Part shown: positions 1-64,000 of the stretch, in pieces
Numbering within the stretch: position 1 is the stretch's first letter
How the letters are laid out: every line of letters begins with the position of its first letter
IMG/VR virus record: IMGVR_UViG_3300045988_154248
From: a virus
Direction: 5' to 3' (one strand)
Length of the DNA stretch: 64,000 bases
The notes under the pieces: generated by a model
Database searches by the model: none
What the model saw: only the letters and a program-made list of their open reading frames with translations
What the model was told of the DNA's origin: nothing
Program-made: the position numbers and the translations under genes

Positions 1-1
1 A

Positions 2-610
2 TATGTTCTTTATAATACGAAAAATCCATTTTTAGAACTTAAAAATAATGAAAAGAAAACTTTTGATAATTACGAAGTCATCTATAAAGATGTTTTACAG
101 ATGATATATGACGATCCTGACAAAATTTTATCAGAAAATTTAAAAGAAAAAGTTAGAAAAAATTTGAATGAAAAGGGAATTCATGAAACGCCTGAGACAA
201 AACAAAAAAAGAAACATAGTCATTCAAAAAGCAGAGAATATATTGGTGTTGATACGGAAAATGGAACATATGAATATAACAATAAAACATATCCACTGTG
301 TCCTGGTGAAAAATATAGTTTTACGAGTTTGACTGAATCACTTTGTGATAATGGAATTCTACTTTCAAGAGAAGAACATGATTATTTGTTATTCAAAAAG
401 ACATTGGTGTACGAAAATCTATTAAATGTGGATAACAGCAATAGGTTTTTTGCCAGGGAATCTTCTTTAACTGACGGATATTTAGAATTAAAGCATTTTA
501 AAACATGCAATTCTGATTTATATAGATATCAAATAACAGAAAAAGGTAAAGATAGAATTTTAGAAATTATCAATCAGTATGGAAAAGATTACTTTAAAAG
601 ACAAGATTAG
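2..610 (+). CDS. hypothetical protein, 5' end cut by window edge
   Basis: Frame is open from nt 2 to TAG 608-610, so track ORF 101-610 is only the part after the first Met. No recognisable motif. Directly abuts the helicase-fragment ORF. Confidence 0.4.
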
Positions 611-612
611 CA

Positions 613-885
613 ATGGAGAATAATGATAAAGTACATCTCTCAACAATTCATAGAGCAAAAGGGTTGGAATATCCAATCGTGTTCATTGTTGGATTGAATG
701 ATGGACTGCTCCCACATGCAAAAAGTGACAATCTCGATGATGAACGCAGGTTATTATATGTCGGAATTACAAGAGCAGAGAATGAATTATATCTCTCTTC
801 TACTGCATCATACAATGATAATCTTATGACTCCTAGCCCGTTCATTGATGAACTTGGAGATAGCGTTAAAAAGATGAAGTGTTAA
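613..885 (+). CDS. SF1 (UvrD/PcrA/Rep-type) helicase C-terminal fragment
   Basis: [29 protein letters not shown]...[19 protein letters not shown] matches SF1 motif VI and the C-terminal block. Only 90 aa; the ATG lies 2 nt after the upstream stop. Confidence 0.6.
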
Positions 886-989
886 TGAATGTTTAGAGAA
901 TATAAAATTAGGAACTATTAATCATCCCTATAGTCAAGGAGTGATAAAAATGTATTTAAAAATTATGAAAATCAAAGGAGATACTAATT

Positions 990-1235
990 ATGAAAGAGAA
1001 CACAAGATTTTGCACCAGAAGTTTAAGAGATAATACAAGATTTGGAGGAGTAATTCAGTTTACAGAACTTTCTCCATATCCGAATTCTACTACCCTATCA
1101 CATGGATCGCACTTCGCAGAAAAGATTATTGCAGACAGAAAGTTTGATGAACAGTGTCATCGAAATATTATTCAAACACAAAAATTAAAAGCAAAACAGT
1201 CCACAGTAAAGGAAGTGGATGAGTTTGTTTACTAA
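990..1235 (+). CDS. hypothetical protein
   Basis: 81-aa ORF with an upstream AAAGGAG-like RBS; no motif recognised. Confidence 0.3.
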   Translation: MKENTRFCTRSLRDNTRFGGVIQFTELSPYPNSTTLSHGSHFAEKIIADRKFDEQCHRNIIQTQKLKAKQSTVKEVDEFVY

Positions 1236-1659
1236 AACTGATCGTAGATATTTATCTAAAGCGAGACAGGCTGCAGATATTTCTGATTATAAAAACGTAC
1301 ATATCGGTTGTGTGGCAGTATACAAAGGAAATATTGTTGGTATTGGTTGTAATACTAATAAAACTCATCCAGTACAGAAATATTATAACAAATATAGAAA
1401 TACTGACGTTGATCAGGAAACACTTCTTCCTAAAATACATGCGGAAATTAGCTGTATCAATTCCATCCGACATCTGGATATAGATTTTTCCAAAGTAAAA
1501 TTATATATATATCGAAAACGAAATGATAAACCTTATGGTATGTCTAGGCCATGTCCGTCATGTATGGCTGCCATCAAGGATTTAGGCATAAAACACATTT
1601 ATTATACTACAAATGAAGGCTTTGCTTATGAATGTGTAACACAGGAGGATTTAGTATGA
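1219..1659 (+). CDS. dCMP/cytidine deaminase-family zinc enzyme
   Basis: HAE (IHAEISCI) and PCPSC zinc-ligand motifs with the spacing typical of deoxycytidylate deaminases. Confidence 0.7.
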   Translation: MSLFTKTDRRYLSKARQAADISDYKNVHIGCVAVYKGNIVGIGCNTNKTHPVQKYYNKYRNTDVDQETLLPKIHAEISCINSIRHLDIDFSKVKLYIYRKRNDKPYGMSRPCPSCMAAIKDLGIKHIYYTTNEGFAYECVTQEDLV

Positions 1660-2060
1660 ATATTAATACAAATATTATAGATTTTGTATGGAATTTTAAA
1701 AATTTTAAACTTAATGATTTTGGATTAGATCCTGAATATAACATGTTATGTGCGCCAGTTTGTGAATGCGGATGTGGTGAGAAGATGAATGTTTTACTTG
1801 AAAGTGATGATGACATCTATGATTTTTGTTATGAGCTTGTAGATACTCAAGATTGCAATTATTGTGTTGCTTTTGCAATCAATGAAAAGAATGAAATGCT
1901 TGGTGCAATTAAATATGATGGTGAAATTCATTGTATTAAATTGAAAAACATTTCTGAAGACTATCTTCAAGTTGGTGGCATGTTTAATGATTTAGAGCTA
2001 CATCAGTATGGAATTATTGTCTGTGTTGGCGATGGAGAATATAAGATTTTGGAGGAATAA
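1656..2060 (+). CDS. hypothetical protein
   Basis: ATG 1656 follows GGAGG (1643-1647) and overlaps the upstream stop. The track ORF's earlier start at 1632 is less likely. Confidence 0.4.
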   Translation: MNINTNIIDFVWNFKNFKLNDFGLDPEYNMLCAPVCECGCGEKMNVLLESDDDIYDFCYELVDTQDCNYCVAFAINEKNEMLGAIKYDGEIHCIKLKNISEDYLQVGGMFNDLELHQYGIIVCVGDGEYKILEE

Positions 2061-2067
2061 AAAATAT

Positions 2068-4581
2068 ATGGCAGGTATTAATGTACCTCAGTATGAGATT
2101 TTTAAAATTGGAACAGATAAATTAAAATATTCTAAATGGAATTTGAATATTGATAAAAAAGAAGCATTTAAATACCAAGAATCTGTTTCATTATTTGAAG
2201 GTCAGCAATTTCGAATTATGGCAAAGAAAATCATGAAGAAAGCAAAATGGAAATGTGATTTTTCGAAACTTTTTATGCAAGTCGTTATTGATCAGAAAAC
2301 AGATTTTGCAAGAGCGACAAACAGAAAAGGTGTTACTGTAAATGGTATAAATTATAGACGTTTTGTTGGAACAACAGGTGGTTTGAAGAATAATACTCTT
2401 CTATTTTGTAATTCGGAATACATAGATAAACTAAATGAATTATGTGAGTGTAGGCGAAACAAAGAAGTGCCATTAGTTCCAGCAAAATATGAAGCATATA
2501 AAGCGTTAACTTGCTCTGCATCGCAGCCAATTTGCGAACCACATGGAATTTTAGTTGTAAAAGATTGCATTACTCAATACGAAGATGATGTAATTTCTCT
2601 CGATAGTGGAGTTGGAGACGGTGAGCCAATTCGTGAAAAAAAACATAAAGTAATGGAAAATACAGTGTCTGATGGGTTTAATTTATGTACTATTGGATAC
2701 ATGCAAAGAGTTGCTGAATCTCTTGGATTAGATTATACTCCTGCAGGTGTATGTTTGCGAAATGCCTGGTTAAAAGGTATGCTCTATCCTTTCCCAATTA
2801 TAGAGTTTATTGAAAAATATAATGGTGGGAATTATTTTATCAAGGATATTTGGGGTAATGTGCAGGACATTCGAGAGTGTGAAATGATTCTCACGGAATC
2901 TTCATTGAAATTATGGTCGGCATATGAAAGTATTGACGAATATATTGCAGCATATAGAGAGTGTGGATATGAATTTGCAGTTACGAAAATTTCTCCTCAT
3001 ATCTTAGATGAAGAACGTGAATTAAATTATCAATATTTACAGTCTTATGAATTCACTGATGATGATATTAAAGAATTGTGTAATCCTACCATTCAGCATT
3101 TAAAAGATGCGATGTGTGGAAACTACGAATCCACTATTAAATTTCTTGGAATTAATGAAAATACAGACGTGAATTCATGGCAACGTGCATTATATACAAG
3201 CCAATATATGCTTGGCGATCCGTATATTATCGATTCAACTCATAGGTATATTAAGAAGAAAATAAATGATGCAAAAATTGGTAAATTAATTGTAAATGGT
3301 AATTATCAAATTGCTAGTGGTGATCCGTTTGCGTTAATGCAATCAATTTGTGGCCTAGAAATAACTGGCTTATTAAAAGCTGATCAATGCTACTCAAAAT
3401 TCTGGATTGACAAATCTGTAGATTCTGTAGTTATCTTTCGAAGTCCAATGACTTCTCACAATAATATTCGAAAATGCAATGTAATTTCAAATGAAGAGTG
3501 TTTGTATTGGTATCAGTATATGGATACTATTATGATTATCAATGCATGGGATTCTTTTTGTGTGGCGGAAAACGGTTGTGATTGGGATGGCGATCTTTTA
3601 TATTCAACCAATAATAAAGTCTTACTTCGTTGTTTTAGAAAACTATTAGCAATTGAATGTGTTCAAAGAAAAGCCAATAAGATTATTATTAATGAAAAAG
3701 AAGTCAAAAAAACAAATAAAAACGGCATGGGAAATCAGGTTGGACAGATTACAAACCGTGTTACTTCGATGATCGAAGTTTTGTCACGATTTGAAGAGGG
3801 GTCTAATGAATATAATGATTTATTATATCGTATTGAATGTGGACAGCTTCACCAACAGGATGAATTGGATAAAATCAAAGGAATTATTGCAAAGCCAATG
3901 GCAAAATATTGGTATAATCTTGGTGCTTGTAAAGATAATCATTATTTACAATCAATTTGTGCTTATCGAAAACCGTATTTTATGATCTATATTTATGATG
4001 AGATTAAACGTAAGTATAAGAACTATATCAAGGAAAGCGAGATAAAATGCGCTGCATTATATGATTGCAGTATTCAAGATTTATATAGTAAAAAGGATAA
4101 TTTAACTGACGAACAAAAAGATTTTTTATTTTGGTATGAGTATAAAATGCCGGTTGGCATTGGAGCTTGTGCAATGAATAAAATCTGCTGGTATGTTGAA
4201 AGTCAATTAGACGGATATAAATCACAATTACATCATGATTCTACTTTTGATTACAATCGTTTAAAAGTTAAACGTCGATGTACAGAAGAACATCGGAAAG
4301 CTTTACATGATCTTGAACAAGAGTATCGTGAATGTATTAAGGAGTATAAAGCAAACAGGTCTTCCGACAAAGAACAATCAAATAATAACAGAAAATATTT
4401 ATGCGAAAAATTTAGGCAAGCGGCTATTGAACTTTGCCCAAATGATGAAGAGCGCATGAATATTATCCTTGATATCACCTATGGTTATAAGGGAAATCGA
4501 CAGTTTTGTTGGGACTGTATTGGTGACTTGCTTATTAAACGTTTGGAAGAAATGGAGAATGAAAATGTATATACTGAATGA
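2068..4581 (+). CDS. YonO-like / RdRP-like single-subunit two-barrel RNA polymerase (putative)
   Basis: 837 aa from ATG 2068 (GGAGG at 2051-2055). Contains FRSPMTSHNNIRK followed by ENGCDWDGDLLYS, i.e. the DxDGD metal loop of YonO/QDE-1-type polymerases. Size is similar to SPbeta YonO. Confidence 0.5.
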   Translation: MAGINVPQYEIFKIGTDKLKYSKWNLNIDKKEAFKYQESVSLFEGQQFRIMAKKIMKKAKWKCDFSKLFMQVVIDQKTDFARATNRKGVTVNGINYRRFVGTTGGLKNNTLLFCNSEYIDKLNELCECRRNKEVPLVPAKYEAYKALTCSASQPICEPHGILVVKDCITQYEDDVISLDSGVGDGEPIREKKHKVMENTVSDGFNLCTIGYMQRVAESLGLDYTPAGVCLRNAWLKGMLYPFPIIEFIEKYNGGNYFIKDIWGNVQDIRECEMILTESSLKLWSAYESIDEYIAAYRECGYEFAVTKISPHILDEERELNYQYLQSYEFTDDDIKELCNPTIQHLKDAMCGNYESTIKFLGINENTDVNSWQRALYTSQYMLGDPYIIDSTHRYIKKKINDAKIGKLIVNGNYQIASGDPFALMQSICGLEITGLLKADQCYSKFWIDKSVDSVVIFRSPMTSHNNIRKCNVISNEECLYWYQYMDTIMIINAWDSFCVAENGCDWDGDLLYSTNNKVLLRCFRKLLAIECVQRKANKIIINEKEVKKTNKNGMGNQVGQITNRVTSMIEVLSRFEEGSNEYNDLLYRIECGQLHQQDELDKIKGIIAKPMAKYWYNLGACKDNHYLQSICAYRKPYFMIYIYDEIKRKYKNYIKESEIKCAALYDCSIQDLYSKKDNLTDEQKDFLFWYEYKMPVGIGACAMNKICWYVESQLDGYKSQLHHDSTFDYNRLKVKRRCTEEHRKALHDLEQEYRECIKEYKANRSSDKEQSNNNRKYLCEKFRQAAIELCPNDEERMNIILDITYGYKGNRQFCWDCIGDLLIKRLEEMENENVYTE

Positions 4582-5410
4582 GAAGGATTATATTAGATCT
4601 GTTCTGGCTTCAAAAAAGAAGCCAGAAGATCTATCTATTGGCTATTTGATTGTTTTAACAGCAAAATATTATTATATTAACAATGAAAATATAGAAAAAG
4701 AACAGTTAGTTGAAATCGTTACAAATAAGATTTCTGATATGATGATTTATGGCTATCAGGAATATAAATGGATTCGCAAAATTGAGAAAGTATGTGATAT
4801 TTTTTATGATAACGAGAAAGATAAAAAGTCAAATAAAAAGGAAGAAATTAACGAAAAGGACAAACAACTCAGAGAATTAAAATATGTTCCAATTTATCAA
4901 GAAGAAATTGATCTTATTAACTCACTTCCTAATGACAGACAAAAGAAATTTATGTTTACTTTATATGCCGTAGCTCGTTATATGGATTCTGATGGATGGA
5001 TTAATAAAAAGGATCTTAGAGGATTGTCTGAAATTTTTAAATTGGCAAATATTACTCTTACGTCGGATAAAAAAAACGAACTGCTTCATGAGTTATATAA
5101 AAATGGTTATATTTATTTTGGTAAACAAATAGATAACCTGAATATTAGAGTTAATTTAGCTGAATCTGATAATGTGGTATATAAGATAAAAGAATTTTCT
5201 AATTTAGGGAATCAATATATCGGTAACTTTAAAAAAGGATATAGACAATGTGCAAATCCATCATGTGGAAAAAGAGTTAAAATGACTGCACCAAATAGGA
5301 TTTATTGTAGTAAGTGTGCCGAAGAAATTGATCGAGAAAAAGCAAAAGATCGTATGAAGAAATTGAGAAACCATAAAATGTTCGAAGCTGACAGTATGAA
5401 AAATGCCTAA
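4565..5410 (+). CDS. hypothetical protein with C-terminal zinc ribbon
   Basis: ATG 4565 lies 7 nt after GGAG. C-terminus CANPSCGKRV...YCSKCAEE. Overlaps the upstream stop. Confidence 0.4.
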   Translation: MYILNEKDYIRSVLASKKKPEDLSIGYLIVLTAKYYYINNENIEKEQLVEIVTNKISDMMIYGYQEYKWIRKIEKVCDIFYDNEKDKKSNKKEEINEKDKQLRELKYVPIYQEEIDLINSLPNDRQKKFMFTLYAVARYMDSDGWINKKDLRGLSEIFKLANITLTSDKKNELLHELYKNGYIYFGKQIDNLNIRVNLAESDNVVYKIKEFSNLGNQYIGNFKKGYRQCANPSCGKRVKMTAPNRIYCSKCAEEIDREKAKDRMKKLRNHKMFEADSMKNA

Positions 5411-5526
5411 TTTTGTTGGGATTTTTGTTTCTTTTTCAAAAAAAATTGTTTTTCTTTGAAGGGAATAAATAATCATTTTTTATTTCTGACTATACCGGAA
5501 GAAACAAAACCTGTAGTCTATTCAAC

Positions 5527-5552
5527 GGGCGGTTACTCTCTGCCGCCCTTTC
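5527..5552 (+). terminator. weak stem-loop terminator
   Basis: GGGCGG-ttactctct-g-CCGCCC followed by TTTC. Confidence 0.35.
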
Positions 5553-5599
5553 AAAAGGTTAATTCTTTATGTTAATTTCATAATTATCTCCTCTTTCTT

Positions 5600-6590
5600 T
5601 TATGTTTTATTTTTTACTGGCAGATATAATAGTTTGCCAGTATTATCGCGGGATATGCTGGATCGGTTCCACGAGAGATTCATGTTCTCTAAAGCTACGT
5701 TCGACTCGTAGTCCCGCAACTCGTGGCATAGCACAGATAGATGCGTGTGAGCGTATTAAAGGCGAATTTACAACTCGTCGCCATGAAAATTGGTCAATCT
5801 ATGCAAAACTAACATCCCAGGCACTCAAAAAGTGCTGTTTCATACCGGTAAAACGAGTAAGTCCTGTGTGGAAATAGTGTCAGGAAATAGGGAGTAACAA
5901 GGTGATTCAGGGGCAACCGCTGAGAATCATTTTTCTGCGCAACAGAATAGCTCACGCGAACCTATGAAGATATGATGGGGAATTAGGAGGATATATAGTG
6001 CGAGTCCTTATTAGACAAGTGCGATGTCCATTTGGGTAAGTGAATTGGTAGAGATGCCAAATTAGCTTATGCAGGATGCGAGTAGGGATTATAACCGAAA
6101 GCTACGAAGGCGTGATGGATTTTGTTATCCAAAAGATAACGAAACATCTGGTGCAGCGCGTCTTCTGTATTCAATTTCGTTTCTATTAATTAGTATATTC
6201 AGGAAGAATGTAAAAATTGGTTTGATGCAAAAGGTAAACAAATTATAAAGCGAAAGTCTGTACCTCTGTATGGTGTAAGCAGCCAAAATGTGTAATCTCT
6301 TTTGAGGTAATACACACACTGAAAGATACGCAATATCTGGATGTGTTAAGCGGATTCTGCACAGTTCTCTTAGCGGAGATTTATAGCACGGCAGTGTTAA
6401 TGGAACGATGAAACTTGAGTAGTCATACAGCAAAGAAGATAAGCCTCTTCTCAAAAGGCGGTTGTGGAAGATACTATATGTGTGCGCAAGCAACATATAG
6501 TGGATAACCGAAGAAAAAATAATGTCGGTAAAGGTTTCTGAAAATACGTATAATCTCAGCGTATTTATTTTGCTACTTCTGTAGCATTAT
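5600..6590 (+). ncRNA. large structured non-coding region (candidate ROOL/GOLLD-class RNA; strand uncertain)
   Basis: About 1 kb with no credible ORF and visibly more G+C than its flanks. Many local hairpins and GNRA-like loops (e.g. TACTGGCA..TGCCAGTA at 5617-5645, ccGAAAgc). Immediately 5' of a tRNA. Confidence 0.35.
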
Positions 6591-6664
6591 TGCGGTGTAG
6601 CTCAGTTGGTGAGAGCATTCGGCTTATATCCGAACGGTCGTGGGTTCGAGTCCTACCACCCCAA
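6591..6664 (+). tRNA. tRNA-Ile (anticodon TAT)
   Basis: Manual cloverleaf: D arm GCTC/GAGC, anticodon stem TTCGG/CCGAA with loop CTTATAT, T arm GTGGG-TTCGAGT-CCTAC. One C:C mismatch in the acceptor stem. Confidence 0.8.
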
Positions 6665-6705
6665 CTATTTATCTTTGTTGTATACAAAGAAATTTAAAAC
6701 GAAAG

Positions 6706-6894
6706 GTGTGTATTAATATAGTACTCATTACTAAACAAGAGAAAGAATATTTAGTAAAGCATGGAGTTCCTTATGCGGAAGGCGGCGTATCCCATTCGGA
6801 ATCATGTCATAAACGTAAAAAATTCTATTTGTGTGAGACTTCTCATAATATGAGACTACTCGAAAATTATAGAAAAAAATTATATCATCGCTAA
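6706..6894 (+). CDS. hypothetical small protein
   Basis: The listed ORF 6640-6894 starts inside the tRNA. GTG 6706 (or a nearby start) after GAAAGG is more plausible. Confidence 0.3.
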   Translation: MCINIVLITKQEKEYLVKHGVPYAEGGVSHSESCHKRKKFYLCETSHNMRLLENYRKKLYHR

Positions 6895-6927
6895 TGCGAA
6901 ATTTAATGAGAAAGGTGGTTTGGAGCC

Positions 6928-8139
6928 ATCAAAACTAAATTTTATGATACTAACGCTCTTCTATTACTACAGGATAAAATTTTAGAAGACAGTTTTTACA
7001 TTAGTTCTACTACTCTAGAAGAACTAGAAAACATTAAAACAAGTTCTCGAAAAGATGAAGAGACAAAATACAAAGCAAGAAAATTATTACATATTTTAGA
7101 TGAAAATGATGATAAATATAAAGTTGTTATTACCACCAAAGATATTATCTCAATTATAGATGCTTTTGGATTAGAAAACACTCCTGATAATCAGATTTGT
7201 GCATGTGCATATTCTACTCCTGATATTTTATTTATTACAAACGATATTTCTTGTAAAACCATTGCAAAATGGATTTTTGGATTAGATGTTTCCAGTATTT
7301 CTACTATTCAAGAAGATCTATATAAAGGATATAGAGATATTACATTGTCTGAAAATGATATGGCATATTTCTATGAACATTTAAATGAAAATGTTTTCAA
7401 TTTATTAACAAATGAATATGTTATTATTCGAAATGCAGACAATGAAGTTGTAGATAAATTAAAATGGGATGGCGGAATGTATCAGACTATTAGAAATAAA
7501 CCATTTAAATCTAATATGTTTGGTACATTAAAACCATTAGACGACATTCAATCATTCGCTATGGATTCGATTAATACAAATGACATTACCGTATTGTATG
7601 GTAAAGCTGGTAGTGGTAAAACTACTCTTCCGCTTAATTATATCATGCAAGAAATCGAAAAAGGAAAATATAAAAAATGCTATATGGTTTACTCTTATGA
7701 ACCATTAAAAGGAGCAAAAACTCTCGGCTACGAAAAGGGTGATCATGTCACAAAATTGATCTATTCTGCATCTATCGGAAATATTTTAGCATCAAAATTT
7801 GGCGATCTACAGCAAGTTGAATACATGCTTGATCGTGGAATGCTAGATATTATTCCAACTGCAAATATTCGAGGTGTCGAATTTGAATCTGATAGCATCT
7901 GTATGGTTACAGAAAGTCAGAATTTGGATGTTTATACTCTAAAAACAATTATTCAACGTTGTAAATCTGGATGTAAACAAATATATGAGGGTGACATTAT
8001 TGAACAAAAGGATACAAACGTCCAAAATGTTGGTATTAATAGACTGATTGACGTATTCAAAGGACATAAAAGCTTTGGGTGTGTCAAACTTAAAAATAAT
8101 TACAGATCTGAATTGAGCGAATTAGCAGATTTGATGTAA
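6928..8139 (+). CDS. PIN-domain + PhoH-like ATPase (YlaK-like)
   Basis: Walker A GKAGSGKTT lies in track ORF 7345-8139. The same frame is open back to 6910 and encodes a PIN-like N-terminus (IKTKFYDTNALLLL...). No ATG/GTG/TTG is available; ATC 6928 sits 9 nt after AAAGGTGG. Confidence 0.65.
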   Translation: MKTKFYDTNALLLLQDKILEDSFYISSTTLEELENIKTSSRKDEETKYKARKLLHILDENDDKYKVVITTKDIISIIDAFGLENTPDNQICACAYSTPDILFITNDISCKTIAKWIFGLDVSSISTIQEDLYKGYRDITLSENDMAYFYEHLNENVFNLLTNEYVIIRNADNEVVDKLKWDGGMYQTIRNKPFKSNMFGTLKPLDDIQSFAMDSINTNDITVLYGKAGSGKTTLPLNYIMQEIEKGKYKKCYMVYSYEPLKGAKTLGYEKGDHVTKLIYSASIGNILASKFGDLQQVEYMLDRGMLDIIPTANIRGVEFESDSICMVTESQNLDVYTLKTIIQRCKSGCKQIYEGDIIEQKDTNVQNVGINRLIDVFKGHKSFGCVKLKNNYRSELSELADLM

Positions 8140-8157
8140 GAAAGGATTTATATATTA

Positions 8158-8337
8158 GTGATTAAAAAATTTGATAAAGAATACAGTACTCAATACGTAC
8201 CTGAGATGAAATATCTTCAATCAAAAGGTATTGAATATTCTTTTGTAAAAGATATTCAAGGAGTGACGACATATAAATATACGAAGACACCAGAGTTATT
8301 TTTGGCTTTGGTGTCTTTTTATATGGAAAATAAATAA
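8158..8337 (+). CDS. small protein (59 aa), DUF5659-like; paralog of 43110-43286
   Basis: GTG start. Absent from the ORF track because it is under 60 aa. Protein is essentially identical to 43110-43286 (KFDKEYSTQYVPEMKYLQSKGIEYSFVKD...TPELFLALVSFY). Confidence 0.5.
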   Translation: MIKKFDKEYSTQYVPEMKYLQSKGIEYSFVKDIQGVTTYKYTKTPELFLALVSFYMENK

Positions 8338-8373
8338 AAATACGAAAGGATAAATAATAGGTGATAAATAATG
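8164..8373 (+). repeat. 210-bp direct repeat, copy A (1 mismatch to 43113-43322)
   Basis: Read directly. Identity runs through the small ORF, the intergenic RBS and the ATG of the downstream endonuclease gene. Confidence 0.9.
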
Positions 8374-9360
8374 AGCCAAAAAAGAATTTATTCAAAAGAT
8401 GAAACTGAATTAATGCTTGAAATGTACAAAGATGGAGAAACATATTCGGACATAGGGAAAGCTTTACATACTAAAGCACAAAAAGTTTCAAAATATTTAA
8501 AAGAACTGGGGTATGGCGTCAGGCCACATAACCAATTAAAAAATCATGAATATTTATCTGCATCACGAAAAAACTCTTTAAATGAAAATTTCTTTAAAAC
8601 TATTGATACAGAATCAAAGGCCTATTGGCTTGGATTTTTATATGCAGATGGATATATATGTAAAAAGTATGATAAATCGGGGCATGAAAAAGGTGGATCA
8701 GTAGAGTTAACTTTAAAATCAGATGATAAATATCATATTCAAAATTTTTTAAGTGATATACAATCTACTGCGCCGATTGCAGATAGGAAAATAAAATTAA
8801 ATGGTAAAGAATATTTTGCAAACAGAGCTTGTATAACGTCTATTAAAATGGTGAATGATTTAATTAGTCATGGATGCGTAGAAAATAAATCTTTGATTTT
8901 AGAACCACCTACCTCTGTTCCTGATGGTTTAATTTCGCACTTTATACGCGGATACTTTGATGGCGATGGATGTGTATGTTTTTATCCTGAAAACTATTCA
9001 TATACGTATAGTATATTGGGTACTAAAGCATTTCTTGAGTTTGTTGCAACCAAAGCACAATTACCGTCTTTTAATATTATCTCTTTTGAACACAAAAAAT
9101 GTTATGAATTAAGAACTCATTCCAAAAAATCAGCAGAATTATTTCATAATTACATTTATAAAGACAAAACAATTTATCTCGAAAGAAAATATCAAAAATC
9201 TCTTGCGATGATGAAGTGGTGTTTTATGGAAGATAATAGAACTGAAACACAGAAAATAGCAGATTTATTAGACGATATGTTATTTTTTGATGATAGTAAT
9301 ATAGAAAATTTTATAAAGTATGTCAAGAACACCCGTGACTTTAGTCATGGGATGAATTGA
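8371..9360 (+). CDS. LAGLIDADG homing endonuclease with N-terminal HTH
   Basis: Two LAGLIDADG motifs: WLGFLYADGY and IRGYFDGDGC. The last ~15 codons run into the IS left end. Confidence 0.85.
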   Translation: MSQKRIYSKDETELMLEMYKDGETYSDIGKALHTKAQKVSKYLKELGYGVRPHNQLKNHEYLSASRKNSLNENFFKTIDTESKAYWLGFLYADGYICKKYDKSGHEKGGSVELTLKSDDKYHIQNFLSDIQSTAPIADRKIKLNGKEYFANRACITSIKMVNDLISHGCVENKSLILEPPTSVPDGLISHFIRGYFDGDGCVCFYPENYSYTYSILGTKAFLEFVATKAQLPSFNIISFEHKKCYELRTHSKKSAELFHNYIYKDKTIYLERKYQKSLAMMKWCFMEDNRTETQKIADLLDDMLFFDDSNIENFIKYVKNTRDFSHGMN

Positions 9361-9453
9361 CATACATATGTTAAACAGAAATACGCTGTAATATATTGAA
9401 AACACTAGATTTTGTAATATACATATGTTATCATAGTCATGAGGTGATAATAT

Positions 9454-9855
9454 ATGGAAGTGACTCATGGTCGTGGATATGTATATTCGATACAATATCA
9501 TATTGTTTGGTGTGTTAAATACAGACACAAAATAATTACAGAAAAAATAGAGAATAGATTAATAGAGATACTTAATAAAATAGCTGATGATAATGGATTT
9601 CAAATATTAGAATGTAATACAGATAAAGACCATATTCATCTTCTCGTTAATTGTTCTCCGCAACATTATATCCCAGACATGATAAAAGCATTAAAAGGCG
9701 TGTCAGCAAGGTTACTTATGAAAGAATTTGGAGAAGAATTAAAAAGAAAATTATGGGGTGGTCACTTGTGGAATCCATCATATTTCGTGGCAACCGTATC
9801 AGAAAATACAGAAGAACAAATTAGAAAATATATTCAAAATCAGAAAAGAAAGTGA
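9454..9855 (+). CDS. tnpA: IS200/IS605 Y1 (HUH) transposase TnpA
   Basis: HUH motif (DHIHLLV), catalytic Tyr region (PSYFVATV) and typical ~130-aa size. Confidence 0.9.
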
Positions 9856-9865
9856 GGTGAAGTCA

Positions 9866-10969
9866 GTGGAAAAAGCTTATAAGTACAGGATTTATCCAAA
9901 TAAAAAGCAGAAAGAAATAATTGCAAAGACTTTTGGGTGTTGCAGATTTATATATAATAAGTATCTTGCAAAGCGAATTGAAATGTATGAACAGAATAAA
10001 GAAACATTTTCATATGTTCAATGTGCAAATGATATGAAGAAACTAAAATCAGAGTTAGAATGGCTTAAAGAAGTCGATTCTACTGCTCTTCAATCTTCAC
10101 TTAAAGATTTAGATTCAGCTTATCAAAAATTCTTTAAAGAACACACAGGATATCCTAAGTTCAAATCAAAGAAAACACATAGATTTTCTTATAAATCAAA
10201 GTGTGTAAATGGCAATATTCAGTATTGTGATAAATATATTAAGTTACCTAAACTTGGAATGGTAAAAACGAAAAACAAGTTAGTACCAAAAGGAATGATT
10301 CTTAATGCTACTGTGTCACAAGAACCAAGTGGCAAATATTATGTGTCAATTTGTTGTACTGATATTGATATTCAACCACTAAATAAAACTGGTAATAACA
10401 TTGGTATTGATTTAGGCATTAAAGAATTTTGTATTACAAGTGATGGAGAATTAATTCCAAATCCACATTACTTAAAGAAGTCTTTAGATAAACTTGCTAA
10501 GTTACAAAGAGAATTATCTCGAAAATCAAAAGGTAGTTCTAATCGTAATAAAGCAAGAATAAAGGTTGCAAGACTTCAGGAACATATTGCAAATCAGAGA
10601 AAAGATTTCTTGCATAAGTTATCTACTGAAACAATCAGAAGTAATGATATTGTATGTATCGAAGACCTTCAAGTAAAGAATATGATTAAAAATCATAAAC
10701 TTGCACAGTCTATCGCAGATGTATCATGGTCTGAATTTGTAAGACAACTTGAATATAAAGCAAATTGGTATGGTAAACAAGTTGTGAAAGTAGATAAATT
10801 CTATGCAAGTTCTCAAACTTGTAATGTATGTGGGTATATAAATAAGGATACAAAAAATCTTTCAGTAAGAGAATGGGAATGTCCTTGTTGTCATACACAT
10901 CATGACAGAGATATGAACGCAGCCATCAATATTCTTAATGAAGGATTGAGAATATTAGAAGTGGCATAG
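9866..10969 (+). CDS. tnpB: TnpB (OrfB) RNA-guided nuclease
   Basis: [10 protein letters not shown]-terminus; RuvC motifs [28 protein letters not shown]; zinc finger CNVCGY...[11 protein letters not shown] 9866 follows GAGGTGA. Confidence 0.9.
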
Positions 10970-11071
10970 ACGAATAAAGAACGGTAGGAACTATCGGGAT
11001 AGCTTGGTAAATATCTTTTCAGTAGAAATGAGTTCCCAAGAATCTCGTGGCTTTAGCCATGAGAGGTTCAA
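10860..11071 (+). ncRNA. putative TnpB omega/reRNA scaffold (extent approximate)
   Basis: By analogy with characterised IS200/IS605 TnpB systems, the guide scaffold overlaps the tnpB 3' end and stops at the RE. The region contains the RE hairpin and other stems. Confidence 0.4.
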
Positions 11072-11150
11072 ATGTGATTCATATAAAACAGAACGAAGTG
11101 AAACTGCAGCTATGGCAGATTTATTAGATTAATCCTTTTATGGAAATATT

Positions 11151-11828
11151 ATGAAAGCACGAGGCATATTGCCAATGGAGAAAAAGGAACTCAAGCAAAA
11201 ATTAGAAACAACATATTTAGACATTGCAATTCCAAGTAATGTAGAAAATTTACAGTTGCCAGATCCTACGCTATTACAATTTTATAAAAATTACGATGAT
11301 AGAATTATTTGGATTGATGATGAAATTACAACCATGACTTTGGAATATGCAAAGATGATTATGCAGTGGAATTCAGAAGATAAGAAAAATAATATTCCAG
11401 CAGAAGAACGTAAGCCAATTAAAGTAATCTTCTTTAGTCCTGGTGGCGATTTAGAGGTAAATAACTGTTTGGTTGATACAATTCAACTAAGTCAAACAAA
11501 AGTTATTGGAATCAATGTTGGTATGGCTGCATCAAGTGGATGCTTTATTTATTTAGCATGTCATGAGCGTTTTACATTTCCAACGGCAGAATTCCTCATC
11601 CATAAGGGAGCTGGTCAATTTGCTGGGACATACAATGATGTAGTTGCAGCAATTTTAAATTATCAACGACAAATCGAAGAACTTGGTGACTTTGTTTTAT
11701 CTAGAACAAAGATTCCAGAAGATGTATTTAATGAAAACTTTGAAAATGACTGGTATTTATCTGCGAAAGAAGCTATTAAATATGGTGTTGCAGATAAAAT
11801 TATTACAAGTTTAGACGAAATCATTTAA
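11151..11828 (+). CDS. clpP: ClpP-family serine protease
   Basis: FFSPGGDLEVNN...GMAASSGCFIY...FLIHKGAG matches the ClpP Ser and His regions. The start could instead be ATG 11175. Confidence 0.75.
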   Translation: MKARGILPMEKKELKQKLETTYLDIAIPSNVENLQLPDPTLLQFYKNYDDRIIWIDDEITTMTLEYAKMIMQWNSEDKKNNIPAEERKPIKVIFFSPGGDLEVNNCLVDTIQLSQTKVIGINVGMAASSGCFIYLACHERFTFPTAEFLIHKGAGQFAGTYNDVVAAILNYQRQIEELGDFVLSRTKIPEDVFNENFENDWYLSAKEAIKYGVADKIITSLDEII

Positions 11829-11855
11829 GGAAGAGTTCAATACTCTTCTATTTTT
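11829..11855 (+). terminator. rho-independent terminator
   Basis: GGAAGAGT-tcaat-ACTCTTC followed by TATTTTT. Confidence 0.6.
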
Positions 11856-11892
11856 ATACAAATTTTTAGGATTAAAAGGAGAATTATACGAT

Positions 11893-12096
11893 ATGGCAGC
11901 ATTTACTTATAAGAAAACATCGACAACTTCAATGAAAGTTACTGGTATTTTAAATCCACAAACTATGGTAATCAATGTTGACGGTGAAGATAAGCAACTT
12001 TCTACTCTTCTACGTGACTTCGCAGACCTACCAGTAGAAATTAATATTAAGGTCAAGGACGAGGAAGAACTGGATGAACCAGTTGATGTTGAGTAA
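11893..12096 (+). CDS. hypothetical protein (acidic C-terminus)
   Basis: 67-aa ORF after AAAGGAG. Confidence 0.4.
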   Translation: MAAFTYKKTSTTSMKVTGILNPQTMVINVDGEDKQLSTLLRDFADLPVEINIKVKDEEELDEPVDVE

Positions 12097-12131
12097 GAAG
12101 GGAGTGATCTACTATTACTTCCTATACAAGA

Positions 12132-13316
12132 TTGCCTGGTGAAACAGATGATCAACTTATATATAGAGTTACTAAAGATAAGGATATAATCGGTTCATGG
12201 AATGATGTAGCTGATGTACTCAATCAGTTACTTGGAACTCATTATGGAGAATCAAAATTTCGGAAGGATAAAGCGACATTTGATCGAATGCTGAATGCAA
12301 ATCGTGATATGTTTGTTGATTCTGATAAACAGTTGCAGGATATCCGGATCGCGCAAAGAGAATTAGAAAAAACTCGTAAGAAAATCCAAACAGAAAAACT
12401 AGAATATTCAAAATGGCTACGCGAAGATGCGAGAGCTGAAATGGTTACAGAAAAAATTTGCAATGCAGTTCGTGAATTAAAAACATTGGATATTCCGGAA
12501 TACATTCCACCTATACATGATCATAAATCATATCTTCTGTGTTTAGCTGATGCTCATTATGGGATTGAATTTGAGATTAAAGATTTGTTTGGAAATATTA
12601 TCAATGAATATAGTCCAGAGATCTTCGAAACACGTATGTGGGATCTTTTAAATAAAGTTGTTCAGATTGTGAATAAAGAACATATTACAGAATTAAATGT
12701 TTGGGAGTTAGGCGATGGACTGCAGGGTGTCTTGCGTTTAAATTCCCAACTTATGAAGCTTAGATATGGTATTATCGACTCTTCTATTCTGTATGCCAAT
12801 TTCCTTGCAAATTGGTTAAATGAACTTAGTAAATATGTACGAATTAAATTTCAAATGGTGATTGATTCAAATCATAATCAGCTTAGAATTTGCGGTGCGC
12901 CGAAAAATGCATTCGTAGATGAAAATATGAGTAAATCAATGCTTGTATTAATTAAAGCACGGCTTAAAGACAATAAGAATATTGTAATTCTTGAAAATCC
13001 AACTGGAATGGATTATTCCGTACTAAGCACATATGCAGTATTAGGTATTCATGGCGAAGTTCCGAACATTAAAACCGCAATTGATGAATATGCGCGAGCT
13101 TATCAAACACATTTTGATTATTTGATTGGCGCTCATTGCCATCATAAAACAAATGTGGAAGTTGGAATTGATGCAGAATGTCTTACTGTCAGATCTATTA
13201 TTGGCGTCGATCCATATGGGATGTCTCTAAGGAAAACATCTAACCCTGGCGCGAGTTTATTTGAGTTCGAGCTTGGACAAGGGCTTACAACACAACATTC
13301 AATTAAGCTTAATTAA
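12132..13316 (+). CDS. calcineurin-like metallophosphoesterase (putative)
   Basis: Motifs in order: LADAHYG (DxH), LGDGLQG (GD), DSNHNQ (GNH-like), GIHGE, GAHCHH (GHxH). Confidence 0.55.
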   Translation: MPGETDDQLIYRVTKDKDIIGSWNDVADVLNQLLGTHYGESKFRKDKATFDRMLNANRDMFVDSDKQLQDIRIAQRELEKTRKKIQTEKLEYSKWLREDARAEMVTEKICNAVRELKTLDIPEYIPPIHDHKSYLLCLADAHYGIEFEIKDLFGNIINEYSPEIFETRMWDLLNKVVQIVNKEHITELNVWELGDGLQGVLRLNSQLMKLRYGIIDSSILYANFLANWLNELSKYVRIKFQMVIDSNHNQLRICGAPKNAFVDENMSKSMLVLIKARLKDNKNIVILENPTGMDYSVLSTYAVLGIHGEVPNIKTAIDEYARAYQTHFDYLIGAHCHHKTNVEVGIDAECLTVRSIIGVDPYGMSLRKTSNPGASLFEFELGQGLTTQHSIKLN

Positions 13317-13504
13317 TGGAGAATACAATTATGGGAGAAATTGACGAAAATCCAGTGTTGGATTATGACGAACTTAATTCATACATTCAAGGTCGAACTG
13401 GTTTAGATTATGACACGGTAGCTAATGTACTGGATCTTGAAACAGAATACATGATCAAAGTAGGAATTATTGAATCACAAAATCCTGCTGAAGTAGAAAA
13501 ATAA
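13316..13504 (+). CDS. hypothetical protein
   Basis: 62-aa ORF whose start overlaps the upstream stop. Confidence 0.4.
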   Translation: MENTIMGEIDENPVLDYDELNSYIQGRTGLDYDTVANVLDLETEYMIKVGIIESQNPAEVEK

Positions 13505-13522
13505 GTACAGATACATCTGTAC

Positions 13523-13960
13523 TTACATATAAAGAAGGCCATCGGCTACCTAAAATTTCTTTCTTTATGTTGCTATACAACAAATGTACAAACTCGTGGA
13601 AGCCGATGATCAAAAATACAGAAGAAGGACTGACGGCTATCTCGATTTCTAGAAGTGAACTTTATCAGAGAATTCAATCCTGTCATCAGGATGCAGGTAT
13701 CATAACCTAACGGTTACGTTCGTGCCGCCAATACTGTCTCACTCGTTCCCATTTATTATAACGGAAACGTGAGTAGCTATTGACATACACTGGTGTTTCT
13801 GGTGAATAAAACATCGCCATACTAAATCACCTGCCTTCCGTTGATAAACTTTCTATCATTGGAAAAACCGGCAGTCCAAGAATACGGAAGATGCTCCGTA
13901 CTTATAAAGAATAACATATTATAAAAAATTAGACAAGCACTTCATAAGTGCAAAATTTAT
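13523..13960 (+). other. ~430-nt non-coding, hairpin-rich region (possible ncRNA/regulatory; strand unknown)
   Basis: No ORF and more G+C than the flanks. Stems include CATCGGCT..AGCCGATG, ATCCTG-tcat-CAGGAT, ACGGA-agatgc-TCCGT and the palindrome GCACTT-cat-AAGTGC just before hup. Confidence 0.3.
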
Positions 13961-13984
13961 TTGAACAAAAAGGAGAATATTAAA

Positions 13985-14260
13985 ATGATGAACAAACAAG
14001 ATATTTTTAAAACCGTAGCAGCAAACCTAGAAGTAACCCAGAAAGATGCAGCAAAATATGTAGATGCTGTTTTCGTTACCATCAAAGATGCAATGGCTGA
14101 TGGAGAATCTGTAAATATCGCAGGATTTGGAAAATTCGAGGTTGTAGAAAAGGCAGAATCTAAGAGACGTAATCCTCAGACTGGTGAAACAATTATGGTT
14201 GCTGCTCATAAAGCACCGAAATTCAAGGCAGCTACTGCTCTTAAAGAGGCTGTTCTCTAA
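13985..14260 (+). CDS. hup: HU/IHF-family DNA-binding protein
   Basis: MNKQDIFKTVA...GFGKFEVVEKAESKRRNPQTGETIMVAAHKAPKFKA is the canonical HU signature. ATG follows AAAGGAG. Confidence 0.85.
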   Translation: MMNKQDIFKTVAANLEVTQKDAAKYVDAVFVTIKDAMADGESVNIAGFGKFEVVEKAESKRRNPQTGETIMVAAHKAPKFKAATALKEAVL

Positions 14261-14278
14261 TAGATCGGTGGTGATTAT

Positions 14279-14845
14279 ATGCATACACTGAAATGCAAAA
14301 GTATTGAAGAATTAGTCGAAGTAGTTGTCGAGACTTATGAGCTACTACATGATTGTGATCGAAACGTAAGTTTTGTTGCTAAGTATGATCATGCAAAAGA
14401 AATTTTGAGAGAATTGGTATTTTACGATTATGATCTAAAATTTGTTGAGTTAGCAGATCCTGAGTGGGATAACTATGAAGACGAATATGTTATCAGTATT
14501 GTGTGTGATGAAATATTTTGCGAGAAGCTAAAATTGGACGGAAGATATTGTATACTATCTCCAAAATTTGTATTTTTTGATGAAAATGCAAATTCTAAAT
14601 GCGTTAAATATTTTGAGTCGGATATGAAATATGAATTTGAAATCACGGAAGAAGAATCTAGTGGTGACTCTGATCAGGAGTTGAATTGTCATGACGATTC
14701 TATGGATGTAGATTTCTCTGATGATGGACATGGATTTACATGTAGCAAGCATGATAAGAATGGATATAGTTCTATTTCATATTGGTCATCTGAACAGGTT
14801 GATAAGGATCGTTTATCTGAGATTTTGAAAAGTTTTTATTTATAA
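14279..14845 (+). CDS. hypothetical acidic protein
   Basis: 188-aa ORF; no motif recognised. Confidence 0.45.
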   Translation: MHTLKCKSIEELVEVVVETYELLHDCDRNVSFVAKYDHAKEILRELVFYDYDLKFVELADPEWDNYEDEYVISIVCDEIFCEKLKLDGRYCILSPKFVFFDENANSKCVKYFESDMKYEFEITEEESSGDSDQELNCHDDSMDVDFSDDGHGFTCSKHDKNGYSSISYWSSEQVDKDRLSEILKSFYL

Positions 14846-14887
14846 TTTTGTTGAGTGTGTAAGACTGCAGCTTACGCACTCAACTAC

Positions 14888-14959
14888 AGGTCGTTAGTGT
14901 AATTGGCAACACGGCAGTCTCCAAAACTGTTAATCAGGGTTCGAATCCCTGGCTTCCTG
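14888..14959 (+). tRNA. tRNA-Trp-like (anticodon CCA) with degenerate acceptor stem
   Basis: Good D arm (GTGT/ACAC), anticodon arm (GCAGT-CTCCAAA-ACTGT) and T arm (CAGGG-TTCGAAT-CCCTG). The acceptor stem has two internal mismatches (T:T, C:T). Confidence 0.5.
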
Positions 14960-15222
14960 TTTGCAATTTTCTGCAAACGAGCGCAGAGAATAAATGATTA
15001 GAGACGGGTGGATAACCTGGTTTCTATCTTTCATACCAATATTTATGATTCGTTATTTTATGTGAGGTGATTACACCTCTCATTCATGAGATCTTTCTCG
15101 CTTTACGAGATGATTGTTGCCGCAGTCATCTCACATAAGATAACGACGGAAGTTATCGGCAAATAACTATAAATATTAAAAATGGCGAACGCTGCCATAG
15201 TGCGAGAAAGTGGAAAAAGTAT

Positions 15223-15939
15223 ATGAGTGATATTATTAAATTTGACTATGATAAACAAACAGTATCTGCAAGAGATTTGTTCGATGCAGTAAACGAAGGA
15301 AAAGAAAGATTTAGTAAGTGGTTTGCGAGGCAGTTACAATTTGGGTTTGAAATTGGAATTGATTATTCCAACCCGTACCAAAAAGTACGGGTTCAAAAAG
15401 AAGGCAAACGTACTGTTGAACGTGAAGTTGAAGATTATGACCTTTCTATAGATATGGCAAAACATATCTGTATGGTTCAGAAGACGGAAAAAGCAAAACA
15501 AGTTCGTCAGCGTTTAATTGAATTAGAAAATGCATGGAACACACCAGAGCAGGTAATGGCTCGTGCTTTAAAGTTTGCTGATAAAACCATTTCTGACTTA
15601 AAGCATCAAATCGAGGAACAACAGCCAAAAGTAGAATATCATGATGCGGTCCTTAATAAGAAAGGATTGATTACTACTACAGTTGTAGCAAAGGATCTTG
15701 GTTATAGAAGTGCTCAAAAACTTAATGAGATTATGAATCTTAATCATATTATTTTTAAGAATCAATCTGGAACATGGTGTCCATATGCTGAATATGAATG
15801 GCTAATTATAGAAGGATATGCAGATTATCAGAGTTATACTGCAAAGAATGCTGCTCCATGTCTGAAATGGACTGAAAAAGGTAGAAAATGGATCATCGAA
15901 AATTATGATCAGTGGGTAAAGAATATTACTGCAGCATAA
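15223..15939 (+). CDS. antirepressor (AntA/ORF6N N-terminal + KilAC C-terminal domain)
   Basis: SARDLFDAV..ERFSKWFARQLQFGFEIGIDY (AntA-like), and LITTTVVAKDLGYRSAQKLNEIM in the C-terminal half (KilAC-like). Confidence 0.65.
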   Translation: MSDIIKFDYDKQTVSARDLFDAVNEGKERFSKWFARQLQFGFEIGIDYSNPYQKVRVQKEGKRTVEREVEDYDLSIDMAKHICMVQKTEKAKQVRQRLIELENAWNTPEQVMARALKFADKTISDLKHQIEEQQPKVEYHDAVLNKKGLITTTVVAKDLGYRSAQKLNEIMNLNHIIFKNQSGTWCPYAEYEWLIIEGYADYQSYTAKNAAPCLKWTEKGRKWIIENYDQWVKNITAA

Positions 15940-16013
15940 TAATGTGCTATTTGTAACGGAGAATAAAATATAGAGATCTCTCGATCTGTGTCATAGCTGG
16001 TCGAGAGAATTAA

Positions 16014-16074
16014 TGGAATGGGACTATTGGAAGTCATGAGCCAATAGAGTAGAGTCACCTACCTCTCTCCCATT
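16014..16074 (+). promoter_or_regulatory. two-hairpin motif with GAAGTCATGAGC loop, copy A (upstream of the integrase gene)
   Basis: P1 GAATGGGA/TCCCATTC. Hairpin 1 CTATTG-[GAAGTCATGAGC]-CAATAG. Hairpin 2 GTAG-agtcac-CTAC. Confidence 0.5.
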
Positions 16075-16106
16075 CTATTTTACGCAGACAAGAAAGGAGA
16101 GAAATA

Positions 16107-17159
16107 TTGTCAAAAGAAAAAATTACAAGAGTGAAATATTTCACTCCTGACAAAGAGAAATATATTTATGAAGAAAATTGGAAGAAATATAAAAAATATT
16201 TACAGTCCAATATTATTAAAAATAAAGATGTAAAAGATACGACATACAAGAGATATGAAGCCTTATTCCGACATTTTCTTATATGGCTTGGTGAAAGTTA
16301 TGGTGAACTTGATTTATATTCTGATGAATTTATGGAAAATGCCGTAGATATAATGGAAGGATACATGCTATTTTGTCAAGAAGTATTACAAAACCATAAA
16401 AAAATTATTAATATGAAAGTATCTGCAGTAAGTTCTTTTTATATTTGGTCAATGAAACGTGGTTTTGTTAAATATCACCCATTTGATGGAAAACTTGATC
16501 GCATGAAAAAGGCAAACGAGGAACAGATTTTAAATCATTATTTTCTTTCTGATGAGCAAATCAATCAGATCAGAAATGATTTATACCAAACGGAGAATAA
16601 TAAATGGAGCATACAAGATCAATTATTATTTGAAGTTTCTTTATTTTCCGCTAACCGGTTAGGAGCATTGGAGAGATTAACAATTTCTTCTCTTGATCTT
16701 GACAATATGGTATTTGAAGGAATTAGAGAAAAGGAAGGTTATAGAGTCGAAGTGTCATTTGATGATACATGTCGAGATATGATCGAAACATGGTTGTCTA
16801 TGCGAAAGGACGATTATGATCATCTTGAATGTGATGCCTTATTTATACATAAATATAAGGATGAATGGAAGCCATGGACAAGAAGTATGATTACTGATCG
16901 AATGCATAAATTCGGAGAAATTATTGGAATAGAAGATTTTCATCCTCACTGCATGAGAAAAACAGCGATTAATAAAATATATGAAGATACTGGCGATCTT
17001 AATCTTGCATCACAATGGGCTAATCACAAGTCAAGCGCAACCACTCAAGCTGCATATCTGAAACCAGTTTCTAAATCAGAACTTAGAGACAAACTAAAAT
17101 TATTAAAATTCAAGCAGCAGGAAATCGAAAAAGAAGTAAAAATGCAAGAAAATAATTAG
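16107..17159 (+). CDS. int: tyrosine recombinase / phage integrase
   Basis: SANRLGALERL (box I Arg), HPHCMRKTAI (HxxR) and HKSSATTQAAYL (His/Tyr). TTG start follows AAAGGAGAG. Confidence 0.85.
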   Translation: MSKEKITRVKYFTPDKEKYIYEENWKKYKKYLQSNIIKNKDVKDTTYKRYEALFRHFLIWLGESYGELDLYSDEFMENAVDIMEGYMLFCQEVLQNHKKIINMKVSAVSSFYIWSMKRGFVKYHPFDGKLDRMKKANEEQILNHYFLSDEQINQIRNDLYQTENNKWSIQDQLLFEVSLFSANRLGALERLTISSLDLDNMVFEGIREKEGYRVEVSFDDTCRDMIETWLSMRKDDYDHLECDALFIHKYKDEWKPWTRSMITDRMHKFGEIIGIEDFHPHCMRKTAINKIYEDTGDLNLASQWANHKSSATTQAAYLKPVSKSELRDKLKLLKFKQQEIEKEVKMQENN

Positions 17160-17207
17160 ATGTTGCTTGTATTAGCAACTGTGTTATTTTACTACAAATT
17201 TGTCATT

Positions 17208-17250
17208 TGTCAAGACTTAACTTGACATTCCTCAAAAATTAAGGTATATT
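17208..17250 (+). promoter_or_regulatory. sigma-A-type promoter with overlapping palindromic operator
   Basis: TTGACA (17222-17227), a 17-nt spacer, then TATATT (17245-17250). The palindrome TGTCAAG-acttaa-CTTGACA (17208-17227) overlaps the -35. Confidence 0.6.
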
Positions 17251-17260
17251 ACATTTGTAA

Positions 17261-17310
17261 GTAAGACAAAGTAGACCTGAGTAGAACGATGTAGAGTGAT
17301 ATAGTAGTCT
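17261..17310 (+). repeat. helically phased GTAGA repeats (iteron/arm-site-like)
   Basis: GTAAGAcaaa GTAGAcctga GTAGAacgat GTAGAgtgat ataGTAGTct. Exact 10-nt register, starting a few nt downstream of the promoter. Confidence 0.6.
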
Positions 17311-17445
17311 ATATAATTATTTAAATAAAATAACCACTTGCTAATCAAGTGGCTTTCAATAAATCGAATATATAGAATTGGGATATTCACCCAAGTGGAT
17401 TTCTCAGAGCCGAAGGGGTATCGGCTGATTTCAACTTACGAAAAG

Positions 17446-17470
17446 GATCGCTTATTTAGCGGTCTTTTTT
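17446..17470 (+). terminator. rho-independent terminator
   Basis: GATCGCT-tattt-AGCGGTC followed by TTTTTT. Confidence 0.7.
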
Positions 17471-17966
17471 CGTTGGGACAATATTCTGTAAAAACATTAG
17501 AATTGTCCCGGCAACAATAGTAGATAGTAAATTACTATCATTCACAATTGTGTATGTATCTTTAAAAAATCTTAGAAACGTATCTATGTCGCATCACCCT
17601 CCTTTCTTAGCAAGGGTATCTATATAACGAAGCATCGCTGCTTCGATGCGACTCTGAAAAATCCTTGACATTGCATCCAGCCGTAAATGAACGCCTGGGT
17701 GAATTCCTACATATAGATTATATGTCAACAGGAAAAATCTGTCAACCATAACATATGGACAATCTATAGATAGATCGTGTAGCAACACGTAAACTGCAAT
17801 CTCCGACCGACGTCTAGGAATCGGTATTGGCACAAACCTGAGAAAATGTGCGACGTCAAAAAATACAAAAAATCGCAAAAATATTTATAAAAAGGACGTG
17901 CTGTACCTTTACAAAATTTTCCTATTGTGATAATGTGAAATTATCAAATACAGGAGGTAATTTTGT

Positions 17967-18944
17967 ATGGACTATGTAGTAAAAAGCCAGAGTGCAAAGA
18001 ACTTTACTAAAGATATCGTAAAAGGAAAATACAGTATGAAACACAAGTTTCAACGCCAGGAAAATCAGTGGGGCAATCGTCAGAAAAGTTTACTGATTGA
18101 CTCTATGCTTCGTCCGTATCCAATCGATCCAATTAGATGCGAAGTCGGATCTGACGATGTAAGAAGAATTTTTGATGGCGTTCAGCGCGCTACCACAGTA
18201 AGAGACTTTTTTAAGAAAGATGGTTTTAGATTGGCTAAAAATTTAAAACCAGTTACAGTTGATGGCGAGGTATATGAAATTGCTGGTAAAAAATATGCAC
18301 AGCTCGATGAAGCCGTACAAGATAAGCTGAATGATTATGAGATGACAATCTATGTGTTTACTGATTGTACTGGAGAAGATATTCGAGAAATGTTTACTCG
18401 TCAGAACAATGGTAAACCATTGAACAATACTCAAAAACGTACAGCAATCGAGAGTGAAAAAGTAAGTGATGTTATCTTTAATTTTGCAGATCATGAGTTC
18501 TTTGAGAAAGTCCTTACTGATGCACAATATAAGAAAGATGTTCAGCGTGATCTGATCCGCGAAACCCTTATGCTGATTAATACAAATGAAGAAAATGATT
18601 TTACATCATTTAGAGCGAAAGATATCGACAGTTTTGTTGTTTGGTATGATGAAAATATCAATGCTACTGATATCAGTATATTAACAGATGTATTAGATAC
18701 TTTCAATACAGGAGATGAAGTAATCAAGGTAAAATCTACTTCTATTCCAATGATCCTGTATGGCGGTTATAAATGTATTAAAGACGGAAAAGATTTTAGA
18801 AAATTCGAAGCTGCAGTAAATGAGTTTGTTGAGAATTATGATTCTAACGAAGCATATAAACAACTTGTACAATCTGGTACTACTGCTTCTGCTGGTGTTA
18901 AAGCTCGTCTACAGTATTGGAATAACGTCGTAGATAATTTATAA
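17967..18944 (+). CDS. DUF262 (ParB/Srx-like nuclease-fold) protein
   Basis: KFQRQENQWGNRQKSLLIDSML..PIDPI....FDGVQRATTV matches the DUF262 FQR..W / DGQQR signature. No DUF1524/HNH half is present. Confidence 0.65.
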   Translation: MDYVVKSQSAKNFTKDIVKGKYSMKHKFQRQENQWGNRQKSLLIDSMLRPYPIDPIRCEVGSDDVRRIFDGVQRATTVRDFFKKDGFRLAKNLKPVTVDGEVYEIAGKKYAQLDEAVQDKLNDYEMTIYVFTDCTGEDIREMFTRQNNGKPLNNTQKRTAIESEKVSDVIFNFADHEFFEKVLTDAQYKKDVQRDLIRETLMLINTNEENDFTSFRAKDIDSFVVWYDENINATDISILTDVLDTFNTGDEVIKVKSTSIPMILYGGYKCIKDGKDFRKFEAAVNEFVENYDSNEAYKQLVQSGTTASAGVKARLQYWNNVVDNL

Positions 18945-18980
18945 TTTTTTGTGAAATAATTTGATATGATTTTTATTATG

Positions 18981-19010
18981 GAGAGTGGAGCAATCTACTC
19001 TCCATTTTTG
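18981..19010 (+). terminator. rho-independent terminator
   Basis: GGAGAGT-ggagcaatct-ACTCTCC followed by ATTTTTG. Confidence 0.65.
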
Positions 19011-19013
19011 TAT

Positions 19014-19097
19014 GGGCAGATGTGCTTAGTGGCGATAGCAGTGGGCCGTAACCCCACCACATTAGAAACACCGTAGGTTCGACTCCTACTCTGCTCA
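19014..19097 (+). tRNA. tRNA-Tyr (anticodon GTA), long variable arm
   Basis: Acceptor GGGCAGA/TCTGCTC, anticodon stem GTGGG/CCCAC with loop CCGTAAC, T arm GTAGG-TTCGACT-CCTAC. Confidence 0.85.
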
Positions 19098-19107
19098 TTT
19101 TTGTTTT

Positions 19108-19197
19108 GGAGCTTTACTCAAGTTGGATGAAGAGATCAGTCCTGAAAACTGACAGGCCGTTAACAACGGCGCGTGGGTTCGAATCCTACAGGCTCCG
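19108..19197 (+). tRNA. tRNA-Ser (anticodon TGA), long variable arm
   Basis: Acceptor GGAGCTT/AGGCTCC, anticodon stem TCAGT/ACTGA with loop CCTGAAA, variable stem GCCGTT/AACGGC, T arm GTGGG-TTCGAAT-CCTAC. Confidence 0.85.
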
Positions 19198-19232
19198 TAT
19201 ATAATTAGTGAATGGAGGCAGTGCCTCCGTAT

Positions 19233-19315
19233 GCCGGTATGGTGGAATTGGTAGACACATCTGGTTTAAGCCCAGATTGCTATGAGCAGTGCGAGTTCGA
19301 GTCTCGCTGCCGGTA
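19233..19315 (+). tRNA. tRNA-Leu (anticodon TAA), long variable arm
   Basis: GCCGGTATGGTGGAATTGGTAGACAC 5' half, anticodon stem TCTGG/CCAGA with loop TTTAAGC, T arm GCGAG-TTCGAGT-CTCGC. Confidence 0.8.
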
Positions 19316-19343
19316 TTATTTTTTGTAAAAAGGAGACATACAT

Positions 19344-19442
19344 ATGAAAGGTATGACCGGAATTTACAGGATCAATCCTGCATTGTTTGGTGGAATTCTT
19401 GGTGGATGCACTGGTATTCTACTTCGGATTCTATTGTTTTAA
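19344..19442 (+). CDS. 32-aa hydrophobic peptide (putative)
   Basis: AAAGGAG RBS then ATG: MKGMTGIYRINPALFGGILGGCTGILLRILLF. Not in the track (under 60 aa). Its 3' end overlaps the convergent - strand gene by 4 nt. Confidence 0.3.
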   Translation: MKGMTGIYRINPALFGGILGGCTGILLRILLF

Positions 19443-19921
19443 GGCGTTATGAATCCTAATAAATAAAATATTAAAGCAACTACAAATGAAACAATTGCGG
19501 TATTTCTCCAATAGTGTCTATTACTATTTTCAAGGTTTTTATTCACCGCTTTTAATTCTGCATTTACATTTCTTAAAGTATTCAATTCTTCTAAATTTGA
19601 ATCAATCGTTTTGTTTTGTATTTCAATTTGTGCATTCAATTTCATGTTTTCGTACTGAATTTTTCTCATAGCTTCTGTCTGACTTTCAAGCTCAGATTGC
19701 ATAGAATCCATTTTGTCAGTAAGGAATTTTAAACGTTCTTCTGGAGATTGGAATTTTGGCATGTAATCAAATATATTCATGCTGGCATTATTGTTCAGCA
19801 TTTGCTGATAGCTTGCATCTGATATTAGTTTTTCAGAAAATTCCTGTAGTTTTTGGAGATTTTTAGATAGAGCTACTGGTTCCAATATTTTTCCATCTGG
19901 TGTGGTTATAGTTTTACACAT
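19439..19921 (-). CDS. coiled-coil protein with C-terminal transmembrane anchor
   Basis: 160-aa - strand ORF. Long heptad-like region, then IVSFVVALIFYLLGFI. RBS AAAGAAAGGTG lies upstream on the - strand. Confidence 0.5.
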   Translation of the reverse strand: MCKTITTPDGKILEPVALSKNLQKLQEFSEKLISDASYQQMLNNNASMNIFDYMPKFQSPEERLKFLTDKMDSMQSELESQTEAMRKIQYENMKLNAQIEIQNKTIDSNLEELNTLRNVNAELKAVNKNLENSNRHYWRNTAIVSFVVALIFYLLGFITP

Positions 19922-20047
19922 TTAAATCACCTTTCTTTATTTTGTTTCATGTTTTATATTTTTATTCTCTTTAAATTCATTGGAGAATAAGTAATCATAA
20001 GCAGTTTGGTGCTTATTGCTCTGTCAGTGGAGCGTGATTAATTTTTT

Positions 20048-20111
20048 GGAGTAGGAAACCAGAGAAGTCATGAGCTTTGGCATAGTAGACACTCGCACTA
20101 CTCTCCTACTC
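20048..20111 (+). promoter_or_regulatory. two-hairpin motif with GAAGTCATGAGC loop, copy B (upstream of the HNH gene)
   Basis: P1 GAGTAGGA/TCCTACTC. Hairpin 1 CCAGA-[GAAGTCATGAGC]-TTTGG. Hairpin 2 AGTAG-acactcgca-CTACT. Stems covary with copy A and the loop is identical. Confidence 0.5.
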
Positions 20112-20150
20112 TTTTTTAATTGTTATGCGAGTGGAAAGCGAGAAATAAAA

Positions 20151-21407
20151 ATGGGATATACTCATGGAACAAGTATTGAATCAAAAACAAGAATTTGTAC
20201 AAAATGTGGAAAAGAATTCCCGAATACAAATAAATTCTTTTCTTATGCAAATAAAAAACTTGGACGATTAAATGCTTTATGTAAAGAATGTCAAAAAATA
20301 ATTAGTAAAGAAAAGCGCCTGAAGATTATTGAGAAAAATAAAAATAAAGATTTATTTTATTCAGGGACACGACATTGTAAAAAATGCAATAGAGATTTAC
20401 CAAATAATAAATTATATTTTCCTATCGATCTATCTTGTATTGATGGTTTAAGAAATGTATGTAGAGAATGCAGCAAAAAGGAATCTGGTTTTCTTGATCC
20501 CAATTATACAGTTTCCGAAAAATGGACGGATGAAGAAAATAATGTATTGTTAGAAAAATATAAAGATTTTACTGGCGAAGAATTGCATAATTTATTTTTG
20601 CCAAATAGAACCGTTAGATCTATAGAATGTCATGCAGCGCTTCTTGGTCTGCAAGGCAAGAATTACGATGCACAAGTTAGAGCTAATTTGTCTAGAAGTA
20701 TAAAAAATAGTGAAAAGTTGAAAGGGCGAGCATTATCTGAAGAATCCAGAAAGAAAATTTCTGAAACAAAAAGAGAATATTTTAAGACTCATAATGGATG
20801 GTGGAAAGGTAAAAGACGTAGCCCAGAACAATGCAAAATGATAAGCGAAAGGCAAAAGGGAAAATGGGCTGGAGATAAAAATCCAAGACATTTAAATCCA
20901 TTAGTTGGCGAAGAAAATGGTCGTTGGAAAGGTGGAATTAATTCTACTTATGTCGAGTTAAGATCTGATACAAAAAGTTGGTTCAATGATTCAATGGGAT
21001 TTTGTAATTATAAATGTGTTATAACTGGCGGTGAATTTGATAATGTACATCATACAACAGCATTTAGAGATATCGTTGATGAAGTTTTTAAAATAACAGG
21101 AATAGAAGTAAAACAGCAAGTATGTGATTATAACAAAGAAGATTTCGATGAATTAAGATTAACATTAAAAGATTTGCATATGTTATATGGGTATGGAGCA
21201 TGTATAAACAAAGAGGTACATAAATTATTCCATGACAATTATGGATATACAAAATTCTCTCCATTTGACTTTTTGGATTTTTTATACAGAATCGATACTG
21301 GAGAATTTGATACTTGGTTCACGGAAAATAATTTGAAAATAAATATAAATTATGAATATGTAGAATATTTAGAAAGCACTTTGTCAGTTCTTGCGGAAAG
21401 TGCTTAA
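20151..21407 (+). CDS. HNH homing endonuclease with NUMOD3-like repeats and N-terminal zinc ribbons
   Basis: Two CxxC...CxxC modules (CTKCGKEF..CKECQK; CKKCNRDL..CRECSK). Repeated S.E.R.KIS/GK..G NUMOD-like motifs. HNH core NVHHTTAF...NKEVHKLFH. The ATG 20070 extension lies inside the structured motif. Confidence 0.8.
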   Translation: MGYTHGTSIESKTRICTKCGKEFPNTNKFFSYANKKLGRLNALCKECQKIISKEKRLKIIEKNKNKDLFYSGTRHCKKCNRDLPNNKLYFPIDLSCIDGLRNVCRECSKKESGFLDPNYTVSEKWTDEENNVLLEKYKDFTGEELHNLFLPNRTVRSIECHAALLGLQGKNYDAQVRANLSRSIKNSEKLKGRALSEESRKKISETKREYFKTHNGWWKGKRRSPEQCKMISERQKGKWAGDKNPRHLNPLVGEENGRWKGGINSTYVELRSDTKSWFNDSMGFCNYKCVITGGEFDNVHHTTAFRDIVDEVFKITGIEVKQQVCDYNKEDFDELRLTLKDLHMLYGYGACINKEVHKLFHDNYGYTKFSPFDFLDFLYRIDTGEFDTWFTENNLKININYEYVEYLESTLSVLAESA

Positions 21408-21437
21408 TTTATTGAAATAAAAGGAGGTGGCTGTTAA

Positions 21438-22646
21438 TTGGCTACAAAAGCAACTGCACCGAAATTAACGGCTGCTCAAGCAAGAGAAAAAGTTGTTGAA
21501 TTACAAAATAAATTAGATAACTATAACAAAACAGCACAATGTCCGATGTGTAGGAAGCATAAGGATGTAAAAATCGGATTTTATATGGACACAGACCCAA
21601 TTCTTGGCGGGGATAGTTTTAGTAGAATATGCCGTGACTGTGCAAGGAAAATTGCATTGCGTGTGGATAAAAATGGAATTGAGCATGACCCAACTAAAGA
21701 ATCCGCACAAAAAGCACTATATTATTTAAATAAACCTTTTATTGAGTCATTGTGGAATTCAAGTATACAAGAGTCTGAAAATTTAGTAACAGGAAAAGGG
21801 AAAAGCAACGCCTGGAATGCTTATATTAAAAATATAAGTATGGTTAACTATAACGGGCAAGGTTATATGGATTCTGATATGTTTAAAGAAAAAATTGTTT
21901 ATGCTGACGAAGAGAAAAAGCAAAATACAAAAGAGGAATTGTCTGAAGATGTTGTTGAAATGTACAAAATAAACAAACGTACAGTTCTTCGTTTTTTAGG
22001 TTATGATCCATTTGAAAATGAACCAGAAGAAGAAAAACCTCTTTTATATTCCAAACTTGTAGGATATTTTGATGAATCAGTAAAAGATGATGGGTTAAAA
22101 CTTGAAGCAGTTATAGAGATAGTGCAAAGTTTTAAAGATGTCAAGACAATTAACGATGCAATTTCACAATATAAAAAGCAGCTAGGTAGCAATCCAGGCG
22201 TTATTTCCACAATTAAATCTCTTGCTGACACAAAACAAAAAATGATTAATTCTGCACTTGCTCTAGCAAAAGATAATGGGATCTCAGAGAATAATAATAA
22301 CAGAAAAAGTAAAGGTGCTGGAACATTGACAGGTATTATAAAGGAACTTCAGGAAATGAATCTAAATGGTTCAGAAGTTAATACTTTTGATTATGAAACA
22401 AATTTGGCGATCGAAGATATTATGACTAGAAATCATCAGAACCAATTAAGACAATTGAATCCAGACGAGAATGATTGGGAAAAAGAAGTAGTTCATCAAA
22501 AAGAACTACTTTTTAATTTGCAAAAAGAACGGGATAACGCCGTTGAATTTAGTAGGTTATTAAAAAAAGAAAATAAAGATTTAAAAGATTTTCTTTTAGA
22601 AAAAGGATTAATTAATGAAAAGGGACAAGTAATCGAAGATGAATGA
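21438..22646 (+). CDS. hypothetical protein (positional candidate for small terminase / DNA-recognition subunit)
   Basis: TTG start after AAAGGAGGTG. Zinc-ribbon CPMCRK...CRDCARK. Overlaps the terL start. Function is inferred from position only. Confidence 0.3.
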   Translation: MATKATAPKLTAAQAREKVVELQNKLDNYNKTAQCPMCRKHKDVKIGFYMDTDPILGGDSFSRICRDCARKIALRVDKNGIEHDPTKESAQKALYYLNKPFIESLWNSSIQESENLVTGKGKSNAWNAYIKNISMVNYNGQGYMDSDMFKEKIVYADEEKKQNTKEELSEDVVEMYKINKRTVLRFLGYDPFENEPEEEKPLLYSKLVGYFDESVKDDGLKLEAVIEIVQSFKDVKTINDAISQYKKQLGSNPGVISTIKSLADTKQKMINSALALAKDNGISENNNNRKSKGAGTLTGIIKELQEMNLNGSEVNTFDYETNLAIEDIMTRNHQNQLRQLNPDENDWEKEVVHQKELLFNLQKERDNAVEFSRLLKKENKDLKDFLLEKGLINEKGQVIEDE

Positions 22647-24573
22647 AAATAAAAATATTGTCCTAATGGGGGATAAAATTAACGAATTTACCCCAAAGAA
22701 TTTTACTTTTTTTACAAAACCTACGTATTATGATATGTCTGAACTGAAATTGGAAGGATTAAAGAAATTTGCTGAAATCATTCAATGGGGGAGGCGCAAT
22801 CCCGTCAAATTCTGCGAAAGATTCTTTGGGATAGAATTTCTTGATTATCAAAAATACGTATTTATGATGTCGTGGATAACCCCAAACGTTGTATGGTGTA
22901 TGAGTCGTAATGCTGGAAAAACAACATTAGGTAGCCCATTTCTTATGGCAAAGACAATGTTATTGCCTAAATTTGAAGCATATATTTTAAGTTCAACTGG
23001 TTCACAAAGTATTGGTATGATGAAAAAGATTGAATCAATTGCCAAAAAAGAAATTGCTTCATTTACGGGTTTAACAGATGTTTTTCTTAATGAACTTGTT
23101 AAAAGTGCAAATTCTGAAGGGTTCCGGCATGATCCAGCATCTTATTCATTTAAGCTTTATTCAGGATCAAGTTTGGCTACAGTAAATTCAAATTTTGATG
23201 GATCTCGTGGACGTCGAAGTAGACTAAATTTTTATGATGAAGCATCCTATGTGTCAGAAGATATGTTTGCTGCTACTCTTCCATTTGTCACACAAAATAG
23301 TGATTTTGCCCTTGGAGGAGATGTTGACGTAACTTTACTTCCTCCAAATTTCCCGAATCAAGTTATTTGTGCTAGTTCTGCAGGTTCGATGGATGACGTT
23401 TTTTATAAAAGATATAAAGAAGCAGCTATGCATTCCATGGCGGGAGACAAAAATTATTTTTGTGCAGATATTGATTGCGAAGTTATTCTTCATGCTACAT
23501 ATAATGGAAAAATTTACCCTGTACCACTTCTTACTCAAGCAAAAATTGATTCTGAGATGAAAATGAATCCAACAAAAGCAACAAGAGAATACATGAATAA
23601 GTTCGATTCCGATCTTGGCGATGATATTGCAGTCAAGAAATCACAGGTATTAAGGAACAGTGTAGTAAGACCACCTATGTTGGTTAATGAAGATAATTCA
23701 TATATGGTAATTTGCTTCGATCCAGCCAAAAAACGCGATAATAGTTTTGTATTAATTGGTAAATTACATAGGGATGATCGGCGCGGATGGTTATTGGATG
23801 TTGTAAACGGAATAAACCTCATTGATAAAGAAACGAAAAAACCATTGACAACTCCAGAACAGATAAAAATGTTACAAGATATTATTGTTCGATACAACGG
23901 ATATGGCGTTCCCGATTATAAAAATATACATGGTATATATATAGACGCTGGTTCTGGTGGAGGAGCTACCCAAATGTGCGATCTTCTTTTTGATAATTTT
24001 TATGAATCAGGACATAAAGGAGAAAAAGATTATGAACATCATGGTTTAATAGATGCAAATTATGATTATGCAGCTCCATATGTGAAAAGATATCCTGATG
24101 CTATAGATATCATTCGAATGAGAGAACCGTCAAAATATAAAACAATTATGTATTCACAATTATGTGAGATGATTGATCAAGATTTAATAAGTTTTACCGC
24201 AGAATATGATTATCATGGCAATCTTACAATACTATCAGAAGAAAATGGCGAAGTCAAAGAGCAAGTTTATAACCTTACATTGGAAGAGGAAGTCGGATTA
24301 AAACAATTGGATGCAATGAAAGAAGAAGTTACCCATATGTATAAATACAAAGCTTCGAATGGCAATGTAAGATATGACTTAGCTCCTGGATTTGAAAGTA
24401 TTTTGCATGATGATAGAAGTTACTGTCTCGCTCTTATGGCTCATAGTCTCTTCGAGTTAAGAAGTAAGGACAAGGTAAGGCAAAAACGCCCACAAGAGTC
24501 CACTCAATCTCTCCTCTCTAAACTTTCAATCAATCAACCAAAACGTATCTCTTCGTTTTCCAAAACAATCTAA
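22639..24573 (+). CDS. terL: terminase large subunit
   Basis: Walker A MSRNAGKTTL, Walker B-like LNFYDEASYV, 644 aa, located upstream of the portal candidate. Confidence 0.8.
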   Translation: MNENKNIVLMGDKINEFTPKNFTFFTKPTYYDMSELKLEGLKKFAEIIQWGRRNPVKFCERFFGIEFLDYQKYVFMMSWITPNVVWCMSRNAGKTTLGSPFLMAKTMLLPKFEAYILSSTGSQSIGMMKKIESIAKKEIASFTGLTDVFLNELVKSANSEGFRHDPASYSFKLYSGSSLATVNSNFDGSRGRRSRLNFYDEASYVSEDMFAATLPFVTQNSDFALGGDVDVTLLPPNFPNQVICASSAGSMDDVFYKRYKEAAMHSMAGDKNYFCADIDCEVILHATYNGKIYPVPLLTQAKIDSEMKMNPTKATREYMNKFDSDLGDDIAVKKSQVLRNSVVRPPMLVNEDNSYMVICFDPAKKRDNSFVLIGKLHRDDRRGWLLDVVNGINLIDKETKKPLTTPEQIKMLQDIIVRYNGYGVPDYKNIHGIYIDAGSGGGATQMCDLLFDNFYESGHKGEKDYEHHGLIDANYDYAAPYVKRYPDAIDIIRMREPSKYKTIMYSQLCEMIDQDLISFTAEYDYHGNLTILSEENGEVKEQVYNLTLEEEVGLKQLDAMKEEVTHMYKYKASNGNVRYDLAPGFESILHDDRSYCLALMAHSLFELRSKDKVRQKRPQESTQSLLSKLSINQPKRISSFSKTI

Positions 24574-24623
24574 ATAAAAATCCAAAACACAACTAAATAG
24601 AAAAGGAGGTGTTCTCGTCAAAA

Positions 24624-26156
24624 ATGACACAATCCAAAAAAGAGATGGCAGAAACATCTCCAACACGTAAAAAACAACCAACAGCTGCAGAACGAAAATT
24701 GTATATGCAAAGTCTTGAACGTCAGCAAAAGAGATTTGCAGAAACGCAGAATGCATTTAAACAAGTTCGTGATGTTACAAAAACGACAAGACAAATTCCT
24801 ATAAGTTCATATAACAAGGGAAATGTAATTAAATATCTTCAAAATATAGACAGTTATGAAGATGAATTGCGTGGTTTATCTCGTTACTTATTTTATCGTT
24901 GTCAGATATATTTTAGATTAATTATGTATAATGCAACTATGTTTGACCTAAATGCAAGGTACGTAGTTCCTACATATGATCCAACTGGTGACAACGACAA
25001 GGAAAGTATATTAAAAGATTATTATGACACTTTGGTATGGCTAGATAGAATGTCTTTACAAGGGAACTTCTTACAGGTATTAATTAATAACTTTATAGAA
25101 GATGTATTCTATGGATGCTGTTGGCTGGACGAAACCGGAATGTTTATTTTAAAAATTCCACCAGATTATTGCAGAATTTCTGGTAAATATTTTACTGGCG
25201 ATTATTCTTTCTCTGTAGATATGAGTAAATATAAAAAATTCGAAGACGTGCTTGAATACCTTGGTGATCCATTATTATCAATGTATAAAAAATACGGTGG
25301 CAATAATCAAAATAAATGGCAACCTATGCCTGATGAATATGCTTTGTGTACAAAGTCAAGAGTTGAGACATGGGAAACTATTGTTCCAATTTACAGTGGA
25401 TTATTTATTGATTTAATTGGTCTTTTAAATCTTGGTGATGTACAAGCTGTTGCGGATGAACAACAAATTTATAAATTAATTACAGCTACTATACCGACAT
25501 TATCTGGTGCTGATGAACCAGATCAATGGGCTGTAAACATTGATTTTGCCGTAGATTATTATAATAAATTGGTTGATAGCCTTCCACCTTATATTGGTTC
25601 TGTGATAAGTCCATTGCCACTTAATACAATATCTTTTTCTGATGATCAAACAACAGACACGACGAAGGTACAAAAAGCCACAAAAGAAGTGTTGAATACT
25701 TCTGGTGGAGCGCAAATACTTAATTCTTCTAGTATTTCTGGTGCTGAAGCATTTCGAGCTGCTACAAAGGCAGATACTGAATTAGCAATTTCTGCACTTT
25801 TAGGTCAGATTCAAGGATGGGTAAATAGAATGCTATCATACCAAGTCAAAAATGCGGCGAAGGTTAAATTTTTTGAAGTGTCTTCTTATACAAAAGATAC
25901 TCTTAGAGAAGCCATGCAAAAAGATCTGCAATATGATAGTTCTAAAATGATATTAATAAATGCATTAAATGGGATTAGTGAACTTGATACCCTTTCGATG
26001 ACTTTCTTAGCCAATGATGTATTAGATTTAAAGAATAAATTTGTTCCACTCGTATCAGCAAATACAGTATCCAACGCAAGTGACGAAGGTGGCAGACCAG
26101 AGGTTTCTGATTCAGAAATAAGTGACGATGGAGCTAAAACGAGAGACAGAAAATAA
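24624..26156 (+). CDS. portal protein (putative)
   Basis: ~510 aa immediately after terL, with an acidic C-terminus. Start choice (ATG 24624 vs GTG 24609) is uncertain. Confidence 0.55.
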   Translation: MTQSKKEMAETSPTRKKQPTAAERKLYMQSLERQQKRFAETQNAFKQVRDVTKTTRQIPISSYNKGNVIKYLQNIDSYEDELRGLSRYLFYRCQIYFRLIMYNATMFDLNARYVVPTYDPTGDNDKESILKDYYDTLVWLDRMSLQGNFLQVLINNFIEDVFYGCCWLDETGMFILKIPPDYCRISGKYFTGDYSFSVDMSKYKKFEDVLEYLGDPLLSMYKKYGGNNQNKWQPMPDEYALCTKSRVETWETIVPIYSGLFIDLIGLLNLGDVQAVADEQQIYKLITATIPTLSGADEPDQWAVNIDFAVDYYNKLVDSLPPYIGSVISPLPLNTISFSDDQTTDTTKVQKATKEVLNTSGGAQILNSSSISGAEAFRAATKADTELAISALLGQIQGWVNRMLSYQVKNAAKVKFFEVSSYTKDTLREAMQKDLQYDSSKMILINALNGISELDTLSMTFLANDVLDLKNKFVPLVSANTVSNASDEGGRPEVSDSEISDDGAKTRDRK

Positions 26157-26168
26157 TGAGGTGGTTAT

Positions 26169-26345
26169 ATGAAAGAAAAGTTTTTAAAAACAACAGACAC
26201 TACTACCTCTGAAAACTTAAAGAAACTTGGATTTCAAGTAGTAAGTGAATTGAATGGAATGTATATATTTTTGAATACTGACAAACTTCAGTTTTCAAAT
26301 ATAGATAAATCAAAAATACAGTATAGCAATATACTTACTTTTTAG
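26169..26345 (+). CDS. 58-aa protein (possible distant relative of the 8158/43110/35270 small-protein family)
   Basis: GAGGTGG RBS then ATG: MKEKFLKTTDTTTSENLKKLGFQVVSELNGMYIFLNTDKL... Not in the track (under 60 aa). Confidence 0.35.
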   Translation: MKEKFLKTTDTTTSENLKKLGFQVVSELNGMYIFLNTDKLQFSNIDKSKIQYSNILTF

Positions 26346-26378
26346 CCACTCTTCTATTTCTTGAGTGGTATTTTTTAT
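26346..26378 (+). terminator. rho-independent terminator
   Basis: CCACTC-ttctatttctt-GAGTGG followed by TATTTTTT. Confidence 0.6.
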
Positions 26379-26415
26379 ACCTAATATTTAAGGAAAGGAG
26401 GAATCGCTAAATATC

Positions 26416-28071
26416 ATGTCAAAAAAAAGACTTCTTTTTATAGAAGATTTATATGATTTTTATTTAAACAAATATAAAAGATCTACACATTTTAGTAGCG
26501 AAAAAAATGGAGAACCTTTGGTTGTTCAAGTACATGGCAAAGTTAATTTTGATCAGTCTGACAAAAATAAAGATGGACTACTTCCAGTTCACCTCCAATC
26601 TTGTCACACAGATTTAAATGTAAATGGATCAAATATTAACAAAACTGTTATGGAAGCAGCATTGCCATCATTCAGCAATCGTCCGATTCTTGGTTATATC
26701 CATAAGGTAGTTACAGATGAAAATCCGGATGGTCAGTGGGAGTTTTACAGTCACAATATGCATGAAAATGAAAATGGAGAGCTTGTTTATGACGAATATC
26801 CGATTGGAATCATTCCGGAGAGCTGTAATGCACAACTTGTTTACGATGAAGAAAAAGAAAAAACCTATTGTGAAGTTGATGGATATATCTTTGAAGAGTA
26901 TTCAAAAGCTGCTGAGATTTTAGAGCGTGAAGGTGAATGCTTTGTATCGGTTGAACTTTCAATTCGAGAATTAAGCTATGATGCAAAATCAAAGTATTTA
27001 AACATCGAAGACTTTTTCTTTAGTGGAGTAACAATTTTGGGAAAAACTCCACAGGGAGAAACCGTAAAGCCTGGAATGTCCGGATCAAATATTAAACTTA
27101 CTGATTTTAAAGCAAAAAATAACAGTTTATTTGAAAATTATGAATCAAAAATGGATGAGTTGCAAGAACGACTAAATAAATTAGAGTCTACTTGCTTCAG
27201 TATTAAGGAGCAAACTTCTGCTCTACTATTACAAAAGGAAGGAGGAAATGAAAGTAAAATGAATAAATTTGAAGAGTTATTAGAGAAATACAATAAAACT
27301 GTAGAAGACATTACATTTGAATATTCTAATTTATCAGATGAAGAATTAGAAGTTAAATTTAAAGAAGTTTTCGAAGATAGTTCTATTGGCAAAGGGGAGG
27401 CATCTAGTGACGGTGAAAATAACAAAGGACAGGGATTTGAAAAACTTGTTCGTACATATGAAATTTCACATGAAGATGTTCGATACGCATTGTATAATTT
27501 ATTAACTCCATACGAGGAACTAGACGATGATTATTATTACATCTCAAATGTTTATGATTCTTATTTTGTATATGAAGGATGGTGTACAGATAAGATTTAT
27601 CGTCAGGGTTATGTAAAAGATGGTGACAATGTTTCATTTGATGGAGAACGTACAGAATTATTCCGTGAACTTTTAACAGCAAGTGAAAAAGCAGAATTAG
27701 AAGAAATGCGTTCAAACTATGCAGAATTAAAAGTGTTCAAAGAAGAAATTGAATTAAATGAACTTCGTGAAAAAAAGAAAGAAATTCTTGATTCTGAGAA
27801 ATATGAAATTCTTGCACAGAAAGATGAAGAAGGAAAATTCGTAAATAAAGATTATGAGAAACTTGTTTCTGAAATGGATAACTACTCTCTCGCTGATCTT
27901 GAGACAGAAATTAAAGTTCTTCATTCTGATTATGTTTCTGAGCATGGTAACTTTGCACTTTCTAATAACAAAGAAAAGACAGCTACATCAAAGAAACAAT
28001 TTGTAAATGTAAATAAAAAAGCTTCGAAACCTAGCAGATATGGAAAACTGTTTGCTGAAGAAGAAAAATAA
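26416..28071 (+). CDS. head scaffolding / maturation protein (putative)
   Basis: 551 aa between the portal and capsid candidates. The C-terminal half is strongly coiled-coil and acidic. Function is positional. Confidence 0.4.
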   Translation: MSKKRLLFIEDLYDFYLNKYKRSTHFSSEKNGEPLVVQVHGKVNFDQSDKNKDGLLPVHLQSCHTDLNVNGSNINKTVMEAALPSFSNRPILGYIHKVVTDENPDGQWEFYSHNMHENENGELVYDEYPIGIIPESCNAQLVYDEEKEKTYCEVDGYIFEEYSKAAEILEREGECFVSVELSIRELSYDAKSKYLNIEDFFFSGVTILGKTPQGETVKPGMSGSNIKLTDFKAKNNSLFENYESKMDELQERLNKLESTCFSIKEQTSALLLQKEGGNESKMNKFEELLEKYNKTVEDITFEYSNLSDEELEVKFKEVFEDSSIGKGEASSDGENNKGQGFEKLVRTYEISHEDVRYALYNLLTPYEELDDDYYYISNVYDSYFVYEGWCTDKIYRQGYVKDGDNVSFDGERTELFRELLTASEKAELEEMRSNYAELKVFKEEIELNELREKKKEILDSEKYEILAQKDEEGKFVNKDYEKLVSEMDNYSLADLETEIKVLHSDYVSEHGNFALSNNKEKTATSKKQFVNVNKKASKPSRYGKLFAEEEK

Positions 28072-28097
28072 ATAAACAAAATAACTTTTAATTTTAA

Positions 28098-28125
28098 AGA
28101 TCGCAACAAGCGGTCTTTTTATTTT
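28098..28125 (+). terminator. rho-independent terminator
   Basis: AGATCGC-aacaa-GCGGTCT followed by TTTTTATTTT. Confidence 0.65.
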
Positions 28126-28153
28126 GTAAAAAAACAAAAGGAGGAAAAATCAA

Positions 28154-28648
28154 ATGGCTATTAAATATAAAATTGATCAGCATCATGTATGCTTCCCAAC
28201 CAAAGTCCTTTCTGACAAAGTTGGTCGTGTATTAAACATGGTTATCAAAGAAGATACGGATAACGGTACAGTTTGCGGCAAAGGAAAATATGTAAGCTTT
28301 GACCAATATGAGGTTGCAGATGCACCAGCTGGTTTTGAAGGAGAAATTCTTGAGCAAGCTGCTGACGGAAACTGGTATGTAGAGGTTAAGAAAGTCGATC
28401 CAAATGCACCAGCAATTCTTATTTATGAAGTTCCTGAAATTGCAGAAACCTATAATAGTGAATTTACCAAAACTTCTAACTTCTTCAACGCAGCAACAGC
28501 CGAAAGAACAAAAACAGTTAGAGGACTTGTGCTTACAGTAACAGACGTTTATGAGCTTAGTGAAGATACATTTGACGGAACACCTGTAGCTGGTAAGAAA
28601 GTAACTGTTGAAGCTGGAAGTCAGAAACACAAAGTTTCAGAACTATAA
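28154..28648 (+). CDS. hypothetical head-module protein
   Basis: 164-aa ORF after AAAGGAGGAAAA. Confidence 0.4.
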   Translation: MAIKYKIDQHHVCFPTKVLSDKVGRVLNMVIKEDTDNGTVCGKGKYVSFDQYEVADAPAGFEGEILEQAADGNWYVEVKKVDPNAPAILIYEVPEIAETYNSEFTKTSNFFNAATAERTKTVRGLVLTVTDVYELSEDTFDGTPVAGKKVTVEAGSQKHKVSEL

Positions 28649-28666
28649 AGAAGGGAGGAATAAGCA

Positions 28667-29776
28667 ATGAATAAGATGAATTTTAGCGCACATGTGCTTA
28701 ATGTATTCGATGAAATGAAAACTTCTTATGAAGAAGTAAAAAATCTGATGTTCGATTTATATAAAAATGAACTCGACGATGGAATTTCTAAGAGAGAGGC
28801 TGAAGATAAACTTAGAGAAGTATCTCTAAAAATTTTCGGTCTTACCAAAGACTCTTCTCGTAGAGAAAGAGAACGTGCTTACAGAGATCATGCTCGTCAG
28901 TATTTCGATGTAATTGAAGAAGTAACTGATTGGACAGTTTCTACAGGACTTAAAGAAAATGAGTGGTTCAACGCACTTGTTAATTACAGAAACCTTAAAG
29001 AGGGAGATACTAATCTTTTCGTTAATGAGCATGAGGAAGTAATTCTTTCTATAGCAAGAATGGGTAAGAGACATCACGATACAATGCTTCAGAGATTACC
29101 AGAGAACACAACATATTCTGTAGAGACGGATGTTTATGGTGCTGCTGTTGGTGCTGATATTGATAGATATCTTATTGGACAAGAGGATTGGACAAAACTT
29201 GTAGACGCTATCACTAAAGCATTTGTTGTAAAGATTCAAGAGCTTATCTTTGCTGAGATTCTTGAAGCACCAAAGAAACTTCCGGCACAGTCCGAGTTCG
29301 TACAAACAGGTGCGCTCAACACAACAAATAGAAAGAAATTCAATAAAGTTCTTCAAAATGTATCTGTTGCAAATGATAATGCAGATGTAGTTATCATGGG
29401 AACAATGGTTGCACTTCAGGAGCTTGAAAACCTTATCGATGTTAAATGGGTTGCTGATTCTCAGAAAGAAGATATTGCAAAGATGGGTCGCCTTGGAAAT
29501 TACGGACGTTACACGCTTGTTGAAATTCCACAGAGATTTGCAAGAAACGATGTAACTAAGTCCATGTACAAGGATGACACTCTTTTCGTATTTGCAACTG
29601 GTGACAACAAACTTGTTGATATGGTTGATGTTGGTGAGACTCTTATCGAGGAAATCACAGAGCGTGGAACAGCTAATAGTAACATCGCTGATATCATGAA
29701 ATACGAAGTTCAGAGAGAGCTTGGAGTATCTACAAGAATTGGTCGTTACTTTGGTTCATGGACCATTACTGACTAA
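28667..29776 (+). CDS. major capsid protein (putative)
   Basis: 369 aa after GAAGGGAGG, downstream of the scaffold candidate and followed by a terminator. Assignment rests on position and size only. Confidence 0.45.
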   Translation: MNKMNFSAHVLNVFDEMKTSYEEVKNLMFDLYKNELDDGISKREAEDKLREVSLKIFGLTKDSSRRERERAYRDHARQYFDVIEEVTDWTVSTGLKENEWFNALVNYRNLKEGDTNLFVNEHEEVILSIARMGKRHHDTMLQRLPENTTYSVETDVYGAAVGADIDRYLIGQEDWTKLVDAITKAFVVKIQELIFAEILEAPKKLPAQSEFVQTGALNTTNRKKFNKVLQNVSVANDNADVVIMGTMVALQELENLIDVKWVADSQKEDIAKMGRLGNYGRYTLVEIPQRFARNDVTKSMYKDDTLFVFATGDNKLVDMVDVGETLIEEITERGTANSNIADIMKYEVQRELGVSTRIGRYFGSWTITD

Positions 29777-29799
29777 TCTAAGTAATAAAAATATATTAG

Positions 29800-29832
29800 A
29801 GGAGTAGTTTAACCGCTACTCTTCTATTTTTT
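29800..29832 (+). terminator. rho-independent terminator
   Basis: GGAGTAG-tttaaccg-CTACTCT followed by TCTATTTTTT. Confidence 0.6.
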
Positions 29833-29847
29833 AATGGAGGGAAAGCC

Positions 29848-30426
29848 ATGCCGACAGCACGAGCAAAAAAGGAAACCGCTACTGCAACTAGAAAAGTAGC
29901 TACTAAAGTTGAGACAAAAACAACCGTAGAAGAACCAATTGAAGAAAAAATCGAAAAAGAGAAAAAGGTATTTACAGATTCAGATTATATTCTGTGTCGA
30001 TCAGTATGTTATGGTGGATTAAACATCACGTCTCAATCTGGAAATGTTTATGAATTCAAAGATTATGGATATGATTGCGAAATCAATTATCGTGACCTGG
30101 TTTCTTTGATTAGAAAAGGTTCAGACCATGTATTCTTACCAAGATTTGTTATCCTGGATGACGATTTACTGGAAGATTTTCCTACTGTAAAAAAAGTATA
30201 TGAGAAAATGTATACAAGAAATGATTTGCTCAAAATTCTTGATATGTCTACAAGACAGATGGAAATGGAAATCAAAGAGCTGCCAGAAGCTACAAGAACC
30301 ATCCTGGAACAGATGATTGCTACAGAGATTGCTAATGGTCATCTTGACAGTATTGCAAAAGTAAGAAAACTCAGTGAAATCTTTGATTCGGATTTTAATC
30401 TTCTAAGTGAATTATTTGTTAAATAA
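29848..30426 (+). CDS. hypothetical structural-module protein
   Basis: 192 aa with a Lys/Thr/Glu-rich N-terminus; GGAGGG RBS. Confidence 0.45.
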   Translation: MPTARAKKETATATRKVATKVETKTTVEEPIEEKIEKEKKVFTDSDYILCRSVCYGGLNITSQSGNVYEFKDYGYDCEINYRDLVSLIRKGSDHVFLPRFVILDDDLLEDFPTVKKVYEKMYTRNDLLKILDMSTRQMEMEIKELPEATRTILEQMIATEIANGHLDSIAKVRKLSEIFDSDFNLLSELFVK

Positions 30427-30437
30427 AGGAGGTTAAG

Positions 30438-30893
30438 ATGATACTTCCTTATGAAACTATCTTTTCAAGGGCATTGGGAAAAATTGATGATCCGAAAGAA
30501 TTAGCATTAAACTCTAATGATTTTTATGAGATTTACACCGAAAGACTACACAATGTACTTGGAGATGCAAGAATCAGAAGACTCTTCTCTTCTATTGTAT
30601 TGGACGATGAATTTCAAGAAGTTTCTTTTAATCTTGTAAATACAATAGATGAAAGTTCTGATATTGAATATGTGTGCAAATTATTTGTTTTAGGGATTAC
30701 AATTGAATGGCTCAGTCCAAGAGTCGATTCTTTGAATTATACCATTATGATGGTTGGTGGAAAAGAAGAAAAAATGCTAAACAATCCATACAGATTGCTT
30801 CAGACAAGATTAGAAAATGTACAGAAGGAATTAAGTAAGACTATTAGAGATCATGGTTATCTTTATAACTCTTATATTAATAAGGGTACATAA
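30438..30893 (+). CDS. hypothetical structural-module protein
   Basis: 151 aa after AAGGAGG. Confidence 0.45.
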   Translation: MILPYETIFSRALGKIDDPKELALNSNDFYEIYTERLHNVLGDARIRRLFSSIVLDDEFQEVSFNLVNTIDESSDIEYVCKLFVLGITIEWLSPRVDSLNYTIMMVGGKEEKMLNNPYRLLQTRLENVQKELSKTIRDHGYLYNSYINKGT

Positions 30894-30894
30894 T

Positions 30895-31260
30895 ATGGAT
30901 TATTTATATGGAACTTTTTCTGACGAACAAATAAAAAACGCAGCATGTTTAATGCACAAAAATATTCATAGATTACTTTTATATAAAGATAAGCTAGTGA
31001 CAGACAGAATTTTTAATTCAGATGATGATTTCAAAAAATACTTTGAAGATATTCTATTTAAATTCGGTGGACTTAATACATTATTAGGTTATCCAAATGA
31101 TATGCTGCTTTTAATTTCGACATTACAGGCGGCATACGATCTAATAGATAGTCCAAAATATAGTTATAGAATATTTAGAAAAGCTATTCTAGATTCTCAT
31201 GGATATATTAAAGCTATGTTAGAGGAGGTAAATAGTCATGCCAAACCTATCAACAGCTAG
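30895..31260 (+). CDS. hypothetical structural-module protein
   Basis: ATG 30895 directly follows the upstream stop, so the track's start at 30853 is an overlap artefact. Confidence 0.45.
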   Translation: MDYLYGTFSDEQIKNAACLMHKNIHRLLLYKDKLVTDRIFNSDDDFKKYFEDILFKFGGLNTLLGYPNDMLLLISTLQAAYDLIDSPKYSYRIFRKAILDSHGYIKAMLEEVNSHAKPINS

Positions 31261-32485
31261 ACGTATATCAAGCATACGATCAAATGATGCAAAAACAATT
31301 GGTGAAATAACAAAAGAAAACTCAGATTTTCTTATGGAACAAACATTTGATCATGACATCCAGGCAAAAAAGTGTTATATATATGATTTTTACCATGATG
31401 ATCAGCCAGATAAAAATCAGAATATGACTTATGACAATACAACCAAAACTCCAATTGATGCAAAGTTTATTATTAATTCTTATCAGTCTATAGATAAGGA
31501 TCAGGTTCCTTATTATCTACAATTTCGTCCGTCTCAAAAATATTCTTTTTCCGAGAATGATGATTTGTATTATTATGAAACAGATTATCACGAACGGTAT
31601 CTAGCCGATTTTCCGATTGGGTTATTCGTCGATATCCCAGATGATAATAAAATTTATCATAAATGGTTAATTGTTGGAAGAGAAATTGCAAACCAATTTC
31701 GAAAGTATTTAATTCTTCCATGTGATTATAATTTGACATGGATTGAAAAAACTGGTCAAAACAGAATTAAGCGGAAAATGTGGGGTGTGCTTCGAAACCA
31801 GAATTCGTACACAACTGGAAAATACAGAGACCACTACTTTGCCCACCCAGACAACCAGGATAAAATTTGGTTCCCATTAAATCCGATCACAGAAAAGTTT
31901 TGGTACAACGATGACGTTAGTAAAACAATGCGTCTTATTATTAGCGCGCCAACAGAACATCCTTTGGCATGGTCTGTAACAAAAATAGAAAACACAAAAC
32001 CTGTCGGAATCCAAAAACTTACAATTTATCAAGATTTTTGGGATGAACATAGAGATTATATTGAACGTGACGAAAATGGCAAGATTATTGGTATGTATGC
32101 TGATTATTATGATTCGTCTGTTATCCCAGTCGAACCATCAACACCTGGAGAAATTGCCGGTATAAATAAAAAAATTATAGCATCTTCTACCAATGTAAAA
32201 GTTGGTGGCAGTTATAAATTGTTTACTATAAAAATACTAGACGAGGATCACAATGACATATCTGATCAATATAAAGGCGGAGAATTTACTTGGAAATGCT
32301 CCGTAGAAAATAATGAATTATCTGATTATGTATCGTGGTCAAAATCTGGTTGTAAATATAATCAAATTAAAATGAAATTTATCAACGATCGAAATTATTT
32401 AGGGAAATTATTATTAATATCATGTGATGTTTCTTTAAATAATAACATTATTCGAGTAGCTGAAAATTTTGAAATTACTGTATAG
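31238..32485 (+). CDS. hypothetical structural-module protein
   Basis: 415 aa after GAGGAGG. Confidence 0.45.
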   Translation: MPNLSTARRISSIRSNDAKTIGEITKENSDFLMEQTFDHDIQAKKCYIYDFYHDDQPDKNQNMTYDNTTKTPIDAKFIINSYQSIDKDQVPYYLQFRPSQKYSFSENDDLYYYETDYHERYLADFPIGLFVDIPDDNKIYHKWLIVGREIANQFRKYLILPCDYNLTWIEKTGQNRIKRKMWGVLRNQNSYTTGKYRDHYFAHPDNQDKIWFPLNPITEKFWYNDDVSKTMRLIISAPTEHPLAWSVTKIENTKPVGIQKLTIYQDFWDEHRDYIERDENGKIIGMYADYYDSSVIPVEPSTPGEIAGINKKIIASSTNVKVGGSYKLFTIKILDEDHNDISDQYKGGEFTWKCSVENNELSDYVSWSKSGCKYNQIKMKFINDRNYLGKLLLISCDVSLNNNIIRVAENFEITV

Positions 32486-32496
32486 GGGGTATCTGA

Positions 32497-33138
32497 ATGA
32501 ATAAAATAAATGAATACTCCTTTCATACAAAAGATGATATGCTTAATAAATTACGCGCATATACACATAATCCAGATGATGATAATATTCGTATCAAAAA
32601 TCAAGTATATCAAATATTATTACACTGTCCAGAATTACTGTATGCAATTCATGATGCAGAGTTGGAATCCGAATTATTTGACGATGATGGAAATTTAAAC
32701 GTTGATGCAGATGGAGAACCATTGGGTGAGTGGGATCGTTATTTTGGTGAAAATGCCCATATCCGTCCATACATATTTTTCCCAGAAACAGAAACAGATT
32801 CTAGGAATTATGTATGTTATCAAACAAGTTTTAGTGACTTAGCAAGATATAATAATTCTGTAAAAACACTTCTTCTTACTTTTACAATATTTATCCATGA
32901 AAAAGATGTTATAGATGATCTTACTGGTTTACCAAGACATGATCTAATTGCTGCAATATTGCGAGATAGATTTGCATGGATTGGAACTGAGGTTGAAAAT
33001 CCGATTCCATCTTTGGATAAAGAATCAACGATGGATAATAATTATCTTGTGCGTACTTTGCAATATCAAATTATTACACCAAACAATATTACAAAAACAG
33101 AGAATGGTAAATCCTTCTATAGTAATAAAAGGTGGTAA
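32497..33138 (+). CDS. hypothetical structural-module protein
   Basis: 213 aa after AGGGGG. Confidence 0.45.
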   Translation: MNKINEYSFHTKDDMLNKLRAYTHNPDDDNIRIKNQVYQILLHCPELLYAIHDAELESELFDDDGNLNVDADGEPLGEWDRYFGENAHIRPYIFFPETETDSRNYVCYQTSFSDLARYNNSVKTLLLTFTIFIHEKDVIDDLTGLPRHDLIAAILRDRFAWIGTEVENPIPSLDKESTMDNNYLVRTLQYQIITPNNITKTENGKSFYSNKRW

Positions 33139-33141
33139 ATT

Positions 33142-33975
33142 ATGGGGTTTGCGAATAATGATCTTGTACAAAGTGCAATTGAAGCACAGATAGCAAATGA
33201 AGAAAATAAAGAAGAAGAATATTTAGATTTTAATCCTCTTCAACTATATTTTGGAGATGATTATGTAGTGAATGATAAAATCACAATTCATCAGCCATCA
33301 ATTCAAGACTATATAACATACGGAGAAGAAAATATACAATCTGTTATTTATCCATTTATTTCAAATACAACAAAATGTCGTTTACAACTTTGGAACAATG
33401 GAATTGACTGGAATGATATCACAAATCAGCAATTGTTTTCCATTTTAATCAAAAGTATTGATTTGGAATATTCAAAACTGATGTTTGGTGACATTGATTT
33501 TCATGGTTTTTCTTTCTTTACCGAGGAAAAAGATGGAAAAGAAAGTGTTATTTTATATAATCCTATTCAAGACATAAAGATTGACGAACCAACACGAATT
33601 AAAATGTGTAAATATATTCAATATATGTTTCATACATTTCCGCCAGAAGAGGAATTTACTTCTAGTAAGACTCTCAAAAGAGATCTCATTAATAGAGACA
33701 AACAGAATTTGCTGGCGATGAAAAGAGACAGTTCTTTAAAACCACCAAGTCTATTATCCATGATTTCTTTCTATCTGAATCACCCTGGATCGAAATATAA
33801 AAAGAATGAACTACGCAATGTTGGAATTGTGGAATTCTATGATAGTGTACAAAGACTTCAAATTTATGAATCAACACATGCTGTCATTAATGGCAGTTAT
33901 TCTGGATTTGTTGATACATCAAAAATTCCAAAAAATGAATTTAATTTCATGCGAGATCTTAAAGGATCTGCATGA
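33142..33975 (+). CDS. hypothetical structural-module protein
   Basis: 277 aa, tightly packed after the upstream gene. Confidence 0.45.
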   Translation: MGFANNDLVQSAIEAQIANEENKEEEYLDFNPLQLYFGDDYVVNDKITIHQPSIQDYITYGEENIQSVIYPFISNTTKCRLQLWNNGIDWNDITNQQLFSILIKSIDLEYSKLMFGDIDFHGFSFFTEEKDGKESVILYNPIQDIKIDEPTRIKMCKYIQYMFHTFPPEEEFTSSKTLKRDLINRDKQNLLAMKRDSSLKPPSLLSMISFYLNHPGSKYKKNELRNVGIVEFYDSVQRLQIYESTHAVINGSYSGFVDTSKIPKNEFNFMRDLKGSA

Positions 33976-34009
33976 TTTTTTTATACAAAATTTTAAGGAG
34001 GAAAAACAA

Positions 34010-34804
34010 ATGAGTTTTAAATTAGGTGACAAAATCTATAAAGAGATTCTATACTTTTATGCAGAAGATAAAGGTACTGGTATTCCACAATATGTACTCA
34101 CTCAATTAAGTGATGCAAATATTGAAATCACTGCTGAATCTACAGATGTTACCGATAAAAATGGTAATCTTGTAAAGAAGATTTGGAAGTCTAAAGCAGG
34201 TACTTTTTCTGCAACAAATGCTTTTGTTAACACCAATATCATTGCTGCATCTTCTGGATCTCAGCCAATCTTCGCATCCAAAAGTGGTAAAGTTAAAATG
34301 CCAAGACTGATGCATGTTAAAAATGGTGTTAAAACCGTTACGATTACCGGATATGTAGAAGGTTCTGTAAAAGTAGCTCAGTATTTTGGCGATGGTTCTA
34401 TTGGAAAAACATATACTATGGATACGACTGCTGCTGCAGATAAATTTTCTATTGCGAAAGAAGATGCTGTACTAACTCTTCCACTAGATGAAGACGCAGA
34501 AATGTTCTTTATTCGTTATGATCGTGAAGTAGAGACAGGTGCCGTAATCCACAATAGAGCAGATAAATTCCCAACATCTGTATACGCAATTATGAAAGCT
34601 ACATACTACAATCCATGTAAGAAAAATGATCTAAAAGCAGATTATATTGTAATGCCATCATTCCAGGTATCCCCGGAAACCACTGTTCCAGTTAGTGCTG
34701 ACACTGCAACCATGGATTTCAAAGGCGATCTAGAGATCGAATATTGTGGAGATGACAAGATTCTGTATAGCGTTTACGATGCTGATGAGGTCGACGAAGA
34801 CTGA
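34010..34804 (+). CDS. major tail (tube) protein (putative)
   Basis: ATG 34010 after AAGGAGGAAAA. 264 aa with alternating beta-like sequence, upstream of the tape-measure region. The track's start at 33806 overlaps the previous gene. Confidence 0.4.
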   Translation: MSFKLGDKIYKEILYFYAEDKGTGIPQYVLTQLSDANIEITAESTDVTDKNGNLVKKIWKSKAGTFSATNAFVNTNIIAASSGSQPIFASKSGKVKMPRLMHVKNGVKTVTITGYVEGSVKVAQYFGDGSIGKTYTMDTTAAADKFSIAKEDAVLTLPLDEDAEMFFIRYDREVETGAVIHNRADKFPTSVYAIMKATYYNPCKKNDLKADYIVMPSFQVSPETTVPVSADTATMDFKGDLEIEYCGDDKILYSVYDADEVDED

Positions 34805-34827
34805 TTCTAATCAGAAGGGAGAAACAA

Positions 34828-35181
34828 ATGGCAAATAACAGAGTATGCCTTACTTGTGGTAAGGCTTATGAGTATTGCGGATATTGTCCTACGAGCAAGA
34901 ATCTCCCGATGTGGATGAATCTGTTTGATACAGAAAATTGCAAAAATGTTTTTGAAACTGTAAGCGATTACGCTCAAGGTGCAATAAGTAAAGAAATAGC
35001 AGCTACAAATCTATCATTGTGTGATTTATCAAAAGTTTCTACCTACAAGGAAAATATCAAAAAACTTGTATCAGAAATTATTGATAATAAGAATGATAAA
35101 AAAGTTACTGCGACTAAAAAAAGAGAACAAGCTGTAAAGATTGTTCCAAAATCTAAAGTGAATAAAAATAGTGTTGATTGA
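34828..35181 (+). CDS. hypothetical protein with N-terminal zinc ribbon
   Basis: CLTCGKAYEYCGYCP motif; 117 aa. Confidence 0.45.
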   Translation: MANNRVCLTCGKAYEYCGYCPTSKNLPMWMNLFDTENCKNVFETVSDYAQGAISKEIAATNLSLCDLSKVSTYKENIKKLVSEIIDNKNDKKVTATKKREQAVKIVPKSKVNKNSVD

Positions 35182-35195
35182 TATATGAGAATTAT

Positions 35196-35240
35196 AGGGG
35201 TACGTATATATCAATTATACGCACCCCTATTTTTTACGCT
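35196..35240 (+). terminator. rho-independent terminator
   Basis: GGGGTACGTATA-tatcaat-TATACGCACCCC followed by TATTTTTT. Confidence 0.65.
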
Positions 35241-35269
35241 TATATATCAGGAAGGAATAAAAGGAAAAA

Positions 35270-35455
35270 ATGAAGTTTGACAAAGAATACGCGACTTCTT
35301 TTGTTGACGAGTATAAATATCTAAAAGAATACGGTATTCGTTATGAATTCGTAAAGGTCGATGATACCGGAAAAACTGTTTGGAAATATAAAAAGACACC
35401 GGAATTATTTGAAGCATTGAAAAATTTTTACATCAACAATGAATATTATGATTAG
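35270..35455 (+). CDS. small protein, diverged paralog of 8158-8337 / 43110-43286
   Basis: MKFDKEYATSFVDEYKYLKEYGIRYEFVK...WKYKKTPELFEALKNFY aligns along its length with the repeated 59-aa protein. Confidence 0.5.
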   Translation: MKFDKEYATSFVDEYKYLKEYGIRYEFVKVDDTGKTVWKYKKTPELFEALKNFYINNEYYD

Positions 35456-35466
35456 CAGGTGTGACT

Positions 35467-36573
35467 ATGAAAATTTATTTAGATAATGCTGCCACTACTC
35501 CATTAAATCAAGAGACAAAAGATTATATTATATCTATTTTAGACGATTATTATAATCCATCCAGTGCTTATCAGGAAGGAAGAAATATTCGAAACAAGAT
35601 TAACGAAGCAAGAAAAAATATTGCTGATTTTATTCATGCAGATGAAAGTAATATTTTGTTTACTTCTGGAGGATCGGCTTCTAATGCGTTAGCAGTCAAA
35701 GGATATAAAGACCAAAATGACTGTGTTATTCTGTACTCTCCTATTGCACATAAATCAATTTTAAATTATGTAAAAACAGTTAGAAATGCTATTCCATTAA
35801 AAGTAGATACGCATGGATTTATTGATCTTATGGATTTGAAAGAATTGTTAGCTATATATAATAAAAGAAGTTTTGTAGTTATTGACTATGCCAATAGCGA
35901 GATAGGAACAATTCAATATGTAAAAAAGATAATTGATTTAGTCCATTTTTATAACGGGACAATTTATGTTGATTGTACTGGATCTATTAGTCAAATTCCA
36001 CTGGATGTCAAGAAATTGGATATTGATATTGCAGGGTTTTCTGCGCATAAATTAGGATCTTTAAAAGGGTGTGGGGTTTTATATAAAAAGGATAATATTC
36101 AATTGTCTCCTATTATATATGGTTCACAAGAACATGGACTTTTTGGTGGAACAGAGAACACACTTGGCATCTTAACTCTAGGATACGTTGTAAAGCATTA
36201 TAATTATGATCACTGTACATCAGAAAAACGAAATTATCTCGTGCAAACACTATCAGGATTAGTTCCAAATTTTTTTGTTGTTGGCTCTTATAATAATAGA
36301 CTACCATATAATTTATTTTTGTGTTTTGAAGGAGTATCTGGCGAAGCATTAATGACCTTACTTCATGAATATGGTGTAATTGTATCTACTGGGTCTGCTT
36401 GTAATTCCGGAAGTTTGAAATCATCTGATACCTTACTTGCCATCGGAATGAAAGAAAAATATATTCATAATGGTATCCGTTTAACTTTGTGCGGATCAGA
36501 AACAAAAGAAGAATTAGATTACATATGTAACCAAATAAAAAATTGTGTCATGACATTGAGGAACTTAACGTAG
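35467..36573 (+). CDS. cysteine desulfurase (NifS/IscS-like class V aminotransferase)
   Basis: MKIYLDNAATTP N-terminus, PLP-Lys motif FSAHKLGSLKG, active-site Cys loop GSACNSG. Confidence 0.8.
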   Translation: MKIYLDNAATTPLNQETKDYIISILDDYYNPSSAYQEGRNIRNKINEARKNIADFIHADESNILFTSGGSASNALAVKGYKDQNDCVILYSPIAHKSILNYVKTVRNAIPLKVDTHGFIDLMDLKELLAIYNKRSFVVIDYANSEIGTIQYVKKIIDLVHFYNGTIYVDCTGSISQIPLDVKKLDIDIAGFSAHKLGSLKGCGVLYKKDNIQLSPIIYGSQEHGLFGGTENTLGILTLGYVVKHYNYDHCTSEKRNYLVQTLSGLVPNFFVVGSYNNRLPYNLFLCFEGVSGEALMTLLHEYGVIVSTGSACNSGSLKSSDTLLAIGMKEKYIHNGIRLTLCGSETKEELDYICNQIKNCVMTLRNLT

Positions 36574-36645
36574 GTTGCTCATGGTTATGGGCGTAAAAGT
36601 GTATTATCACTCTCCTATCATATCAAAATTATGGAGGGTAAAACT

Positions 36646-36906
36646 ATGAGAAATATTAATTGGCTCGTTAGAGTAAAAAATAAAATGTTCTGGATTTCAT
36701 TAATTCCAGCGGTAATCGTACTTATTCAAACTATTGCTGCAGTATTTGGTTTCACAATTGACTTGAGCGAGTTTGGAGACAATTTAGTTAACGTTGTTAA
36801 TGCAGTGTTCGTAGTATTGGCAATTTTAGGTATTGTAATTGATCCTACGACAGCAGGTGCTGGTGATTCAGAGAATGCTATGACTTATACAGAGCCAAAG
36901 GCTTAG
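36646..36906 (+). CDS. holin (phi-LC3-type)
   Basis: MRNINWLVRVKNKMFWISLIPA...ILGIVIDPTTAGAGDSENAMTY is the LC3-family holin signature with two TM segments. Confidence 0.8.
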   Translation: MRNINWLVRVKNKMFWISLIPAVIVLIQTIAAVFGFTIDLSEFGDNLVNVVNAVFVVLAILGIVIDPTTAGAGDSENAMTYTEPKA

Positions 36907-36922
36907 AAAGTGTAGGTGTAAC

Positions 36923-37600
36923 GTGGAACCTATACGTGATTTTTTTGGCATAGACTGGAAGGCGTTCGGAATAACAATCTTTGTAGCGTTGCTAGGATTC
37001 CAGGCAATTATTCAAGTATTACATTGGTTTTTATTTGAATTCTTGGGCATTGAAACAAAAGCAATGCGCGAGAAAAAAGAAGAACATGAATTGCTTATAA
37101 ATACAGCAAAAGAGGTAAAAGAACTTTCAAAACAACGTGAAGAAGATGTTGGACAGTCAATAAAACATGATAAAAAAATACAAGAAAATTTAGATCAATA
37201 TATGGAAGAGATCCGTAAAGCTATCACGGATACACAAAATATTGTGAATACATATTCTGAGAATAGAATCCATGATAGAAAGCAAAGTATACAAATCCAG
37301 CAGGAATTAAAAGATAACATATCTCAAATTGTTAAGTCAGACGAAGAAGAACAAGAGCAAATAAAAAATTTAATTCAGGCCCAAAAAGAATCTTTAGCGA
37401 ATCACATTAATCAAAAATATAAATCCTATCTTTCTAATAATGGAATACCAGAAGATGAGGTTGAAGAATTTATTAGCCTTCATGCGACATATAACGCCAT
37501 AGGCGGAAACCATACGGGAGATGCAAAGTTTAATTATTGTATGGAACATCTTCCTGTTGTACCAGTTGAGGTAAAATTAAGATTTAACGAAAAGAAATAA
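36923..37600 (+). CDS. membrane-anchored coiled-coil protein
   Basis: GTG start, N-terminal TM segment (ITIFVALLGFQAIIQVLHWFLF), then a charged coiled coil. Confidence 0.45.
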   Translation: MEPIRDFFGIDWKAFGITIFVALLGFQAIIQVLHWFLFEFLGIETKAMREKKEEHELLINTAKEVKELSKQREEDVGQSIKHDKKIQENLDQYMEEIRKAITDTQNIVNTYSENRIHDRKQSIQIQQELKDNISQIVKSDEEEQEQIKNLIQAQKESLANHINQKYKSYLSNNGIPEDEVEEFISLHATYNAIGGNHTGDAKFNYCMEHLPVVPVEVKLRFNEKK

Positions 37601-37632
37601 TTTGAAAGATGAATTTCATCGAAAGTAAAAAG

Positions 37633-37670
37633 TGACCGTGAACTATTAAAATGCTCACGGTCATTAAAAG
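37633..37670 (+). terminator. stem-loop terminator
   Basis: GTGACCGTGA-actattaaaatgc-TCACGGTCAT followed by T-poor sequence. Confidence 0.4.
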
Positions 37671-38051
37671 AAAGAAGGTCTTATATGTTTCGAAAATTAT
37701 ACAACAAATTTATAAACATGATTGTTGAAAAAATAAAACAATCAATATATAAAGACATGAAAAGTGATTATGATAAGTTGTTAATCAAAGATTAATCACC
37801 GTTTGTTTGAGAGGTGAAACAATATATTTGGATTTATAATATGCTTAAAATTTGGAGAAAAAGCAAAAACATTAGGATTTGGAAAAATCCTTAGATATAC
37901 TAACGCTTGCATCCGTAATATGTAAATTAACAGCGGAGAAGATTTCTATAAAAAAAGAATATGTCATATGAAAAAGCTGTAAATTTTATAACAGATAGTA
38001 TCAATGAAGTAAATCTTAAAATAAAAGAATAATTATAATATTTAAAAGGAA

Positions 38052-38522
38052 GTGATTACAATCGCTAGATCTAAATTTAACGTAGATAAGGACACAAGCA
38101 AACGTACTTATAATAACATAACTTTTGATTCAATTTTAGAAATGAAATATTATCGAGATGTGCTTTGCCCATTAGTGGAGAGTGGCGATGTGGTGGATTA
38201 TGAATTACAGAAGCCATATGAGCTACAACCAAAGTTCAAACACGACGGAAAAACTGTTCAGCCAATAAAATATGTGGCTGATTTTTTTATTGTCTATAAG
38301 GATGGACATGAAGAAGTTATTGACACTAAGGGATGCCCTGACAGTGTTGCACTGATTAAAAGAAAACTATTCTGGTACTGCTATCCAGATGTTAACTATA
38401 AATGGATTTGTTATTCCAAGATCGACGGAGGATGGCAGGAATACGAGATCGTGAAAAAGAATCGGGCAGAAAGGAAACGTAAGAAAAAAGAAACTCAAGA
38501 GGTAAACAATGTACTCCAGTGA
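38052..38522 (+). CDS. DUF1064-type PD-(D/E)XK nuclease-like protein (putative resolvase)
   Basis: FDSILEMKYY....IKYVADFFIVYKDGHEEVIDTKG...LIKRKLF matches the DUF1064 pattern (F.S..E..Y / Y.pDF.v / DvKG / K.kl). Confidence 0.55.
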   Translation: MITIARSKFNVDKDTSKRTYNNITFDSILEMKYYRDVLCPLVESGDVVDYELQKPYELQPKFKHDGKTVQPIKYVADFFIVYKDGHEEVIDTKGCPDSVALIKRKLFWYCYPDVNYKWICYSKIDGGWQEYEIVKKNRAERKRKKKETQEVNNVLQ

Positions 38523-38694
38523 AATAGATGATATTTTAAAAAAGAGAAATTATTGTTTGCCGTCACACTTGTATTTCAAAATAGTAGATAATTCTTCTCA
38601 AATTTGTCAGGTGAAGTATGATGCTTATTCTGATAAATATAGTATTCATACAGATGACGGATATCATTGGGAAGTTAGAGTTTATCAGGAATAA
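38509..38694 (+). CDS. hypothetical protein
   Basis: 61-aa ORF overlapping the upstream stop. Confidence 0.35.
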   Translation: MYSSEIDDILKKRNYCLPSHLYFKIVDNSSQICQVKYDAYSDKYSIHTDDGYHWEVRVYQE

Positions 38695-38708
38695 AAAGGA
38701 GAAAATAA

Positions 38709-39311
38709 ATGATTACAAAATATGTAAAAATTAAACCGGTTATTACACTTGCAGATGAGAAAAAAGCAATTGACTTCATTGTAGATTATATGTTTGAAGG
38801 CGGTGAGTATACACCGTGGAATAAGGAAGCTGCACTTATTACTGCTATTGCTGTTTATTTTATTGACGGTGTTGAATTTGAAAAAGACGATGTAATCTAT
38901 GATTGTGTTATGCAAGATCAAAATCTTCATGCGCATGTAAATAAATTTTTCTATAATGTAGATAAATCAGATAAGAAAAATGATATTAATTTTACGTATA
39001 TCAATACCAAAAACCATGTGATGGAAAGTGTACAAAAGATTGTAGATTTTAAACTACAAAAAATGATTCATTGTACGGATGAAAAACATGAAATGTATAC
39101 GGAAATTGCAGAAATGGCAAATGCTGTAGCAAATATTGGACGAAATGTTCAGATTGCTGCAAAACCTGTTCTTGAAAATCCAGAAAGCATTGGAATGATT
39201 ATGAATATTCTTAAAAAAATGAATGAAAGTAAAATGCTTAACGCAAAAGCAATTCGAGATGTGATGGTTGATACCGTAATGGATGTACAGAAAAGAATGA
39301 CAGGAAAATAA
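38709..39311 (+). CDS. hypothetical protein (positional candidate tail assembly chaperone)
   Basis: 200 aa after AAAGGAG, followed by a terminator at 39338-39367 (CTGGCA-gtcaaa-TGCCAG..ATTTTTT). Confidence 0.35.
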   Translation: MITKYVKIKPVITLADEKKAIDFIVDYMFEGGEYTPWNKEAALITAIAVYFIDGVEFEKDDVIYDCVMQDQNLHAHVNKFFYNVDKSDKKNDINFTYINTKNHVMESVQKIVDFKLQKMIHCTDEKHEMYTEIAEMANAVANIGRNVQIAAKPVLENPESIGMIMNILKKMNESKMLNAKAIRDVMVDTVMDVQKRMTGK

Positions 39312-39396
39312 TAAATAAAGCAAGAATACATTAAATCTTCTGGCAGTCAAATGCCAGGAGATTTTTTAATTTATCAATATGGAGGTGGTGGTAAAA

Positions 39397-39864
39397 ATGG
39401 GTAATATAACAAAGGAACTACAAAAGCTACTGAAAGATTACAATAAAAAAGTATTACAATCTGTTCCTACAATGGCACGTCAAATTGCAACTGATACAGA
39501 ACCAGAATATAGAAAAATTATTAATGAATCAATTAATCAATATTATGCAACACACAAAGGAGACTTTAGTGAGGGTAGATTAGAAAACATGACTGGCAAT
39601 ATAAGTGCTGAAGGTTCATCTATAATTTTTGAAGATACAGAAGAAAACGTTCCAAATTATCACGGATTCTGGGGACAAGAACTAACAAACGAAGGTGTGT
39701 TTGATTTGATGTATTTAAAGGGTGAACATGGTAATGGTAAGTGGCATCTTGTAGATACTACTCCTCCACCATTTGATTATGTTGAGCAAGAACTGGTCAA
39801 TGGTAGATTAGATAAAATCATTGATAATTCAGTACATAAAGTGCTTGATAATATAGAATTATAA
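39397..39864 (+). CDS. hypothetical protein (positional candidate tail assembly chaperone)
   Basis: ATG 39397 after GGAGGTGGTGG; directly upstream of the tape-measure gene. Confidence 0.35.
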   Translation: MGNITKELQKLLKDYNKKVLQSVPTMARQIATDTEPEYRKIINESINQYYATHKGDFSEGRLENMTGNISAEGSSIIFEDTEENVPNYHGFWGQELTNEGVFDLMYLKGEHGNGKWHLVDTTPPPFDYVEQELVNGRLDKIIDNSVHKVLDNIEL

Positions 39865-39877
39865 AGGTGGTGAAAAA

Positions 39878-42718
39878 ATGCCAAAACAACATACAATTAA
39901 CCTCGAAGCTGTTATAAAAGCTGCACTGGATAAAAATAGCGAAAAAATAATCGATGATTTTGAGAAGAAAATCACTGAACCAAAAGAGATTAATATCAAA
40001 ACAGATAAAGCATCTAAACAGGTTAAGAAGCTGTCTGATGAGATTGAAAAAGAACAAAAGAAACATACTCAAACGTCTAGAAAAAGAAATAAAACTAAAA
40101 CAGCTACTGAACAAAGTACTCCAAAAAACGCAGATAAGTATGTACAATCAACAATATATGATAAAAAAGGACGTCCATCTACTTCTCATTCGTATACGTA
40201 TGCTGATGGAAAACAACAATCTTATAACAAGAATGGTAAGTTAACATCTGAGAAGCAGACCGTTGTTGATCTTCAAAAAGCATATTCTCAGTTAAATAAA
40301 GACGTAACAGAATATTATTCATTAAAGACAAAAGAAGCAAAAGGCAAAGTAGCCACAGAGGATAAACAGTATGTTAAAGGTCGGATTTCTGATTTAGTTA
40401 ATGAAATGTCTGCAAACCGAAAATATATTGCAGATGTAAAAAAGCAAGGTTTTTACAATGATGAATTGGAGCAAAAAGCTTTTAATCATTTTCGTAGAAA
40501 AGCTAATGGCTACAACACGTATGTCGATGAGAAAAATGCTACAATCAAAGCTTATGGAAATGATGACAATACTGCTATTCGTCAGGGACAGCGTTCGAAA
40601 CAACTAAGTAATTATGCTGGACAATCCACAGATGCAATTGAAAGAGCAAGAACGCTTGATACAACTATAACAGGTTTGGAAAAAGAATTATCAAACCTTG
40701 TTTCTTCTGGCGCATCAATGGATCAAATTAAGTCAAAATTTGATGAATGCACTTCTGCTGGTAAAGAATTTAAAAATGTCATGACCCTAGTCAATAGCAC
40801 TATGGAGAAAACATCTAAAAAAGATACCGTTGTTGGAGATTCAAATGCCGCAAAGCTTCAAAATGCCATTGATAAAAAAGTAGCTCAAGCAAAAACACTT
40901 GTATCAGATAGTTCTATAAAACAATTTGACGCAAAAATTGAAAAGATTAAATCTCAGTACGCTGGACAAGATGGTTCTGCAGACGTTTTATCATCTTTAG
41001 AAAAAACAGTGAATACCATACATGACAAACAGGCTAGTATAAAAGCAGAATTAGCAAAAGGATCTTCTGGAAATTTAACACAAATTGCTTCGGATGCTGA
41101 TATTTTGAATGCAAAGCTTAATGAAGTTGAAACTACCGCGAAAACGCTTGGAACTTCACTTTCAAAAAATCTAGATGGTACCACACTTCAGAGAACTATT
41201 GATAAAATTGATAATCTTGTAAAAAATTCCGACGGTTTTGCAAGCAAATCGCAATTAGAAAAATTAAAAACTCTACGAGATTCTTATACTAATAGTGATT
41301 CTGGAATTACAAAAGCTGTCAACTATGATAATTCTAAAATTATTTCTGGCATCGAGCAGGAAATTAATGCTCGTAAAAAATTAGCAGAAGCTCAGAAAGA
41401 ATTGCAAACTGGTACATATTCTGCGAATGAAGCCAATTATAAAAATGCTCTTTCCAAATATGAAGGGCAAACTTCTGAATCTCTAACTCGTGCAAGAGAA
41501 AGTTTAAAACAATTCAAAGAGATCCGTGAAGACTTTGAAAAGTCTATGAAAGACATTAAGGTTTCTGATCTTAGTGACGAAGAGTTTGAACGTTTAAGTA
41601 AGAATCTTCAGAATATGACTGAAGAGGAAGAAAAATATAAGACAGCGATGAAACAGGTCAAGGCAGAGGAAACTGCTACTCTAGCACCTGGTGTCGCCCT
41701 TCGTGCGTCAAACGAGATGCAGTCTTATATTAACAACAACAGCAAGGCATGGAAGAAATATAAGGCACAACTCGAAGAAGTTCGTGATGCCTATAAAAAT
41801 GTAACAACAGAAGGACAAAAGTTAGAAGTTGACGCTAAAGCTAGGGATTTGAAAGCAAAAATTTCTGCTGATGGATTAACAGGTGCAAGTTTTTGGCAAG
41901 ATACAAAACGTGCTGTTAATCAAATTGCTCAATTCACTGGAATTTACGGCATGTTGCAGAATGTCGTTATGGAAATTCCATCAAAGGTTGTTTCTAATGT
42001 AAAGGAAATTAATGATGCTCAAATTGAATTAGCAAAAGTTGCAAGTGATGCATCGGAGAGTCAATTAAGTCAGTACTGGGATAAGGCTGCTGAAAGTGCC
42101 AAGAAATATGGTGCTACAGTTAGTGATGTAATTAGCAGTACTGCGGATTGGAAACGTCTCGGAGCTTCTCTTGATGACGCAAAAGAATTGTCTGACATGA
42201 CTACTCTTCTGCAACGTGTCGGAGATAACATGACCCAGGAAACATCCTCTTCTGGTCTAATTAGTGCATTGAAAGGTTTTCAACTAAAAGCAGATCAAGC
42301 ACAACATATCGTAGATGTGGCAAATGAGGTAGCCAATACGCAGCCTATTGATACAGCAGGTATTTTTGAAGCAATTGAAAGATCTGCATCATCTCTAAAA
42401 GCCGCTGGCAATACGTATGAACAGGGTGTTGCGCTTGCCAGTGCAGCGAATAGTGTAATTCAAAATCCGGAAAAAATCGGGACAGCACTAAAAACGATCT
42501 CAATGCGCATAAGAAGCGCCGAAACAGATCTTGAAGAAGCCGGTCTTGACACTGAAGGAATGGTAACTTCTACTGCCAAGCTTCGAAAAGAAATGCTTGC
42601 ACTTAGTGGCGTAGATATTCTGAAAGACAAAGATACTTTTAAGTCTACTTATCAAATTCTTGATGAGTTAGCAAATAAATGGTCTGATTTAACAGACATC
42701 CAGCAGGCAGACTACACT
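39878..42718 (+). CDS. tail tape measure protein, exon 1 of 4 (3' boundary approximate, 42713-42729)
   Basis: Long alpha-helical, Ala/Lys/Ser-rich protein containing the conserved TMP core (...ILDELANKWSDLTDIQQA). The frame then runs into an intron-encoded tail and a stop at 42745. Confidence 0.7.
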
Positions 42719-43109
42719 TGCCTGTATGTACAGAAATGTGCATAAGAGAACACATCTAAAACCAGTAAAACCTAATGCTCTATCACTACAATATGGATGA
42801 AACATGCTGATATGAATGTAACGAAAGTAAAACAACGATAGAGATTCTATATGGTCAAAAGCCTAAGTAGAAATTTTGCTAATTATTTTAAATTAGAAAT
42901 GGTAGCTTGGTCGCAAAGTCCCGAATAGGGATGTGTCAAACGAGTACCCCAACGTCAGGGGGGAGAAATCCTTAATGTAGGGCTTAATCGCTAAATGAAG
43001 TCTGAAATGGTGTGACTGCTATTATTCTTAAGATGAATAATGTGGTTAAAAAGTACTCTGATCTTATATGCGAGTATAAGAATTATTATTGAAAAGAGAA
43101 TTTTATTTT

Positions 43110-43286
43110 ATGAAAAAATTTGATAAAGAATACAGTACTCAATACGTACCTGAGATGAAATATCTTCAATCAAAAGGTATTGAATATTCTTTTGTAAAAG
43201 ATATTCAAGGAGTGACGACATATAAATATACGAAGACACCAGAGTTATTTTTGGCTTTGGTGTCTTTTTATATGGAGAATAAATAA
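43110..43286 (+). CDS. small protein (58 aa), near-identical paralog of 8158-8337
   Basis: MKKFDKEYSTQYVPEMKYLQSKGIEYSFVKDIQGVTTYKYTKTPELFLALVSFYMENK. Part of the 210-bp repeat. Confidence 0.5.
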   Translation: MKKFDKEYSTQYVPEMKYLQSKGIEYSFVKDIQGVTTYKYTKTPELFLALVSFYMENK

Positions 43287-43322
43287 AAATACGAAAGGAT
43301 AAATAATAGGTGATAAATAATG
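43113..43322 (+). repeat. 210-bp direct repeat, copy B (1 mismatch to 8164-8373)
   Basis: Read directly; the single difference is gagaat vs gaaaat near the small-ORF stop. Confidence 0.9.
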
Positions 43323-44687
43323 GCAAGACAAAAATATACATATGAACAAGTTTACAATGAATTTGACAAAAGAGGTTATGATTTAGTATCAGAAGAATAC
43401 CATAACGTTTCTGAACATCTGGAATATATCTGCAGAAAACATAAAGACAAAGGTATCCAGAAGATAACATTTTCAAAACTTCATTCAGTGAATAGAGGTT
43501 GTTATTATTGTGGTAGAGAACGAACTGAAAATGCGCATGTGAAAGAATTAGATCCTGAATATGACAAACAATTGTGTGAATCGAAAAATTTTACATATAT
43601 TGGATCGAGAAAAGAAAATCATATTTTTGTTATTGATTTTATTTGTAATAATCATAAAGATCTTGGGATTCAGTCTATGCGTCGCAATAATATGAAAAGG
43701 CAAATTAAAGGATGTCAGTATTGTTCAGGGAAAAATTTACCAGAATGGTATATTATGAAAAAGAAAGATGAAGTAAATCCAAATATTATATTAATTGATC
43801 CATATAAAAACATGACTACAAGAATGAAATGTCTTTGCAAGAAACATAATTTTTTGCATAATAAAACCATGCAGGAAATTTTAGGTGGAAAAGGTTGCTA
43901 TTATTGTGGTCTTGAAAAACTAAGTAAACAAATGTTTTTGTCAGATGATCAAGTCAATGAAAATATTCATAAGAAAAATCCACATGTTGATGTTATAAAA
44001 TATAATGGCGCAGATATTATTTCTGAATGGTACTGTAATAAGCACCAAAAATCATTCAGTAAGTGCTATGTTACTTTGCTTTATTGTGATAGTGGATGCG
44101 ATGAATGTTATAAAGAATTAATTAGAGATAGATATGGTTTGGGTCAGTTAGAGTTTAAGAAAAAAATAAAAGAAATTCATCCAACATTACAAGTTATAGG
44201 CAAATATATAAATAATACCACTCCAGTAGATTTATATTGTCAAAAACATGATTGTTATTTTTCAACAGATCCATCTTCTGCATACAAAAGATTATCTTGT
44301 TGTCCTAAATCTAGAGTCACTTATAAAGAAGAATATGTATGTAGTTTGTTAGAAAAATGGGGTTATTCTATTACTAGACAAAAGAAATTTGATGACTGTA
44401 AGGATAAAAACGTTCTTCCGTTTGATTGTTATTTAAATGATTTTAATGTATTGGTGGAATATGATGGAGAAGGGCATTACAAACCTGTAATGTTTGGAGA
44501 AGAATCCTATGAAGAAGCCGTAGAAAAATTTCATTATACGCAAAAACATGATCAAATGAAGAATGAATATTGTGAAGTAAATAATATTCCTCTTATTAGA
44601 ATTCCTTATTATGAGTTCGATGATGTAGAATATTATCTATATGATAATTTATGTAAACTTGGTGTTATAGAAGAAAATTTTCAATAA
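43320..44687 (+). CDS. intron-encoded endonuclease: five tandem zinc-finger modules + Vsr-like/PD-(D/E)XK (EDxHD-type) C-terminal nuclease domain
   Basis: Five repeats of C..(K/N)H...(~15-20 aa)...C..C (e.g. YICRKHKDKGIQ..GCYYCG; FICNNHKDLGIQ..GCQYCSG). C-terminus VLPFDCYL..NVLVEYDGEGHYKP....QKHDQMKNEYC..NIPLIRIPY resembles Vsr/DUF559-type nucleases as in I-Bth0305I-like enzymes. Confidence 0.6.
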   Translation: MARQKYTYEQVYNEFDKRGYDLVSEEYHNVSEHLEYICRKHKDKGIQKITFSKLHSVNRGCYYCGRERTENAHVKELDPEYDKQLCESKNFTYIGSRKENHIFVIDFICNNHKDLGIQSMRRNNMKRQIKGCQYCSGKNLPEWYIMKKKDEVNPNIILIDPYKNMTTRMKCLCKKHNFLHNKTMQEILGGKGCYYCGLEKLSKQMFLSDDQVNENIHKKNPHVDVIKYNGADIISEWYCNKHQKSFSKCYVTLLYCDSGCDECYKELIRDRYGLGQLEFKKKIKEIHPTLQVIGKYINNTTPVDLYCQKHDCYFSTDPSSAYKRLSCCPKSRVTYKEEYVCSLLEKWGYSITRQKKFDDCKDKNVLPFDCYLNDFNVLVEYDGEGHYKPVMFGEESYEEAVEKFHYTQKHDQMKNEYCEVNNIPLIRIPYYEFDDVEYYLYDNLCKLGVIEENFQ

Positions 44688-44747
44688 TAATTGGTATAGC
44701 TTTAAGCGAGGGCTATATTAACAAAAGAAATATGAAGTGTAACTGAG

Positions 44748-45083
44748 TTGATCGCCGGTAAAAATCAAGGCAATGTAATGAGCGCCCTTATGAGCCAGTA
44801 CGATATTGCTCGTCAAGCGCTTAATACTGCTATGAATGATTCCGAAGGCTCCGCCGAAAGGGAATTAACTAATTACCAAAAGGGTATCGATTACAGTCTT
44901 GAAAGATTCAAGGCTACATTTCAAGAATTTTCAACTTCTGTTCTATCATCAGACACTTTCAAGGCTGTCATAGATAGCGGAACACAATTCTTAGAAATTC
45001 TTACTAAAATTACTGAAACACTTGGGCCACTTGGCACAGCTTTAACAGCACTTGGTGGTTTCAAATTTATATCAAGCATAGGT
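44748..45083 (+). CDS. tail tape measure protein, exon 2 of 4
   Basis: LIAGKNQGNVMSALMSQYD... continues the TMP core. Ends ...GGFKFISSIG (GGT 45081-45083) immediately before TAG. Confidence 0.65.
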
Positions 45084-45571
45084 TAGCCAAAATCCTGGCT
45101 ATAGTTTATCGTAAACTGGCTTATCAATGCGGAGAATATCATAGCAATGGAATGATATTTCAACGTAGGGAGATTAGTGCTTGTAAAAAATAAATAGAGG
45201 ATTAATTCGTCGAATTCGCTATTCTGCAATAATGCAGTGAAATGGATGAAAATTCCGCGAGAACGCACGAGCCAACCTGACTACGTATAGTAATATGTGA
45301 AACGTTAGCAGCAATTATGGAATTAAAGATAATATCATAATGACGAGCGAAACATATGAAAGTTAGGAGGAGTAGAGAGAACACCCTTCCTCCAGCGTAT
45401 ATAATGCCATAGTTTATATGCGTTGAATGCATGTTCCACGGTACGCGAAAGTTGTGATGCTTTCTCATCACACGCCAGCTTCTATCCTATTTCTGGCGTT
45501 GTTGGAAAATAATAGGAAAATTATATAGATATTTATCGTCAAATTACAATAACAATGGGGGATGTGAAAGT

Positions 45572-45688
45572 ATGGGATCTAAATCTAAATTAGTATTTGA
45601 AACATTAGAATCTGATCCAGATGGTATTATTGATGCAAGCGAGCAAATATTAAATGTTCAAGGTACTCAGTTTTTACCGTTTACCTGA
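45572..45688 (+). CDS. 38-aa ORF (putative)
   Basis: GGGGGATGTGAAAGT then ATG: MGSKSKLVFETLESDPDGIIDASEQILNVQGTQFLPFT. Followed by the hairpin GAGGAGAGT..ACTCTCCTC. Confidence 0.25.
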   Translation: MGSKSKLVFETLESDPDGIIDASEQILNVQGTQFLPFT

Positions 45689-45758
45689 AATGTGCCAGTA
45701 AACATTGCATTGAGGAGAGTATGGAAATACAACTTCCCAGCACTCTCCTCTTCCACTT

Positions 45759-45857
45759 CTATAACATTTTCAACAAAAATGCCACAAAGAATAACAACGC
45801 TATCGCCCACCAGGGCCATGGCTGCATACTTCTTCTGACTCTACCTTTCCATGACAT
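45759..45857 (-). CDS. 32-aa hydrophobic peptide (putative), last gene of the antisense operon
   Basis: MSWKGRVRRSMQPWPWWAIALLFFVAFLLKML. Lies downstream (- strand) of conserved-element copy 1. Confidence 0.2.
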   Translation of the reverse strand: MSWKGRVRRSMQPWPWWAIALLFFVAFLLKML

Positions 45858-45896
45858 ATCTTTTATTTTTTCCTTTGTCTAAAAATAAGTTTTAAT

Positions 45897-45939
45897 GAAA
45901 GCAGGTGATTATTATCAATATTCAGCAAACAGCAAACAA
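45897..45939 (+). repeat. conserved 37-nt element, copy 1 (with 6-nt in-frame insertion)
   Basis: GAAAGCAGGTGATTATTATCAAT[attcag]CAAACAGCAAACAA. Contains the GTG start of ORF 45905. Confidence 0.85.
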
Positions 45940-46228
45940 GATAGAAACAAGAATTGTGTCTTCAGATAAATTAAATTCACAAAATATGTCATATGTATAT
46001 ATTGATTCAGATAATCAAATATATGTACGAGAAGGAATACTGCAGAATGATATTGATATATTATCTGCTGTATTAATGCAAAGAAAAGTCGATAGTCGTA
46101 TTAAAAAAACATATTTTGATATTGTAGACTCATTGAAAACGAATCAAGTATCTAAAAATCAATTTGAGTCTCTATATAAGATGGTTCTTGTAAAATATTA
46201 TGGTAAGAATGAAGAAAGTACATTGTAG
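45905..46228 (+). CDS. hypothetical 107-aa protein, convergent partner of protease 1
   Basis: GTG start inside the conserved element. N-terminus MIIINIQQTANK. The 3' end overlaps the protease gene by 31 nt. Confidence 0.4.
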   Translation: MIIINIQQTANKIETRIVSSDKLNSQNMSYVYIDSDNQIYVREGILQNDIDILSAVLMQRKVDSRIKKTYFDIVDSLKTNQVSKNQFESLYKMVLVKYYGKNEESTL

Positions 46229-46866
46229 TTTTCGCATTCTCCAAGACCAACTTCTTTTTCTTTATATGAATAGCTTGATTGTTCAATCCCTACTAAATAA
46301 TATTGGCTATCACGATTAATAAATATCGGTGATCCGCTTGATCCACTAAAGCATTCCATATCCACAAGGAAACGTTCCAATCCATTAAATTTTGATTTTA
46401 GAGGTGTCGCAATAACGCCACTTCGAATAAGTGGAGTGATAAAATTATCAGACTGAAATGATAACGGATATCCAATCATTAACGCATATTCAATTGAAGA
46501 TATTGGAAAATCTTCCGTTATAATATCTTCTTTTGTAATCCAAGATATTTTTAGCTTTCCTACATATTCTGGTGAATCGATTAGATCATTTATTCCAATT
46601 ACTGCAACGTCATATTGTGGATGTAAATATGGTTGGATACGTATTTCATTGTTTAGAAGATTCACTTGATCGTTTTGCTCAATAGGGACAGAAAACAAAG
46701 CGTTTTTCATATTCTCAAATATATGCCTATTCGAGACTAATGCATAATTTTCTCGATTATTTGCATGGTATTTATAGAAAAATCCTGTACCAATTTTACA
46801 TTCATCATTTTCTTTTAATACAGTAATTTTTGTTACAGTATGAATCAAATTCTCTTTTGTAAGCAT
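46198..46866 (-). CDS. trypsin-like (S1/chymotrypsin-fold) serine protease 1
   Basis: Catalytic triad context: VSNRHIF (His), YDVAVIGI (Asp), FSGSSGSPIF (Ser). RBS TAAGGAGAAG on the - strand. No signal peptide. Confidence 0.7.
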   Translation of the reverse strand: MLTKENLIHTVTKITVLKENDECKIGTGFFYKYHANNRENYALVSNRHIFENMKNALFSVPIEQNDQVNLLNNEIRIQPYLHPQYDVAVIGINDLIDSPEYVGKLKISWITKEDIITEDFPISSIEYALMIGYPLSFQSDNFITPLIRSGVIATPLKSKFNGLERFLVDMECFSGSSGSPIFINRDSQYYLVGIEQSSYSYKEKEVGLGECENYNVLSSFLP

Positions 46867-46886
46867 ATTTTACTTCTCCTTAATTA

Positions 46887-46923
46887 GAAAGCAGGTGATT
46901 ATTATCAATCAAACAGCAAACAA
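46887..46923 (+). repeat. conserved 37-nt element, copy 2
   Basis: GAAAGCAGGTGATTATTATCAATCAAACAGCAAACAA. Contains the GTG start of ORF 46895. Confidence 0.85.
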
Positions 46924-47236
46924 AACAGATCATCAGGAATCTATACAAACAATACACACAATAGAATTAACCACTAATGAGTATAATACAATCAAATATT
47001 TTTTTGAAAATATGGAGTCTTTATATAACTATGGACTGATTGATAAGGAAATTGTCCCATATAAAATTTTCTCCAATGCAAAAAATCATTTTATGAAAAA
47101 GCCAAAAATTACAATTACTAATTTAAAAATGACAAAAGCTTCAGATACTATTACTCATCTAGTTTGTGGTGATCAAAGTGTTAAATCTGTTTATCAAATA
47201 GCTACTTCTCCGTCACAAGAGGATATTGTTCTCTAA
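46895..47236 (+). CDS. hypothetical 113-aa protein, convergent partner of protease 2
   Basis: GTG start inside the conserved element. N-terminus MIIINQTANK. The 3' end overlaps the protease gene by 35 nt. Confidence 0.4.
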   Translation: MIIINQTANKTDHQESIQTIHTIELTTNEYNTIKYFFENMESLYNYGLIDKEIVPYKIFSNAKNHFMKKPKITITNLKMTKASDTITHLVCGDQSVKSVYQIATSPSQEDIVL

Positions 47237-47936
47237 TAAAATCAAGTATATAAAACGCATATACTTCCTGAGAAAGACCAAGACTTTCTTCATACTTCTT
47301 TTCAAATTCGTCTGTAGTAATTTTAAGAGAACGTATTTTAGCAGAATGATGTATGCCAAGTAGTTTGTATTTTTCATTAACTTTGATATAAACTGGGCAT
47401 CCACTTAAACCTTCTTTGGTATTGGCATAAGTGAAGAATCCGTTTTGAAAGTTGAACTGAATAGATGATGCAGTATTTCCTTTAATAATAAAAGGATACG
47501 CTAAGATTGTGTACCCTAATGCTGCTTGATAGCCAACGAGATAGACATCTTCCAAATCATTAAAACTTGATCTGTCATCATTTAAAATAATGTCTGATTC
47601 TTCTATAAAATGAAAAATTATATTGTATTTATTCAAGGCCTTGATTATTGTATTTGTTATATCGACATAGGCGATATCAAGAGAAGGATGTTTTATAGGA
47701 GAGACAGTTATATTAAAAGTTATACCTGACATTTCTTCGTTTTCGTCTATAGTGGATATAACAAAAGATATATTCATAATATTTTTGTCAAAACAATGAC
47801 CGCAAGAACAAAGGAAATATGATTCTCCTTGAGATGTTGCTAATTTTATGATAAAACCAGTAAAAGAGTGTCTTGGTTCTTCAGTATTATCAGCAATAAA
47901 TACTGTTGTATATTTCAAGTCATTTACACTAATCAT
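47202..47936 (-). CDS. trypsin-like serine protease 2 (diverged paralog)
   Basis: SCGHCF (His), LDIAYVDI (Asp), EGLSGCPVY (GxSGxP Ser). RBS AGAGAGGAAAA. Follows the zinc-ribbon gene by 33 nt. Confidence 0.6.
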   Translation of the reverse strand: MISVNDLKYTTVFIADNTEEPRHSFTGFIIKLATSQGESYFLCSCGHCFDKNIMNISFVISTIDENEEMSGITFNITVSPIKHPSLDIAYVDITNTIIKALNKYNIIFHFIEESDIILNDDRSSFNDLEDVYLVGYQAALGYTILAYPFIIKGNTASSIQFNFQNGFFTYANTKEGLSGCPVYIKVNEKYKLLGIHHSAKIRSLKITTDEFEKKYEESLGLSQEVYAFYILDFIREQYPLVTEK

Positions 47937-47969
47937 ATCAATTTTCCTCTCTTATGTTTTATGGTTATC

Positions 47970-48533
47970 TTAAAAATCATACCCACAATTCTTACAGTGA
48001 AATTGTTTGCCGATTTTCTCTGATGCAATGCCAAACATATTTGTAGACAGCATACGTTTGAATATACCGATTTTCTCGATATTTGTAGATTGACACACTG
48101 GACAGTGAGGTTGGTTGGCAGATGTTGGATTTTGATAGTTGTTCTTTTCTCTATATTGTTTTAACCGCTCTTCTTCTTCATGACGTCTTTTGTTATATGC
48201 ATTCTCATCAAATTGATTTTCCACATTAAGATCTTTTAGGTCATTAAGAATGCTTTCTTTGTCACACCCGTGATGATTTAACAAATCTACCATTTCATAC
48301 TTAGTTTGTATAAATGGAACGCGACAATATTTACAGTTAACTCTTCTACAATGACCAGCATAATTAATTTCATGAACCCCACATCTCGGACAGATAAAAC
48401 CTCTAGTAAAATCATTAATATTATTTTCTTCTAGATATTTTTTGATTGGTCGTCCACAATGAGGACAAGTTTCAGCATAGATGCTAACTTCTCTATCACA
48501 ATCTGGGCAATATATCAAATTTTGAAATCCCAT
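47970..48533 (-). CDS. multi-zinc-ribbon protein
   Basis: Start at the internal Met (GGAGG then 7 nt then ATG on the - strand). Four CxxC pairs: CPDCD..CPHCG, CPRCG..CKYC, CPVCQ..CKNCG. - strand promoter-like TATAAT/TGATATAAT motifs at 48560-48610. Confidence 0.55.
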   Translation of the reverse strand: MGFQNLIYCPDCDREVSIYAETCPHCGRPIKKYLEENNINDFTRGFICPRCGVHEINYAGHCRRVNCKYCRVPFIQTKYEMVDLLNHHGCDKESILNDLKDLNVENQFDENAYNKRRHEEEERLKQYREKNNYQNPTSANQPHCPVCQSTNIEKIGIFKRMLSTNMFGIASEKIGKQFHCKNCGYDF

Positions 48534-48620
48534 ATTACATCCTCCAATGCACATTAAATTAATTACATTATATCATAATTATTATATAAATCCAACATTA
48601 TACAATAATTTTATTCGCAG

Positions 48621-51600
48621 TTAAAAAATTTAGGTGATTTATTTGGTAGTTTTGGAGAATTAAACTTACTGAGAAATAAATATGGAAAAAACGCAACATT
48701 TGATACATTAAGCAGTACACTACAACAGTCTTTTAACGAGTCTTTTAAAGTTGGGAAAAATGGAATTAGTGAATTTTCCACAGAGCAAATTAAAACTAAA
48801 GCATCTGTAATGGGATTAAATGATGCGTTGACAAAACAAGCATTATCTCTTGCGAATGACGCTGGTTTATATCAAAAAGCTGCGGCAGGTAATCTTACAT
48901 TTAGTAAGGCTATAGAATTAAATATAAATAATGCAAGCGATTTAGTTGATGCCTTGATGAGTAGTAATTCTGAAGTCTTAAAAAAATATAAAGATAACGA
49001 TATTGCTGATATGATAGCTAATTCAGGTGAAAAAGGCAGCGCGGCATATAATGAGTTTGTTAAAGATCTCATCGATAAAAATCAAGATTTAGGGGACTCA
49101 ATCGTTGAATTAGCACCCAAAGTAGAAACTACAAAATCCGCATTTTCTGGTTTATCAAACTATTTTAAAGGACTTTTTGCTACATTTACAAATCCGATTT
49201 TCCTTTTAACGACAGCCGTTACCGTAGGGGTTGCGGCATGGCAAGGCTATAACCAATCTGTCCAGGAATCCATCCAGCACACGAAAGACTCAATAGCAGA
49301 AATAGAGGAACGTAATAAGTCTATTGACGACAATATCAGTAAAGCACAGGAACTAAGGGATTCCCTTGATTCCGGTACTCTTACAGAGCAAGAAGCTTAT
49401 AACACGAAGAGTCAATTGCTTGATATCCAAAGTCAATTATCTGATTCTTATGGAGAACAGGCGGATGGAATTGATCTGGTAAATGGTAAGCTGGATGAGC
49501 AGATCGAGAAGATGCAGCAGCTCAAAGTTGAAAATGCGAAAAGCTGGCTGAATGATTCGGATAATGAGAAGAATTACGAAAAAGCTAAGAAGAAGATGAC
49601 CAAAGATGATTATGAGTCATTCTTTGGAAATACACCTACTTTATCTTTACTTGGTAATGCACCAGAAAAAGCCGACTATACAAATTCAGACGTATATAAA
49701 GATGCACTGAAACGTTATCAAAATAGCAAATCCCAGATCGAAGAAATCCAGAAAGCAGCAGAAAAAGCCGGACTAAAACAGTATACAAGTACAAGCACAG
49801 GTCAGTTCCAGCTTGGTTTTGAAAATGAAACAGTAACAGGAGCAGATGAAAAATTAAACTCCTTCCTCGCTACTGTTAAAGAACTGAAACGGCAGTTTGA
49901 TGATGAGGGTAAAAATACTGATTACTTTGATAATATCATCAGTTCCGCCGAAGATGCCGAATCTTCTTATAAGGATATTTTAGACAAGCATCAAGAAGTA
50001 TATCAAGAGTATCTGAAAAACTCCATGCTTGCAGAGGGTTATGGTAATAATAAGCCAGCCACAGTATACCAGCAATATGCGGATGCTGTAGATAAATATA
50101 ATGAAGCCCTGCAAAGTGGAGATACATCTAAGGTCGAAGCAGCGAAAACTGCATTAGATGGCGTAAAAGATTCCGTAGATAATATTGTCAGTAGAGATTC
50201 CGGAAAAAAATACAAGGAACTGTTTGATGAGATTGCAGATGGTATTGACACAGCATCCGAAAAAACTTATGAGTTCAAAGAACGCTTATCCGGTAAAGGT
50301 ACAGATAAATTAAACAATACTGTGCTTTCTAAGCTCAAAGAGTTGAAGAATTACACAGATATTGACCTCAAGAGTATCAATCTTGATACAAGTGATGTTG
50401 TTGCTGGTAAAGATGCTCTACGCATGGCAGTAAACGAAGCAATGGATCTTGACATTGTTTCCGATGATTCTGCTGAAAGTGTGGCAAAAGTTGTTGATCT
50501 CTTAACGGATATGGGTATGACGGCAACCGTATCCATGAATCAAGTGGATGATTCCTTCTCAGAAGTCAATACTACCATTCAGCAAGCACAAGCAAATCTG
50601 GAAACGCTCAAGACGATTATGTCTGAATCTGTTTCGGGAGCAGGTATTTCTGCCGATAATGTGAAAGCATTTAAAGAAATGTTCGGAGATGATGCTGCGC
50701 GTGCTTTGGAGAAAACCGCAGACGGTTACCATATCAATCGTGAAGAGCTTGCAAAATTACAGGCGCAACAGTCAGAAATGAACAAAGCGGATTATCTTTC
50801 CGGTTTGGCAGATCAGCAGGAAGCTCTGAGACAAATCGAGGAGCAGATCGCCGATGCAATGGTAAAAGGTCAAGATGTCAGCGGCTTACAGGCACAGCGC
50901 GAAGGTATTTTGGATAATATTTCCTCTCTGGAGGATCTAGCATATCAGTATCAAACTGCTACTTCTGCTTATCAACAATGGCAGGATGCTATGTCCGGTG
51001 GTGAAGAAGGTAATATGTATGATTCCATCCAGGGTAACATGGAATCCATCAAAGATCTCTACGACAAAGGACTTGTGGGAGAAAACAAATTCCGAGAGTT
51101 TGTTGACCTTATGTCCAATAAGGATCTGACCAATGCCAGTGTGGATGAAATCGTTGCGGCTTATGAAGAATCCTATCCGAAGATGGAACGTTATTTTACA
51201 GAAGGACAGGAAGGATGTCAAGCATTCTTACAAGATATATCCAACCTTAATTCTGAATGGGCGCACATGAATGAAGATGGTTCATGGGAGATTAATTTCG
51301 GAGTCGGAAACGATCAAGAGATTGCGGATGCATTAGGAATTGATGTGGAAGCTGTACAATCAGTACTAAGAAAACTGCATGATTTTGGCTTTGACATCGA
51401 CCTCGATCAGCCGGTTAAATCTTTGGAACAACTAAAGACAGAAGCTCAATCAGCCAAAGAAGCTCTTGATGGAATGGGTGAAACTTCTCTTGATAGCATC
51501 AATTTGGACACAGATTCATTCAGTGAAATCACAGATGATATTGACAAGGTTAAGGAATATATTCAGCAGATCAATGATGCTGATTTGGAGCCAGAAGTTC

Positions 51601-54487
51601 GGACAGAGAGACTGGAGCAAGCCAATAATATTCTTGATTATCTGGTACAGAAACAGCAAGAGGCTGGACATACAGATATTATCATTGATGCGGATGCAAG
51701 TTCTGTCGATCAAAAGATCTCTGATCTGAAGAGTCAACTGGAGCAATTCAGAAACGAAGACGGTACGATTCCTGTTAATGCCGATACACAAGATGCTGTC
51801 AACAGTCTGCAATCTTTGTATGCTACGAAGCAAAATCTTGAAAATACACCAGCTATTCTACAGGTTGATACTTCGCAGGTTGACGGAGAACTGGGCAATG
51901 CGATCGGAAAATTACAGGAATATCAGAATGCTGTAGAGATTCTGAATGCACAGAACACGATGAAAACACAGGGCATCGACATTGATACCACAGATGCACA
52001 GCAGAAAGTACAACAGTTGGCAGGACAGCTACAGAATCTTGATGCTGATACGACAGCAAAGTTAGGTCTTGACGATACTGATTTTCAGTCGAAACTTTCT
52101 AATATTGCTACTCATCCGATTGATGTAGGAATAGGGGTAAATCTTGATCCGAATGCTCTTGCCGACGTCTCTGCAAAGATTTCTGGAATTACGCCAGAAT
52201 TACTTGTAAAAGCTGGTGTAAACGAAGAGGCGATTGTAAATTATACGCCGAAAGATAAGGACGCTACGGTCAAATACAAAGTTGACCATAGTGCGATTGA
52301 CAGTTATGATCCGGAAGACAAAAATGCTACGGTTACTTACGGTGTGGTTGTTTCTGGACTTGAAAATCTACCAGGTAATAAAACAAGAAGTCTGACTTAC
52401 AATATTAAGACTAATGGTACGGCTCCAAAAGTAAATGGTACGGCACATGCTATAGGAACAGCTCATGCGGCAGGTACTGCAAGCCGTAATTGGGGGCTTG
52501 CTCACAATGAACCACATGCGCTTGTAAATGAATTGAAACCAGAAGCAATCGTTCGGGATGGTAAGGCGTTTATCTTGAATGGCGGAGATCCTACTTTTGC
52601 AAATCTGAAGAAAGATGATGTTGTATTCAACGGTGATCAGACGGAGCAGTTGCTTGAACATGGTTATGTTACCGGTTCTCATGCACAACTTGCAGGTGGT
52701 GGTTATTCTTTAGGTAGTGCGTTCTCTGGAGGATCGGGAAGATTTAATGTTGGAAGTTCTGGAACAAAAGCTGATTCTTCCACATGGGAAGACGAAAAGA
52801 AACAGAATAATACCAGCCCTAACTCATCTTCTGGTAGCAGTAGTCGTAAAAACAGTGGATCATCTTCTGGTGGTTCAACTCGATCACCTTCCGGTGGAAG
52901 TTCTGGTGGCTCTTCATCCTCTTCTGATGCAAAGTCAACAACAGAAGAAGTAGTTGATTTTATCAAAATTATGCTCTCCCGTCTGTCCCGTATGACAGAG
53001 CTTGCAACTAATGCAATCGAACGTGCAGTAGGTCTTGCAAATAAACAAGCAGCCGCAGCAGATGCAATCGGTAAAGCAACGAATGAAATGGTTCATAACC
53101 AACGTGCAGCAGATGCTTATTTGGCAAAAGCTAATAGCATTAGTTTGTCTGATGCTTATAAGAACCAGATCATGAATGGTAGTATTAATATAGATACCAT
53201 CACAGATGAAGATCTGAAAAAGAAAATTAGTGACTTCCAAAGCTATTATGAATCTTACTTATCTGCAAGAGACAATGCGTTAAAGCTCGAAGATAAAATT
53301 ACCGAACTCGCTGAAAAACGTCTGGAAATCATTGAAAAAGAATATGATGCGATCGTAGACATCAACGATGCGATAAAAACCGTAGCCGATTCCAAAATTT
53401 CTCTCAACGATGCGCTGGGCGTGGCGATTGACAATCCAGACAATTATGCTAATCTGAATAATTCAATCAAAGCACAGGAAGATACTTATAATCAGCTGAC
53501 GAAAAAGCTTTCCGATTATCAGAAAGAGATGGAGTCTCAACTTTCCAGCGGCTTGATGCAAAAGGGTTCTGATGCCTATAATTCTGCGCTAAAAAATATT
53601 CAAGATTTTACAGCTAAGATTTATGATGCTTCTACCAGCCTTCTTGAACTACGGGATAAATTGGATCAGATTAAAATTGATACTATCCAGAATGTAATTG
53701 ACGGAATCAAACGTAATTCGGATATTACGGAGAAATATATTTCTTACCTGCAATCTCAGAATCGTGATGTGCCAGAGAATCTATACACTGACCGTATAGA
53801 TAATAATAACGCTCAGGTACAGCAGAATCTAAAGCAGATGGAAATATACCGGAAGAAACAGGCGGTTCTTGATGTCAATTCTAAATCGTATCAAGATTAT
53901 GCAGAAAAGATTCAAACGCTAAAAGAAAATACTTTGGAACTGATTACGGACAATGAATCTCTTCAAGATAGTATCTATGAGCTACGATTTAAGCCACTTG
54001 ACGATGCTATCCAGAAGTACAGTGACCTTGAAGATGAGCTGAAAAGTTTCCGTGACCTTCTGAATGATGATGCATTCCTTGATAAGCAAGGACGTATCAC
54101 GGAAGATGGATTGGCACAGATTGCTCTCTTACAACAGAGTATTGGTACGGCAAAACAAAAAATTGCAGATTATACCACGGGCCTGCAAAAACTAAAAGAG
54201 TCTTATGACAATGGGGTTATTTCCTTAACGGAATATAATGACAAGTCAAAAGATTACCGTGAAGGTATTCAAGGTTCGATTGCAGATGTGAAATCATATC
54301 AGGACAGTCTGGTTGATCTGTATAAGAATGCTATGAGTACAGAGGTTGATTATCTAACCTCTATTGTAACGAAGAGACAAGAGGCGCTTCAAGCAAAAGC
54401 TGACTATTATTCCTATGATAAATCAATATCCAAAAAGAGCAATGATATTAATGTTATTAAAGCACAAATCATGGCTTTAGAAGGGGT
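48621..54487 (+). CDS. tail tape measure protein, exon 3 of 4 (5' boundary 48618 or 48621)
   Basis: ~1955 codons of helical TMP-like sequence, with the GTAHAIGTAHAAGTA..LVNELKPEAIVRDGKAFIL motif typical of Bacillota TMPs and a Ser/Gly-rich linker. Ends ...IMALEG-V at U 54487. Confidence 0.7.
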
Positions 54488-55075
54488 GAAATATTTGCTC
54501 CTATAAAATCTATTTAATTGCGGGAAGTCCCCATAAGGTTTAATTGGCTACAACGTAACCAGAAACGGTAGGCGTGAATGCGGTAGAGTTTTAAACTTAC
54601 AGTCCATTATTAGATAGAAACCATAAAAATAATTAAACTAGGGATAACCGAGTGTGCAAGTCACTCAGACGCAGCGAACTTCCTAAGTCAGAAATGATAT
54701 GGAAGACGTTCAGAGACTAACCCATATTGGGTGGCGCAATGCCTTAATGGAAGACTGCAAGCGATTGGCGGTCGAAAAAATATAGACTATTTGAATATTA
54801 AGTGATATTATAATTTTGAGGTGTGTTCTTTCCTATAATTAGTGATGAACAGATAGAACACAGTGTAGATACAACCAAAGAGACTCTCGAACACACATAT
54901 GAGAGAAGTAAGTAGAAGAAAAGACAACGAAATAGAACAATAAAGAAGATTGTGCAAGTTTGTAGAAGTTATACGAACCATCGTTCGCATGTTTGTGAAT
55001 TTTGCGAATAGATTTTTCTCTTGGGATTGCATATAATAAAGTCAAGAAAACCGTAAAGTTTTCTTATAATTAGTG

Positions 55076-55173
55076 GTTACGAAGCCATAAAATCGTATTA
55101 ATAGATGTTACGAAGCATGTAAAAAATCGTATTAATAGATGTTACGAAGCATGTAAAAAATCGTATTAATAGC
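55076..55173 (+). ncRNA. toxI: ToxI/AntiQ-like antitoxin RNA: ~2.9 tandem repeats of 31-34 nt
   Basis: GTTACGAAGCcATAAAATCGTATTAATAGAT / GTTACGAAGCATGTAAAAAATCGTATTAATAGAT / GTTACGAAGCATGTAAAAAATCGTATTAATAG. TATAAT (55065-55070) lies 5 nt upstream of the first repeat. Confidence 0.75.
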
Positions 55174-55197
55174 GGAGCTGGTTACAGCTCCTTTATT
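55174..55197 (+). terminator. rho-independent terminator between the antitoxin repeats and toxN
   Basis: GGAGCTG-gtta-CAGCTCC followed by TTTATT. Same placement as in characterised ToxIN/AbiQ loci. Confidence 0.7.
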
Positions 55198-55213
55198 ACT
55201 ATTAGGAGAAAAT

Positions 55214-55774
55214 ATGAAGTGGATTAATGTAGACGAAAAGTATACAGATTATCTTAGAAGTCACGAAGGAAGAATTCCTATGACCAATTATGGCACAGAT
55301 AAATACAAGCCATTTTTCGGTGTGCTGTTTGAAACAAATGGTTTGTATTATATTACACAGGTATCACATCCACGGGAAAAACATAAACGCTTGACACAAC
55401 AAAAAGATTTTTACAAAATATTTGATCCAGATAATACAACAAGATTAATAGCGGTTGTTAATCTTAATTACATGTTCCCAATTCCAAAAGAATGTACAAG
55501 TGCATTTGTTAAAAAGAATATAGGAACATATCGTACATTTAAATCAGAGAAAGCAAAAAGTCAATATATTAATTTGCTTGATAAAGAATTAAAAGTAATC
55601 AATAAAATGGATTTAGGAACAAAAGCATTGCAGTTGTATCATTTAAAATATACAGATCCTAACAGTACCGTTTCAAAAAGATGTATTGATTTTAAGGATA
55701 TGGAAAAATGGGCAAAGTTATATATTGAAACGTTAAATAATACAGAAACTACAGAACAACCCAAGGAGCAGTAA
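55214..55774 (+). CDS. toxN: ToxN/AbiQ-family type III toxin endoribonuclease
   Basis: MKWINVDEKYTDYLRSHEGRIP...YKPFFGVLFETNGLYYITQVSHPREKH...IAVVNLNYMFPIP...RCIDFKDME follows the ToxN/AbiQ pattern (F..v...Y..YL / KP..GV..e..g..Y.a.lsSPK.KH / i.l..MiPv / C.nF..lE). RBS AGGAGAAAAT. Confidence 0.8.
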   Translation: MKWINVDEKYTDYLRSHEGRIPMTNYGTDKYKPFFGVLFETNGLYYITQVSHPREKHKRLTQQKDFYKIFDPDNTTRLIAVVNLNYMFPIPKECTSAFVKKNIGTYRTFKSEKAKSQYINLLDKELKVINKMDLGTKALQLYHLKYTDPNSTVSKRCIDFKDMEKWAKLYIETLNNTETTEQPKEQ

Positions 55775-55790
55775 ATCTACTGCTCTTTTC
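55766..55790 (+). terminator. rho-independent terminator after toxN
   Basis: GAGCAGTA-aatc-TACTGCTC followed by TTTTC; overlaps the toxN stop codon. Confidence 0.6.
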
Positions 55791-55917
55791 TTATACCTCA
55801 AATCTTAATTACAATCCCTCAAATAAAATTCAAATAGAAGATATAGTCCCATGCCATACGAAAGTATGGGGAGCAGTTATGCTCTTGTCCACGTAGCGAG
55901 TGGATGAAAAGAAAATG

Positions 55918-57409
55918 AAATAACCTCGATGCTCAATCTCAAGTTAAGAAATTGAAGCAACAGCTTTCAGAAGCAGAGCAAGATTTAGCCGATACTAAGC
56001 GTGACCATGCAAATGATATGCAGTCTCAAGGTTACGATAAGCTCAGTGAAGATCTGAAAACTTCTCTTGATGATACCGAGTACGAAATTAGTCATAATGC
56101 TGACAAACAGCTTGAGATCATCAATTCTATGCTTGACAAAGCCGTGTCCTCTTATCAAGAAGCATATGGCAAAATCAACTCTATCATCAAAAATACTGGC
56201 TGGGTAGGTAGTACGGATTTTAACAATACCCAGTCTGATCTAAGCACAGAGACAGGTGTTAAGAATCAAAATTCCAACGCATCACAGTCTCAGTCCAGTG
56301 CAAATAAAAATCCATCCAGTACCGCATCTGGTACAAAAACTGATCCAATCAACAGTAATTCAAAAGCAAACAGTGATCTTGCGGATCAATTAGTTAAACC
56401 GGAAGATACAACGAATCGTAAGGTTGCGGAACTAAAGGTGTCTCCTACTTCTACTACACTGAAAGAGGGTAAATCCACAAGTATTACTGCTACAATCAGA
56501 CCGAACGATGCAGCTAATAAGACTCTTGCTTGGAAATCAAGTAATGAATCCATTGCTACTGTATCCAATGGTACGGTAAAAGCAAAGAAAGCAGGTTCCT
56601 GCACGATCACTGCTACTACTACTGACGGCAGCGGTTTATCTGCGAAAGTATCTGTTAAAGTCAATGCGAAACCAAAACCACCAAAGCCACAGCCGAAACC
56701 ACAACCAGCAAAAACTGGTGGAGATGGAATTCCTCGTGTTGGCGATGTCGTAACGTTCACAGGATCTTATTATAATGATTCCTGGGGTATGGCTCCAAAA
56801 GGTAGTAGATTTTCCGGTCAGCCTGGTGCTGTTGTTATTGACTCTTACACGGCTAGGGAATATGGCGGAAATGGACGTACTACTGGTGATTTTAAGATCC
56901 ATATCAAGAGTGCGCATGATCCTAATTATAGTGATCTTGGATGGGTGCGTCTTAGCCAGATTAGTGGTTATGAAAAGGGTACGGATCGTATTCATGGTGA
57001 TCAGCTTGTATGGACAAATGAAAATAAAGACACCAAACATCATGGCGTTTCAGAATTAATCTATCGCAAGAAAGATGGTGCTGTCCTTACACCTGTTCAA
57101 GATGGAGATTCTATTCTACCAGCAGATTTTGTAAGTAATTTGATTAAATTAAGTGCAATTGATCCTAAAGAATTCGGTATGAATGTAAGTACTACGCCAA
57201 ATCTGGTACAGACGAACATTCCTCAAAATATCAGCAATGTTGGAAATGTAACGGTAAAAAATCATTATGATTCATTACTCACAGTTGAAGGTAATGTTGA
57301 TAGGGATGCTCTGCCTGGATTACAGGAAATTCTTGAAAAGTCTTATCAGTATACAAGTAAACAGATCGTGAAAGATGCAAGAAAAGTTGGTATTAGACCA
57401 TCAAGATGA
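55918..57409 (+). CDS. tail tape measure protein, exon 4 of 4 (Big_2 Ig-like + SH3-like C-terminal domains)
   Basis: In-frame continuation NNLDAQSQVKKLKQQL... Contains the Big_2-like VAELKVSPTSTTLKEGKSTSITATIRPNDAANKTLAWKSSNESIATVS..GTVKAKKAGSCTITATT, a PKPPKPQPKPQP linker and a beta-rich C-terminal domain. Confidence 0.7.
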
Positions 57410-57484
57410 CAAGCTATGGGAGGGTACTGTCAAAGGTACTCTCCTATTTCTATAACTATAACAAAATTTTTTGGAGGTGAGAAA

Positions 57485-58573
57485 ATGGCAAAAGAATTTA
57501 AAGATTTTACGTTTATGGGAAAGAAACTGAGTGATTTAAGTGTGAAATACGTATCTGTGGATTTTGATGGTGATGCAGATGTGAATATGGCAATGGAGAG
57601 GGATATGGAGACTGGAGATGCAAATCGTTATAAAGTGGAGCCGAATTACTTTTACGATAAGTGGAACGATACATTAGAATTCGAGCTTGATATTATTAAA
57701 GATCCATGCAAATTCACGAATCAAAATGATGCAGTAATTACAAAATCCGAACGTCGTGAAATCACGAGATGGCTAACTTCTTCTCACTTTCCAGAATGGT
57801 TAACTTTTTCGGGAACGGGCGATTCAGCAGATGATACAATTCGCTATTTTGGCTGGTTTAATAATATCGAATCTTACTCCGTTAATGCTCAAACATTTGG
57901 ATTAAAATTATATTTTAAATGCACAACGCCCTTTGGTTATACTGATAGTCTCGTAACAAGTGTATCATGTACCACATATAAAAATATTTTAATTGCCAAC
58001 AATAGTGACGAACTGAATAGTTATATCTATCCATCAATTGACATTATTCCAAAAGCAAATGGAGAAATATATATCTGTAATATGTCTGATGCGACAATTA
58101 ATCAGACGGGAACTCTCTCCTCTTCTAATACGAATTATCAGAGTCAACTGGTATCGCTGGTAAACACATATGCAAAATCAAACGCTTGTACCGTAGAATT
58201 CACGATTTCAGATTCTACAAAAGATATCGATTGGCATTGTAATAATACGCTCGCAAATTTTAAATTGGTTGATGTCTATGGTAACGAAACTTATCACACA
58301 GTATTTTACCGTACTGATTCCAAAGTATATTACATAATTGAAAATGGATTAATGCGGATGTCTGTATCCAAAGATTTAAAAGTATATCTTGATTGTCAGA
58401 AACTTACTATTAACGATGAATTAGGGAGAATGGTAACTTACGATAAATTAGGTATTACTGATGTAGCTTATATGTATTGGCTGCAGCTTTTGAACGGGAA
58501 CAATTCTCTTCTATTTTATGGTAATTGTGATTTTAAAGTTAAACATATTGAGTCTCGAAAGGTTGGTGGATAA
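57485..58573 (+). CDS. distal tail protein (Dit) (putative)
   Basis: ATG 57485 after GGAGGTGAG. MAKEFKDFTFMGKKLSDLSVKYVSVD is a typical Dit-like N-terminus. Lies between the TMP and Tal genes. Confidence 0.55.
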   Translation: MAKEFKDFTFMGKKLSDLSVKYVSVDFDGDADVNMAMERDMETGDANRYKVEPNYFYDKWNDTLEFELDIIKDPCKFTNQNDAVITKSERREITRWLTSSHFPEWLTFSGTGDSADDTIRYFGWFNNIESYSVNAQTFGLKLYFKCTTPFGYTDSLVTSVSCTTYKNILIANNSDELNSYIYPSIDIIPKANGEIYICNMSDATINQTGTLSSSNTNYQSQLVSLVNTYAKSNACTVEFTISDSTKDIDWHCNNTLANFKLVDVYGNETYHTVFYRTDSKVYYIIENGLMRMSVSKDLKVYLDCQKLTINDELGRMVTYDKLGITDVAYMYWLQLLNGNNSLLFYGNCDFKVKHIESRKVGG

Positions 58574-58575
58574 AC

Positions 58576-61500
58576 GTGAATATAATTTTTAATCGTTATA
58601 ATGAGCCGATCCAGGGACATGTATATTTAGGAACACCAAATGGTAAAATTCTATGTGCTATTAATGGAATTGAAGAGAGTACGTTTAAGCTCACGTCAAA
58701 ATTTAATAATACATTTGAATTGACGTTTGACTTGAATGAAAATATTCTTATTCAAGATGGAAAAGGTCTTTCTAAATTAGTTCATTCCAATGTATATGAT
58801 CTTGTTGGATGGCTTATGCGTGTTTATGTCGAAAATGTTGGTTGGTTCATCATGGAACATCCGAAAATTACTGACGATGGTATGAAGCAAATCAAAACAA
58901 TCACATGTCAATCCGCAGAAATCGAGATGCAACAACACGATCTCAAGAATTTTAAAATCAACCAGGGAACAACAGATTCCTACGAGATGTTAGCAGATAA
59001 TAATGTGGAGAAAATAGATGATGTAGAATTTGCTAAAGAACAAATCAAATTTCACAATCCTCAAAATCCGCAACTTAGTTTGATTGATTTAGCCCTAAAA
59101 GCCGCTGGCATGAAAGGCTGGTCTGTTGGGGAAATTGATTCAACCCCAAAAACATATCGGACATATAAAGATGGAAAATATGTCGAAACTACTACTCTTC
59201 TATCTAACGAAATTGGTGCGTTTGATGTTGAGAGTCAGGACTTGTATTCTTTCTTTACACAAGATATGGCTAAATATTTTCAGTGTGTATTTGTATTCGA
59301 CTTTTTGCATATGAAAATAAGTGCTTATCATCCTGAGAATTATGGCAAGAGTACAAACGTAAATATTAATTTTCGAAACCTGCAACAATCTCAAGAAATA
59401 ACAGTTGATGATAGCACTTTATTTACACGATATTATGTACAAGGTGCAGATGATCTTGGCATTACTTATGTCAATTTTGGTTCAAATTATATTGAAAATA
59501 TTGATTATTACTTAAACGAAAAATACTTCTCTCCTCTTTTAATTATTAAATATAAACTGTGGAAAGAAGACTATGAAGAAGCTCGTATATTATATATAGA
59601 AGCAACTCGTCAATATAATGAACAAATGAAAGTCGTAACAGAGCTATATGATCGCGTTCCATTGGATGATTGTTCTACGGATTGGAGTACTTTTACAGAT
59701 GATGAATTGAAAGAAGCTCAGGCTAATTACCAGGCACAACTTAAAGGATATGAACAATTTTACGTTGATGACGATGGAAATTTCGATGAGAATGCATTAA
59801 AAAATTCTTCTGATGCTAATGACTATTATCAGATTAAAAATGTTATTCTTCCATCCATTCAGATTGAAATGGATAATCGTCAACTACCAACAGATGATGA
59901 TAATGCCGATTATGTGGATTCTTACAAAACAAATTGGAAATTATATGGTTTGGATGAATTGAAAGTCAAATTGCAAGAATATAAAAACACTATCGAAACT
60001 TGTAAAAAAGGCGGATATGATCAACCATATACAGAGGATTCATCTCATACTAAAGATGTTCACGACACAATGTACGCAAAATATCTTGATGCTCAAAACC
60101 AATTAGATTCAAATTATGTTGGAGGATGTCAAGAGGCATATGATCAGCGACAATCTGAAATTGATGCAGCAAACGAGATATTAAATAGTTATAACAAAAC
60201 TCGTACAGATCTAGTAAAACAGATTTCAAAGGAAACCTGGAGTGGTGTTGTTGCTGCTGATAATTCGGGATATATTCTCGATGAGGCGGGGAATTATATA
60301 ACGGATGAAGCCGGTAGAAGAATATATTGCGACACACAAAAGTTACAATTTACAGAGCGTGATCTTACCGAGTTGTCAAAAGTGTATTATGACGGAGATT
60401 ACTCAAATGAGAATATGTTTTTAACAGATTCAGACGACCAAGTATCTGCTATTGATGAGCAACTTAAGCTTCTAGATGCTGCTATTGACGATTTGTACAT
60501 AGCATCTCATCCCCAATATCAGTTTACCACATCTCTTGATAATTTCTTAGCCTTGGCTGATTACGAAGATTATATAAAAAATATAAATCAGGGTGACTAT
60601 CTATGGTTGACCGTAGATAATAAGGTAGTAAAACTTCGTGTAGTTGAAATACAATATAATCCGCTTATAGCAGATAATAGTATTCAAATAACATTTTCTA
60701 ATATGATACAAGGACGTAGTAGTAGAAATGACTTATCATACGTTCTAAACACACCATCAAATGCAAGTAAATCTTCCGCATCTGGTTCATCTAATAATTT
60801 CTTAAACAATGAAGGGATCACTCTTACAGCAGGCCTCATTCAAAAACTCATTTCCAATGGCGCATTTAAAAATGGCGTTTCTCAAATAATCAATAATGAA
60901 TTTGCTGGTATGTTGGCTGGCGGTTCTATTTCGCTAGAAGAACTTAATGCAAAAATCATTAAAGTAACCGATTTGTACGGTAAAAATGGATATTTCGAAT
61001 ACCTACAAGCAAAACTTATTACAGCAGGAAGAGTCGTTGCCGACAGTGCTGATTTTAAAGAATTATCTGCTCTTGCTGCTACCATCAAATCTGCTATCAT
61101 TGGTGCTTCATCCACGGAGACAGGTATCGTAATTAATCTTACAACTGAAAATGCCACGATGAGCGAAGCGATGATCAAGGATCTTATTGCCAAATATATC
61201 ACCGTTAATGAACTTAAAGCTGGCGACATCTATACAAATAAAATCAAGATTTTATCTGAAAATGGTACGCTCAGAATTCAAGATAATACGTTCTCAATCT
61301 ATGATGAAGATGGTAATGTAGTAGTTCAGCTTGGAGAAGATAAAAACGGAAATTACGGATTAATCATATCAGATTCCAAAGGATCTGTCTTGTTAGATTC
61401 ACAAGGGCTGCACGAGGGTATTGTTCCTGATGATTTCATTAAAACGGATATGATTGCAGATGGTCAAATTACAGAATCTAAGATTGACAAGACCACCATG

Positions 61501-64000
61501 CGTGACTGGACTATGCCTGACGGATCTAAAGTGTTTGATGTATCACATCTTTGGGACGGCGATGATAGTTTCGGAAAATCTTATAACACGATCAAATCAA
61601 CCGTATCTGCGACATCTAAAGAACTTGGAGATTTATCGGACAAAGTAGATCAATTAGGAAATGGTTATACTGTTGTTTTATCTAACGAAACCCAAAATAT
61701 CCCATGTACATCTGACGGAATAACTGCGACTAGTTTTCTTATCGAAATTCCATTCTATGGTTATGAGGGAATTAAACAGGCAGTATGTACCGTGACTGTT
61801 GGTGAATTACCAGATGGAATTACTCTCGCGGAAAATACTGCTGCTACTTCTACTGCACCAGGTAAAATCACCTTGAATGTAGCAAAAGGTAAAACACTTG
61901 GTAACAAATCTCTTCTAACAGGAACGATTGTTTTTACATGTATCGTTTCAGGAAAGAAAATTTCTAAAAAATTCACATGGATTAAATCTCTCGCTGGTAA
62001 AGATGGATCGCAAGGTATTCCAGCGCCTACATACTATACGTGGATTCGTTATGCAGATACTCCGACCAGTGGAATATCATCTGATCCAACCAATAAAACA
62101 TATATTGGTATTGCGTATAATCAGACTTCTCAAACACCTAGTTCAAACTATTCTGATTATCAATGGTCAAAATTTCGCGGAGATGACGGTGCAAGTATAA
62201 AAGGCGATGACGGAAAAACGCTATATGTATGGATTAAATATGCAGATGACGCAAAAGGTACAAATATGTCAGATGCTCCCGAAGGTAAAACTTACATGGG
62301 TATGGCATGGAATAAATCCACATCAAAAGAGAGTACTAATGCTGCGGATTATTCCTGGTCACTAATTAAAGGCGCAGACGGTAAAGATGGAAAAACCCCA
62401 GTAAAAGGCGTTGACTATTTCGATGGCGTGTCTTCCTATGTATGGATTAGATATGCAACGGACGCTAAAGGAACTGGGATGACAGCTATTCCATCCACAA
62501 CAACGGGCTATATCGGAACAGCTACTACTACAACAGCTGTTGCTCCAACAAATGCTAGTGCGTATGTGTGGGCTAAATATATTGGAGAAAAAGGCGCTAA
62601 AGGTGATGGTGGTTATATTCATATTGCTTATGCTAACTCTGCTGATGGAAAGACAGGATTCGATACGACAATCGGTACTGGGAAATCTTATATTGGACAG
62701 TATACGGATAACATCGAAGATGATAGCACGAATCCAAGCAAATATACATGGAGTTTGATCAAAGGTGCTGACGGAAAGACATTATATACATGGCTAAAAT
62801 ATGCTGACTCTCCTACTTCTGGTATGTCAGACAGTCCGGCTGGAAAGACGTACATGGGTATTGCTGTTAATAAAACATCTATAACTGAAAGCAGTAACTA
62901 TTCTGATTATACTTGGTCGCTGATCAAAGGTACAGATGGAATTAGTGTTAAGGGCGATAAAGGTGATACGGTATATATCTGGGTTAAATATGCAGATGAC
63001 GCAAAAGGTAATGGCATGTCTGAATATCCAGATGGCAAAAAATATATTGGTCTTGCCTATAACAAAACCACCGCAACAGAAAGTAATAATGCTTCTGATT
63101 ACATCTGGTCGTTAATTCAGGGTGAAGATGCTGTTCTTTATGAAATCGAACCATCTGTTGCAGTAATCAAAAAATGCACTCTTGATGTATGTTCTATTAC
63201 TGACGAATCTGGAAATCGAATTGTTGATGAACAAGGAAGATTTCTCTCTGCTTATTTCTTGACTGATTCTCTTTCACCGAACAAAATCACATTTACGGCC
63301 TATAAACAAGTCGGAAGTAAAACTCGTGCCATATATGCATGTAGATTTATTATCCAGGAATCTTTAAATGGATTATCTTGGTCAACAAAATACACGTCTT
63401 CCGAAGACGAAACGAGTGTGTCATACACTCCAAGCACCCTTAAATTACAACAAATTAAGTGTGTAATGTATCGTGCTGGCGGCATAACTGAACAGTTAGA
63501 TTCTCAGACTGTGCCTGTTATTCAAGATGCTGAAGGCTATGATTCTGTGATTCAGACATTTACGGATACTTTTGCATCTGTTGAGTTAAAAGTTGATAAC
63601 AATACAAAAGCTATTACATTAAAAGCAGAGCAAAAAGATATAACTAATGCTATTAATAATTATGATAACACAACAGTTAAGGACATTCGCAATCGCCAAA
63701 CAGAACAAAAAGTCAATATCGACGGTATTTCAACAAAAGTATCTGATATTGAAACAACTATTAATGGATCTGTCGATGGCACAAAAACAGGTCTTATAGA
63801 AAAGGTTACGCAAGTAACAACCAAGGCCGGAACAATTGAAGCTAATCTCAAAAATAATTATACCACAACTGCAGGTATGAATACACAGATCAGCAACTCA
63901 ATTGCTGCTAGTGCAGATAAGATTAAGGTCACTCTTGCTGATGGAAAGACGGAATCTACTCTCAAAGCCGCTTTAGGAGAAATTCAGAAGAGTGTAAAAG
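58576..64000 (+). CDS. tail-associated / host-specificity protein (Tal-like N-terminus, repeat-rich C-terminal part), 3' end beyond window
   Basis: GTG 58576 lies 3 nt after the Dit stop. The frame stays open to the window end, so it is absent from the ORF track (no stop). N-terminus NIIFNRYNEPIQGHVYLGTPNGKILCAINGIEEST is typical of siphovirus Tal proteins. Confidence 0.7.
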   Translation, partial: MNIIFNRYNEPIQGHVYLGTPNGKILCAINGIEESTFKLTSKFNNTFELTFDLNENILIQDGKGLSKLVHSNVYDLVGWLMRVYVENVGWFIMEHPKITDDGMKQIKTITCQSAEIEMQQHDLKNFKINQGTTDSYEMLADNNVEKIDDVEFAKEQIKFHNPQNPQLSLIDLALKAAGMKGWSVGEIDSTPKTYRTYKDGKYVETTTLLSNEIGAFDVESQDLYSFFTQDMAKYFQCVFVFDFLHMKISAYHPENYGKSTNVNINFRNLQQSQEITVDDSTLFTRYYVQGADDLGITYVNFGSNYIENIDYYLNEKYFSPLLIIKYKLWKEDYEEARILYIEATRQYNEQMKVVTELYDRVPLDDCSTDWSTFTDDELKEAQANYQAQLKGYEQFYVDDDGNFDENALKNSSDANDYYQIKNVILPSIQIEMDNRQLPTDDDNADYVDSYKTNWKLYGLDELKVKLQEYKNTIETCKKGGYDQPYTEDSSHTKDVHDTMYAKYLDAQNQLDSNYVGGCQEAYDQRQSEIDAANEILNSYNKTRTDLVKQISKETWSGVVAADNSGYILDEAGNYITDEAGRRIYCDTQKLQFTERDLTELSKVYYDGDYSNENMFLTDSDDQVSAIDEQLKLLDAAIDDLYIASHPQYQFTTSLDNFLALADYEDYIKNINQGDYLWLTVDNKVVKLRVVEIQYNPLIADNSIQITFSNMIQGRSSRNDLSYVLNTPSNASKSSASGSSNNFLNNEGITLTAGLIQKLISNGAFKNGVSQIINNEFAGMLAGGSISLEELNAKIIKVTDLYGKNGYFEYLQAKLITAGRVVADSADFKELSALAATIKSAIIGASSTETGIVINLTTENATMSEAMIKDLIAKYITVNELKAGDIYTNKIKILSENGTLRIQDNTFSIYDEDGNVVVQLGEDKNGNYGLIISDSKGSVLLDSQGLHEGIVPDDFIKTDMIADGQITESKIDKTTMRDWTMPDGSKVFDVSHLWDGDDSFGKSYNTIKSTVSATSKELGDLSDKVDQLGNGYTVVLSNETQNIPCTSDGITATSFLIEIPFYGYEGIKQAVCTVTVGELPDGITLAENTAATSTAPGKITLNVAKGKTLGNKSLLTGTIVFTCIVSGKKISKKFTWIKSLAGKDGSQGIPAPTYYTWIRYADTPTSGISSDPTNKTYIGIAYNQTSQTPSSNYSDYQWSKFRGDDGASIKGDDGKTLYVWIKYADDAKGTNMSDAPEGKTYMGMAWNKSTSKESTNAADYSWSLIKGADGKDGKTPVKGVDYFDGVSSYVWIRYATDAKGTGMTAIPSTTTGYIGTATTTTAVAPTNASAYVWAKYIGEKGAKGDGGYIHIAYANSADGKTGFDTTIGTGKSYIGQYTDNIEDDSTNPSKYTWSLIKGADGKTLYTWLKYADSPTSGMSDSPAGKTYMGIAVNKTSITESSNYSDYTWSLIKGTDGISVKGDKGDTVYIWVKYADDAKGNGMSEYPDGKKYIGLAYNKTTATESNNASDYIWSLIQGEDAVLYEIEPSVAVIKKCTLDVCSITDESGNRIVDEQGRFLSAYFLTDSLSPNKITFTAYKQVGSKTRAIYACRFIIQESLNGLSWSTKYTSSEDETSVSYTPSTLKLQQIKCVMYRAGGITEQLDSQTVPVIQDAEGYDSVIQTFTDTFASVELKVDNNTKAITLKAEQKDITNAINNYDNTTVKDIRNRQTEQKVNIDGISTKVSDIETTINGSVDGTKTGLIEKVTQVTTKAGTIEANLKNNYTTTAGMNTQISNSIAASADKIKVTLADGKTESTLKAALGEIQKSVK
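62029..63130 (+). repeat. six tandem ~55-70-aa coding repeats separated by collagen-like G-x-x triplets
   Basis: Repeat consensus: (T)xYxWxKYADxxxGxxMSxxPxGKxYxGxAxNKxxxxESxNxSDYxWSLIKGxDG. Up to 26-nt identical blocks occur between units (taaatatgcagatgacgcaaaaggta). Confidence 0.8.

Follow-up and report, generated by a model that had tools for sequence, protein, structure and literature searches.

Two loci of the window share one repeated module

The window analysed here, the whole 64,000-nt stretch of viral DNA in IMG/VR record IMGVR_UViG_3300045988_154248, carries two loci in which a small ORF, a short leader and a nuclease gene follow one another, one next to a PIN-PhoH gene (copy 1) and the other within a putative intron of the tape-measure gene (copy 2; Table 1). 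A repeat search of the window returned a 213-nt direct repeat spanning these loci (8161-8373 and 43110-43322, spacing 34,949 nt), and no other repeat present comes near it in length or quality. Read base by base, the 210-nt segments 8164-8373 and 43113-43322 differ solely by 8327 A versus 43276 G, a synonymous change as GAA and GAG both encode Glu. On the left, identity begins at the codons AAA AAA TTT, that is, at codon 2 or 3 of the small ORF, the starts of which are unlike (GTG-ATT at 8158 in copy 1, ATG at 43110 in copy 2). On the right, it ends at the G of the next gene's ATG (8373 and 43322, respectively), and the genes beyond are unrelated. A preceding sequence-only reading of this DNA had claimed two 210-nt segments alike at all but one base, with identity running from codon 2-3 exactly to the downstream ATG, and direct reading bears out both statements.

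Table 1. Positions in the window of the genes and elements discussed in the text.
Feature	Position	Strand	Remarks
PIN-PhoH gene	6937..8139	+	allele unlike that of G001 and G003; part of a segment that varies among relatives together with copy 1
Small ORF, copy 1	8158..8337	+	59 aa, GTG start, 18 nt past the phoH stop codon; found by family profile and tblastn
Hairpin and U-run, copy 1	8284..8322	+	12-bp core AAGACACCAGAG / CTTTGGTGTCTT; codons 42-55; same sequence as copy 2
Leader, copy 1	8338..8370	+	AAATACGAAAGGATAAATAATAGGTGATAAATA; two Shine-Dalgarno-like motifs; ends at the endonuclease ATG
LAGLIDADG homing endonuclease gene	8371..9360	+	LAGLIDADG_3, 26.5 bits (cut-off 22.5); phrog_4645; 3' end replaced by IS sequence
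IS200/IS605 element	9316..(right end between 11060 and 11072)	+	TnpA 9454-9855, TnpB 9758-10969; in the LAGLIDADG 3' end; absent in G002
Remnant of the 3' end of the other phoH allele	11088..11132	+	..KTERSETAAMADLLD*; C-terminus of the intact LAGLIDADG ORF in relatives
Diverged paralogue of the small ORF	35270..35455	+	61 aa; 61% amino-acid identity; upstream of the NifS-like gene 35461-36573
Insert in the terminal loop of tape-measure intron 1	43090..44681	+	1.59 kb: 20 nt, small ORF, leader and nuclease
Small ORF, copy 2	43110..43286	+	58 aa, ATG start
Hairpin and U-run, copy 2	43233..43271	+	extended fold 43226-43273, -25.7 kcal/mol
Leader, copy 2	43287..43319	+	conserved; predicted unstructured
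Zn-ribbon nuclease gene	43320..44687	+	455 aa; phrog_559, phrog_9084; weak DUF723 and DUF2726

As for the two downstream genes, the LAGLIDADG enzyme proposed behind copy 1 was confirmed by a LAGLIDADG_3 match above the cut-off together with phrog_4645. Its intact form (334 aa) is present in G002, the only contig returned when relatives were searched for with the single LAGLIDADG sequence. The gene behind copy 2 had been proposed to encode a zinc-finger/Vsr-like enzyme; the Zn-ribbon nuclease assignment stands, and the Vsr-like part is unsupported beyond weak matches to DUF2726.

Three IMG/VR contigs (G001, G002 and G003), 97-100 % identical to the window at the nucleotide level in the shared flanks over the regions compared, served as controls. 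Copy 1 with its own flanks occurs in the independent contig G002 and copy 2 with its own flanks in G003; in both cases, the module and its immediate flanks match the window exactly. A megablast query of 12 kb taken from the window found no match among GenBank phages. A 35-kb deletion between the repeats was considered and rejected as biologically relevant: since the interval, judged by ORF sizes, appears to hold head and packaging genes, the product could be only a defective genome.

The small gene encodes a conserved DUF5659-like protein

Its pattern of substitutions marks the small ORF as a genuine protein-coding gene under strong purifying selection, the median pairwise dN/dS being 0.14 (34 copies, 518 pairs). 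The window contains exactly three members of the family, namely the two copies and the gene at 35270-35455. The latter had been taken for a diverged third copy before nifS and turned out to be a real paralogue at the amino-acid identity given in Table 1; the gene directly downstream of it is an aminotransferase class V (NifS-like), and it has neither the hairpin nor the conserved leader described below. The segment 26169-26345, suggested as a fourth member, dropped out with an hhalign probability of 0.2 % and tblastn noise only. Elsewhere, the family comprises at least 994 clusters at 90 % identity in a profile search and 299 clusters at 50 % identity in an exhaustive search. Source names are given for few of the clusters from the profile search and are Eubacterium and Coprococcus; the cassette is hosted by large phages and prophages of gut Firmicutes.

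An AlphaFold2 model built on 43 sequences (pLDDT 90.5) predicts a beta-alpha-beta-beta-alpha (E-H-E-E-H) arrangement. In a Foldseek comparison with BFVD, three proteins annotated as DUF5659 matched this model at TM 0.79-0.87 and probability 1.00, and the top match (TM 0.89) carries an annotation other than DUF5659. At the level of primary structure, the DUF5659 (PF18903) HMM recognised 24 of the 135 family representatives at E <= 0.01 (best 1.8e-5). The window's paralogue (35270-35452) scored 17.5 bits (E 0.0037) and thus stayed below the gathering score of 23.6 bits, and the two identical-type copies had no Pfam match, DUF5659 included. The earlier proposal of a DUF5659-type, winged-helix-like protein can therefore be kept in its first half, by fold (models at TM 0.79-0.89) and weakly by sequence (24/135, gathering score not reached), and has to be given up in its second half, as the model lacks a helix-turn-helix with wing and has no significant PDB match. 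Searches of the PDB yielded nothing significant for the small protein either by sequence or by fold (best E 0.31), where RRM- and ACT-like matches at E 0.3-1.7 were discounted, and PHROGs gave no match. Furthermore, no informative fusions were present in the longer family members checked, no relative of known function was among the structure matches, and our literature search returned no mention of DUF5659, so that there was no function to transfer. The net charge of the protein is near zero, and hence it shows no clear nucleic-acid-binding signature.

A hairpin within the gene is followed by a conserved leader

The last 13 codons of the small gene include what appears to be an intrinsic-terminator-like element, in which a stable, G+C-containing hairpin (-25.7 kcal/mol, z = -8.8) is followed directly by a U-run (UUUUUAU), the arrangement by which intrinsic terminators are recognised in sequence. 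A simple terminator scan with a loop limit of 3-8 nt missed the hairpin, whose core is drawn with a loop of 10 nt. Across 36 diverse copies, 89.8 % of cells were paired and 7 of the 12 pairs had changed on both sides; the resulting covariation score of 0.327 compares with 0.04-0.11 in slid controls and was reached by none of 500 shuffles. These compensatory changes alter the encoded peptide (..ALVSFY, ALESFY, ALEIFY, WLRIFY, LSSFY, LMIFY), and synonymous divergence amounts to 0.33 in the hairpin codons versus 0.50 elsewhere. The NifS paralogue retains the peptide motif KTPELF.AL..FY without the hairpin.

Between the small gene and the nuclease lies a leader of roughly 30 nt, which is kept before every nuclease type and at the end of which homology stops, at the start codon. 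Its consensus is GAAAGGAT(A/T)AATAATAGGTGATAA, with the ATG 1-5 nt further on, and folding predicts no stable structure for it (-0.5 kcal/mol). The two conserved blocks read as complements of the 16S rRNA 3' end. The alternative of a protein operator was rejected for the leader, as this reading of the motifs explains them fully. On the plus strand, no sigma-70-like promoter was matched from the hairpin to the nuclease start.

The cassette is gained and lost as one unit

At the phoH locus, G001 and G003 possess another PIN-PhoH allele that is followed after 18 nt by clpP, with no small gene, LAGLIDADG gene or IS. G002, on the other hand, contains phoH, the small gene and the LAGLIDADG gene at 100 % identity to the window, minus the IS200/IS605 element. 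The phoH remnant on the LAGLIDADG ORF is the kind of mark left when a cassette inserts into the phoH 3' end and brings a replacement allele along; as the ORF ends in this remnant, phoH is indicated as the target of the LAGLIDADG enzyme.

Copy 2 resides in what we consider a candidate group I intron of the tape-measure gene, an assignment based on the U/G boundaries and the sub-threshold covariance match of a second intron in G002. Within the window, the Rfam model Intron_gpI had no match at the gathering and E-value thresholds; an ORF-less sister intron in G002 scored 24.1 bits (E 0.0038), which is below the gathering score of 50. This second intron of G002 is located at window position 44886, where comparison with the uninterrupted sequence of the window gives exact U/G boundaries. 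Reading-frame restoration is exact for it, and the exon junction of intron 1 is placed to within a few codons. The terminal loop of intron 1 in G002 is empty and reduced to 6 nt (..AATTATTAT-CTGACT-CAATAATAATT..), whereas the window holds 1.59 kb at the same place; G003 and G001 contain intron cassettes that are 100 % and 98-99 % identical to that of the window, respectively.

Since the small gene and the nuclease are missing jointly, both at the empty loop of G002 and at the phoH-clpP junction of G001 and G003, the two genes behave as a single indel. The portable cassette postulated by the sequence-only reading is thereby substantiated, small ORF and leader being present or absent together with the nuclease, in front of at least five nuclease families and in two contexts.

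One small gene precedes many nuclease families

To see what follows the small gene in other genomes, the gene 0-40 nt downstream was located and classified in 80 IMG/VR loci, which are skewed to one human-gut data set; some of the nuclease classes rest on PHROG names or weak Pfam matches. A homing-endonuclease-type gene occupied this position in 72 of them. Zn-ribbon nucleases of the DUF2726 type were the most frequent (44 loci), followed by Zn-ribbon with HNH (11), phrog_9084-type homing endonucleases (6) and LAGLIDADG enzymes (6, with one further disrupted by an IS607-like element). HNH (PF01844) and GIY-YIG nucleases were found at two loci each and HNH_3 at one, and a partial Zn-ribbon ORF lay at a contig end. 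The remaining loci had a 249-aa protein of unknown function (3), a NifS-like gene (1), or another or no ORF called (3). Across relatives, the nuclease domains include HNH, GIY-YIG, HNH_3 and DUF4379/CapR/DUF723 with DUF2726.

Exact-sequence look-ups (ENA, Logan) of individual family members revealed the same two contexts. The most abundant variant looked up, P0065 (58 aa), lies in an interrupted PhageMin_Tail (tape-measure) gene with a 451-aa DUF723/CapR/DUF4379 nuclease downstream, while P0036 and P0029 directly follow a PIN-PhoH gene and precede a 372-aa DUF723-type nuclease and an HNH_3 nuclease, respectively. The paralogue-like P0090 is followed by an Aminotran_5 gene and then a holin. When the small ORF was sought elsewhere, it was thus met next to endonucleases in many phages and in two genomic contexts. 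Overall, these gene orders place the small gene directly before selfish nuclease genes that belong to five or more families, and they do so in hundreds of sequences from gut phages.

The converse association is weak. Among 80 loci of Zn-ribbon nuclease relatives, 17 have the small gene upstream and 63 do not, and a second Zn-ribbon nuclease, in MT835469, also lacks it; the nucleases therefore do not require the module.

Nucleases are exchanged while the copies probably evolve in concert

Several pairs of loci combine a nearly invariant small gene with different nucleases. L046 and L047, which occupy the same intron, have small genes identical in all nucleotides (100 %), followed by Zn-ribbon/HNH in one case versus Zn-ribbon/DUF2726 in the other; the small genes of L034 and L053 are 98 % identical and precede HNH versus GIY-YIG. 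Likewise, the window and G004 are 95 % identical up to base 8373 and unrelated thereafter, with a LAGLIDADG ORF in the former and a Zn-ribbon ORF in the latter. At the level of sequence, these pairs demonstrate that different nuclease families have been swapped behind the same small gene.

The phoH-locus copies have a common 5' junction, GAAAGGATT.ATAT.TAGTGAT(T/A)AAAAAA, with a GTG start, which copy 1 has kept. Over its body, copy 1 nonetheless matches the intron copies found in its own lineage (window, G001, G003) at 99 % identity, as against only 84-87 % for other phoH-locus copies. Most likely, the two copies of the window owe their 99.5 % identity to a recent ectopic event, gene conversion or recombination, that involved the cassette at the phoH locus and the one in the intron; the suggestion of recent gene conversion made from the repeat itself gains strength from copy 1, which combines a phoH-type 5' junction with a body 99 % like the intron copies. 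A conversion tract can span only the homology common to the two cassettes, which explains why identity halts at both start codons. As each copy also exists alone (in G002 and G003), conversion would have taken place before these splits or between co-infecting relatives, and the window genome would represent the ancestral type common to both or else have arisen by recombination between the G002 and G003 types. In other lineages, a single nuclease-type copy is present, both in two complete genomes (G005, G006) and in three contigs that are incomplete.

A proposed working of the cassette and its alternatives

In our favoured reading, which we hold with moderate confidence, the repeat constitutes the 5' half of a two-gene homing cassette and is a probable low-dose expression adaptor, the copies of which have been homogenised by conversion. 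The cassette would probably be read from the transcript of the host gene, because no sigma-70-type promoter lies between hairpin and nuclease start. Likely, the hairpin with its U-run acts as an attenuator that limits transcription of the nuclease gene, and the leader would then enable translation of those transcripts that do read through. The net result would be a portable adaptor that holds expression of the nuclease to a low dose, over-expression of such enzymes being harmful. If the element acts as a terminator, two consequences have to be considered: within the intron of an essential tail gene it would also cut expression of tape-measure exon 2, and messages that end ahead of the stop codon of the small gene would lack one altogether (non-stop messages). 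The small protein itself probably takes its own part in controlling or assisting homing, as strong selection acts on the whole protein, which is unexplained by a purely cis-acting adaptor and leads us to expect a function in trans. More tentatively, the DUF5659-like protein might be a general accessory factor of homing endonucleases that, together with hairpin and leader, forms a plug-in 5' adaptor for any nuclease family, and that controls dosage or aids the repair or copying step of homing; we regard this generalisation as conceivable rather than probable.

A different explanation would make the small gene a selfish or neutral passenger that plays no part in endonuclease biology and persists by lying within the co-conversion tract of homing cassettes, the transcription and ribosome-binding signals of which are exploited by the nucleases. 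The asymmetry of the association speaks in its favour, a nuclease almost always lying downstream of the small gene, yet the small gene accompanying only the minority of Zn-ribbon relatives counted above (17/80), and so do the paralogues that precede non-nuclease genes such as NifS and phrog_5329. However, a neutral passenger would be expected to degenerate or to be arranged variably, whereas the small protein is under strong purifying selection, its gene is fixed in orientation, position and spacing before unrelated nuclease families and comes with a conserved leader, and the covarying hairpin even forces amino-acid changes. Plausible as it is, this explanation is difficult to reconcile with so constant an architecture and with the covariation of the hairpin, and we consider it rather unlikely. 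The near-identity of the two copies might also be attributed to the assembly, given that short-read assemblers can be misled by near-perfect 210-nt repeats, or to chance. A collapsed or chimeric product is, however, next to impossible here, as each junction recurs in independent contigs with one copy only (G002, G003, G001, G004) and the same architecture is seen in hundreds of unrelated assemblies.

Another possibility is that the small gene and leader are themselves the DNA target of several endonuclease families, with the copies homogenised by break repair. Many nuclease families do lie beside one very conserved sequence, in which the leader is more conserved than silent sites, and homing nucleases usually cut conserved sequence near their own gene (PMC2988022). 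Against such a target, nuclease-free alleles are devoid of the small gene (the empty loop of G002; G001 and G003 at phoH-clpP), no small-gene-only allele at the two loci was found in the 80 loci, and the phoH remnant that ends the LAGLIDADG ORF designates phoH instead. In addition, all nuclease ORFs begin at the same position of the leader, which differing cleavage sites would not predict, and this explanation is thus improbable. Improbable to a still higher degree is a small protein that binds and restrains the downstream nuclease in the manner of a type II antitoxin. A small upstream gene and a nuclease do share one operon, and one of the 135 family representatives also matches the HicA_toxin model, but a single, nearly invariant 58-aa protein would have to deal with LAGLIDADG, HNH, GIY-YIG and PD-(D/E)XK-type enzymes. 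Small genes that are identical or nearly so are combined with unrelated nuclease families rather than with one cognate toxin, and the paralogues precede non-nucleases.

Significance and comparison with known systems

The usual view of homing endonuclease genes is that of minimal selfish elements consisting of one gene, the regulation of which is known mainly from T4. The present comparisons add to them a second component, conserved and widespread in human-gut phages: a small protein gene with a structured RNA element in frame and a shared translation leader, which is common to LAGLIDADG, HNH, GIY-YIG and Zn-ribbon/PD-(D/E)XK-type nucleases in intron-borne and free-standing cassettes alike. If the module sets dosage or assists homing, it would provide the first functional context for DUF5659-like proteins, account for swaps of unrelated nucleases at one site, and represent a compact natural expression adaptor for toxic nucleases. 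Furthermore, the comparisons document concerted evolution between dispersed cassettes, and the filled and empty sites form a natural series that is directly usable for homing experiments.

The closest parallel is found in the homing endonuclease genes of T-even phages, which are commonly promoter-less cassettes restrained by terminators and RNA hairpins; I-TevI/II/III, mobE, segB and seg43(25) are regulated in this way (PMC2988022). Like the promoter-less seg and mob genes of T4, the nuclease genes studied here seem to depend on transcription of the host gene, and in both systems a stable hairpin, sometimes with poly(U), is located just upstream of or within the cassette, with a consensus ribosome-binding site next to it (PMC2988022). 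As in seg43(25), the hairpin precedes the ribosome-binding site and does not sequester it (PMC2988022). In contrast to the T-even cases, the hairpin described here forms part of the reading frame of another gene, which encodes a conserved protein and travels together with the nuclease, one module serves at least five nuclease families at two loci, and neither an autorepression operator nor a late promoter was identified. With regard to the protein, the predicted fold and the weak HMM matches in part of the family resemble DUF5659 (PF18903), which comprises small phage and Firmicutes proteins; unlike that family, the window copies have no Pfam match and the paralogue remains below the gathering score.

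In its mode of spread, the cassette is reminiscent of T4 SegB (PMC2330249) and of the ICP1 nuclease genes at genetic-exchange boundaries (PMC10448857), in that it spreads with flanking markers: the phoH cassette likewise comes with a divergent neighbour allele and marks a mosaic boundary between close relatives. It differs from both by a conserved accessory small gene within the unit, which is also common to the intron-borne cassette. The putative intron itself resembles those in tape-measure genes of Bacillus cereus-group prophages (PMC2504315), and ORF-carrying group I introns of phages more generally, in the nuclease ORF in a peripheral loop and, judging by the second intron of G002, in U at the end of the 5' exon and G at the intron end; it departs from them in that two genes occupy the loop as one indel and that a close relative has a 6-nt empty loop. 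Our literature search found no description of a module composed of a small gene and a nuclease. What appears to be new, as far as these gene arrangements and alignments indicate, is a conserved protein-coding partner that contains an in-frame RNA element and accompanies nucleases of several families, in intron-borne as well as free-standing form.

Insertions in and around the small-ORF cassettes

The cassettes headed by the small DUF5659-like ORF have themselves received insertions. In the window, the last ~20 codons of the LAGLIDADG gene are broken by an IS200/IS605 element carrying TnpA and TnpB (Table), which is absent from the closely related contig G002, where the LAGLIDADG ORF is intact and 334 aa long. 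L045 is a second instance of an insertion sequence that has landed in a small-ORF/LAGLIDADG cassette, as the small ORF and the start of the LAGLIDADG gene are followed there by an IS607-like MerR/serine-recombinase gene.

The tape-measure gene is likewise interrupted at additional sites. G002 possesses an extra, probably group I intron without an ORF, lacking from the window. Its sequence shows 76% similarity to the 5' portion of the window intron that holds the second small-ORF copy (intron 1). Over the 200 exon nucleotides that precede this extra intron, identity is only 90%, and the stretch looks like a co-conversion tract. In a distant faecal phage (MT835469), an additional intron lies upstream of the tape-measure intron it has in common with the window, and encodes a 379-aa Zn-ribbon nuclease with the small gene absent. 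A nuclease-related reading frame of 445 aa in the window also has no small gene upstream; it matches the middle region of the Zn-ribbon/HNH nucleases that follow the small gene in other genomes (28% identity, E 1e-17).

Neighbouring genes and RNAs

The diverged paralogue of the small ORF forms a tight pair with the NifS-like gene, preceded by a clear terminator and followed by holin-like genes in the window; the same pairing occurs in the unrelated contigs L027 and L107.

Within the phoH cassette, the PIN-PhoH frame is already open at ~6937 and shows homology to full-length relatives from there on, and its first ATG, GTG or TTG codon is the TTG at position 7345. The start codon of the gene may be an unusual one, or else its PIN domain may be untranslated. 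Ahead of this cassette, and closely followed by a tRNA gene and the cassette itself, lies a GOLLD RNA, whose structured region probably starts from ~5600. The tRNA region beside it (6600-6920) is 97-98% identical between the window and the related contigs G001 and G003.

Table. Coordinates of the features (window unless another sequence is named)
Feature	Position	Details
GOLLD RNA	6105-6562	Rfam RF02032, full-length, 193 bits (gathering score 150)
tRNA-Ile(TAT)	6591-6665	
PIN-PhoH open frame upstream of first usual start	6937-7345	
IS200/IS605 element	9316-11071	TnpA 9454-9855; TnpB 9758-10969
445-aa ORF	20070-21407	
Terminator	35195-35235	before paralogue/NifS-like pair
Paralogue and NifS-like gene	35270-36573	aminotransferase class V
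Extra intron of G002	44886 (tape-measure exon 2); L109 818-1072 (-)	~540 nt
IS607-like gene	L045 (IMGVR_UViG_3300045988_150026) ~3200-4000	
Additional tape-measure intron	L001 (MT835469) 2198-3337

What the first reader, a model, noticed from the sequence alone, without database searches (positions are those of the whole stretch)
16014..20111. Covarying two-hairpin motif with an invariant 12-nt loop (GAAGTCATGAGC) upstream of the integrase and HNH endonuclease genes; related hairpin before tnpA
Copy A (16014-16074) and copy B (20048-20111) share the same architecture. A closing 8-bp stem encloses hairpin 1 with the identical loop GAAGTCATGAGC, followed by hairpin 2.

| Element | Copy A | Copy B |
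|---|---|---|
| Closing stem | GAATGGGA/TCCCATTC | GAGTAGGA/TCCTACTC |
| Hairpin 1 stem | CTATTG/CAATAG | CCAGA/TTTGG |
| Hairpin 2 stem | GTAG/CTAC | AGTAG/CTACT |

The stems differ by compensatory changes and the loop is invariant. This is the signature of a selected structure (RNA, or ssDNA/cruciform).

Both copies lie 30-40 nt upstream of the start codon of a DNA-mobilising enzyme. A third hairpin, TTATCA-[TAGTCATGAGG]-TGATAA (9428-9450), with a 9-nt loop match, sits on the RBS of tnpA.

The motif could be a translational or riboregulatory element, a protein-binding site, or a hairpin promoter for the phage's non-canonical RNA polymerase (a speculative analogy with N4 vRNAP hairpin promoters).
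Basis: seen in the sequence. Interest (0 to 1): 0.65.

Follow-up and report, generated by a model that had tools for sequence, protein, structure and literature searches.

The report
Structured leader RNA of phage homing endonucleases
The two hairpin motifs are copies of a previously undescribed, widespread RNA leader that sits in front of selfish nuclease (homing endonuclease) genes in large gut-bacterial phages; it probably controls their translation and appears built to pair with a second copy of itself.

Summary
Both copies are real: three-way junctions (P1 closing stem, P2, P3) at 16015-16076 and 20048-20112. They belong to a family of about 100 copies in large IMG/VR phage contigs and one Coprococcus prophage. 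No Rfam family or paper matches.

Covariation is strong: 94.6% of cells pair against 78.7% in shuffles, and 14 of 20 pairs show double changes.

The motif is tied to free-standing homing-endonuclease genes of more than 10 unrelated families (GIY-YIG, HNH, HNH_repeat and others), not to integrases. Window copy A is a recombinant whose nuclease module was replaced by an integrase.

- **P2 loop.** It is not invariant. It comes in four versions, UCAUGA, UAGCUA, UUGCAA and UGAUCA. All are 6-nt palindromes that covary at mirror positions, as in the HIV-1 DIS kissing loop.
- **P3 loop.** It resembles an anti-Shine-Dalgarno sequence and is complementary to two tandem downstream sites. The second site is the ribosome-binding site. 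More than 10 covarying versions exist.

Best reading: a cis-acting leader that gates nuclease translation, probably modulated by RNA-RNA dimerisation.

The tnpA hairpin is unrelated, and the hairpin-promoter idea is unsupported.

The parts
15958..15973 (+). Copy A: conserved box GGAGAATAAAATATAG. It marks the 5' edge of sequence shared between leaders. Its role is unknown.
   Evidence: Leaders in unrelated genomic contexts become alike from this box onward. GGAGAATAW occurs 8 times on the + strand against 2.1 expected, but some occurrences are ordinary ribosome-binding sites.
15977..16008 (+). Copy A: upstream hairpin P0 (TCTCTCGATC / GGTCGAGAGA) with the conserved loop TGTGTCATAGCTG.
   Evidence: Predicted in the minimum-energy fold of 15955-16112. 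The stem differs in relatives and is G-U-rich in the type A leader class, while the loop is kept. It is absent from distant leaders.
16015..16076 (+). Copy A: three-way junction. P1 16015-16023/16068-16076; P2 16024-16029/16042-16047; P3 16049-16052/16059-16062.
   Evidence: Covariation.
16030..16041 (+). Copy A: P2 loop GAAGUCAUGAGC. G-C closes it, leaving AAG-UCAUGA-G with the 6-nt palindrome UCAUGA.
16077..16106 (+). Copy A: a U-run, then a foreign 3' leader part (CGCAGACAAGAAAGGAGAGAAATA) that lacks the two sites complementary to the P3 loop. The Shine-Dalgarno sequence GGAGAG is at 16096-16101.
   Evidence: L077 has the same upstream gene and the same junction, but an intact 3' leader and an HNH gene. 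No complement to the P3 loop was found downstream (L005/window class).
16107..17159 (+). Tyrosine integrase gene occupying a homing-endonuclease slot.
   Evidence: Pfam Phage_integrase, E = 1.5e-17.
19962..20033 (+). Copy B: upstream leader part. Hairpin TTATTCTC/GAGAATAA overlaps the box (19982-19996). It is followed by hairpins at 19997-20016 and 20018-20033.
20048..20112 (+). Copy B: three-way junction. P1 20048-20056/20104-20112; P2 20059-20063/20076-20080; P3 20084-20088/20098-20102. A U-run follows.
   Evidence: (94.6 bits).
20064..20075 (+). Copy B: P2 loop GAAGUCAUGAGC with the palindrome UCAUGA.
20089..20097 (+). Copy B: P3 loop ACACUCGCA, the arm that pairs with the Shine-Dalgarno region.
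   Evidence: It is complementary to 20126-20133 (8 nt) and to 20138-20142 (5 nt).
20126..20133 (+). Copy B: site 1 (UGCGAGUG), complementary to the P3 loop.
   Evidence: An 8-bp helix with 20090-20097 appears in the minimum-energy fold of the whole leader. It covaries across more than 10 leader classes.
20138..20145 (+). Copy B: site 2 (GCGAGAAA). It is a second copy of the P3-loop complement and lies in the ribosome-binding region, ending 6-9 nt before the AUG.
20151..21407 (+). Homing-endonuclease-like gene (418 aa) with N-terminal zinc ribbons and NUMOD3. The nuclease family is not established.
   Evidence: All 11 relatives sit behind this leader.

Best explanation
The motif is the core of a conserved, structured 5' leader RNA of free-standing homing-endonuclease gene cassettes. 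The cassettes occur in large SPbeta-like siphoviruses of gut Lachnospiraceae.

**Anatomy**
- The core is a three-way junction followed by an A/U-rich linker.
- After the linker come two tandem purine-rich sites. The second is the Shine-Dalgarno sequence of the nuclease gene.
- The P3 loop and its 3' flank are pyrimidine-rich and usually contain ACCU or CCUC, like the 3' end of 16S rRNA. This region base-pairs with site 1 or site 2.

**Mechanism**
- The leader competes with the ribosome for the ribosome-binding region and so gates translation of a potentially toxic nuclease. Repression is the more likely direction.
- The P2 loop carries a 6-nt self-complementary sequence flanked by purines. This lets two leaders, or a leader and a short leader transcript, form a loop-loop kissing dimer.
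- I infer that dimerisation modulates the switch. A dimer may supply two anti-Shine-Dalgarno loops for the two tandem sites, or it may create a long coaxial helix that RNase III can cut.

**Shown here**
- The structure, its covariation and its tie to nuclease genes.
- Complementarity of the P3 loop to both sites.
- Palindromy of the P2 loop.

**Inferred**
- That the RNA is the active form.
- The direction of control.
- Dimerisation.

**Window copy A**
- Copy A keeps the junction but lost sites 1 and 2 when an integrase module replaced the nuclease module.
For: **Family and structure**
- A pattern scan found 102 loci, about 80 of them true copies.
- A covariance-model alignment of 33 distinct sequences gave 94.6% paired cells against 78.7% in shuffles and 40-49% when the partners were slid. 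Fourteen of 20 pairs have double changes, in 117 cells.
- RNAalifold independently recovers P1 and P2, with 12 covarying pairs.
- G-U pairs occur at several positions on the + strand only.

**Gene association**
- An ORF starts typically 86-92 nt after the loop start.
- The ORFs fall into 19 protein clusters. These include GIY-YIG, HNH, HNH_repeat, DUF4379/treble-clef, I-HmuI-NUMOD and phrog_559/9084/314 'homing endonuclease'.
- Distant GIY-YIG genes from other metagenomes carry leaders in which all stems differ (L245, L249, L250, L254).

**Pairing of the P3 loop with the Shine-Dalgarno region**
- The P3 loop is complementary to two tandem sites in more than 10 sequence versions, for example CACCUAC/GUAGGUG, CCUCAUUC/GAAUGAGG, CCUACACA/UGUGUAGG, CCUAUGCC/GGCAUAGG, ACCUUACCC/GGGUAAGGU, ACCUGUAC/GUACAGGU and ACUCGCA/UGCGAGU.
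- For ten of eleven classes, only 0-46 of 1000 loop shuffles match as well (one, L030, gave 149).
- L076 shows a one-step compensatory change.
- Site 2 ends 6-10 nt before the start codon.
- The 8-bp helix appears in the minimum-energy fold of copy B.

**P2 palindrome**
- In 26 distinct P2 hairpins, hexamer positions 1/6 are U-A in all 26. Positions 2/5 are C-G in 13, A-U in 7, G-C in 4 and U-A in 2. Positions 3/4 are A-U in 17 and G-C in 9. All are complementary.
- Mirror positions only 0-4 nt apart cannot pair within one loop.
- The palindrome axis is offset from the stem axis (AG-N6-N). This fits an RNA loop and not a DNA palindrome.
- Background hairpins found by the same descriptor search carry a 6-nt palindrome in about 7-10% of cases, all made of A and T only.
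Against: - There are no expression, end-mapping or probing data. Dimerisation and the direction of control are inferences.
- Only four hexamers, all U....A, are seen over wide divergence. This suggests a constraint beyond self-complementarity, for example a common factor.
- Two exceptions keep only a 4-nt palindrome: L049 (AUUAGCUCU) and L235/L236 (CGAUCA).
- The sequences were gathered using the four palindromes as anchors. The unbiased searches are what found the classes.
- Junctions without the downstream sites persist before non-nuclease genes (window copy A; L025/L213 before phrog_3314; L108/L193). The junction may therefore have a function independent of Shine-Dalgarno pairing.
- A U-run after P1 in most copies also fits an intrinsic terminator.
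- In the type A leader class the site-1 pairing uses the 3' strand of P3, so P3 and the pseudoknot may be mutually exclusive there.
- The whole-leader fold of copy B is not more stable than shuffles (z -0.87).
Confidence: 0.6

Rival explanations
1. The junction plus U-run is an intrinsic terminator or insulator at the head of the cassette. It would produce a short RNA of about 70-150 nt. Nuclease expression would need read-through, and the short RNA could act in trans on sites 1 and 2. This overlaps partly with the best explanation.
For: - P1 is 9-12 bp and is followed within 0-3 nt by a run of 4-6 U in most classes.
- Junctions persist where the nuclease and the sites are gone (window copy A; L025/L213).
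- Module break points fall right after the U-run.
Against: - Divergent members lack a U-run directly after P1: L049 has CUAAAAAUAU, and L016 and L030 have mixed A/U.
- Branched terminators are unusual.
- The simple terminator scan does not call them, though it only models plain hairpins.
- A terminator does not explain the palindromic P2 loop or the conserved distance to the start codon.
Confidence: 0.2
2. The conserved P2 loop is the binding site of a trans-acting protein, such as a phage translational repressor or a host factor. The palindromy would then reflect a symmetric recognition mode rather than RNA-RNA pairing.
For: - The loop is by far the most conserved part.
- AAG-UCAUGA-R is kept where every stem has changed.
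- Only U....A hexamers are seen.
Against: - Four different hexamers with mirror-symmetric double changes are hard to fit to one sequence-specific protein.
- A single-stranded 9-10-nt loop offers no two-fold symmetry to a protein unless it first dimerises.
- One phage genome carries two loop classes (L038, L057, L017, L098).
Confidence: 0.1
3. The junction is a riboswitch: a ligand-binding aptamer whose pseudoknot hides the Shine-Dalgarno sequence.
For: The architecture resembles translational riboswitches: a three-way junction with a loop that pairs to the Shine-Dalgarno sequence.
Against: - The junction strands vary in length (0-5 nt) and in sequence between classes, so no conserved core is available for a pocket.
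- The only conserved loop varies in discrete palindromic classes.
- There is no Rfam match, even at E <= 10.
- The downstream genes have no metabolic theme.
Confidence: 0.04
4. The element works at the DNA level. It would be a single-stranded or cruciform hairpin acting as a promoter for the phage's YonO-like RNA polymerase. Alternatively it would be a folded recombination site, like integron attC, for the tyrosine recombinases found next to some copies.
For: - A YonO-like ORF with a CDWDGD motif is present.
- Integrase homologues lie next to truncated leaders, with three different break points.
- Nuclease ORFs are swapped behind identical junctions (L077 against the window, L081 against the window).
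Against: - The stems use G-U pairs that are valid on the gene strand only.
- The covarying complementarity runs to the ribosome-binding site at a fixed distance from the start codon. This points to mRNA.
- Most copies have no recombinase nearby.
- The palindrome axis is offset from the stem axis.
- N4 promoters are 5-7-bp hairpins with 3-nt loops (my own knowledge).
Confidence: 0.04
5. The element has no function of its own. The leader would be conserved only because nuclease cassettes spread recently and recombine with each other.
For: - Many copies are near-identical.
- There is clear modular recombination.
Against: - Compensatory changes in P1, P2, P3/site and the loop palindrome persist across classes that share almost no sequence.
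Confidence: 0.02

Closest known systems
RBS-sequestering hairpins upstream of T-even phage homing-endonuclease genes (I-TevI, I-TevII, I-TevIII, segB, Aeh1 mobE)
   Same: An RNA structure in the leader of a phage homing-endonuclease gene pairs with the Shine-Dalgarno sequence and limits translation (PMC2988022).
   Different: - The T4 structures are simple, gene-specific hairpins. They are bypassed by a late promoter inside the structure.
- Here one conserved RNA family, a three-way junction, serves many unrelated nuclease genes.
- It reaches the Shine-Dalgarno sequence through a loop, has two tandem target sites and carries a palindromic loop.
- The linker is 9-44 nt and variable. It leaves no room for a conserved internal promoter.
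HIV-1 dimerisation initiation site (DIS) kissing loop, and the AA-N6-A '180-degree' kissing loops used in RNA nanotechnology
   Same: - A hairpin loop of 9-10 nt with 5' purines, a 6-nt self-complementary core and one 3' nucleotide (AG-UAGCUA-C, AG-UUGCAA-A, AAG-UCAUGA-G).
- The core covaries so that it stays palindromic.
   Different: - Here the loop sits in a bacterial-phage mRNA leader and not in a retroviral genome.
- Dimerisation is not demonstrated.
- Only U....A cores are seen.
- The DIS features are recalled from my own knowledge. PMC7357161 reviews RNA dimerisation, but I did not read it in detail.
Pseudoknot expression platforms of translational riboswitches (for example SAM-II, preQ1-II) and autoregulatory mRNA pseudoknots (T4 gene 32, the S15 leader)
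   Same: A loop of a folded leader domain pairs with, or lies next to, the Shine-Dalgarno sequence.
   Different: - There is no conserved ligand-pocket core.
- No cognate protein is evident.
- The target sites are tandemly duplicated.
- This comparison rests on my own knowledge.
HEARO / IscB omega-RNA (HNH-endonuclease-associated RNA), and GOLLD/ROOL/OLE homo-oligomeric RNAs
   Same: - HEARO is an RNA genetically linked to a nuclease ORF.
- GOLLD, ROOL and OLE show that bacterial and phage RNAs can form homo-oligomers (PMC12286853, listed).
- A GOLLD RNA lies in this same window.
   Different: - The Rfam models for these families do not match the motif.
- HEARO is a guide-RNA scaffold of about 300 nt for one protein family.
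- The present motif is 65 nt and serves many protein families.

Membership tests
Any Rfam 15 family (including HEARO, pistol, hatchet, twister-sister, EAR and phage motifs) | The sequence scores at or above the family's covariance-model gathering threshold. | tested here: not met
   No match at the motif at gathering thresholds. At E <= 10 on 200-nt windows only noise appears, with best scores of 15.5 and 14.4 bits against thresholds of 35-111.
T4-type homing-endonuclease translational control hairpin | An RNA structure in the leader base-pairs with the Shine-Dalgarno sequence of the nuclease gene. | tested here: met
   The P3 loop is complementary to site 2, which ends 6-10 nt before the start codon. 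This holds in more than 10 covarying versions. It is not met for window copy A.
T4-type homing-endonuclease translational control hairpin | A late promoter inside or after the structure gives transcripts that lack the inhibitory arm. | tested here: inconclusive
   The linker between P1 and site 1 is 9-44 nt and not conserved, and no sigma-70-like site is called there. The phage's own promoters are unknown.
DIS-like kissing-loop dimerisation element | A hairpin loop holds a self-complementary 6-nt core flanked by unpaired purines. | tested here: met
   All 26 distinct P2 hairpins meet this. All four Watson-Crick combinations occur at mirror positions 2/5. The exceptions are L049 and L235/L236.
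DIS-like kissing-loop dimerisation element | The RNA forms dimers through the loop. | not testable with these tools
   This needs native gels, SEC-MALS or SAXS with loop mutants.
Riboswitch | The junction or core nucleotides that form a ligand pocket are highly conserved. | tested here: not met
   J1/2, J2/3 and J3/1 vary in length and sequence between classes.
Intrinsic (rho-independent) terminator | A stable G+C-containing stem is immediately followed by a U-tract. | tested here: inconclusive
   A U-run follows P1 in most classes but not in L049, L016 or L030. The stem closes a branched structure, and the simple scan does not call it.
N4 vRNAP-type hairpin promoter | A small DNA hairpin (5-7-bp stem, 3-nt loop) lies upstream of early genes and acts on single-stranded template DNA. 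| tested here: not met
   The motif is a 62-65-nt three-way junction with 9-12-nt loops. It has gene-strand-specific G-U pairs and pairs with the ribosome-binding site. The N4 features are from my own knowledge.
IS200/IS605 5'-UTR hairpin occluding the tnpA RBS (for the third hairpin, 9428-9450) | A stem-loop holds the tnpA Shine-Dalgarno sequence immediately before the tnpA start codon. | tested here: met
   The hairpin at 9422-9456 folds at -13 kcal/mol (z -4.1), with GAGGUGA in the loop and 3' arm and the AUG at 9454. An identical IS copy is in L215, and the Enterococcus relative has another loop. That IS200 uses such a hairpin is from my own knowledge.
Integron attC-like folded recombination site | The site is associated with a tyrosine recombinase, and single-strand folding has conserved structure without conserved sequence. 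| tested here: not met
   Most copies have no recombinase nearby. The loop sequence is conserved, and the complementarity runs to the ribosome-binding site.

The most novel reading that the evidence does not exclude
The leader is a self-dimerising mRNA element.
- Two P2 loops kiss, as in the HIV-1 DIS. This joins two junctions into a two-headed complex.
- The two anti-Shine-Dalgarno P3 loops of that complex clamp the two tandem sites on a nuclease mRNA. Alternatively, the coaxial P2-kiss-P2 helix of about 20 bp becomes an RNase III substrate.
- Translation of the selfish nuclease would then depend on the concentration of its own leader RNA. This would be an RNA-only dosage or timing sensor with no protein or ligand, a control principle not yet described for bacterial or phage mRNAs.
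- The discrete loop classes (UCAUGA, UAGCUA, UUGCAA, UGAUCA) would act as orthogonal 'addresses' within one phage genome.
Probability: 0.3. Interest if true: 0.9.

Novelty: new variant of a known kind. Interest (0 to 1): 0.74.

Why it matters
- Homing endonucleases are among the commonest selfish genes in phages, yet their control is known only from a few T-even cases with idiosyncratic hairpins.
- Here a single portable RNA module serves GIY-YIG, HNH and other nuclease families in abundant human-gut phages. This suggests that the regulatory leader is part of what makes these cassettes transferable and tolerable.
- The module shows mirror-symmetric covariation in a hairpin loop. That is the sequence signature of an intermolecular kissing helix, and natural RNA homodimers are rare outside retroviruses and the recently solved GOLLD, ROOL and OLE complexes.
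- The element is small (about 65 nt, or about 110 nt with its target sites) and has natural compensatory variants. The dimerisation and anti-Shine-Dalgarno hypotheses can therefore be tested directly in vitro.
- It could also yield orthogonal, compact translational control parts.

Tried and rejected
- **Rfam.** Searches at gathering thresholds and at E <= 10 found no family.
- **GenBank phages.** Megablast of 6.5 kb and blastn of the leader against GenBank phages found no true match. MT835469 shares only the site-region 22-mer.
- **Literature.** Searches on homing endonucleases with kissing loops or RNA motifs, on YonO promoters and on the literal loop sequences found nothing on this motif.
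- **Pairing of the P2 loop with an upstream GCUCAUGA.** This segment occurs in leaders of the type A class. The idea is rejected because leaders with UUGCAA or UAGCUA loops keep the same upstream segment.
- **Leader mini-ORF or use of the AUG in the loop.** Neither is conserved across classes.
- **The box GGAGAATAAATATAT as a general phage promoter.** This is inconclusive. The box is enriched on the + strand, but several hits are plain ribosome-binding sites.
- **Relatedness of the tnpA hairpin.** Rejected.
- **MAFFT alignment across leader classes.** The alignment was out of register. I used a covariance-model alignment and a Python descriptor search instead.
- **Column-wise pair counting for the pseudoknot.** I abandoned this because the geometry differs between classes. 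A shuffle test replaced it.
- **Nuclease family of the copy B protein.** PDB sequence search, Pfam and PHROGs did not resolve it.

Full report

| Part | Copy A | Copy B |
|---|---|---|
| P1 | 16015-16023 / 16068-16076 | 20048-20056 / 20104-20112 |
| P2 | 16024-16029 / 16042-16047 | 20059-20063 / 20076-20080 |
| P2 loop (GAAGTCATGAGC) | 16030-16041 | 20064-20075 |
| P3 | 16049-16052 / 16059-16062 | 20084-20088 / 20098-20102 |

RNAfold gives this three-way junction as the minimum-energy fold for both copies. Copy A folds at -23.6 kcal/mol (z = -3.4) and copy B at -19.5 kcal/mol (z = -2.1).

The exact 12-mer occurs only twice in the window. A repeated 12-mer in 64 kb is not remarkable by itself. 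The case rests on relatives found elsewhere.

**2. A large family with strong covariation**

A scan of IMG/VR for the loop plus AGTAG returned 102 loci. About 80 are true copies, in contigs of 80-200 kb.

I built a covariance model from one subclass. It recovered all subclasses plus variants that lack the loop sequence. The resulting alignment holds 33 distinct sequences, and its statistics are as follows:
- 94.6% of cells form standard pairs. The figure is 78.7% after shuffling and 40-49% when the partners are slid.
- 14 of 20 pairs have changes on both sides, in 117 cells.
- All six P2 pairs and six of nine P1 pairs covary.

RNAalifold, run without my structure, predicts P1 and P2 with 12 covarying pairs. 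It also closes the loop with a G-C pair, which leaves AAGUCAUGAG. G-U pairs at several positions are valid only on the gene strand.

No Rfam 15 family matches, even at E <= 10. GenBank phages hold no copy. Four literature searches found nothing.

**3. What the motif is attached to**

In almost every copy an ORF starts at a near-constant distance, typically 86-92 nt after the loop start, on the same strand. The ORFs fall into 19 protein clusters. Most are homing-endonuclease types:
- GIY-YIG with NUMOD1;
- HNH;
- HNH_repeat;
- DUF4379 treble-clef with I-HmuI-NUMOD;
- PHROGs 559, 9084 and 314, all annotated 'homing endonuclease'.

The exceptions are:
- tyrosine integrases (window copy A, L039);
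- an antirepressor (L030);
- phrog_3314 (L025/L213);
- phrog_9501 (L049);
- a few proteins of unknown family.

The window's copy B gene is a 418-aa protein with zinc ribbons and NUMOD3. It gave no HNH hit. All of its relatives sit behind this leader.

I also started from an alignment of the GIY-YIG proteins. Their distant homologues in other metagenomes carry leaders in which P1, P2 and P3 all differ in sequence (L245, L249, L250, L254).

The phage is a large siphovirus distantly related to SPbeta, Sundance and 949-type phages. The single hit among GTDB species genomes is a Coprococcus ammoniilyticus contig. The host is therefore probably a gut Lachnospiraceae.

**4. Window copy A is a recombinant**

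L077 has the same upstream antirepressor gene and the same junction as the window. There it is followed by the normal 3' leader and an HNH gene. In the window the sequence changes right after the U-run, and an integrase follows.

Integrase homologues lie next to truncated leaders at two other break points:
- inside the P1 3' strand in L039;
- right after the upstream hairpin in L134, L184 and L206.

In L025 and the Coprococcus prophage the copy-B-type junction directly precedes the phrog_3314 gene. In the window that gene follows the nuclease gene. These copies have no nuclease and no sites, and the P3 loop is mutated.

**5. The P3 loop pairs with the ribosome-binding region**

Downstream of P1 lies an A/U-rich linker of 9-44 nt. 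After it come two tandem copies of a purine-rich unit, each complementary to the P3 loop and, in some classes, to its 3' strand as well.

In copy B the loop CACUCGCA (20090-20097) matches UGCGAGUG (20126-20133). It also matches GCGAG (20138-20142), just before the AUG at 20151.

The pairing covaries between classes:

| P3 loop segment | Downstream site |
|---|---|
| CACCUAC | GUAGGUG |
| CCUCAUUC | GAAUGAGG |
| CCUACACA | UGUGUAGG |
| CCUAUGCC | GGCAUAGG |
| ACCUUACCC | GGGUAAGGU |
| ACCUGUAC | GUACAGGU |
| UCCUUUC | GAAAGGA |
| UUACUCUC | GAGAGUAA |
| CCCAC | GUGGG |
| UAACCUC | GAGGUUA |

Further points:
- For ten of eleven classes, only 0-46 of 1000 shuffles of the P3 region match the downstream sequence as well (L030: 149).
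- L076 differs from its nearest relatives by one compensatory step: UUCUCGCA/UGCGAGAA against UACUCGCA/UGCGAGUG.
- Site 2 ends 6-10 nt before the start codon, so it is the Shine-Dalgarno sequence.
- The P3 loops mostly contain ACCU or CCUC, like the 3' end of 16S rRNA (my own knowledge).
- The minimum-energy fold of the whole copy B leader contains the 8-bp helix between loop and site 1.

**6. The P2 loop is a covarying palindrome, not an invariant sequence**

Searches that did not use the loop sequence found junctions with other P2 loops. These searches were the covariance model, a scan for the upstream hairpin loop, a structural descriptor search and protein-anchored loci. The loops found were:
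- AG-UAGCUA-C;
- AAG-UAGCUA-G;
- AG-UUGCAA-A;
- C-UGAUCA-U.

All contain a 6-nt palindrome. Counts over 26 distinct P2 hairpins were as follows:

| Hexamer positions | Pairs observed |
|---|---|
| 1/6 | U-A 26 |
| 2/5 | C-G 13, A-U 7, G-C 4, U-A 2 |
| 3/4 | A-U 17, G-C 9 |

Complementarity is 100%. The same P2 stem (CAAAUCGG) occurs with UUGCAA and with UAGCUA. Those two hexamers differ exactly at mirror positions 2 and 5.

Three arguments point to pairing between two RNA molecules:
- Mirror positions 0-4 nt apart cannot pair within one loop. The covariation therefore points to pairing between two loops of the same sequence.
- The palindrome axis is shifted half a nucleotide from the stem axis, with two 5' purines and one 3' nucleotide. 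This is the layout of the HIV-1 DIS kissing loop and does not fit a DNA palindrome for a dimeric protein.
- One genome can carry two loop classes (L038, L057, L017, L098).

Background hairpins from the same descriptor search carry a 6-nt palindrome in about 7-10% of cases, and those are made of A and T only.

Caveats:
- The 26 sequences were collected using the four palindromes as anchors.
- Two exceptions keep only a 4-nt palindrome: L049 (AUUAGCUCU) and L235/L236 (CGAUCA).
- Only U....A cores occur, which hints at an additional constraint.

**7. Upstream parts**

Many leaders begin with a box GGAGAATAAATATAT. One or two hairpins with covarying, G-U-rich stems follow.

Distant leaders lack these parts. 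Some start about 10 nt after a tRNA gene. The junction plus the two sites is therefore the core. The role of the box is open.

**8. How it most likely works**

The best-supported model is a cis-acting translational control leader. The anti-Shine-Dalgarno-like P3 loop competes with the ribosome for the tandem sites. Known logic for T-even homing endonucleases makes repression the likelier direction (PMC2988022).

I infer that the palindromic P2 loop mediates kissing dimerisation that modulates this control. Two junctions would match the two tandem sites. Alternatively, the stacked P2-kiss-P2 helix could be an RNase III site.

The rivals are as follows:
- An intrinsic terminator or insulator that produces a short RNA. 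A U-run follows P1 in most copies, but not all.
- A protein-binding loop.
- A riboswitch. There is no conserved core.
- A DNA-level hairpin promoter or recombination site. Strand-specific G-U pairs and the pairing to the ribosome-binding site argue against it.
- Hitch-hiking without function. The covariation argues against it.

**9. The third hairpin**

The hairpin at 9428-9450 is real (z = -4.1) and encloses the tnpA Shine-Dalgarno sequence.

Its loop resemblance is at chance level, and part of it is the Shine-Dalgarno GAGG. An identical IS copy elsewhere adds no variation. An Enterococcus relative has a different loop.

The hairpin fits the known IS200-type hairpin that occludes the ribosome-binding site (my own knowledge). 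I treat it as unrelated.

**10. Verdict**

This is a genuine, undescribed structured RNA family linked to phage homing-endonuclease cassettes.

[quoted passage not shown] The kissing-loop signature and the tandem target sites would make it a new control principle if confirmed experimentally.

Noticed in passing
window 6105-6665: A full-length GOLLD RNA (Rfam RF02032, 193 bits) is followed directly by tRNA-Ile(UAU).
   Followed up: no
window 9340-10969; L215; L214: An IS200/IS605 element with tnpA (9454-9855) and tnpB (9758-10969). TAGTCATGG near the left end (9342) recurs as TAGTCATGAGG in the ribosome-binding-site hairpin loop (9433). An identical copy lies in another IMG/VR contig. Relatives at about 70% identity occur on Enterococcus plasmids, with a different loop.
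   Followed up: partly
window 2008-4581: An 857-aa ORF with no Pfam or PDB sequence match has a CDWDGD motif (aa 525-535) and hits PHROGs 8308 and 25339. It may be a YonO-like single-chain RNA polymerase. The portal protein is most similar to those of SPbeta-like, Sundance and 949-type large siphoviruses.
   Followed up: partly
window 43264-44687: A third homing-endonuclease-like gene (phrog_559, 455 aa) is preceded by the box TGGAGAATAAATA but has no three-way junction. The leader is therefore not obligatory for such genes in this phage.
   Followed up: partly
window 16077-17159; L039; L134, L184, L206: Homologous tyrosine-integrase genes lie behind leaders truncated at three different points: after the U-run, inside the P1 3' strand, and right after the upstream hairpin. 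This suggests repeated replacement of nuclease modules, or targeting of the leader by an integrase-bearing module.
   Followed up: partly
L225:400-600; L254:170-400: In more distant phages the junction starts about 10 nt after a tRNA gene, with no box or upstream hairpin. tRNA processing may define the 5' end of the leader there.
   Followed up: no
L049 (- strand, around 11589); L235/L236: These leaders have P2 loops that keep only a 4-nt palindrome (AUUAGCUCU, and CGAUCA as a one-base variant of UGAUCA). They are possible decaying copies or exceptions to the palindrome rule.
   Followed up: partly
L008, L035, L167, L206 and other relatives: Other conserved intergenic blocks that start with a similar box (GAGAATATATAAGTATCACATCTTGGCATTTGCTATTCATGTAGCATTGTAAG...) recur in related contigs. 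Their nature is unknown and they may be further structured RNAs.
   Followed up: no
window 17967-19316: An ORF with a GmrSD_N (DUF262) domain lies at 17967-18944. A tRNA-Tyr, tRNA-Ser and tRNA-Leu cluster lies at 19013-19316, between the two leader copies. tRNA-Trp is at 14887-14960.
   Followed up: no

Follow-up and report, generated by a model that had tools for sequence, protein, structure and literature searches.

A giant phage tape-measure gene predicted to be interrupted by three group I-type introns carrying a homing endonuclease, candidate defence genes and a toxin-antitoxin cassette

In the window, a 64,000-nt stretch of viral DNA (IMG/VR record IMGVR_UViG_3300045988_154248), the region between positions 39,878 and 57,409 probably constitutes one 3,513-codon tape-measure gene, cut by three group I-type self-splicing introns, from a large siphovirus-type phage whose hosts are gut Firmicutes (Lachnospiraceae or Ruminococcus-like); we assign this reading a probability of roughly 0.8. 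Four exons alternate with three introns at exact junctions, and the introns contain guide pairings with covariation and identifiable cargo genes; splicing at all three junctions is predicted from the sequence. The exons and introns are as follows:

39878..42708, plus strand: tape-measure exon 1, amino acids 1-943 plus two bases of codon 944
42709..44734, plus strand: intron 1, divergent group I, 2,026 nt, P8 loop containing ORFs
44735..45083, plus strand: tape-measure exon 2, SVTELIAGKNQGN...FISSIG
45084..48617, plus strand: intron 2, group I-like, 3,534 nt, cargo of several genes, most of them antisense
48618..54487, plus strand: tape-measure exon 3, QLKNLGDLFG...AQIMALEG plus two bases
54488..55917, plus strand: intron 3, canonical group I (IA-like), 1,430 nt, with cargo in the P8 loop
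55918..57409, plus strand: tape-measure exon 4, one base followed by NNLDAQSQ..., with a Big_2 Ig-like domain

Joined at the revised splice sites, the four exons yield a 10,542-nt ORF of 3,513 amino acids with no internal stop codon. Exon 1 starts at an ATG preceded by the Shine-Dalgarno-like sequence AAAGGTGGTG and matches the tail length tape measure protein family PHROG 4211 (1.5e-37) and, over residues 739-945, Pfam PF10145 (PhageMin_Tail, 6e-21), while exon 4 matches Big_2 with 1.9e-15. In relatives, single uninterrupted ORFs of 2,777-3,636 codons match both sides of each junction and cover all three junction sites. The tape-measure family matches, together with these uninterrupted relatives, argue that the blocks form one gene and did not arise by chance. 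An earlier note on this DNA had proposed one giant tape-measure gene in four same-strand blocks separated by three insertions, and the stop-free joined ORF and the uninterrupted relatives bear this out. The tail of about half a micrometre that the note predicted for a ruler of this size would be an extrapolation.

The comparison with intron-less homologues, a check proposed in that note, also fixes the insertion points. Intron-less relatives align without gaps over junction 1 (..DIQQA/SVTELIAGK..) and, with L084 among them, over junction 3 (..ALEG/VNN..), and at junction 2 their ORFs continue through the site. The coding blocks and the three insertions lie where the note had placed them, but exon 2 starts at 44735, adding SVTE upstream of the TTG at 44748 that had been taken as its beginning; a TGA stop at 44733-35 lies directly 5' of exon 2, and exon 2 homologues read uninterrupted through ..DIQQASVTELIAGK.. 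at this place. The joined product would contain the junction peptides DIQQASVTELIAGK (junction 1), FISSIGQLK (junction 2) and IMALEGVNNLDAQSQVK (junction 3), whereas unjoined polypeptides would end in ...DYTCLYVQKCA, ...FISSIG and ...ALEGVKYLLL. For close relatives, neither an intron-less allele nor a spliced cDNA was found.

Junction 3 is exactly as previously described (..ALEG-V-NNLD..), with textbook group I elements. Its P1 helix pairs AGGGGU (54482-87) with GCUCCU (54497-502) through a U-G wobble and covaries in L101, L095, L103 and L163, and its P10 helix pairs AAAUA (55918-22) with UAUUU (54492-96), the terminal G being 55917. Elements P, Q, R and S fall at 54516, 54666, 54708 and 55839, P8 (54787-96/55828-37) brackets the cargo, and covariation across lineages extends over P1, P4, P7.2, P8 and P9. 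The group I model search suggested in the note recovered intron 3 as a partial Rfam Intron_gpI match (19.7 bits, E=0.28, against a gathering threshold of 50), but left intron 1 unmatched, as well as intron 2, for which three lineages gave neither a group I nor a group II match at E<=10. The P8 loop contains the following elements:

55076..55172, plus strand: ToxI/antiQ-like antitoxin RNA array, 2.9 copies of a 34-nt unit
55174..55191, plus strand: intrinsic terminator between the array and toxN, a 7-bp stem with five G-C pairs followed by TTTATT
55214..55774, plus strand: ToxN/AbiQ-family endoribonuclease toxin, 186 amino acids

The array (Tandem Repeats Finder score 137-168, 92-100% matches) is built on a unit with the A-rich GUAAAAAAUCG motif. 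ToxN, whose gene is preceded by the Shine-Dalgarno sequence TAGGAG, matches Pfam PF13958 over its full length (5.8e-43), PADLOC AbiQ (5.5e-21) and PDB 4ATO, the ToxN of B. thuringiensis (3.5e-8). From its sequence, the loop is thus predicted to hold a complete ToxIN/AbiQ type III toxin-antitoxin cassette and no homing endonuclease. In more than 20 relatives, shared ribozyme flanks at junction 3 enclose swapped P8-loop cargo, namely PBECR4, NYN, MazF-like or endonuclease genes. In L163, another tape-measure site is occupied by a homologous intron, whose P1 is adapted to that place and which carries a ToxIN cassette (ToxN 79% identical, preceded by a homologous repeat array).

Intron 1 is a conventional mobile intron with a homing endonuclease in its P8 loop:

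43320..44687, plus strand: homing-endonuclease gene, 455 amino acids, zinc-finger repeats plus a C-terminal nuclease-like module

The guides for its P1 (exon CAGGC, 42704-08, with GCCUG, 42720-24) and P10 (3' exon AAGUGU, 44735-40, with ACACUU, 42714-19) are contiguous in one stretch, the last intron base is G44734, Q-, R- and S-like elements lie at 42853, 43009 and 44693, and a stem (43081-89/44683-92) brackets the ORFs. An ORF-less variant that shares its ends occurs in L042 (10349-10810) and L043, and a sequence-related intron elsewhere in L042 is an Rfam Intron_gpI match (24.1 bits, E=0.001). The endonuclease matches PHROG 559 'HNH endonuclease' (3e-51), PHROG 9084 'homing endonuclease' (3e-22) and PHROG 7140 'intron encoded nuclease' (9e-7), and its homologues reside in the junction 3 introns of L095, L098, L103 and L104; for the C-terminal module, no solved-structure relative was found by sequence.

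At its 5' splice site, intron 1 has an atypical C-G pair in place of the near-universal U-G wobble (a sister intron has U-A). Such a pair would fit a defective prophage whose tape-measure gene has been inactivated by mobile elements, leaving inactive introns and residual exon frames, as would L002, a prophage relative found in a bacterial chromosome (a 957-kb contig of Ruminococcus sp.), whose downstream part is much shorter and which has Tn7-like genes in its vicinity. We consider decay highly improbable, since one reading frame remains open over 10.5 kb of AT-rich exons with exact junctions, many viral contigs of 90-210 kb keep this architecture at 85-97% identity, and compensatory changes show continuing selection on ribozyme helices and guide pairings.

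Intron 2 combines a 5' RNA domain with an islet of accessory genes:

45084..45480, plus strand: ribozyme-like 5' domain, with covariation across 10 diverged copies
46198..46866, minus strand: trypsin-fold protease, candidate defence gene, PDC-S45-like, 222 amino acids
47202..47936, minus strand: second PDC-S45-like protease, 244 amino acids
47970..48554, minus strand: conserved antisense zinc-ribbon protein by the 3' end of the intron, with a homologue in all copies examined

P1, P10 and a terminal G are also present at junction 2, although the note had called only junction 3 textbook group I. P1 is formed by exon AGGU plus an intron U with GGCUU (45118-22); 10/10 diverged copies keep the U-G wobble at the splice site, and covariation is seen for the pair at exon position -2. 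P10 pairs 3' exon CAGUU (48618-22) with AACUG (45114-18), with covariation in L140 (UCAUU/AAUGA), L076 (CGAUU/AAUCG) and L008/L033 (UCACU/AGUGA), and a G terminates the intron in each of the eight lineages examined. The note's 5' site, U45083, stands, but the covarying P10 of four lineages favours G48617 over its G48620 as the intron end, which adds a Q. In L008 and L033, the guide sequence alone located the 3' splice site at the start of the ORF downstream, which is 1,000 codons or longer. An extra exon-binding helix pairs the guide GUGCUU (45177-82) with exon positions -10 to -5. Across 10 sequences, the 91 modelled pairs of the domain are 94.2% paired, versus 79.0% for shuffled sequences (0/500) and 35-46% for slid partners, with double changes at 55 pairs versus 29.5 (shuffled) and 5-18 (slid). 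The recognisable core helices all lie within the first ~400 nt, in a group I-compatible topology (P3, P4, P5, P6, P7, P3', P8, P7'; P3-P8 assigned manually) with 100% pairing in the P3/P7 pseudoknot.

These features strongly support the prediction that intron 2 is a divergent group I-type ribozyme with an extra exon-binding helix, although it would need transcription and folding across 3.1 kb of antisense genes, which counts against it, and a conserved helix closing the cargo loop was sought and not found. The missing Rfam match, the second exon-binding helix, which recalls group II exon-binding sites, and the very large antisense cargo with its conserved associated protein could instead point to a new class of self-splicing ribozyme, or to an RNA-guided DNA insertion element that pairs with its target flanks. 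We regard either as very unlikely: the invariant pairing of the terminal U of the 5' exon with G and the universal terminal G, the adjacent P1 and P10 guides, arranged just like those of a group I internal guide sequence, and helices that can be fitted to a group I order, with a fully paired pseudoknot, all speak for group I. Group II end sequences (GUGYG...AY) and domain V are absent from intron 2, and the minimal L014 copy (837 nt) has no recombinase, transposase or reverse transcriptase. About 60 copies of intron 2 were found, and each copy with mapped flanks lies at this single tape-measure site.

It is also conceivable, yet unlikely, that splicing never takes place, at junction 2 at the least, and that the split gene yields separate polypeptides, with exon 3 being translated from a TTG/ATG and the conserved RNA downstream of exon 2 serving the inserted element (its regulation or mobility, for instance). 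In the window, the exon 3 frame is open from 48609 and has no ATG/GTG/TTG before 48810, so that the 67 start-free codons pointed out in the note hold here, but not in most relatives, where a TTG/ATG forms the last three intron bases. An in-frame TTG/ATG at the intron end is found in 6/8 lineages examined and is compatible with separate translation of exon 3; it lies directly before junction 2, or one codon earlier, in L001, L040, L042, L043, L060, L035, L036, L002, L140, L125, L014, L008 and L033. Gene callers begin proteins there (e.g., MQLKNLGD...), and in many copies the inserted element provides a stop codon directly after exon 2. However, the codon ending intron 2 is TCG in the window and AAG in L076, with only the terminal G universal, and L006 and P0028 have CAG, not a stop, after exon 2. 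No Shine-Dalgarno sequence was found 5' of exon 3 in the window or in any lineage examined, whereas strong ones are seen at other genes of the region. Separate translation would also leave without a role the P1 with its invariant wobble and the P10 that covaries with the first five bases of exon 3, and uninterrupted relatives make one protein. We therefore favour splicing at junction 2 as at the other two.

The cargo islet of intron 2, which follows the ribozyme-like domain and has the 3' splice site just beyond its far end, varies among copies, with 0.4-6.3 kb of accessory genes mostly on the opposite strand. In the window it comprises 3.1 kb with two PDC-S45-like proteases and the conserved zinc-ribbon protein; relatives carry Panacea, DUF3800, IrrE-like and GNAT genes. 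The 222-residue protease matches PADLOC PDC-S45 (3.2e-40), more weakly LmuA, RT-protease and Avs2 protease domains, and Pfam Trypsin_2 (1.3e-6), and the 244-residue protease matches PDC-S45 with 7.6e-19. Each protease gene converges with a small plus-strand ORF (45905-46228 and 46895-47236), and these two ORFs share the N-terminus MIIIN..QTANK. The zinc-ribbon protein, which has an invariant C-terminal CPxC...CxxC module and is the sole ORF of the minimal L014 version, likely starts at 48533, after GGAGGA. A promoter-like site is present on the minus strand (48624-48597), and the islet apparently has its own promoter. The note's claim that each of the three insertions bears a different type of cargo is strongly supported by the comparative data, which add the identities of the cargo that it had not given.

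Several introns per tape-measure gene are already known; what is new is the cargo and the intron 2 ribozyme. In Bacillus cereus-group prophages, as many as three sites of the tape-measure gene are occupied by the group I introns IVS1-IVS3 (subclass IA1 or IA2), with related copies retargeted by P1/P10 changes and a homing endonuclease in some (Tourasse and Kolsto 2008, PMC2504315). Similarly, relatives of the window carry introns in their tape-measure genes at its three sites and at no fewer than five others, with adapted guides. The Bacillus introns, however, are described with homing endonucleases, complete or not, and not with toxin-antitoxin, defence or multi-gene antisense cargo (PMC2504315); their host gene has ~1,200 codons versus 3,513 here, and the intron 2 ribozyme, unlike theirs, is not recognisably IA1 or IA2. 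Intron 1 and the endonuclease-bearing junction 3 introns of relatives resemble the classical phage introns of T4 td, nrdB and sunY, SPO1 DNA polymerase and Twort in combining a group I ribozyme, an endonuclease ORF in a peripheral loop and an essential phage gene, but intron 1 differs from these in the zinc-finger-repeat family of its endonuclease, with the C-terminal nuclease-like module, and in the C-G splice-site pair.

As in ToxIN of Pectobacterium and Bacillus thuringiensis and AbiQ/antiQ of Lactococcus, tandem ~35-nt repeats and a terminator precede a ToxN/AbiQ-family protein in intron 3, and its array of 2.9 34-nt units resembles that of the AbiQ system, which has 2.8 copies of a 35-nt unit. 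Known ToxIN/AbiQ loci are free-standing on plasmids or chromosomes, whereas the predicted cassette lies in the P8 loop of an intron that interrupts a phage structural gene; the RNA of the excised intron would hence also contain the antitoxin repeats. IStrons (CdISt1 of Clostridioides difficile, BcISt1 of Bacillus cereus) consist of a ~400-nt 5' ribozyme, long foreign genes and a 3' splice site at the far end, the same layout as intron 2. In IStrons, the cargo is an IS200/IS605-type element with a same-strand tnpA or tnpB gene. Intron 2, in contrast, lacks a transposase; it holds a variable, predominantly antisense cargo of the defence or toxin-antitoxin kind, and its mapped copies occupy one site in one gene. 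BcISt1 is also mentioned in the Bacillus study (PMC2504315).

In the proposed mechanism, late transcription would read through the whole gene including its introns, each intron would fold with its internal guide sequence aligning the exons, the 5' exon through P1 and the 3' exon through P10, and guanosine-initiated transesterification, ending at the terminal G, would remove it and restore the reading frame. For the cargo, an intron may be a site within an essential gene where insertion does no harm. Judging from the gene families, the cargo most likely would act in abortive infection or exclusion of competing phages during the prophage state, and/or in intron-stabilising addiction. In two of the three introns, toxin or candidate defence genes stand where a homing endonuclease would usually be found, which suggests that phage introns can ferry such genes.

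The tape-measure gene is called as four ORFs with three insertions between them, and the splice sites derived for each insertion define four exons:

39878-42745, + strand, first ORF as called; exon 1 at 39878-42708
44748-45086, + strand, second ORF as called; exon 2 at 44735-45083
48810-54506, + strand, third ORF as called; exon 3 at 48618-54487
55952-57409, + strand, fourth ORF as called; exon 4 at 55918-57409

Joined, the exons comprise 10,542 nt, or 3,513 codons, with zero internal stops. The first ORF carries a TP901-type tape-measure core (PF10145, 6e-21; PHROG 4211, 1.5e-37) and, by tblastn, matches proteins annotated as tape measures in large Bacillus and Lactococcus siphoviruses; the gene's place in the tail module and the great length and mostly helical character of its predicted product likewise fit a tape measure. 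When a protein segment spanning junctions 1 and 2 was used as query, hundreds of homologues, about 60% identical, were retrieved from gut metagenomes, Ruminococcus and Bariatricus, reading uninterrupted through ...WSDLTDIQQASVTELIAGKRQGN... The joined protein was further mapped onto 80 related viral loci (L-numbers hereafter), many of which continue straight across each junction. The alignments run without gaps at junction 1 (DIQQA/SVTELIAGK) and junction 3 (ALEG/VNN), and junction 2 falls in a poorly conserved hydrophobic stretch where the relatives' ORFs are likewise continuous. The whole protein is a single unbroken ORF in L055 (3,636 codons), L019 (3,256), L016 (2,893) and L009 (2,777). 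Because relatives read through the junctions and encode the protein as one ORF, the central claim of the earlier note, that one giant tape-measure gene is cut by three insertions, is supported. Exact-pattern scans for junction 2 (both candidate junctions) in metagenome contigs and for junction 3 in viral contigs found no intron-less allele or spliced cDNA, and no GenBank phage matched the whole region by megablast. Extrapolated from length alone at 1.5 Å per residue, 3,513 residues would correspond to an unusually long tail of about 0.5 micrometre.

Predicted products at the three junctions
Junction 1: spliced ...CAGCAGGC/AAGUGUAAC...; junction peptide DIQQASVTELIAGK; unspliced read-through ending ...DYTCLYVQKCA
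Junction 2: spliced ...AGCAUAGGU/CAGUUAAAA... (alternative of the earlier note, ...GGU/UUAAAA...); junction peptide FISSIGQLK; unspliced read-through ending ...FISSIG
Junction 3: spliced ...GAAGGGGU/AAAUAACCU...; junction peptide IMALEGVNNLDAQSQVK; unspliced read-through ending ...EGVKYLLL

The tape-measure gene is an intron hotspot. In relatives, its core contains at least five further insertion sites, near residues 762, 818, 857, 872 and 994 in window numbering, with insertions of 0.3-2.1 kb (L005, L013, L032, L033, L037, L042, L060, L066, L075, L082 and others); at site 818, the R and S elements of the 310-nt insert (L037:4235-4544) are of textbook form. Two genes upstream of the tape measure, a 156-aa ORF at 38052-38522 (+) matches PHROG 190, "Holliday junction resolvase" (1e-40), over its C-terminal part only (profile positions 180-311 of 338), and may be another endonuclease or a split-gene fragment. 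In a Ruminococcus sp. chromosome, a much shorter tape-measure remnant (L002:18209-20959, JBGKMG010000009.1) is followed by Tn7-like genes on the opposite strand, encoding a TnsB-like Mu transposase and TniB, which may have truncated this tail module.

By its sequence elements, intron 3 (54488-55917) is a well-formed group I intron. Its P1, the guide helix with the 5' exon, pairs AGGGGU with GCUCCU, the exon-terminal U facing G as a wobble; the helix covaries in L101 (AGGUGU/GCACCU), L095 (UCGGU/GCCGA), L103 (GGGGU/GCCCU) and L163 (CUUGGU/GCUAAG), with the wobble in all. Its P10, the guide helix with the 3' exon, pairs AAAUA of that exon with UAUUU directly 5' of the P1 guide. The intron has P, Q, R and S sequences, and P4, P7.2 (a P7.2-like hairpin), P8 and P9 covary by inspection. 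A 10-bp P8 brackets the whole cargo:

54787-96 with 55828-37, P8, 10 bp, CUAUUUGAAU paired with AUUCAAAUAG, covarying in L095 and L103

Downstream of P8 come the S element AGAUAUAGUCC, covarying P9 hairpins and the terminal G at 55917; junction 3 lies exactly where the earlier note had put it. The Rfam group I model RF00028, which that note had proposed for all three insertions, matches intron 3 partially (19.7 bits, E=0.28; gathering threshold 50) and introns 1 and 2 not at all, and at gathering threshold Rfam gave no intron matches in the window and seven relatives. With P8 split by 1 kb of cargo, the RF00028 alignment ends at a false S-like element. This decoy, AAAAAUAUAGACUAUUUG at 54777-54794, overlaps the P8 5' strand and misdirected the alignment. 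Its 27-nt stretch recurs at L096:5590-5616, L097:8328-8354 and L099:7140-7166, deep in introns with a dissimilar 5' half and a cargo of an endonuclease plus a MazF-like gene, which suggests cassette exchange by recombination at P8.

The P8 loop contains, in order, a repeat array, a terminator, a Shine-Dalgarno sequence and a gene for a 186-aa ToxN/AbiQ-family protein (PF13958, 5.8e-43, full length; PADLOC AbiQ, 5.5e-21; PDB 4ATO, 3.5e-8):

55076-55172, + strand, tandem array of a 34-nt unit, 2.9 copies, inside the P8 loop
55174-55191, + strand, intrinsic terminator between the array and the toxin gene

In type III toxin-antitoxin systems, repeats of about 34-36 nt lie just 5' of the toxin on the same strand, with a terminator between. 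The predicted intron 3 cassette has this defining (ToxIN/AbiQ) layout. More than 20 relatives have an intron at the junction 3 site whose ribozyme flanks are those of the window but whose cargo is another: a PBECR4 nuclease (2e-20), an NYN-domain protein (1e-13), a PemK/MazF-like protein (3e-5), a 188-aa protein of unknown kind or a homing endonuclease; L084 has no intron there. No tandem repeats were found in the relatives' non-ToxN cargo at this site, and such cargo is therefore not of type III. A ToxN homologue, P0162 (79% identity), with its own repeat array and terminator, sits in L163 in a homologous ribozyme inserted elsewhere in the tape-measure gene (around residue 2585), where P1 has adapted and the U-G wobble is kept. 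This second location implies a long-standing and recurrent association of intron and ToxIN rather than a single event. Some 250 nt (54818-55070) that separate the 5' strand of P8 from the ToxI repeats are 89-93% identical in L085:6468-7050 and L100:8327-8622. The cargo there lacks repeats and encodes an unrelated protein of 188 aa without a Pfam match; the shared stretch may serve different cargoes as a leader or promoter region.

In intron 1 (42709-44734), a single contiguous guide near the 5' end, ACACUU-GCCUG (ACACUUGCCUG), pairs with both exon ends, its 3' half (GCCUG) with the last exon 1 bases CAGGC as P1 and its 5' half (ACACUU) with the first exon 2 bases AAGUGU as P10. The terminal G is G44734, and Q-, R- and S-like elements are present. 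The U-G wobble is absent at the 5' splice site, where C42708 pairs with G or, in an alternative placement, A42709 with U; in the sister intron of L042 this position is U-A, again not the canonical U-G. The frame 5' of the TTG at which the earlier note had started exon 2 reads S-V-T-E, preceded by TGA, and homologues have the same residues, which places the exon 2 start at 44735 (or 44736); the insertion at junction 1 stands, and the S-V-T-E upstream of the TTG belongs to exon 2. RF00028 finds no match in intron 1 itself and does match a related intron at another site in L042 (L042:10958-11487; 24.1 bits, E=0.001).

In the close relatives L042 and L043, intron 1 is devoid of its ORF block, window 43090-44682 being replaced by a 7-nt loop (AATTATTAT-CTGACTC-AATAATAATT). 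These ORF-less copies show that the intron 1 ORFs occupy a peripheral hairpin, assigned as the putative P8, that lies between the R-like and the S-like element. The larger ORF, of 455 aa, matches PHROG 559 (3e-51), PHROG 9084 "homing endonuclease" (3e-22) and PHROG 7140 "intron encoded nuclease", and its homologues sit in the junction 3 intron of other relatives; against solved structures, neither its sequence alone nor a profile gave anything significant. A 65-aa ORF upstream of it opens the cargo block (43089-43286, +) and has no family match.

Within intron 2 (45084-48617), the stretch of roughly 400 nt that follows exon 2 is conserved at the DNA level in relatives that share only about 60% identity in the flanking protein. 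A profile search found this domain in about 60 loci, every flank-mapped copy lying at this single tape-measure site, and blastn of the domain against GenBank phages gave no match. For 10 diverged copies, RNAalifold gave 86 pairs, 53 with compensatory changes. With a P7-like pseudoknot added to this structure, both pairing and double changes exceed the controls:

Pairing in the intron 2 RNA and in its controls
Cells paired: observed 94.2%; shuffled 79.0% (0/500 reach observed); partners slid 35-46%
Pairs with double changes: observed 55; shuffled 29.5 (0/500 reach observed); partners slid 5-18

A manual layout arranges the helices in group I order, P3-P4-P5(a,b)-P6-P7-P3'-P8-P7', with 94% pairing and strong covariation. 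RF00028 has no match at E<=10 in three lineages (window, L140, L014), and for this reason we term the RNA group I-like, of an undescribed subclass. A systematic search for a helix closing the cargo loop yielded AT-rich chance helices only; GUUGGA/UCCAAC (window) and AUUGGCA/UGCCAAU (L002) had looked promising as candidates.

The exon pairings of intron 2 define its splice sites. P1 forms between GGCUU (45118-22) and a stretch made up of the last four bases of the exon and the first of the intron. All 10/10 diverged copies have a U-G wobble at the splice site, and the pair next to it covaries (G-C or A-U). This proximal guide replaced a first model, with a splice-site U-A pair and a distal guide, once more sequences were compared. 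An extra exon-binding helix joins exon positions -10 to -5 with GUGCUU (45177-82) and covaries. For P10, AACUG (45114-18), just 5' of the P1 guide, complements CAGUU at 48618-22, and a terminal G precedes the 3' exon in 8/8 lineages examined:

P10 pairing across lineages
Window, L002, L035, L036: 3' exon CAGUU, guide AACUG
L140, L125: 3' exon UCAUU, guide AAUGA
L076: 3' exon CGAUU, guide AAUCG
L008, L033: 3' exon UCACU, guide AGUGA

In L008 and L033, a search for G plus the complement of each one's own guide led precisely to the point where the downstream ORF begins (at least 1,000 codons, starting SLK(K/D)IGELSD). From the P10 relation across lineages and this guide test, the 3' splice site is G48617, giving ...FISSIG-Q-LKNLGD...; the earlier note had the right insertion site and put the 3' splice site at G48620, 3 nt too far downstream. 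A first reading of junction 2, equating the homologues' terminal KNLD with the window's KNLGD downstream of the insertion, proved an alignment artefact: SSIG corresponds to KNLD, and these homologues are interrupted at the same site.

The main rival to splicing at junction 2 is that exon 3 is translated separately from the upstream exons, and the last three intron 2 bases do form an in-frame TTG or ATG in most lineages (window position 48615-48617; examined in L001, L002, L008, L014, L033, L035, L036, L040, L125 and L140). However, this triplet is TCG in the window and AAG in L076, the final G alone is universal, no lineage has a Shine-Dalgarno sequence there, and separate translation would leave the covarying P1 and P10 pairings purposeless. 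The terminal TTG or ATG may provide unspliced transcripts with a fallback start or reflect a constraint of the ribozyme. That the tape-measure gene is a decayed pseudogene is unlikely, as 10.5 kb of AT-rich frame stays open and compensatory evolution is continuing in the ribozyme helices.

The islet carried by intron 2 varies among relatives over 3-7 kb. In the window, two trypsin-fold proteins match the PADLOC defence candidate PDC-S45 (3e-40 and 8e-19), and each of their genes converges on a small plus-strand ORF that overlaps its 3' end tail-to-tail:

45905-46228, + strand, small ORF, N-terminus MIIINIQQTANK
46895-47236, + strand, small ORF, related N-terminus MIIINQTANK

The small ORFs have no family match, and each PDC-S45-like gene with its small ORF looks like one copy of a duplicated two-gene module. 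Adjoining the 3' splice site on the minus strand is a zinc-ribbon protein gene with a promoter-like site at 48624-48597. Its family is present in every intron 2 copy examined and is the sole ORF of the minimal 837-nt intron of L014; no informative annotation was found among its homologues. The relatives' islets encode a SocA/Panacea antitoxin with a partner, DUF3800, IrrE-like metallopeptidases, a GNAT acetyltransferase, DUF5067 and a MazF-like protein.

Other mechanisms fit the three insertions poorly. Group II introns have a GUGYG 5' end, an AY 3' end, a domain V and a reverse-transcriptase ORF. The present introns have AGACU, UAGCC and GAAAU at their 5' ends and G as their last base, and a group II identity was rejected, with no Rfam group II match, no domain V and no reverse transcriptase. 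Inteins are ruled out by the in-frame stops and translational bypass by gaps kilobases long. In IStrons, IS200/IS605 transposase genes lie 3' of the ribozyme. An IStron is the closest architectural analogue of intron 2, which differs in having no transposase: tnpA and tnpB are absent among the cargo ORFs of 12 intron 2 copies, and with no recombinase or transposase both an IStron and an IS110-type bridge-RNA element are ruled out. Besides the intron ribozymes, the phage carries a giant ornate non-coding RNA, a full-length GOLLD match (6105-6562, +; RF02032, 193 bits, E=7e-53) directly upstream of a tRNA gene; tRNA genes lie at 6591-6664, 14888-14959 and 19014-19315, four of them beyond the GOLLD-adjacent one.

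Bacterial and phage group I introns are regarded as carrying either nothing or a homing endonuclease. A full-text literature search of one library turned up no account of a group I intron that contains a toxin-antitoxin or defence system, and none of a multi-gene antisense islet in a phage intron. Multiple introns in a tape-measure gene are of a known kind, since group I introns at three tape-measure sites were described in 2008 in Bacillus cereus-group prophages (PMC2504315). We give somewhat less than even odds, about 45%, to the joint reading that tape-measure group I introns ferry toxin and defence genes and that intron 2 represents a new ribozyme subclass splicing out an antisense islet. 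On this reading, with cargo functions predicted by homology, the tape-measure introns of gut Firmicutes phages would be vehicles and safe landing sites for such genes. One intron lineage would have swapped its homing endonuclease for a complete type III toxin-antitoxin system and moved, cargo included, between sites and phages, and the intron 2 ribozyme, with its second exon-binding helix, would splice across a hypervariable islet of 3-7 kb transcribed antisense. Its toxins could render the intron addictive or give the prophage a weapon against rival phages, which, if true, would be an alternative to endonuclease-driven homing for intron persistence.

A single structural gene holds a conventional endonuclease intron, an intron with a complete predicted module of RNA antitoxin and RNase toxin, and an intron with a multi-gene islet of candidate defence and toxin-antitoxin genes, and relatives trade cargo within fixed ribozyme loops. 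As a large, well-supported structure missed by current family models, the intron 2 RNA lends itself well to biochemical study as a ribozyme. If the introns splice, phages can place accessory genes in an essential gene cost-free, introns would have a second persistence strategy, addiction or host benefit, beside homing, and searches for defence systems would gain a new kind of location.
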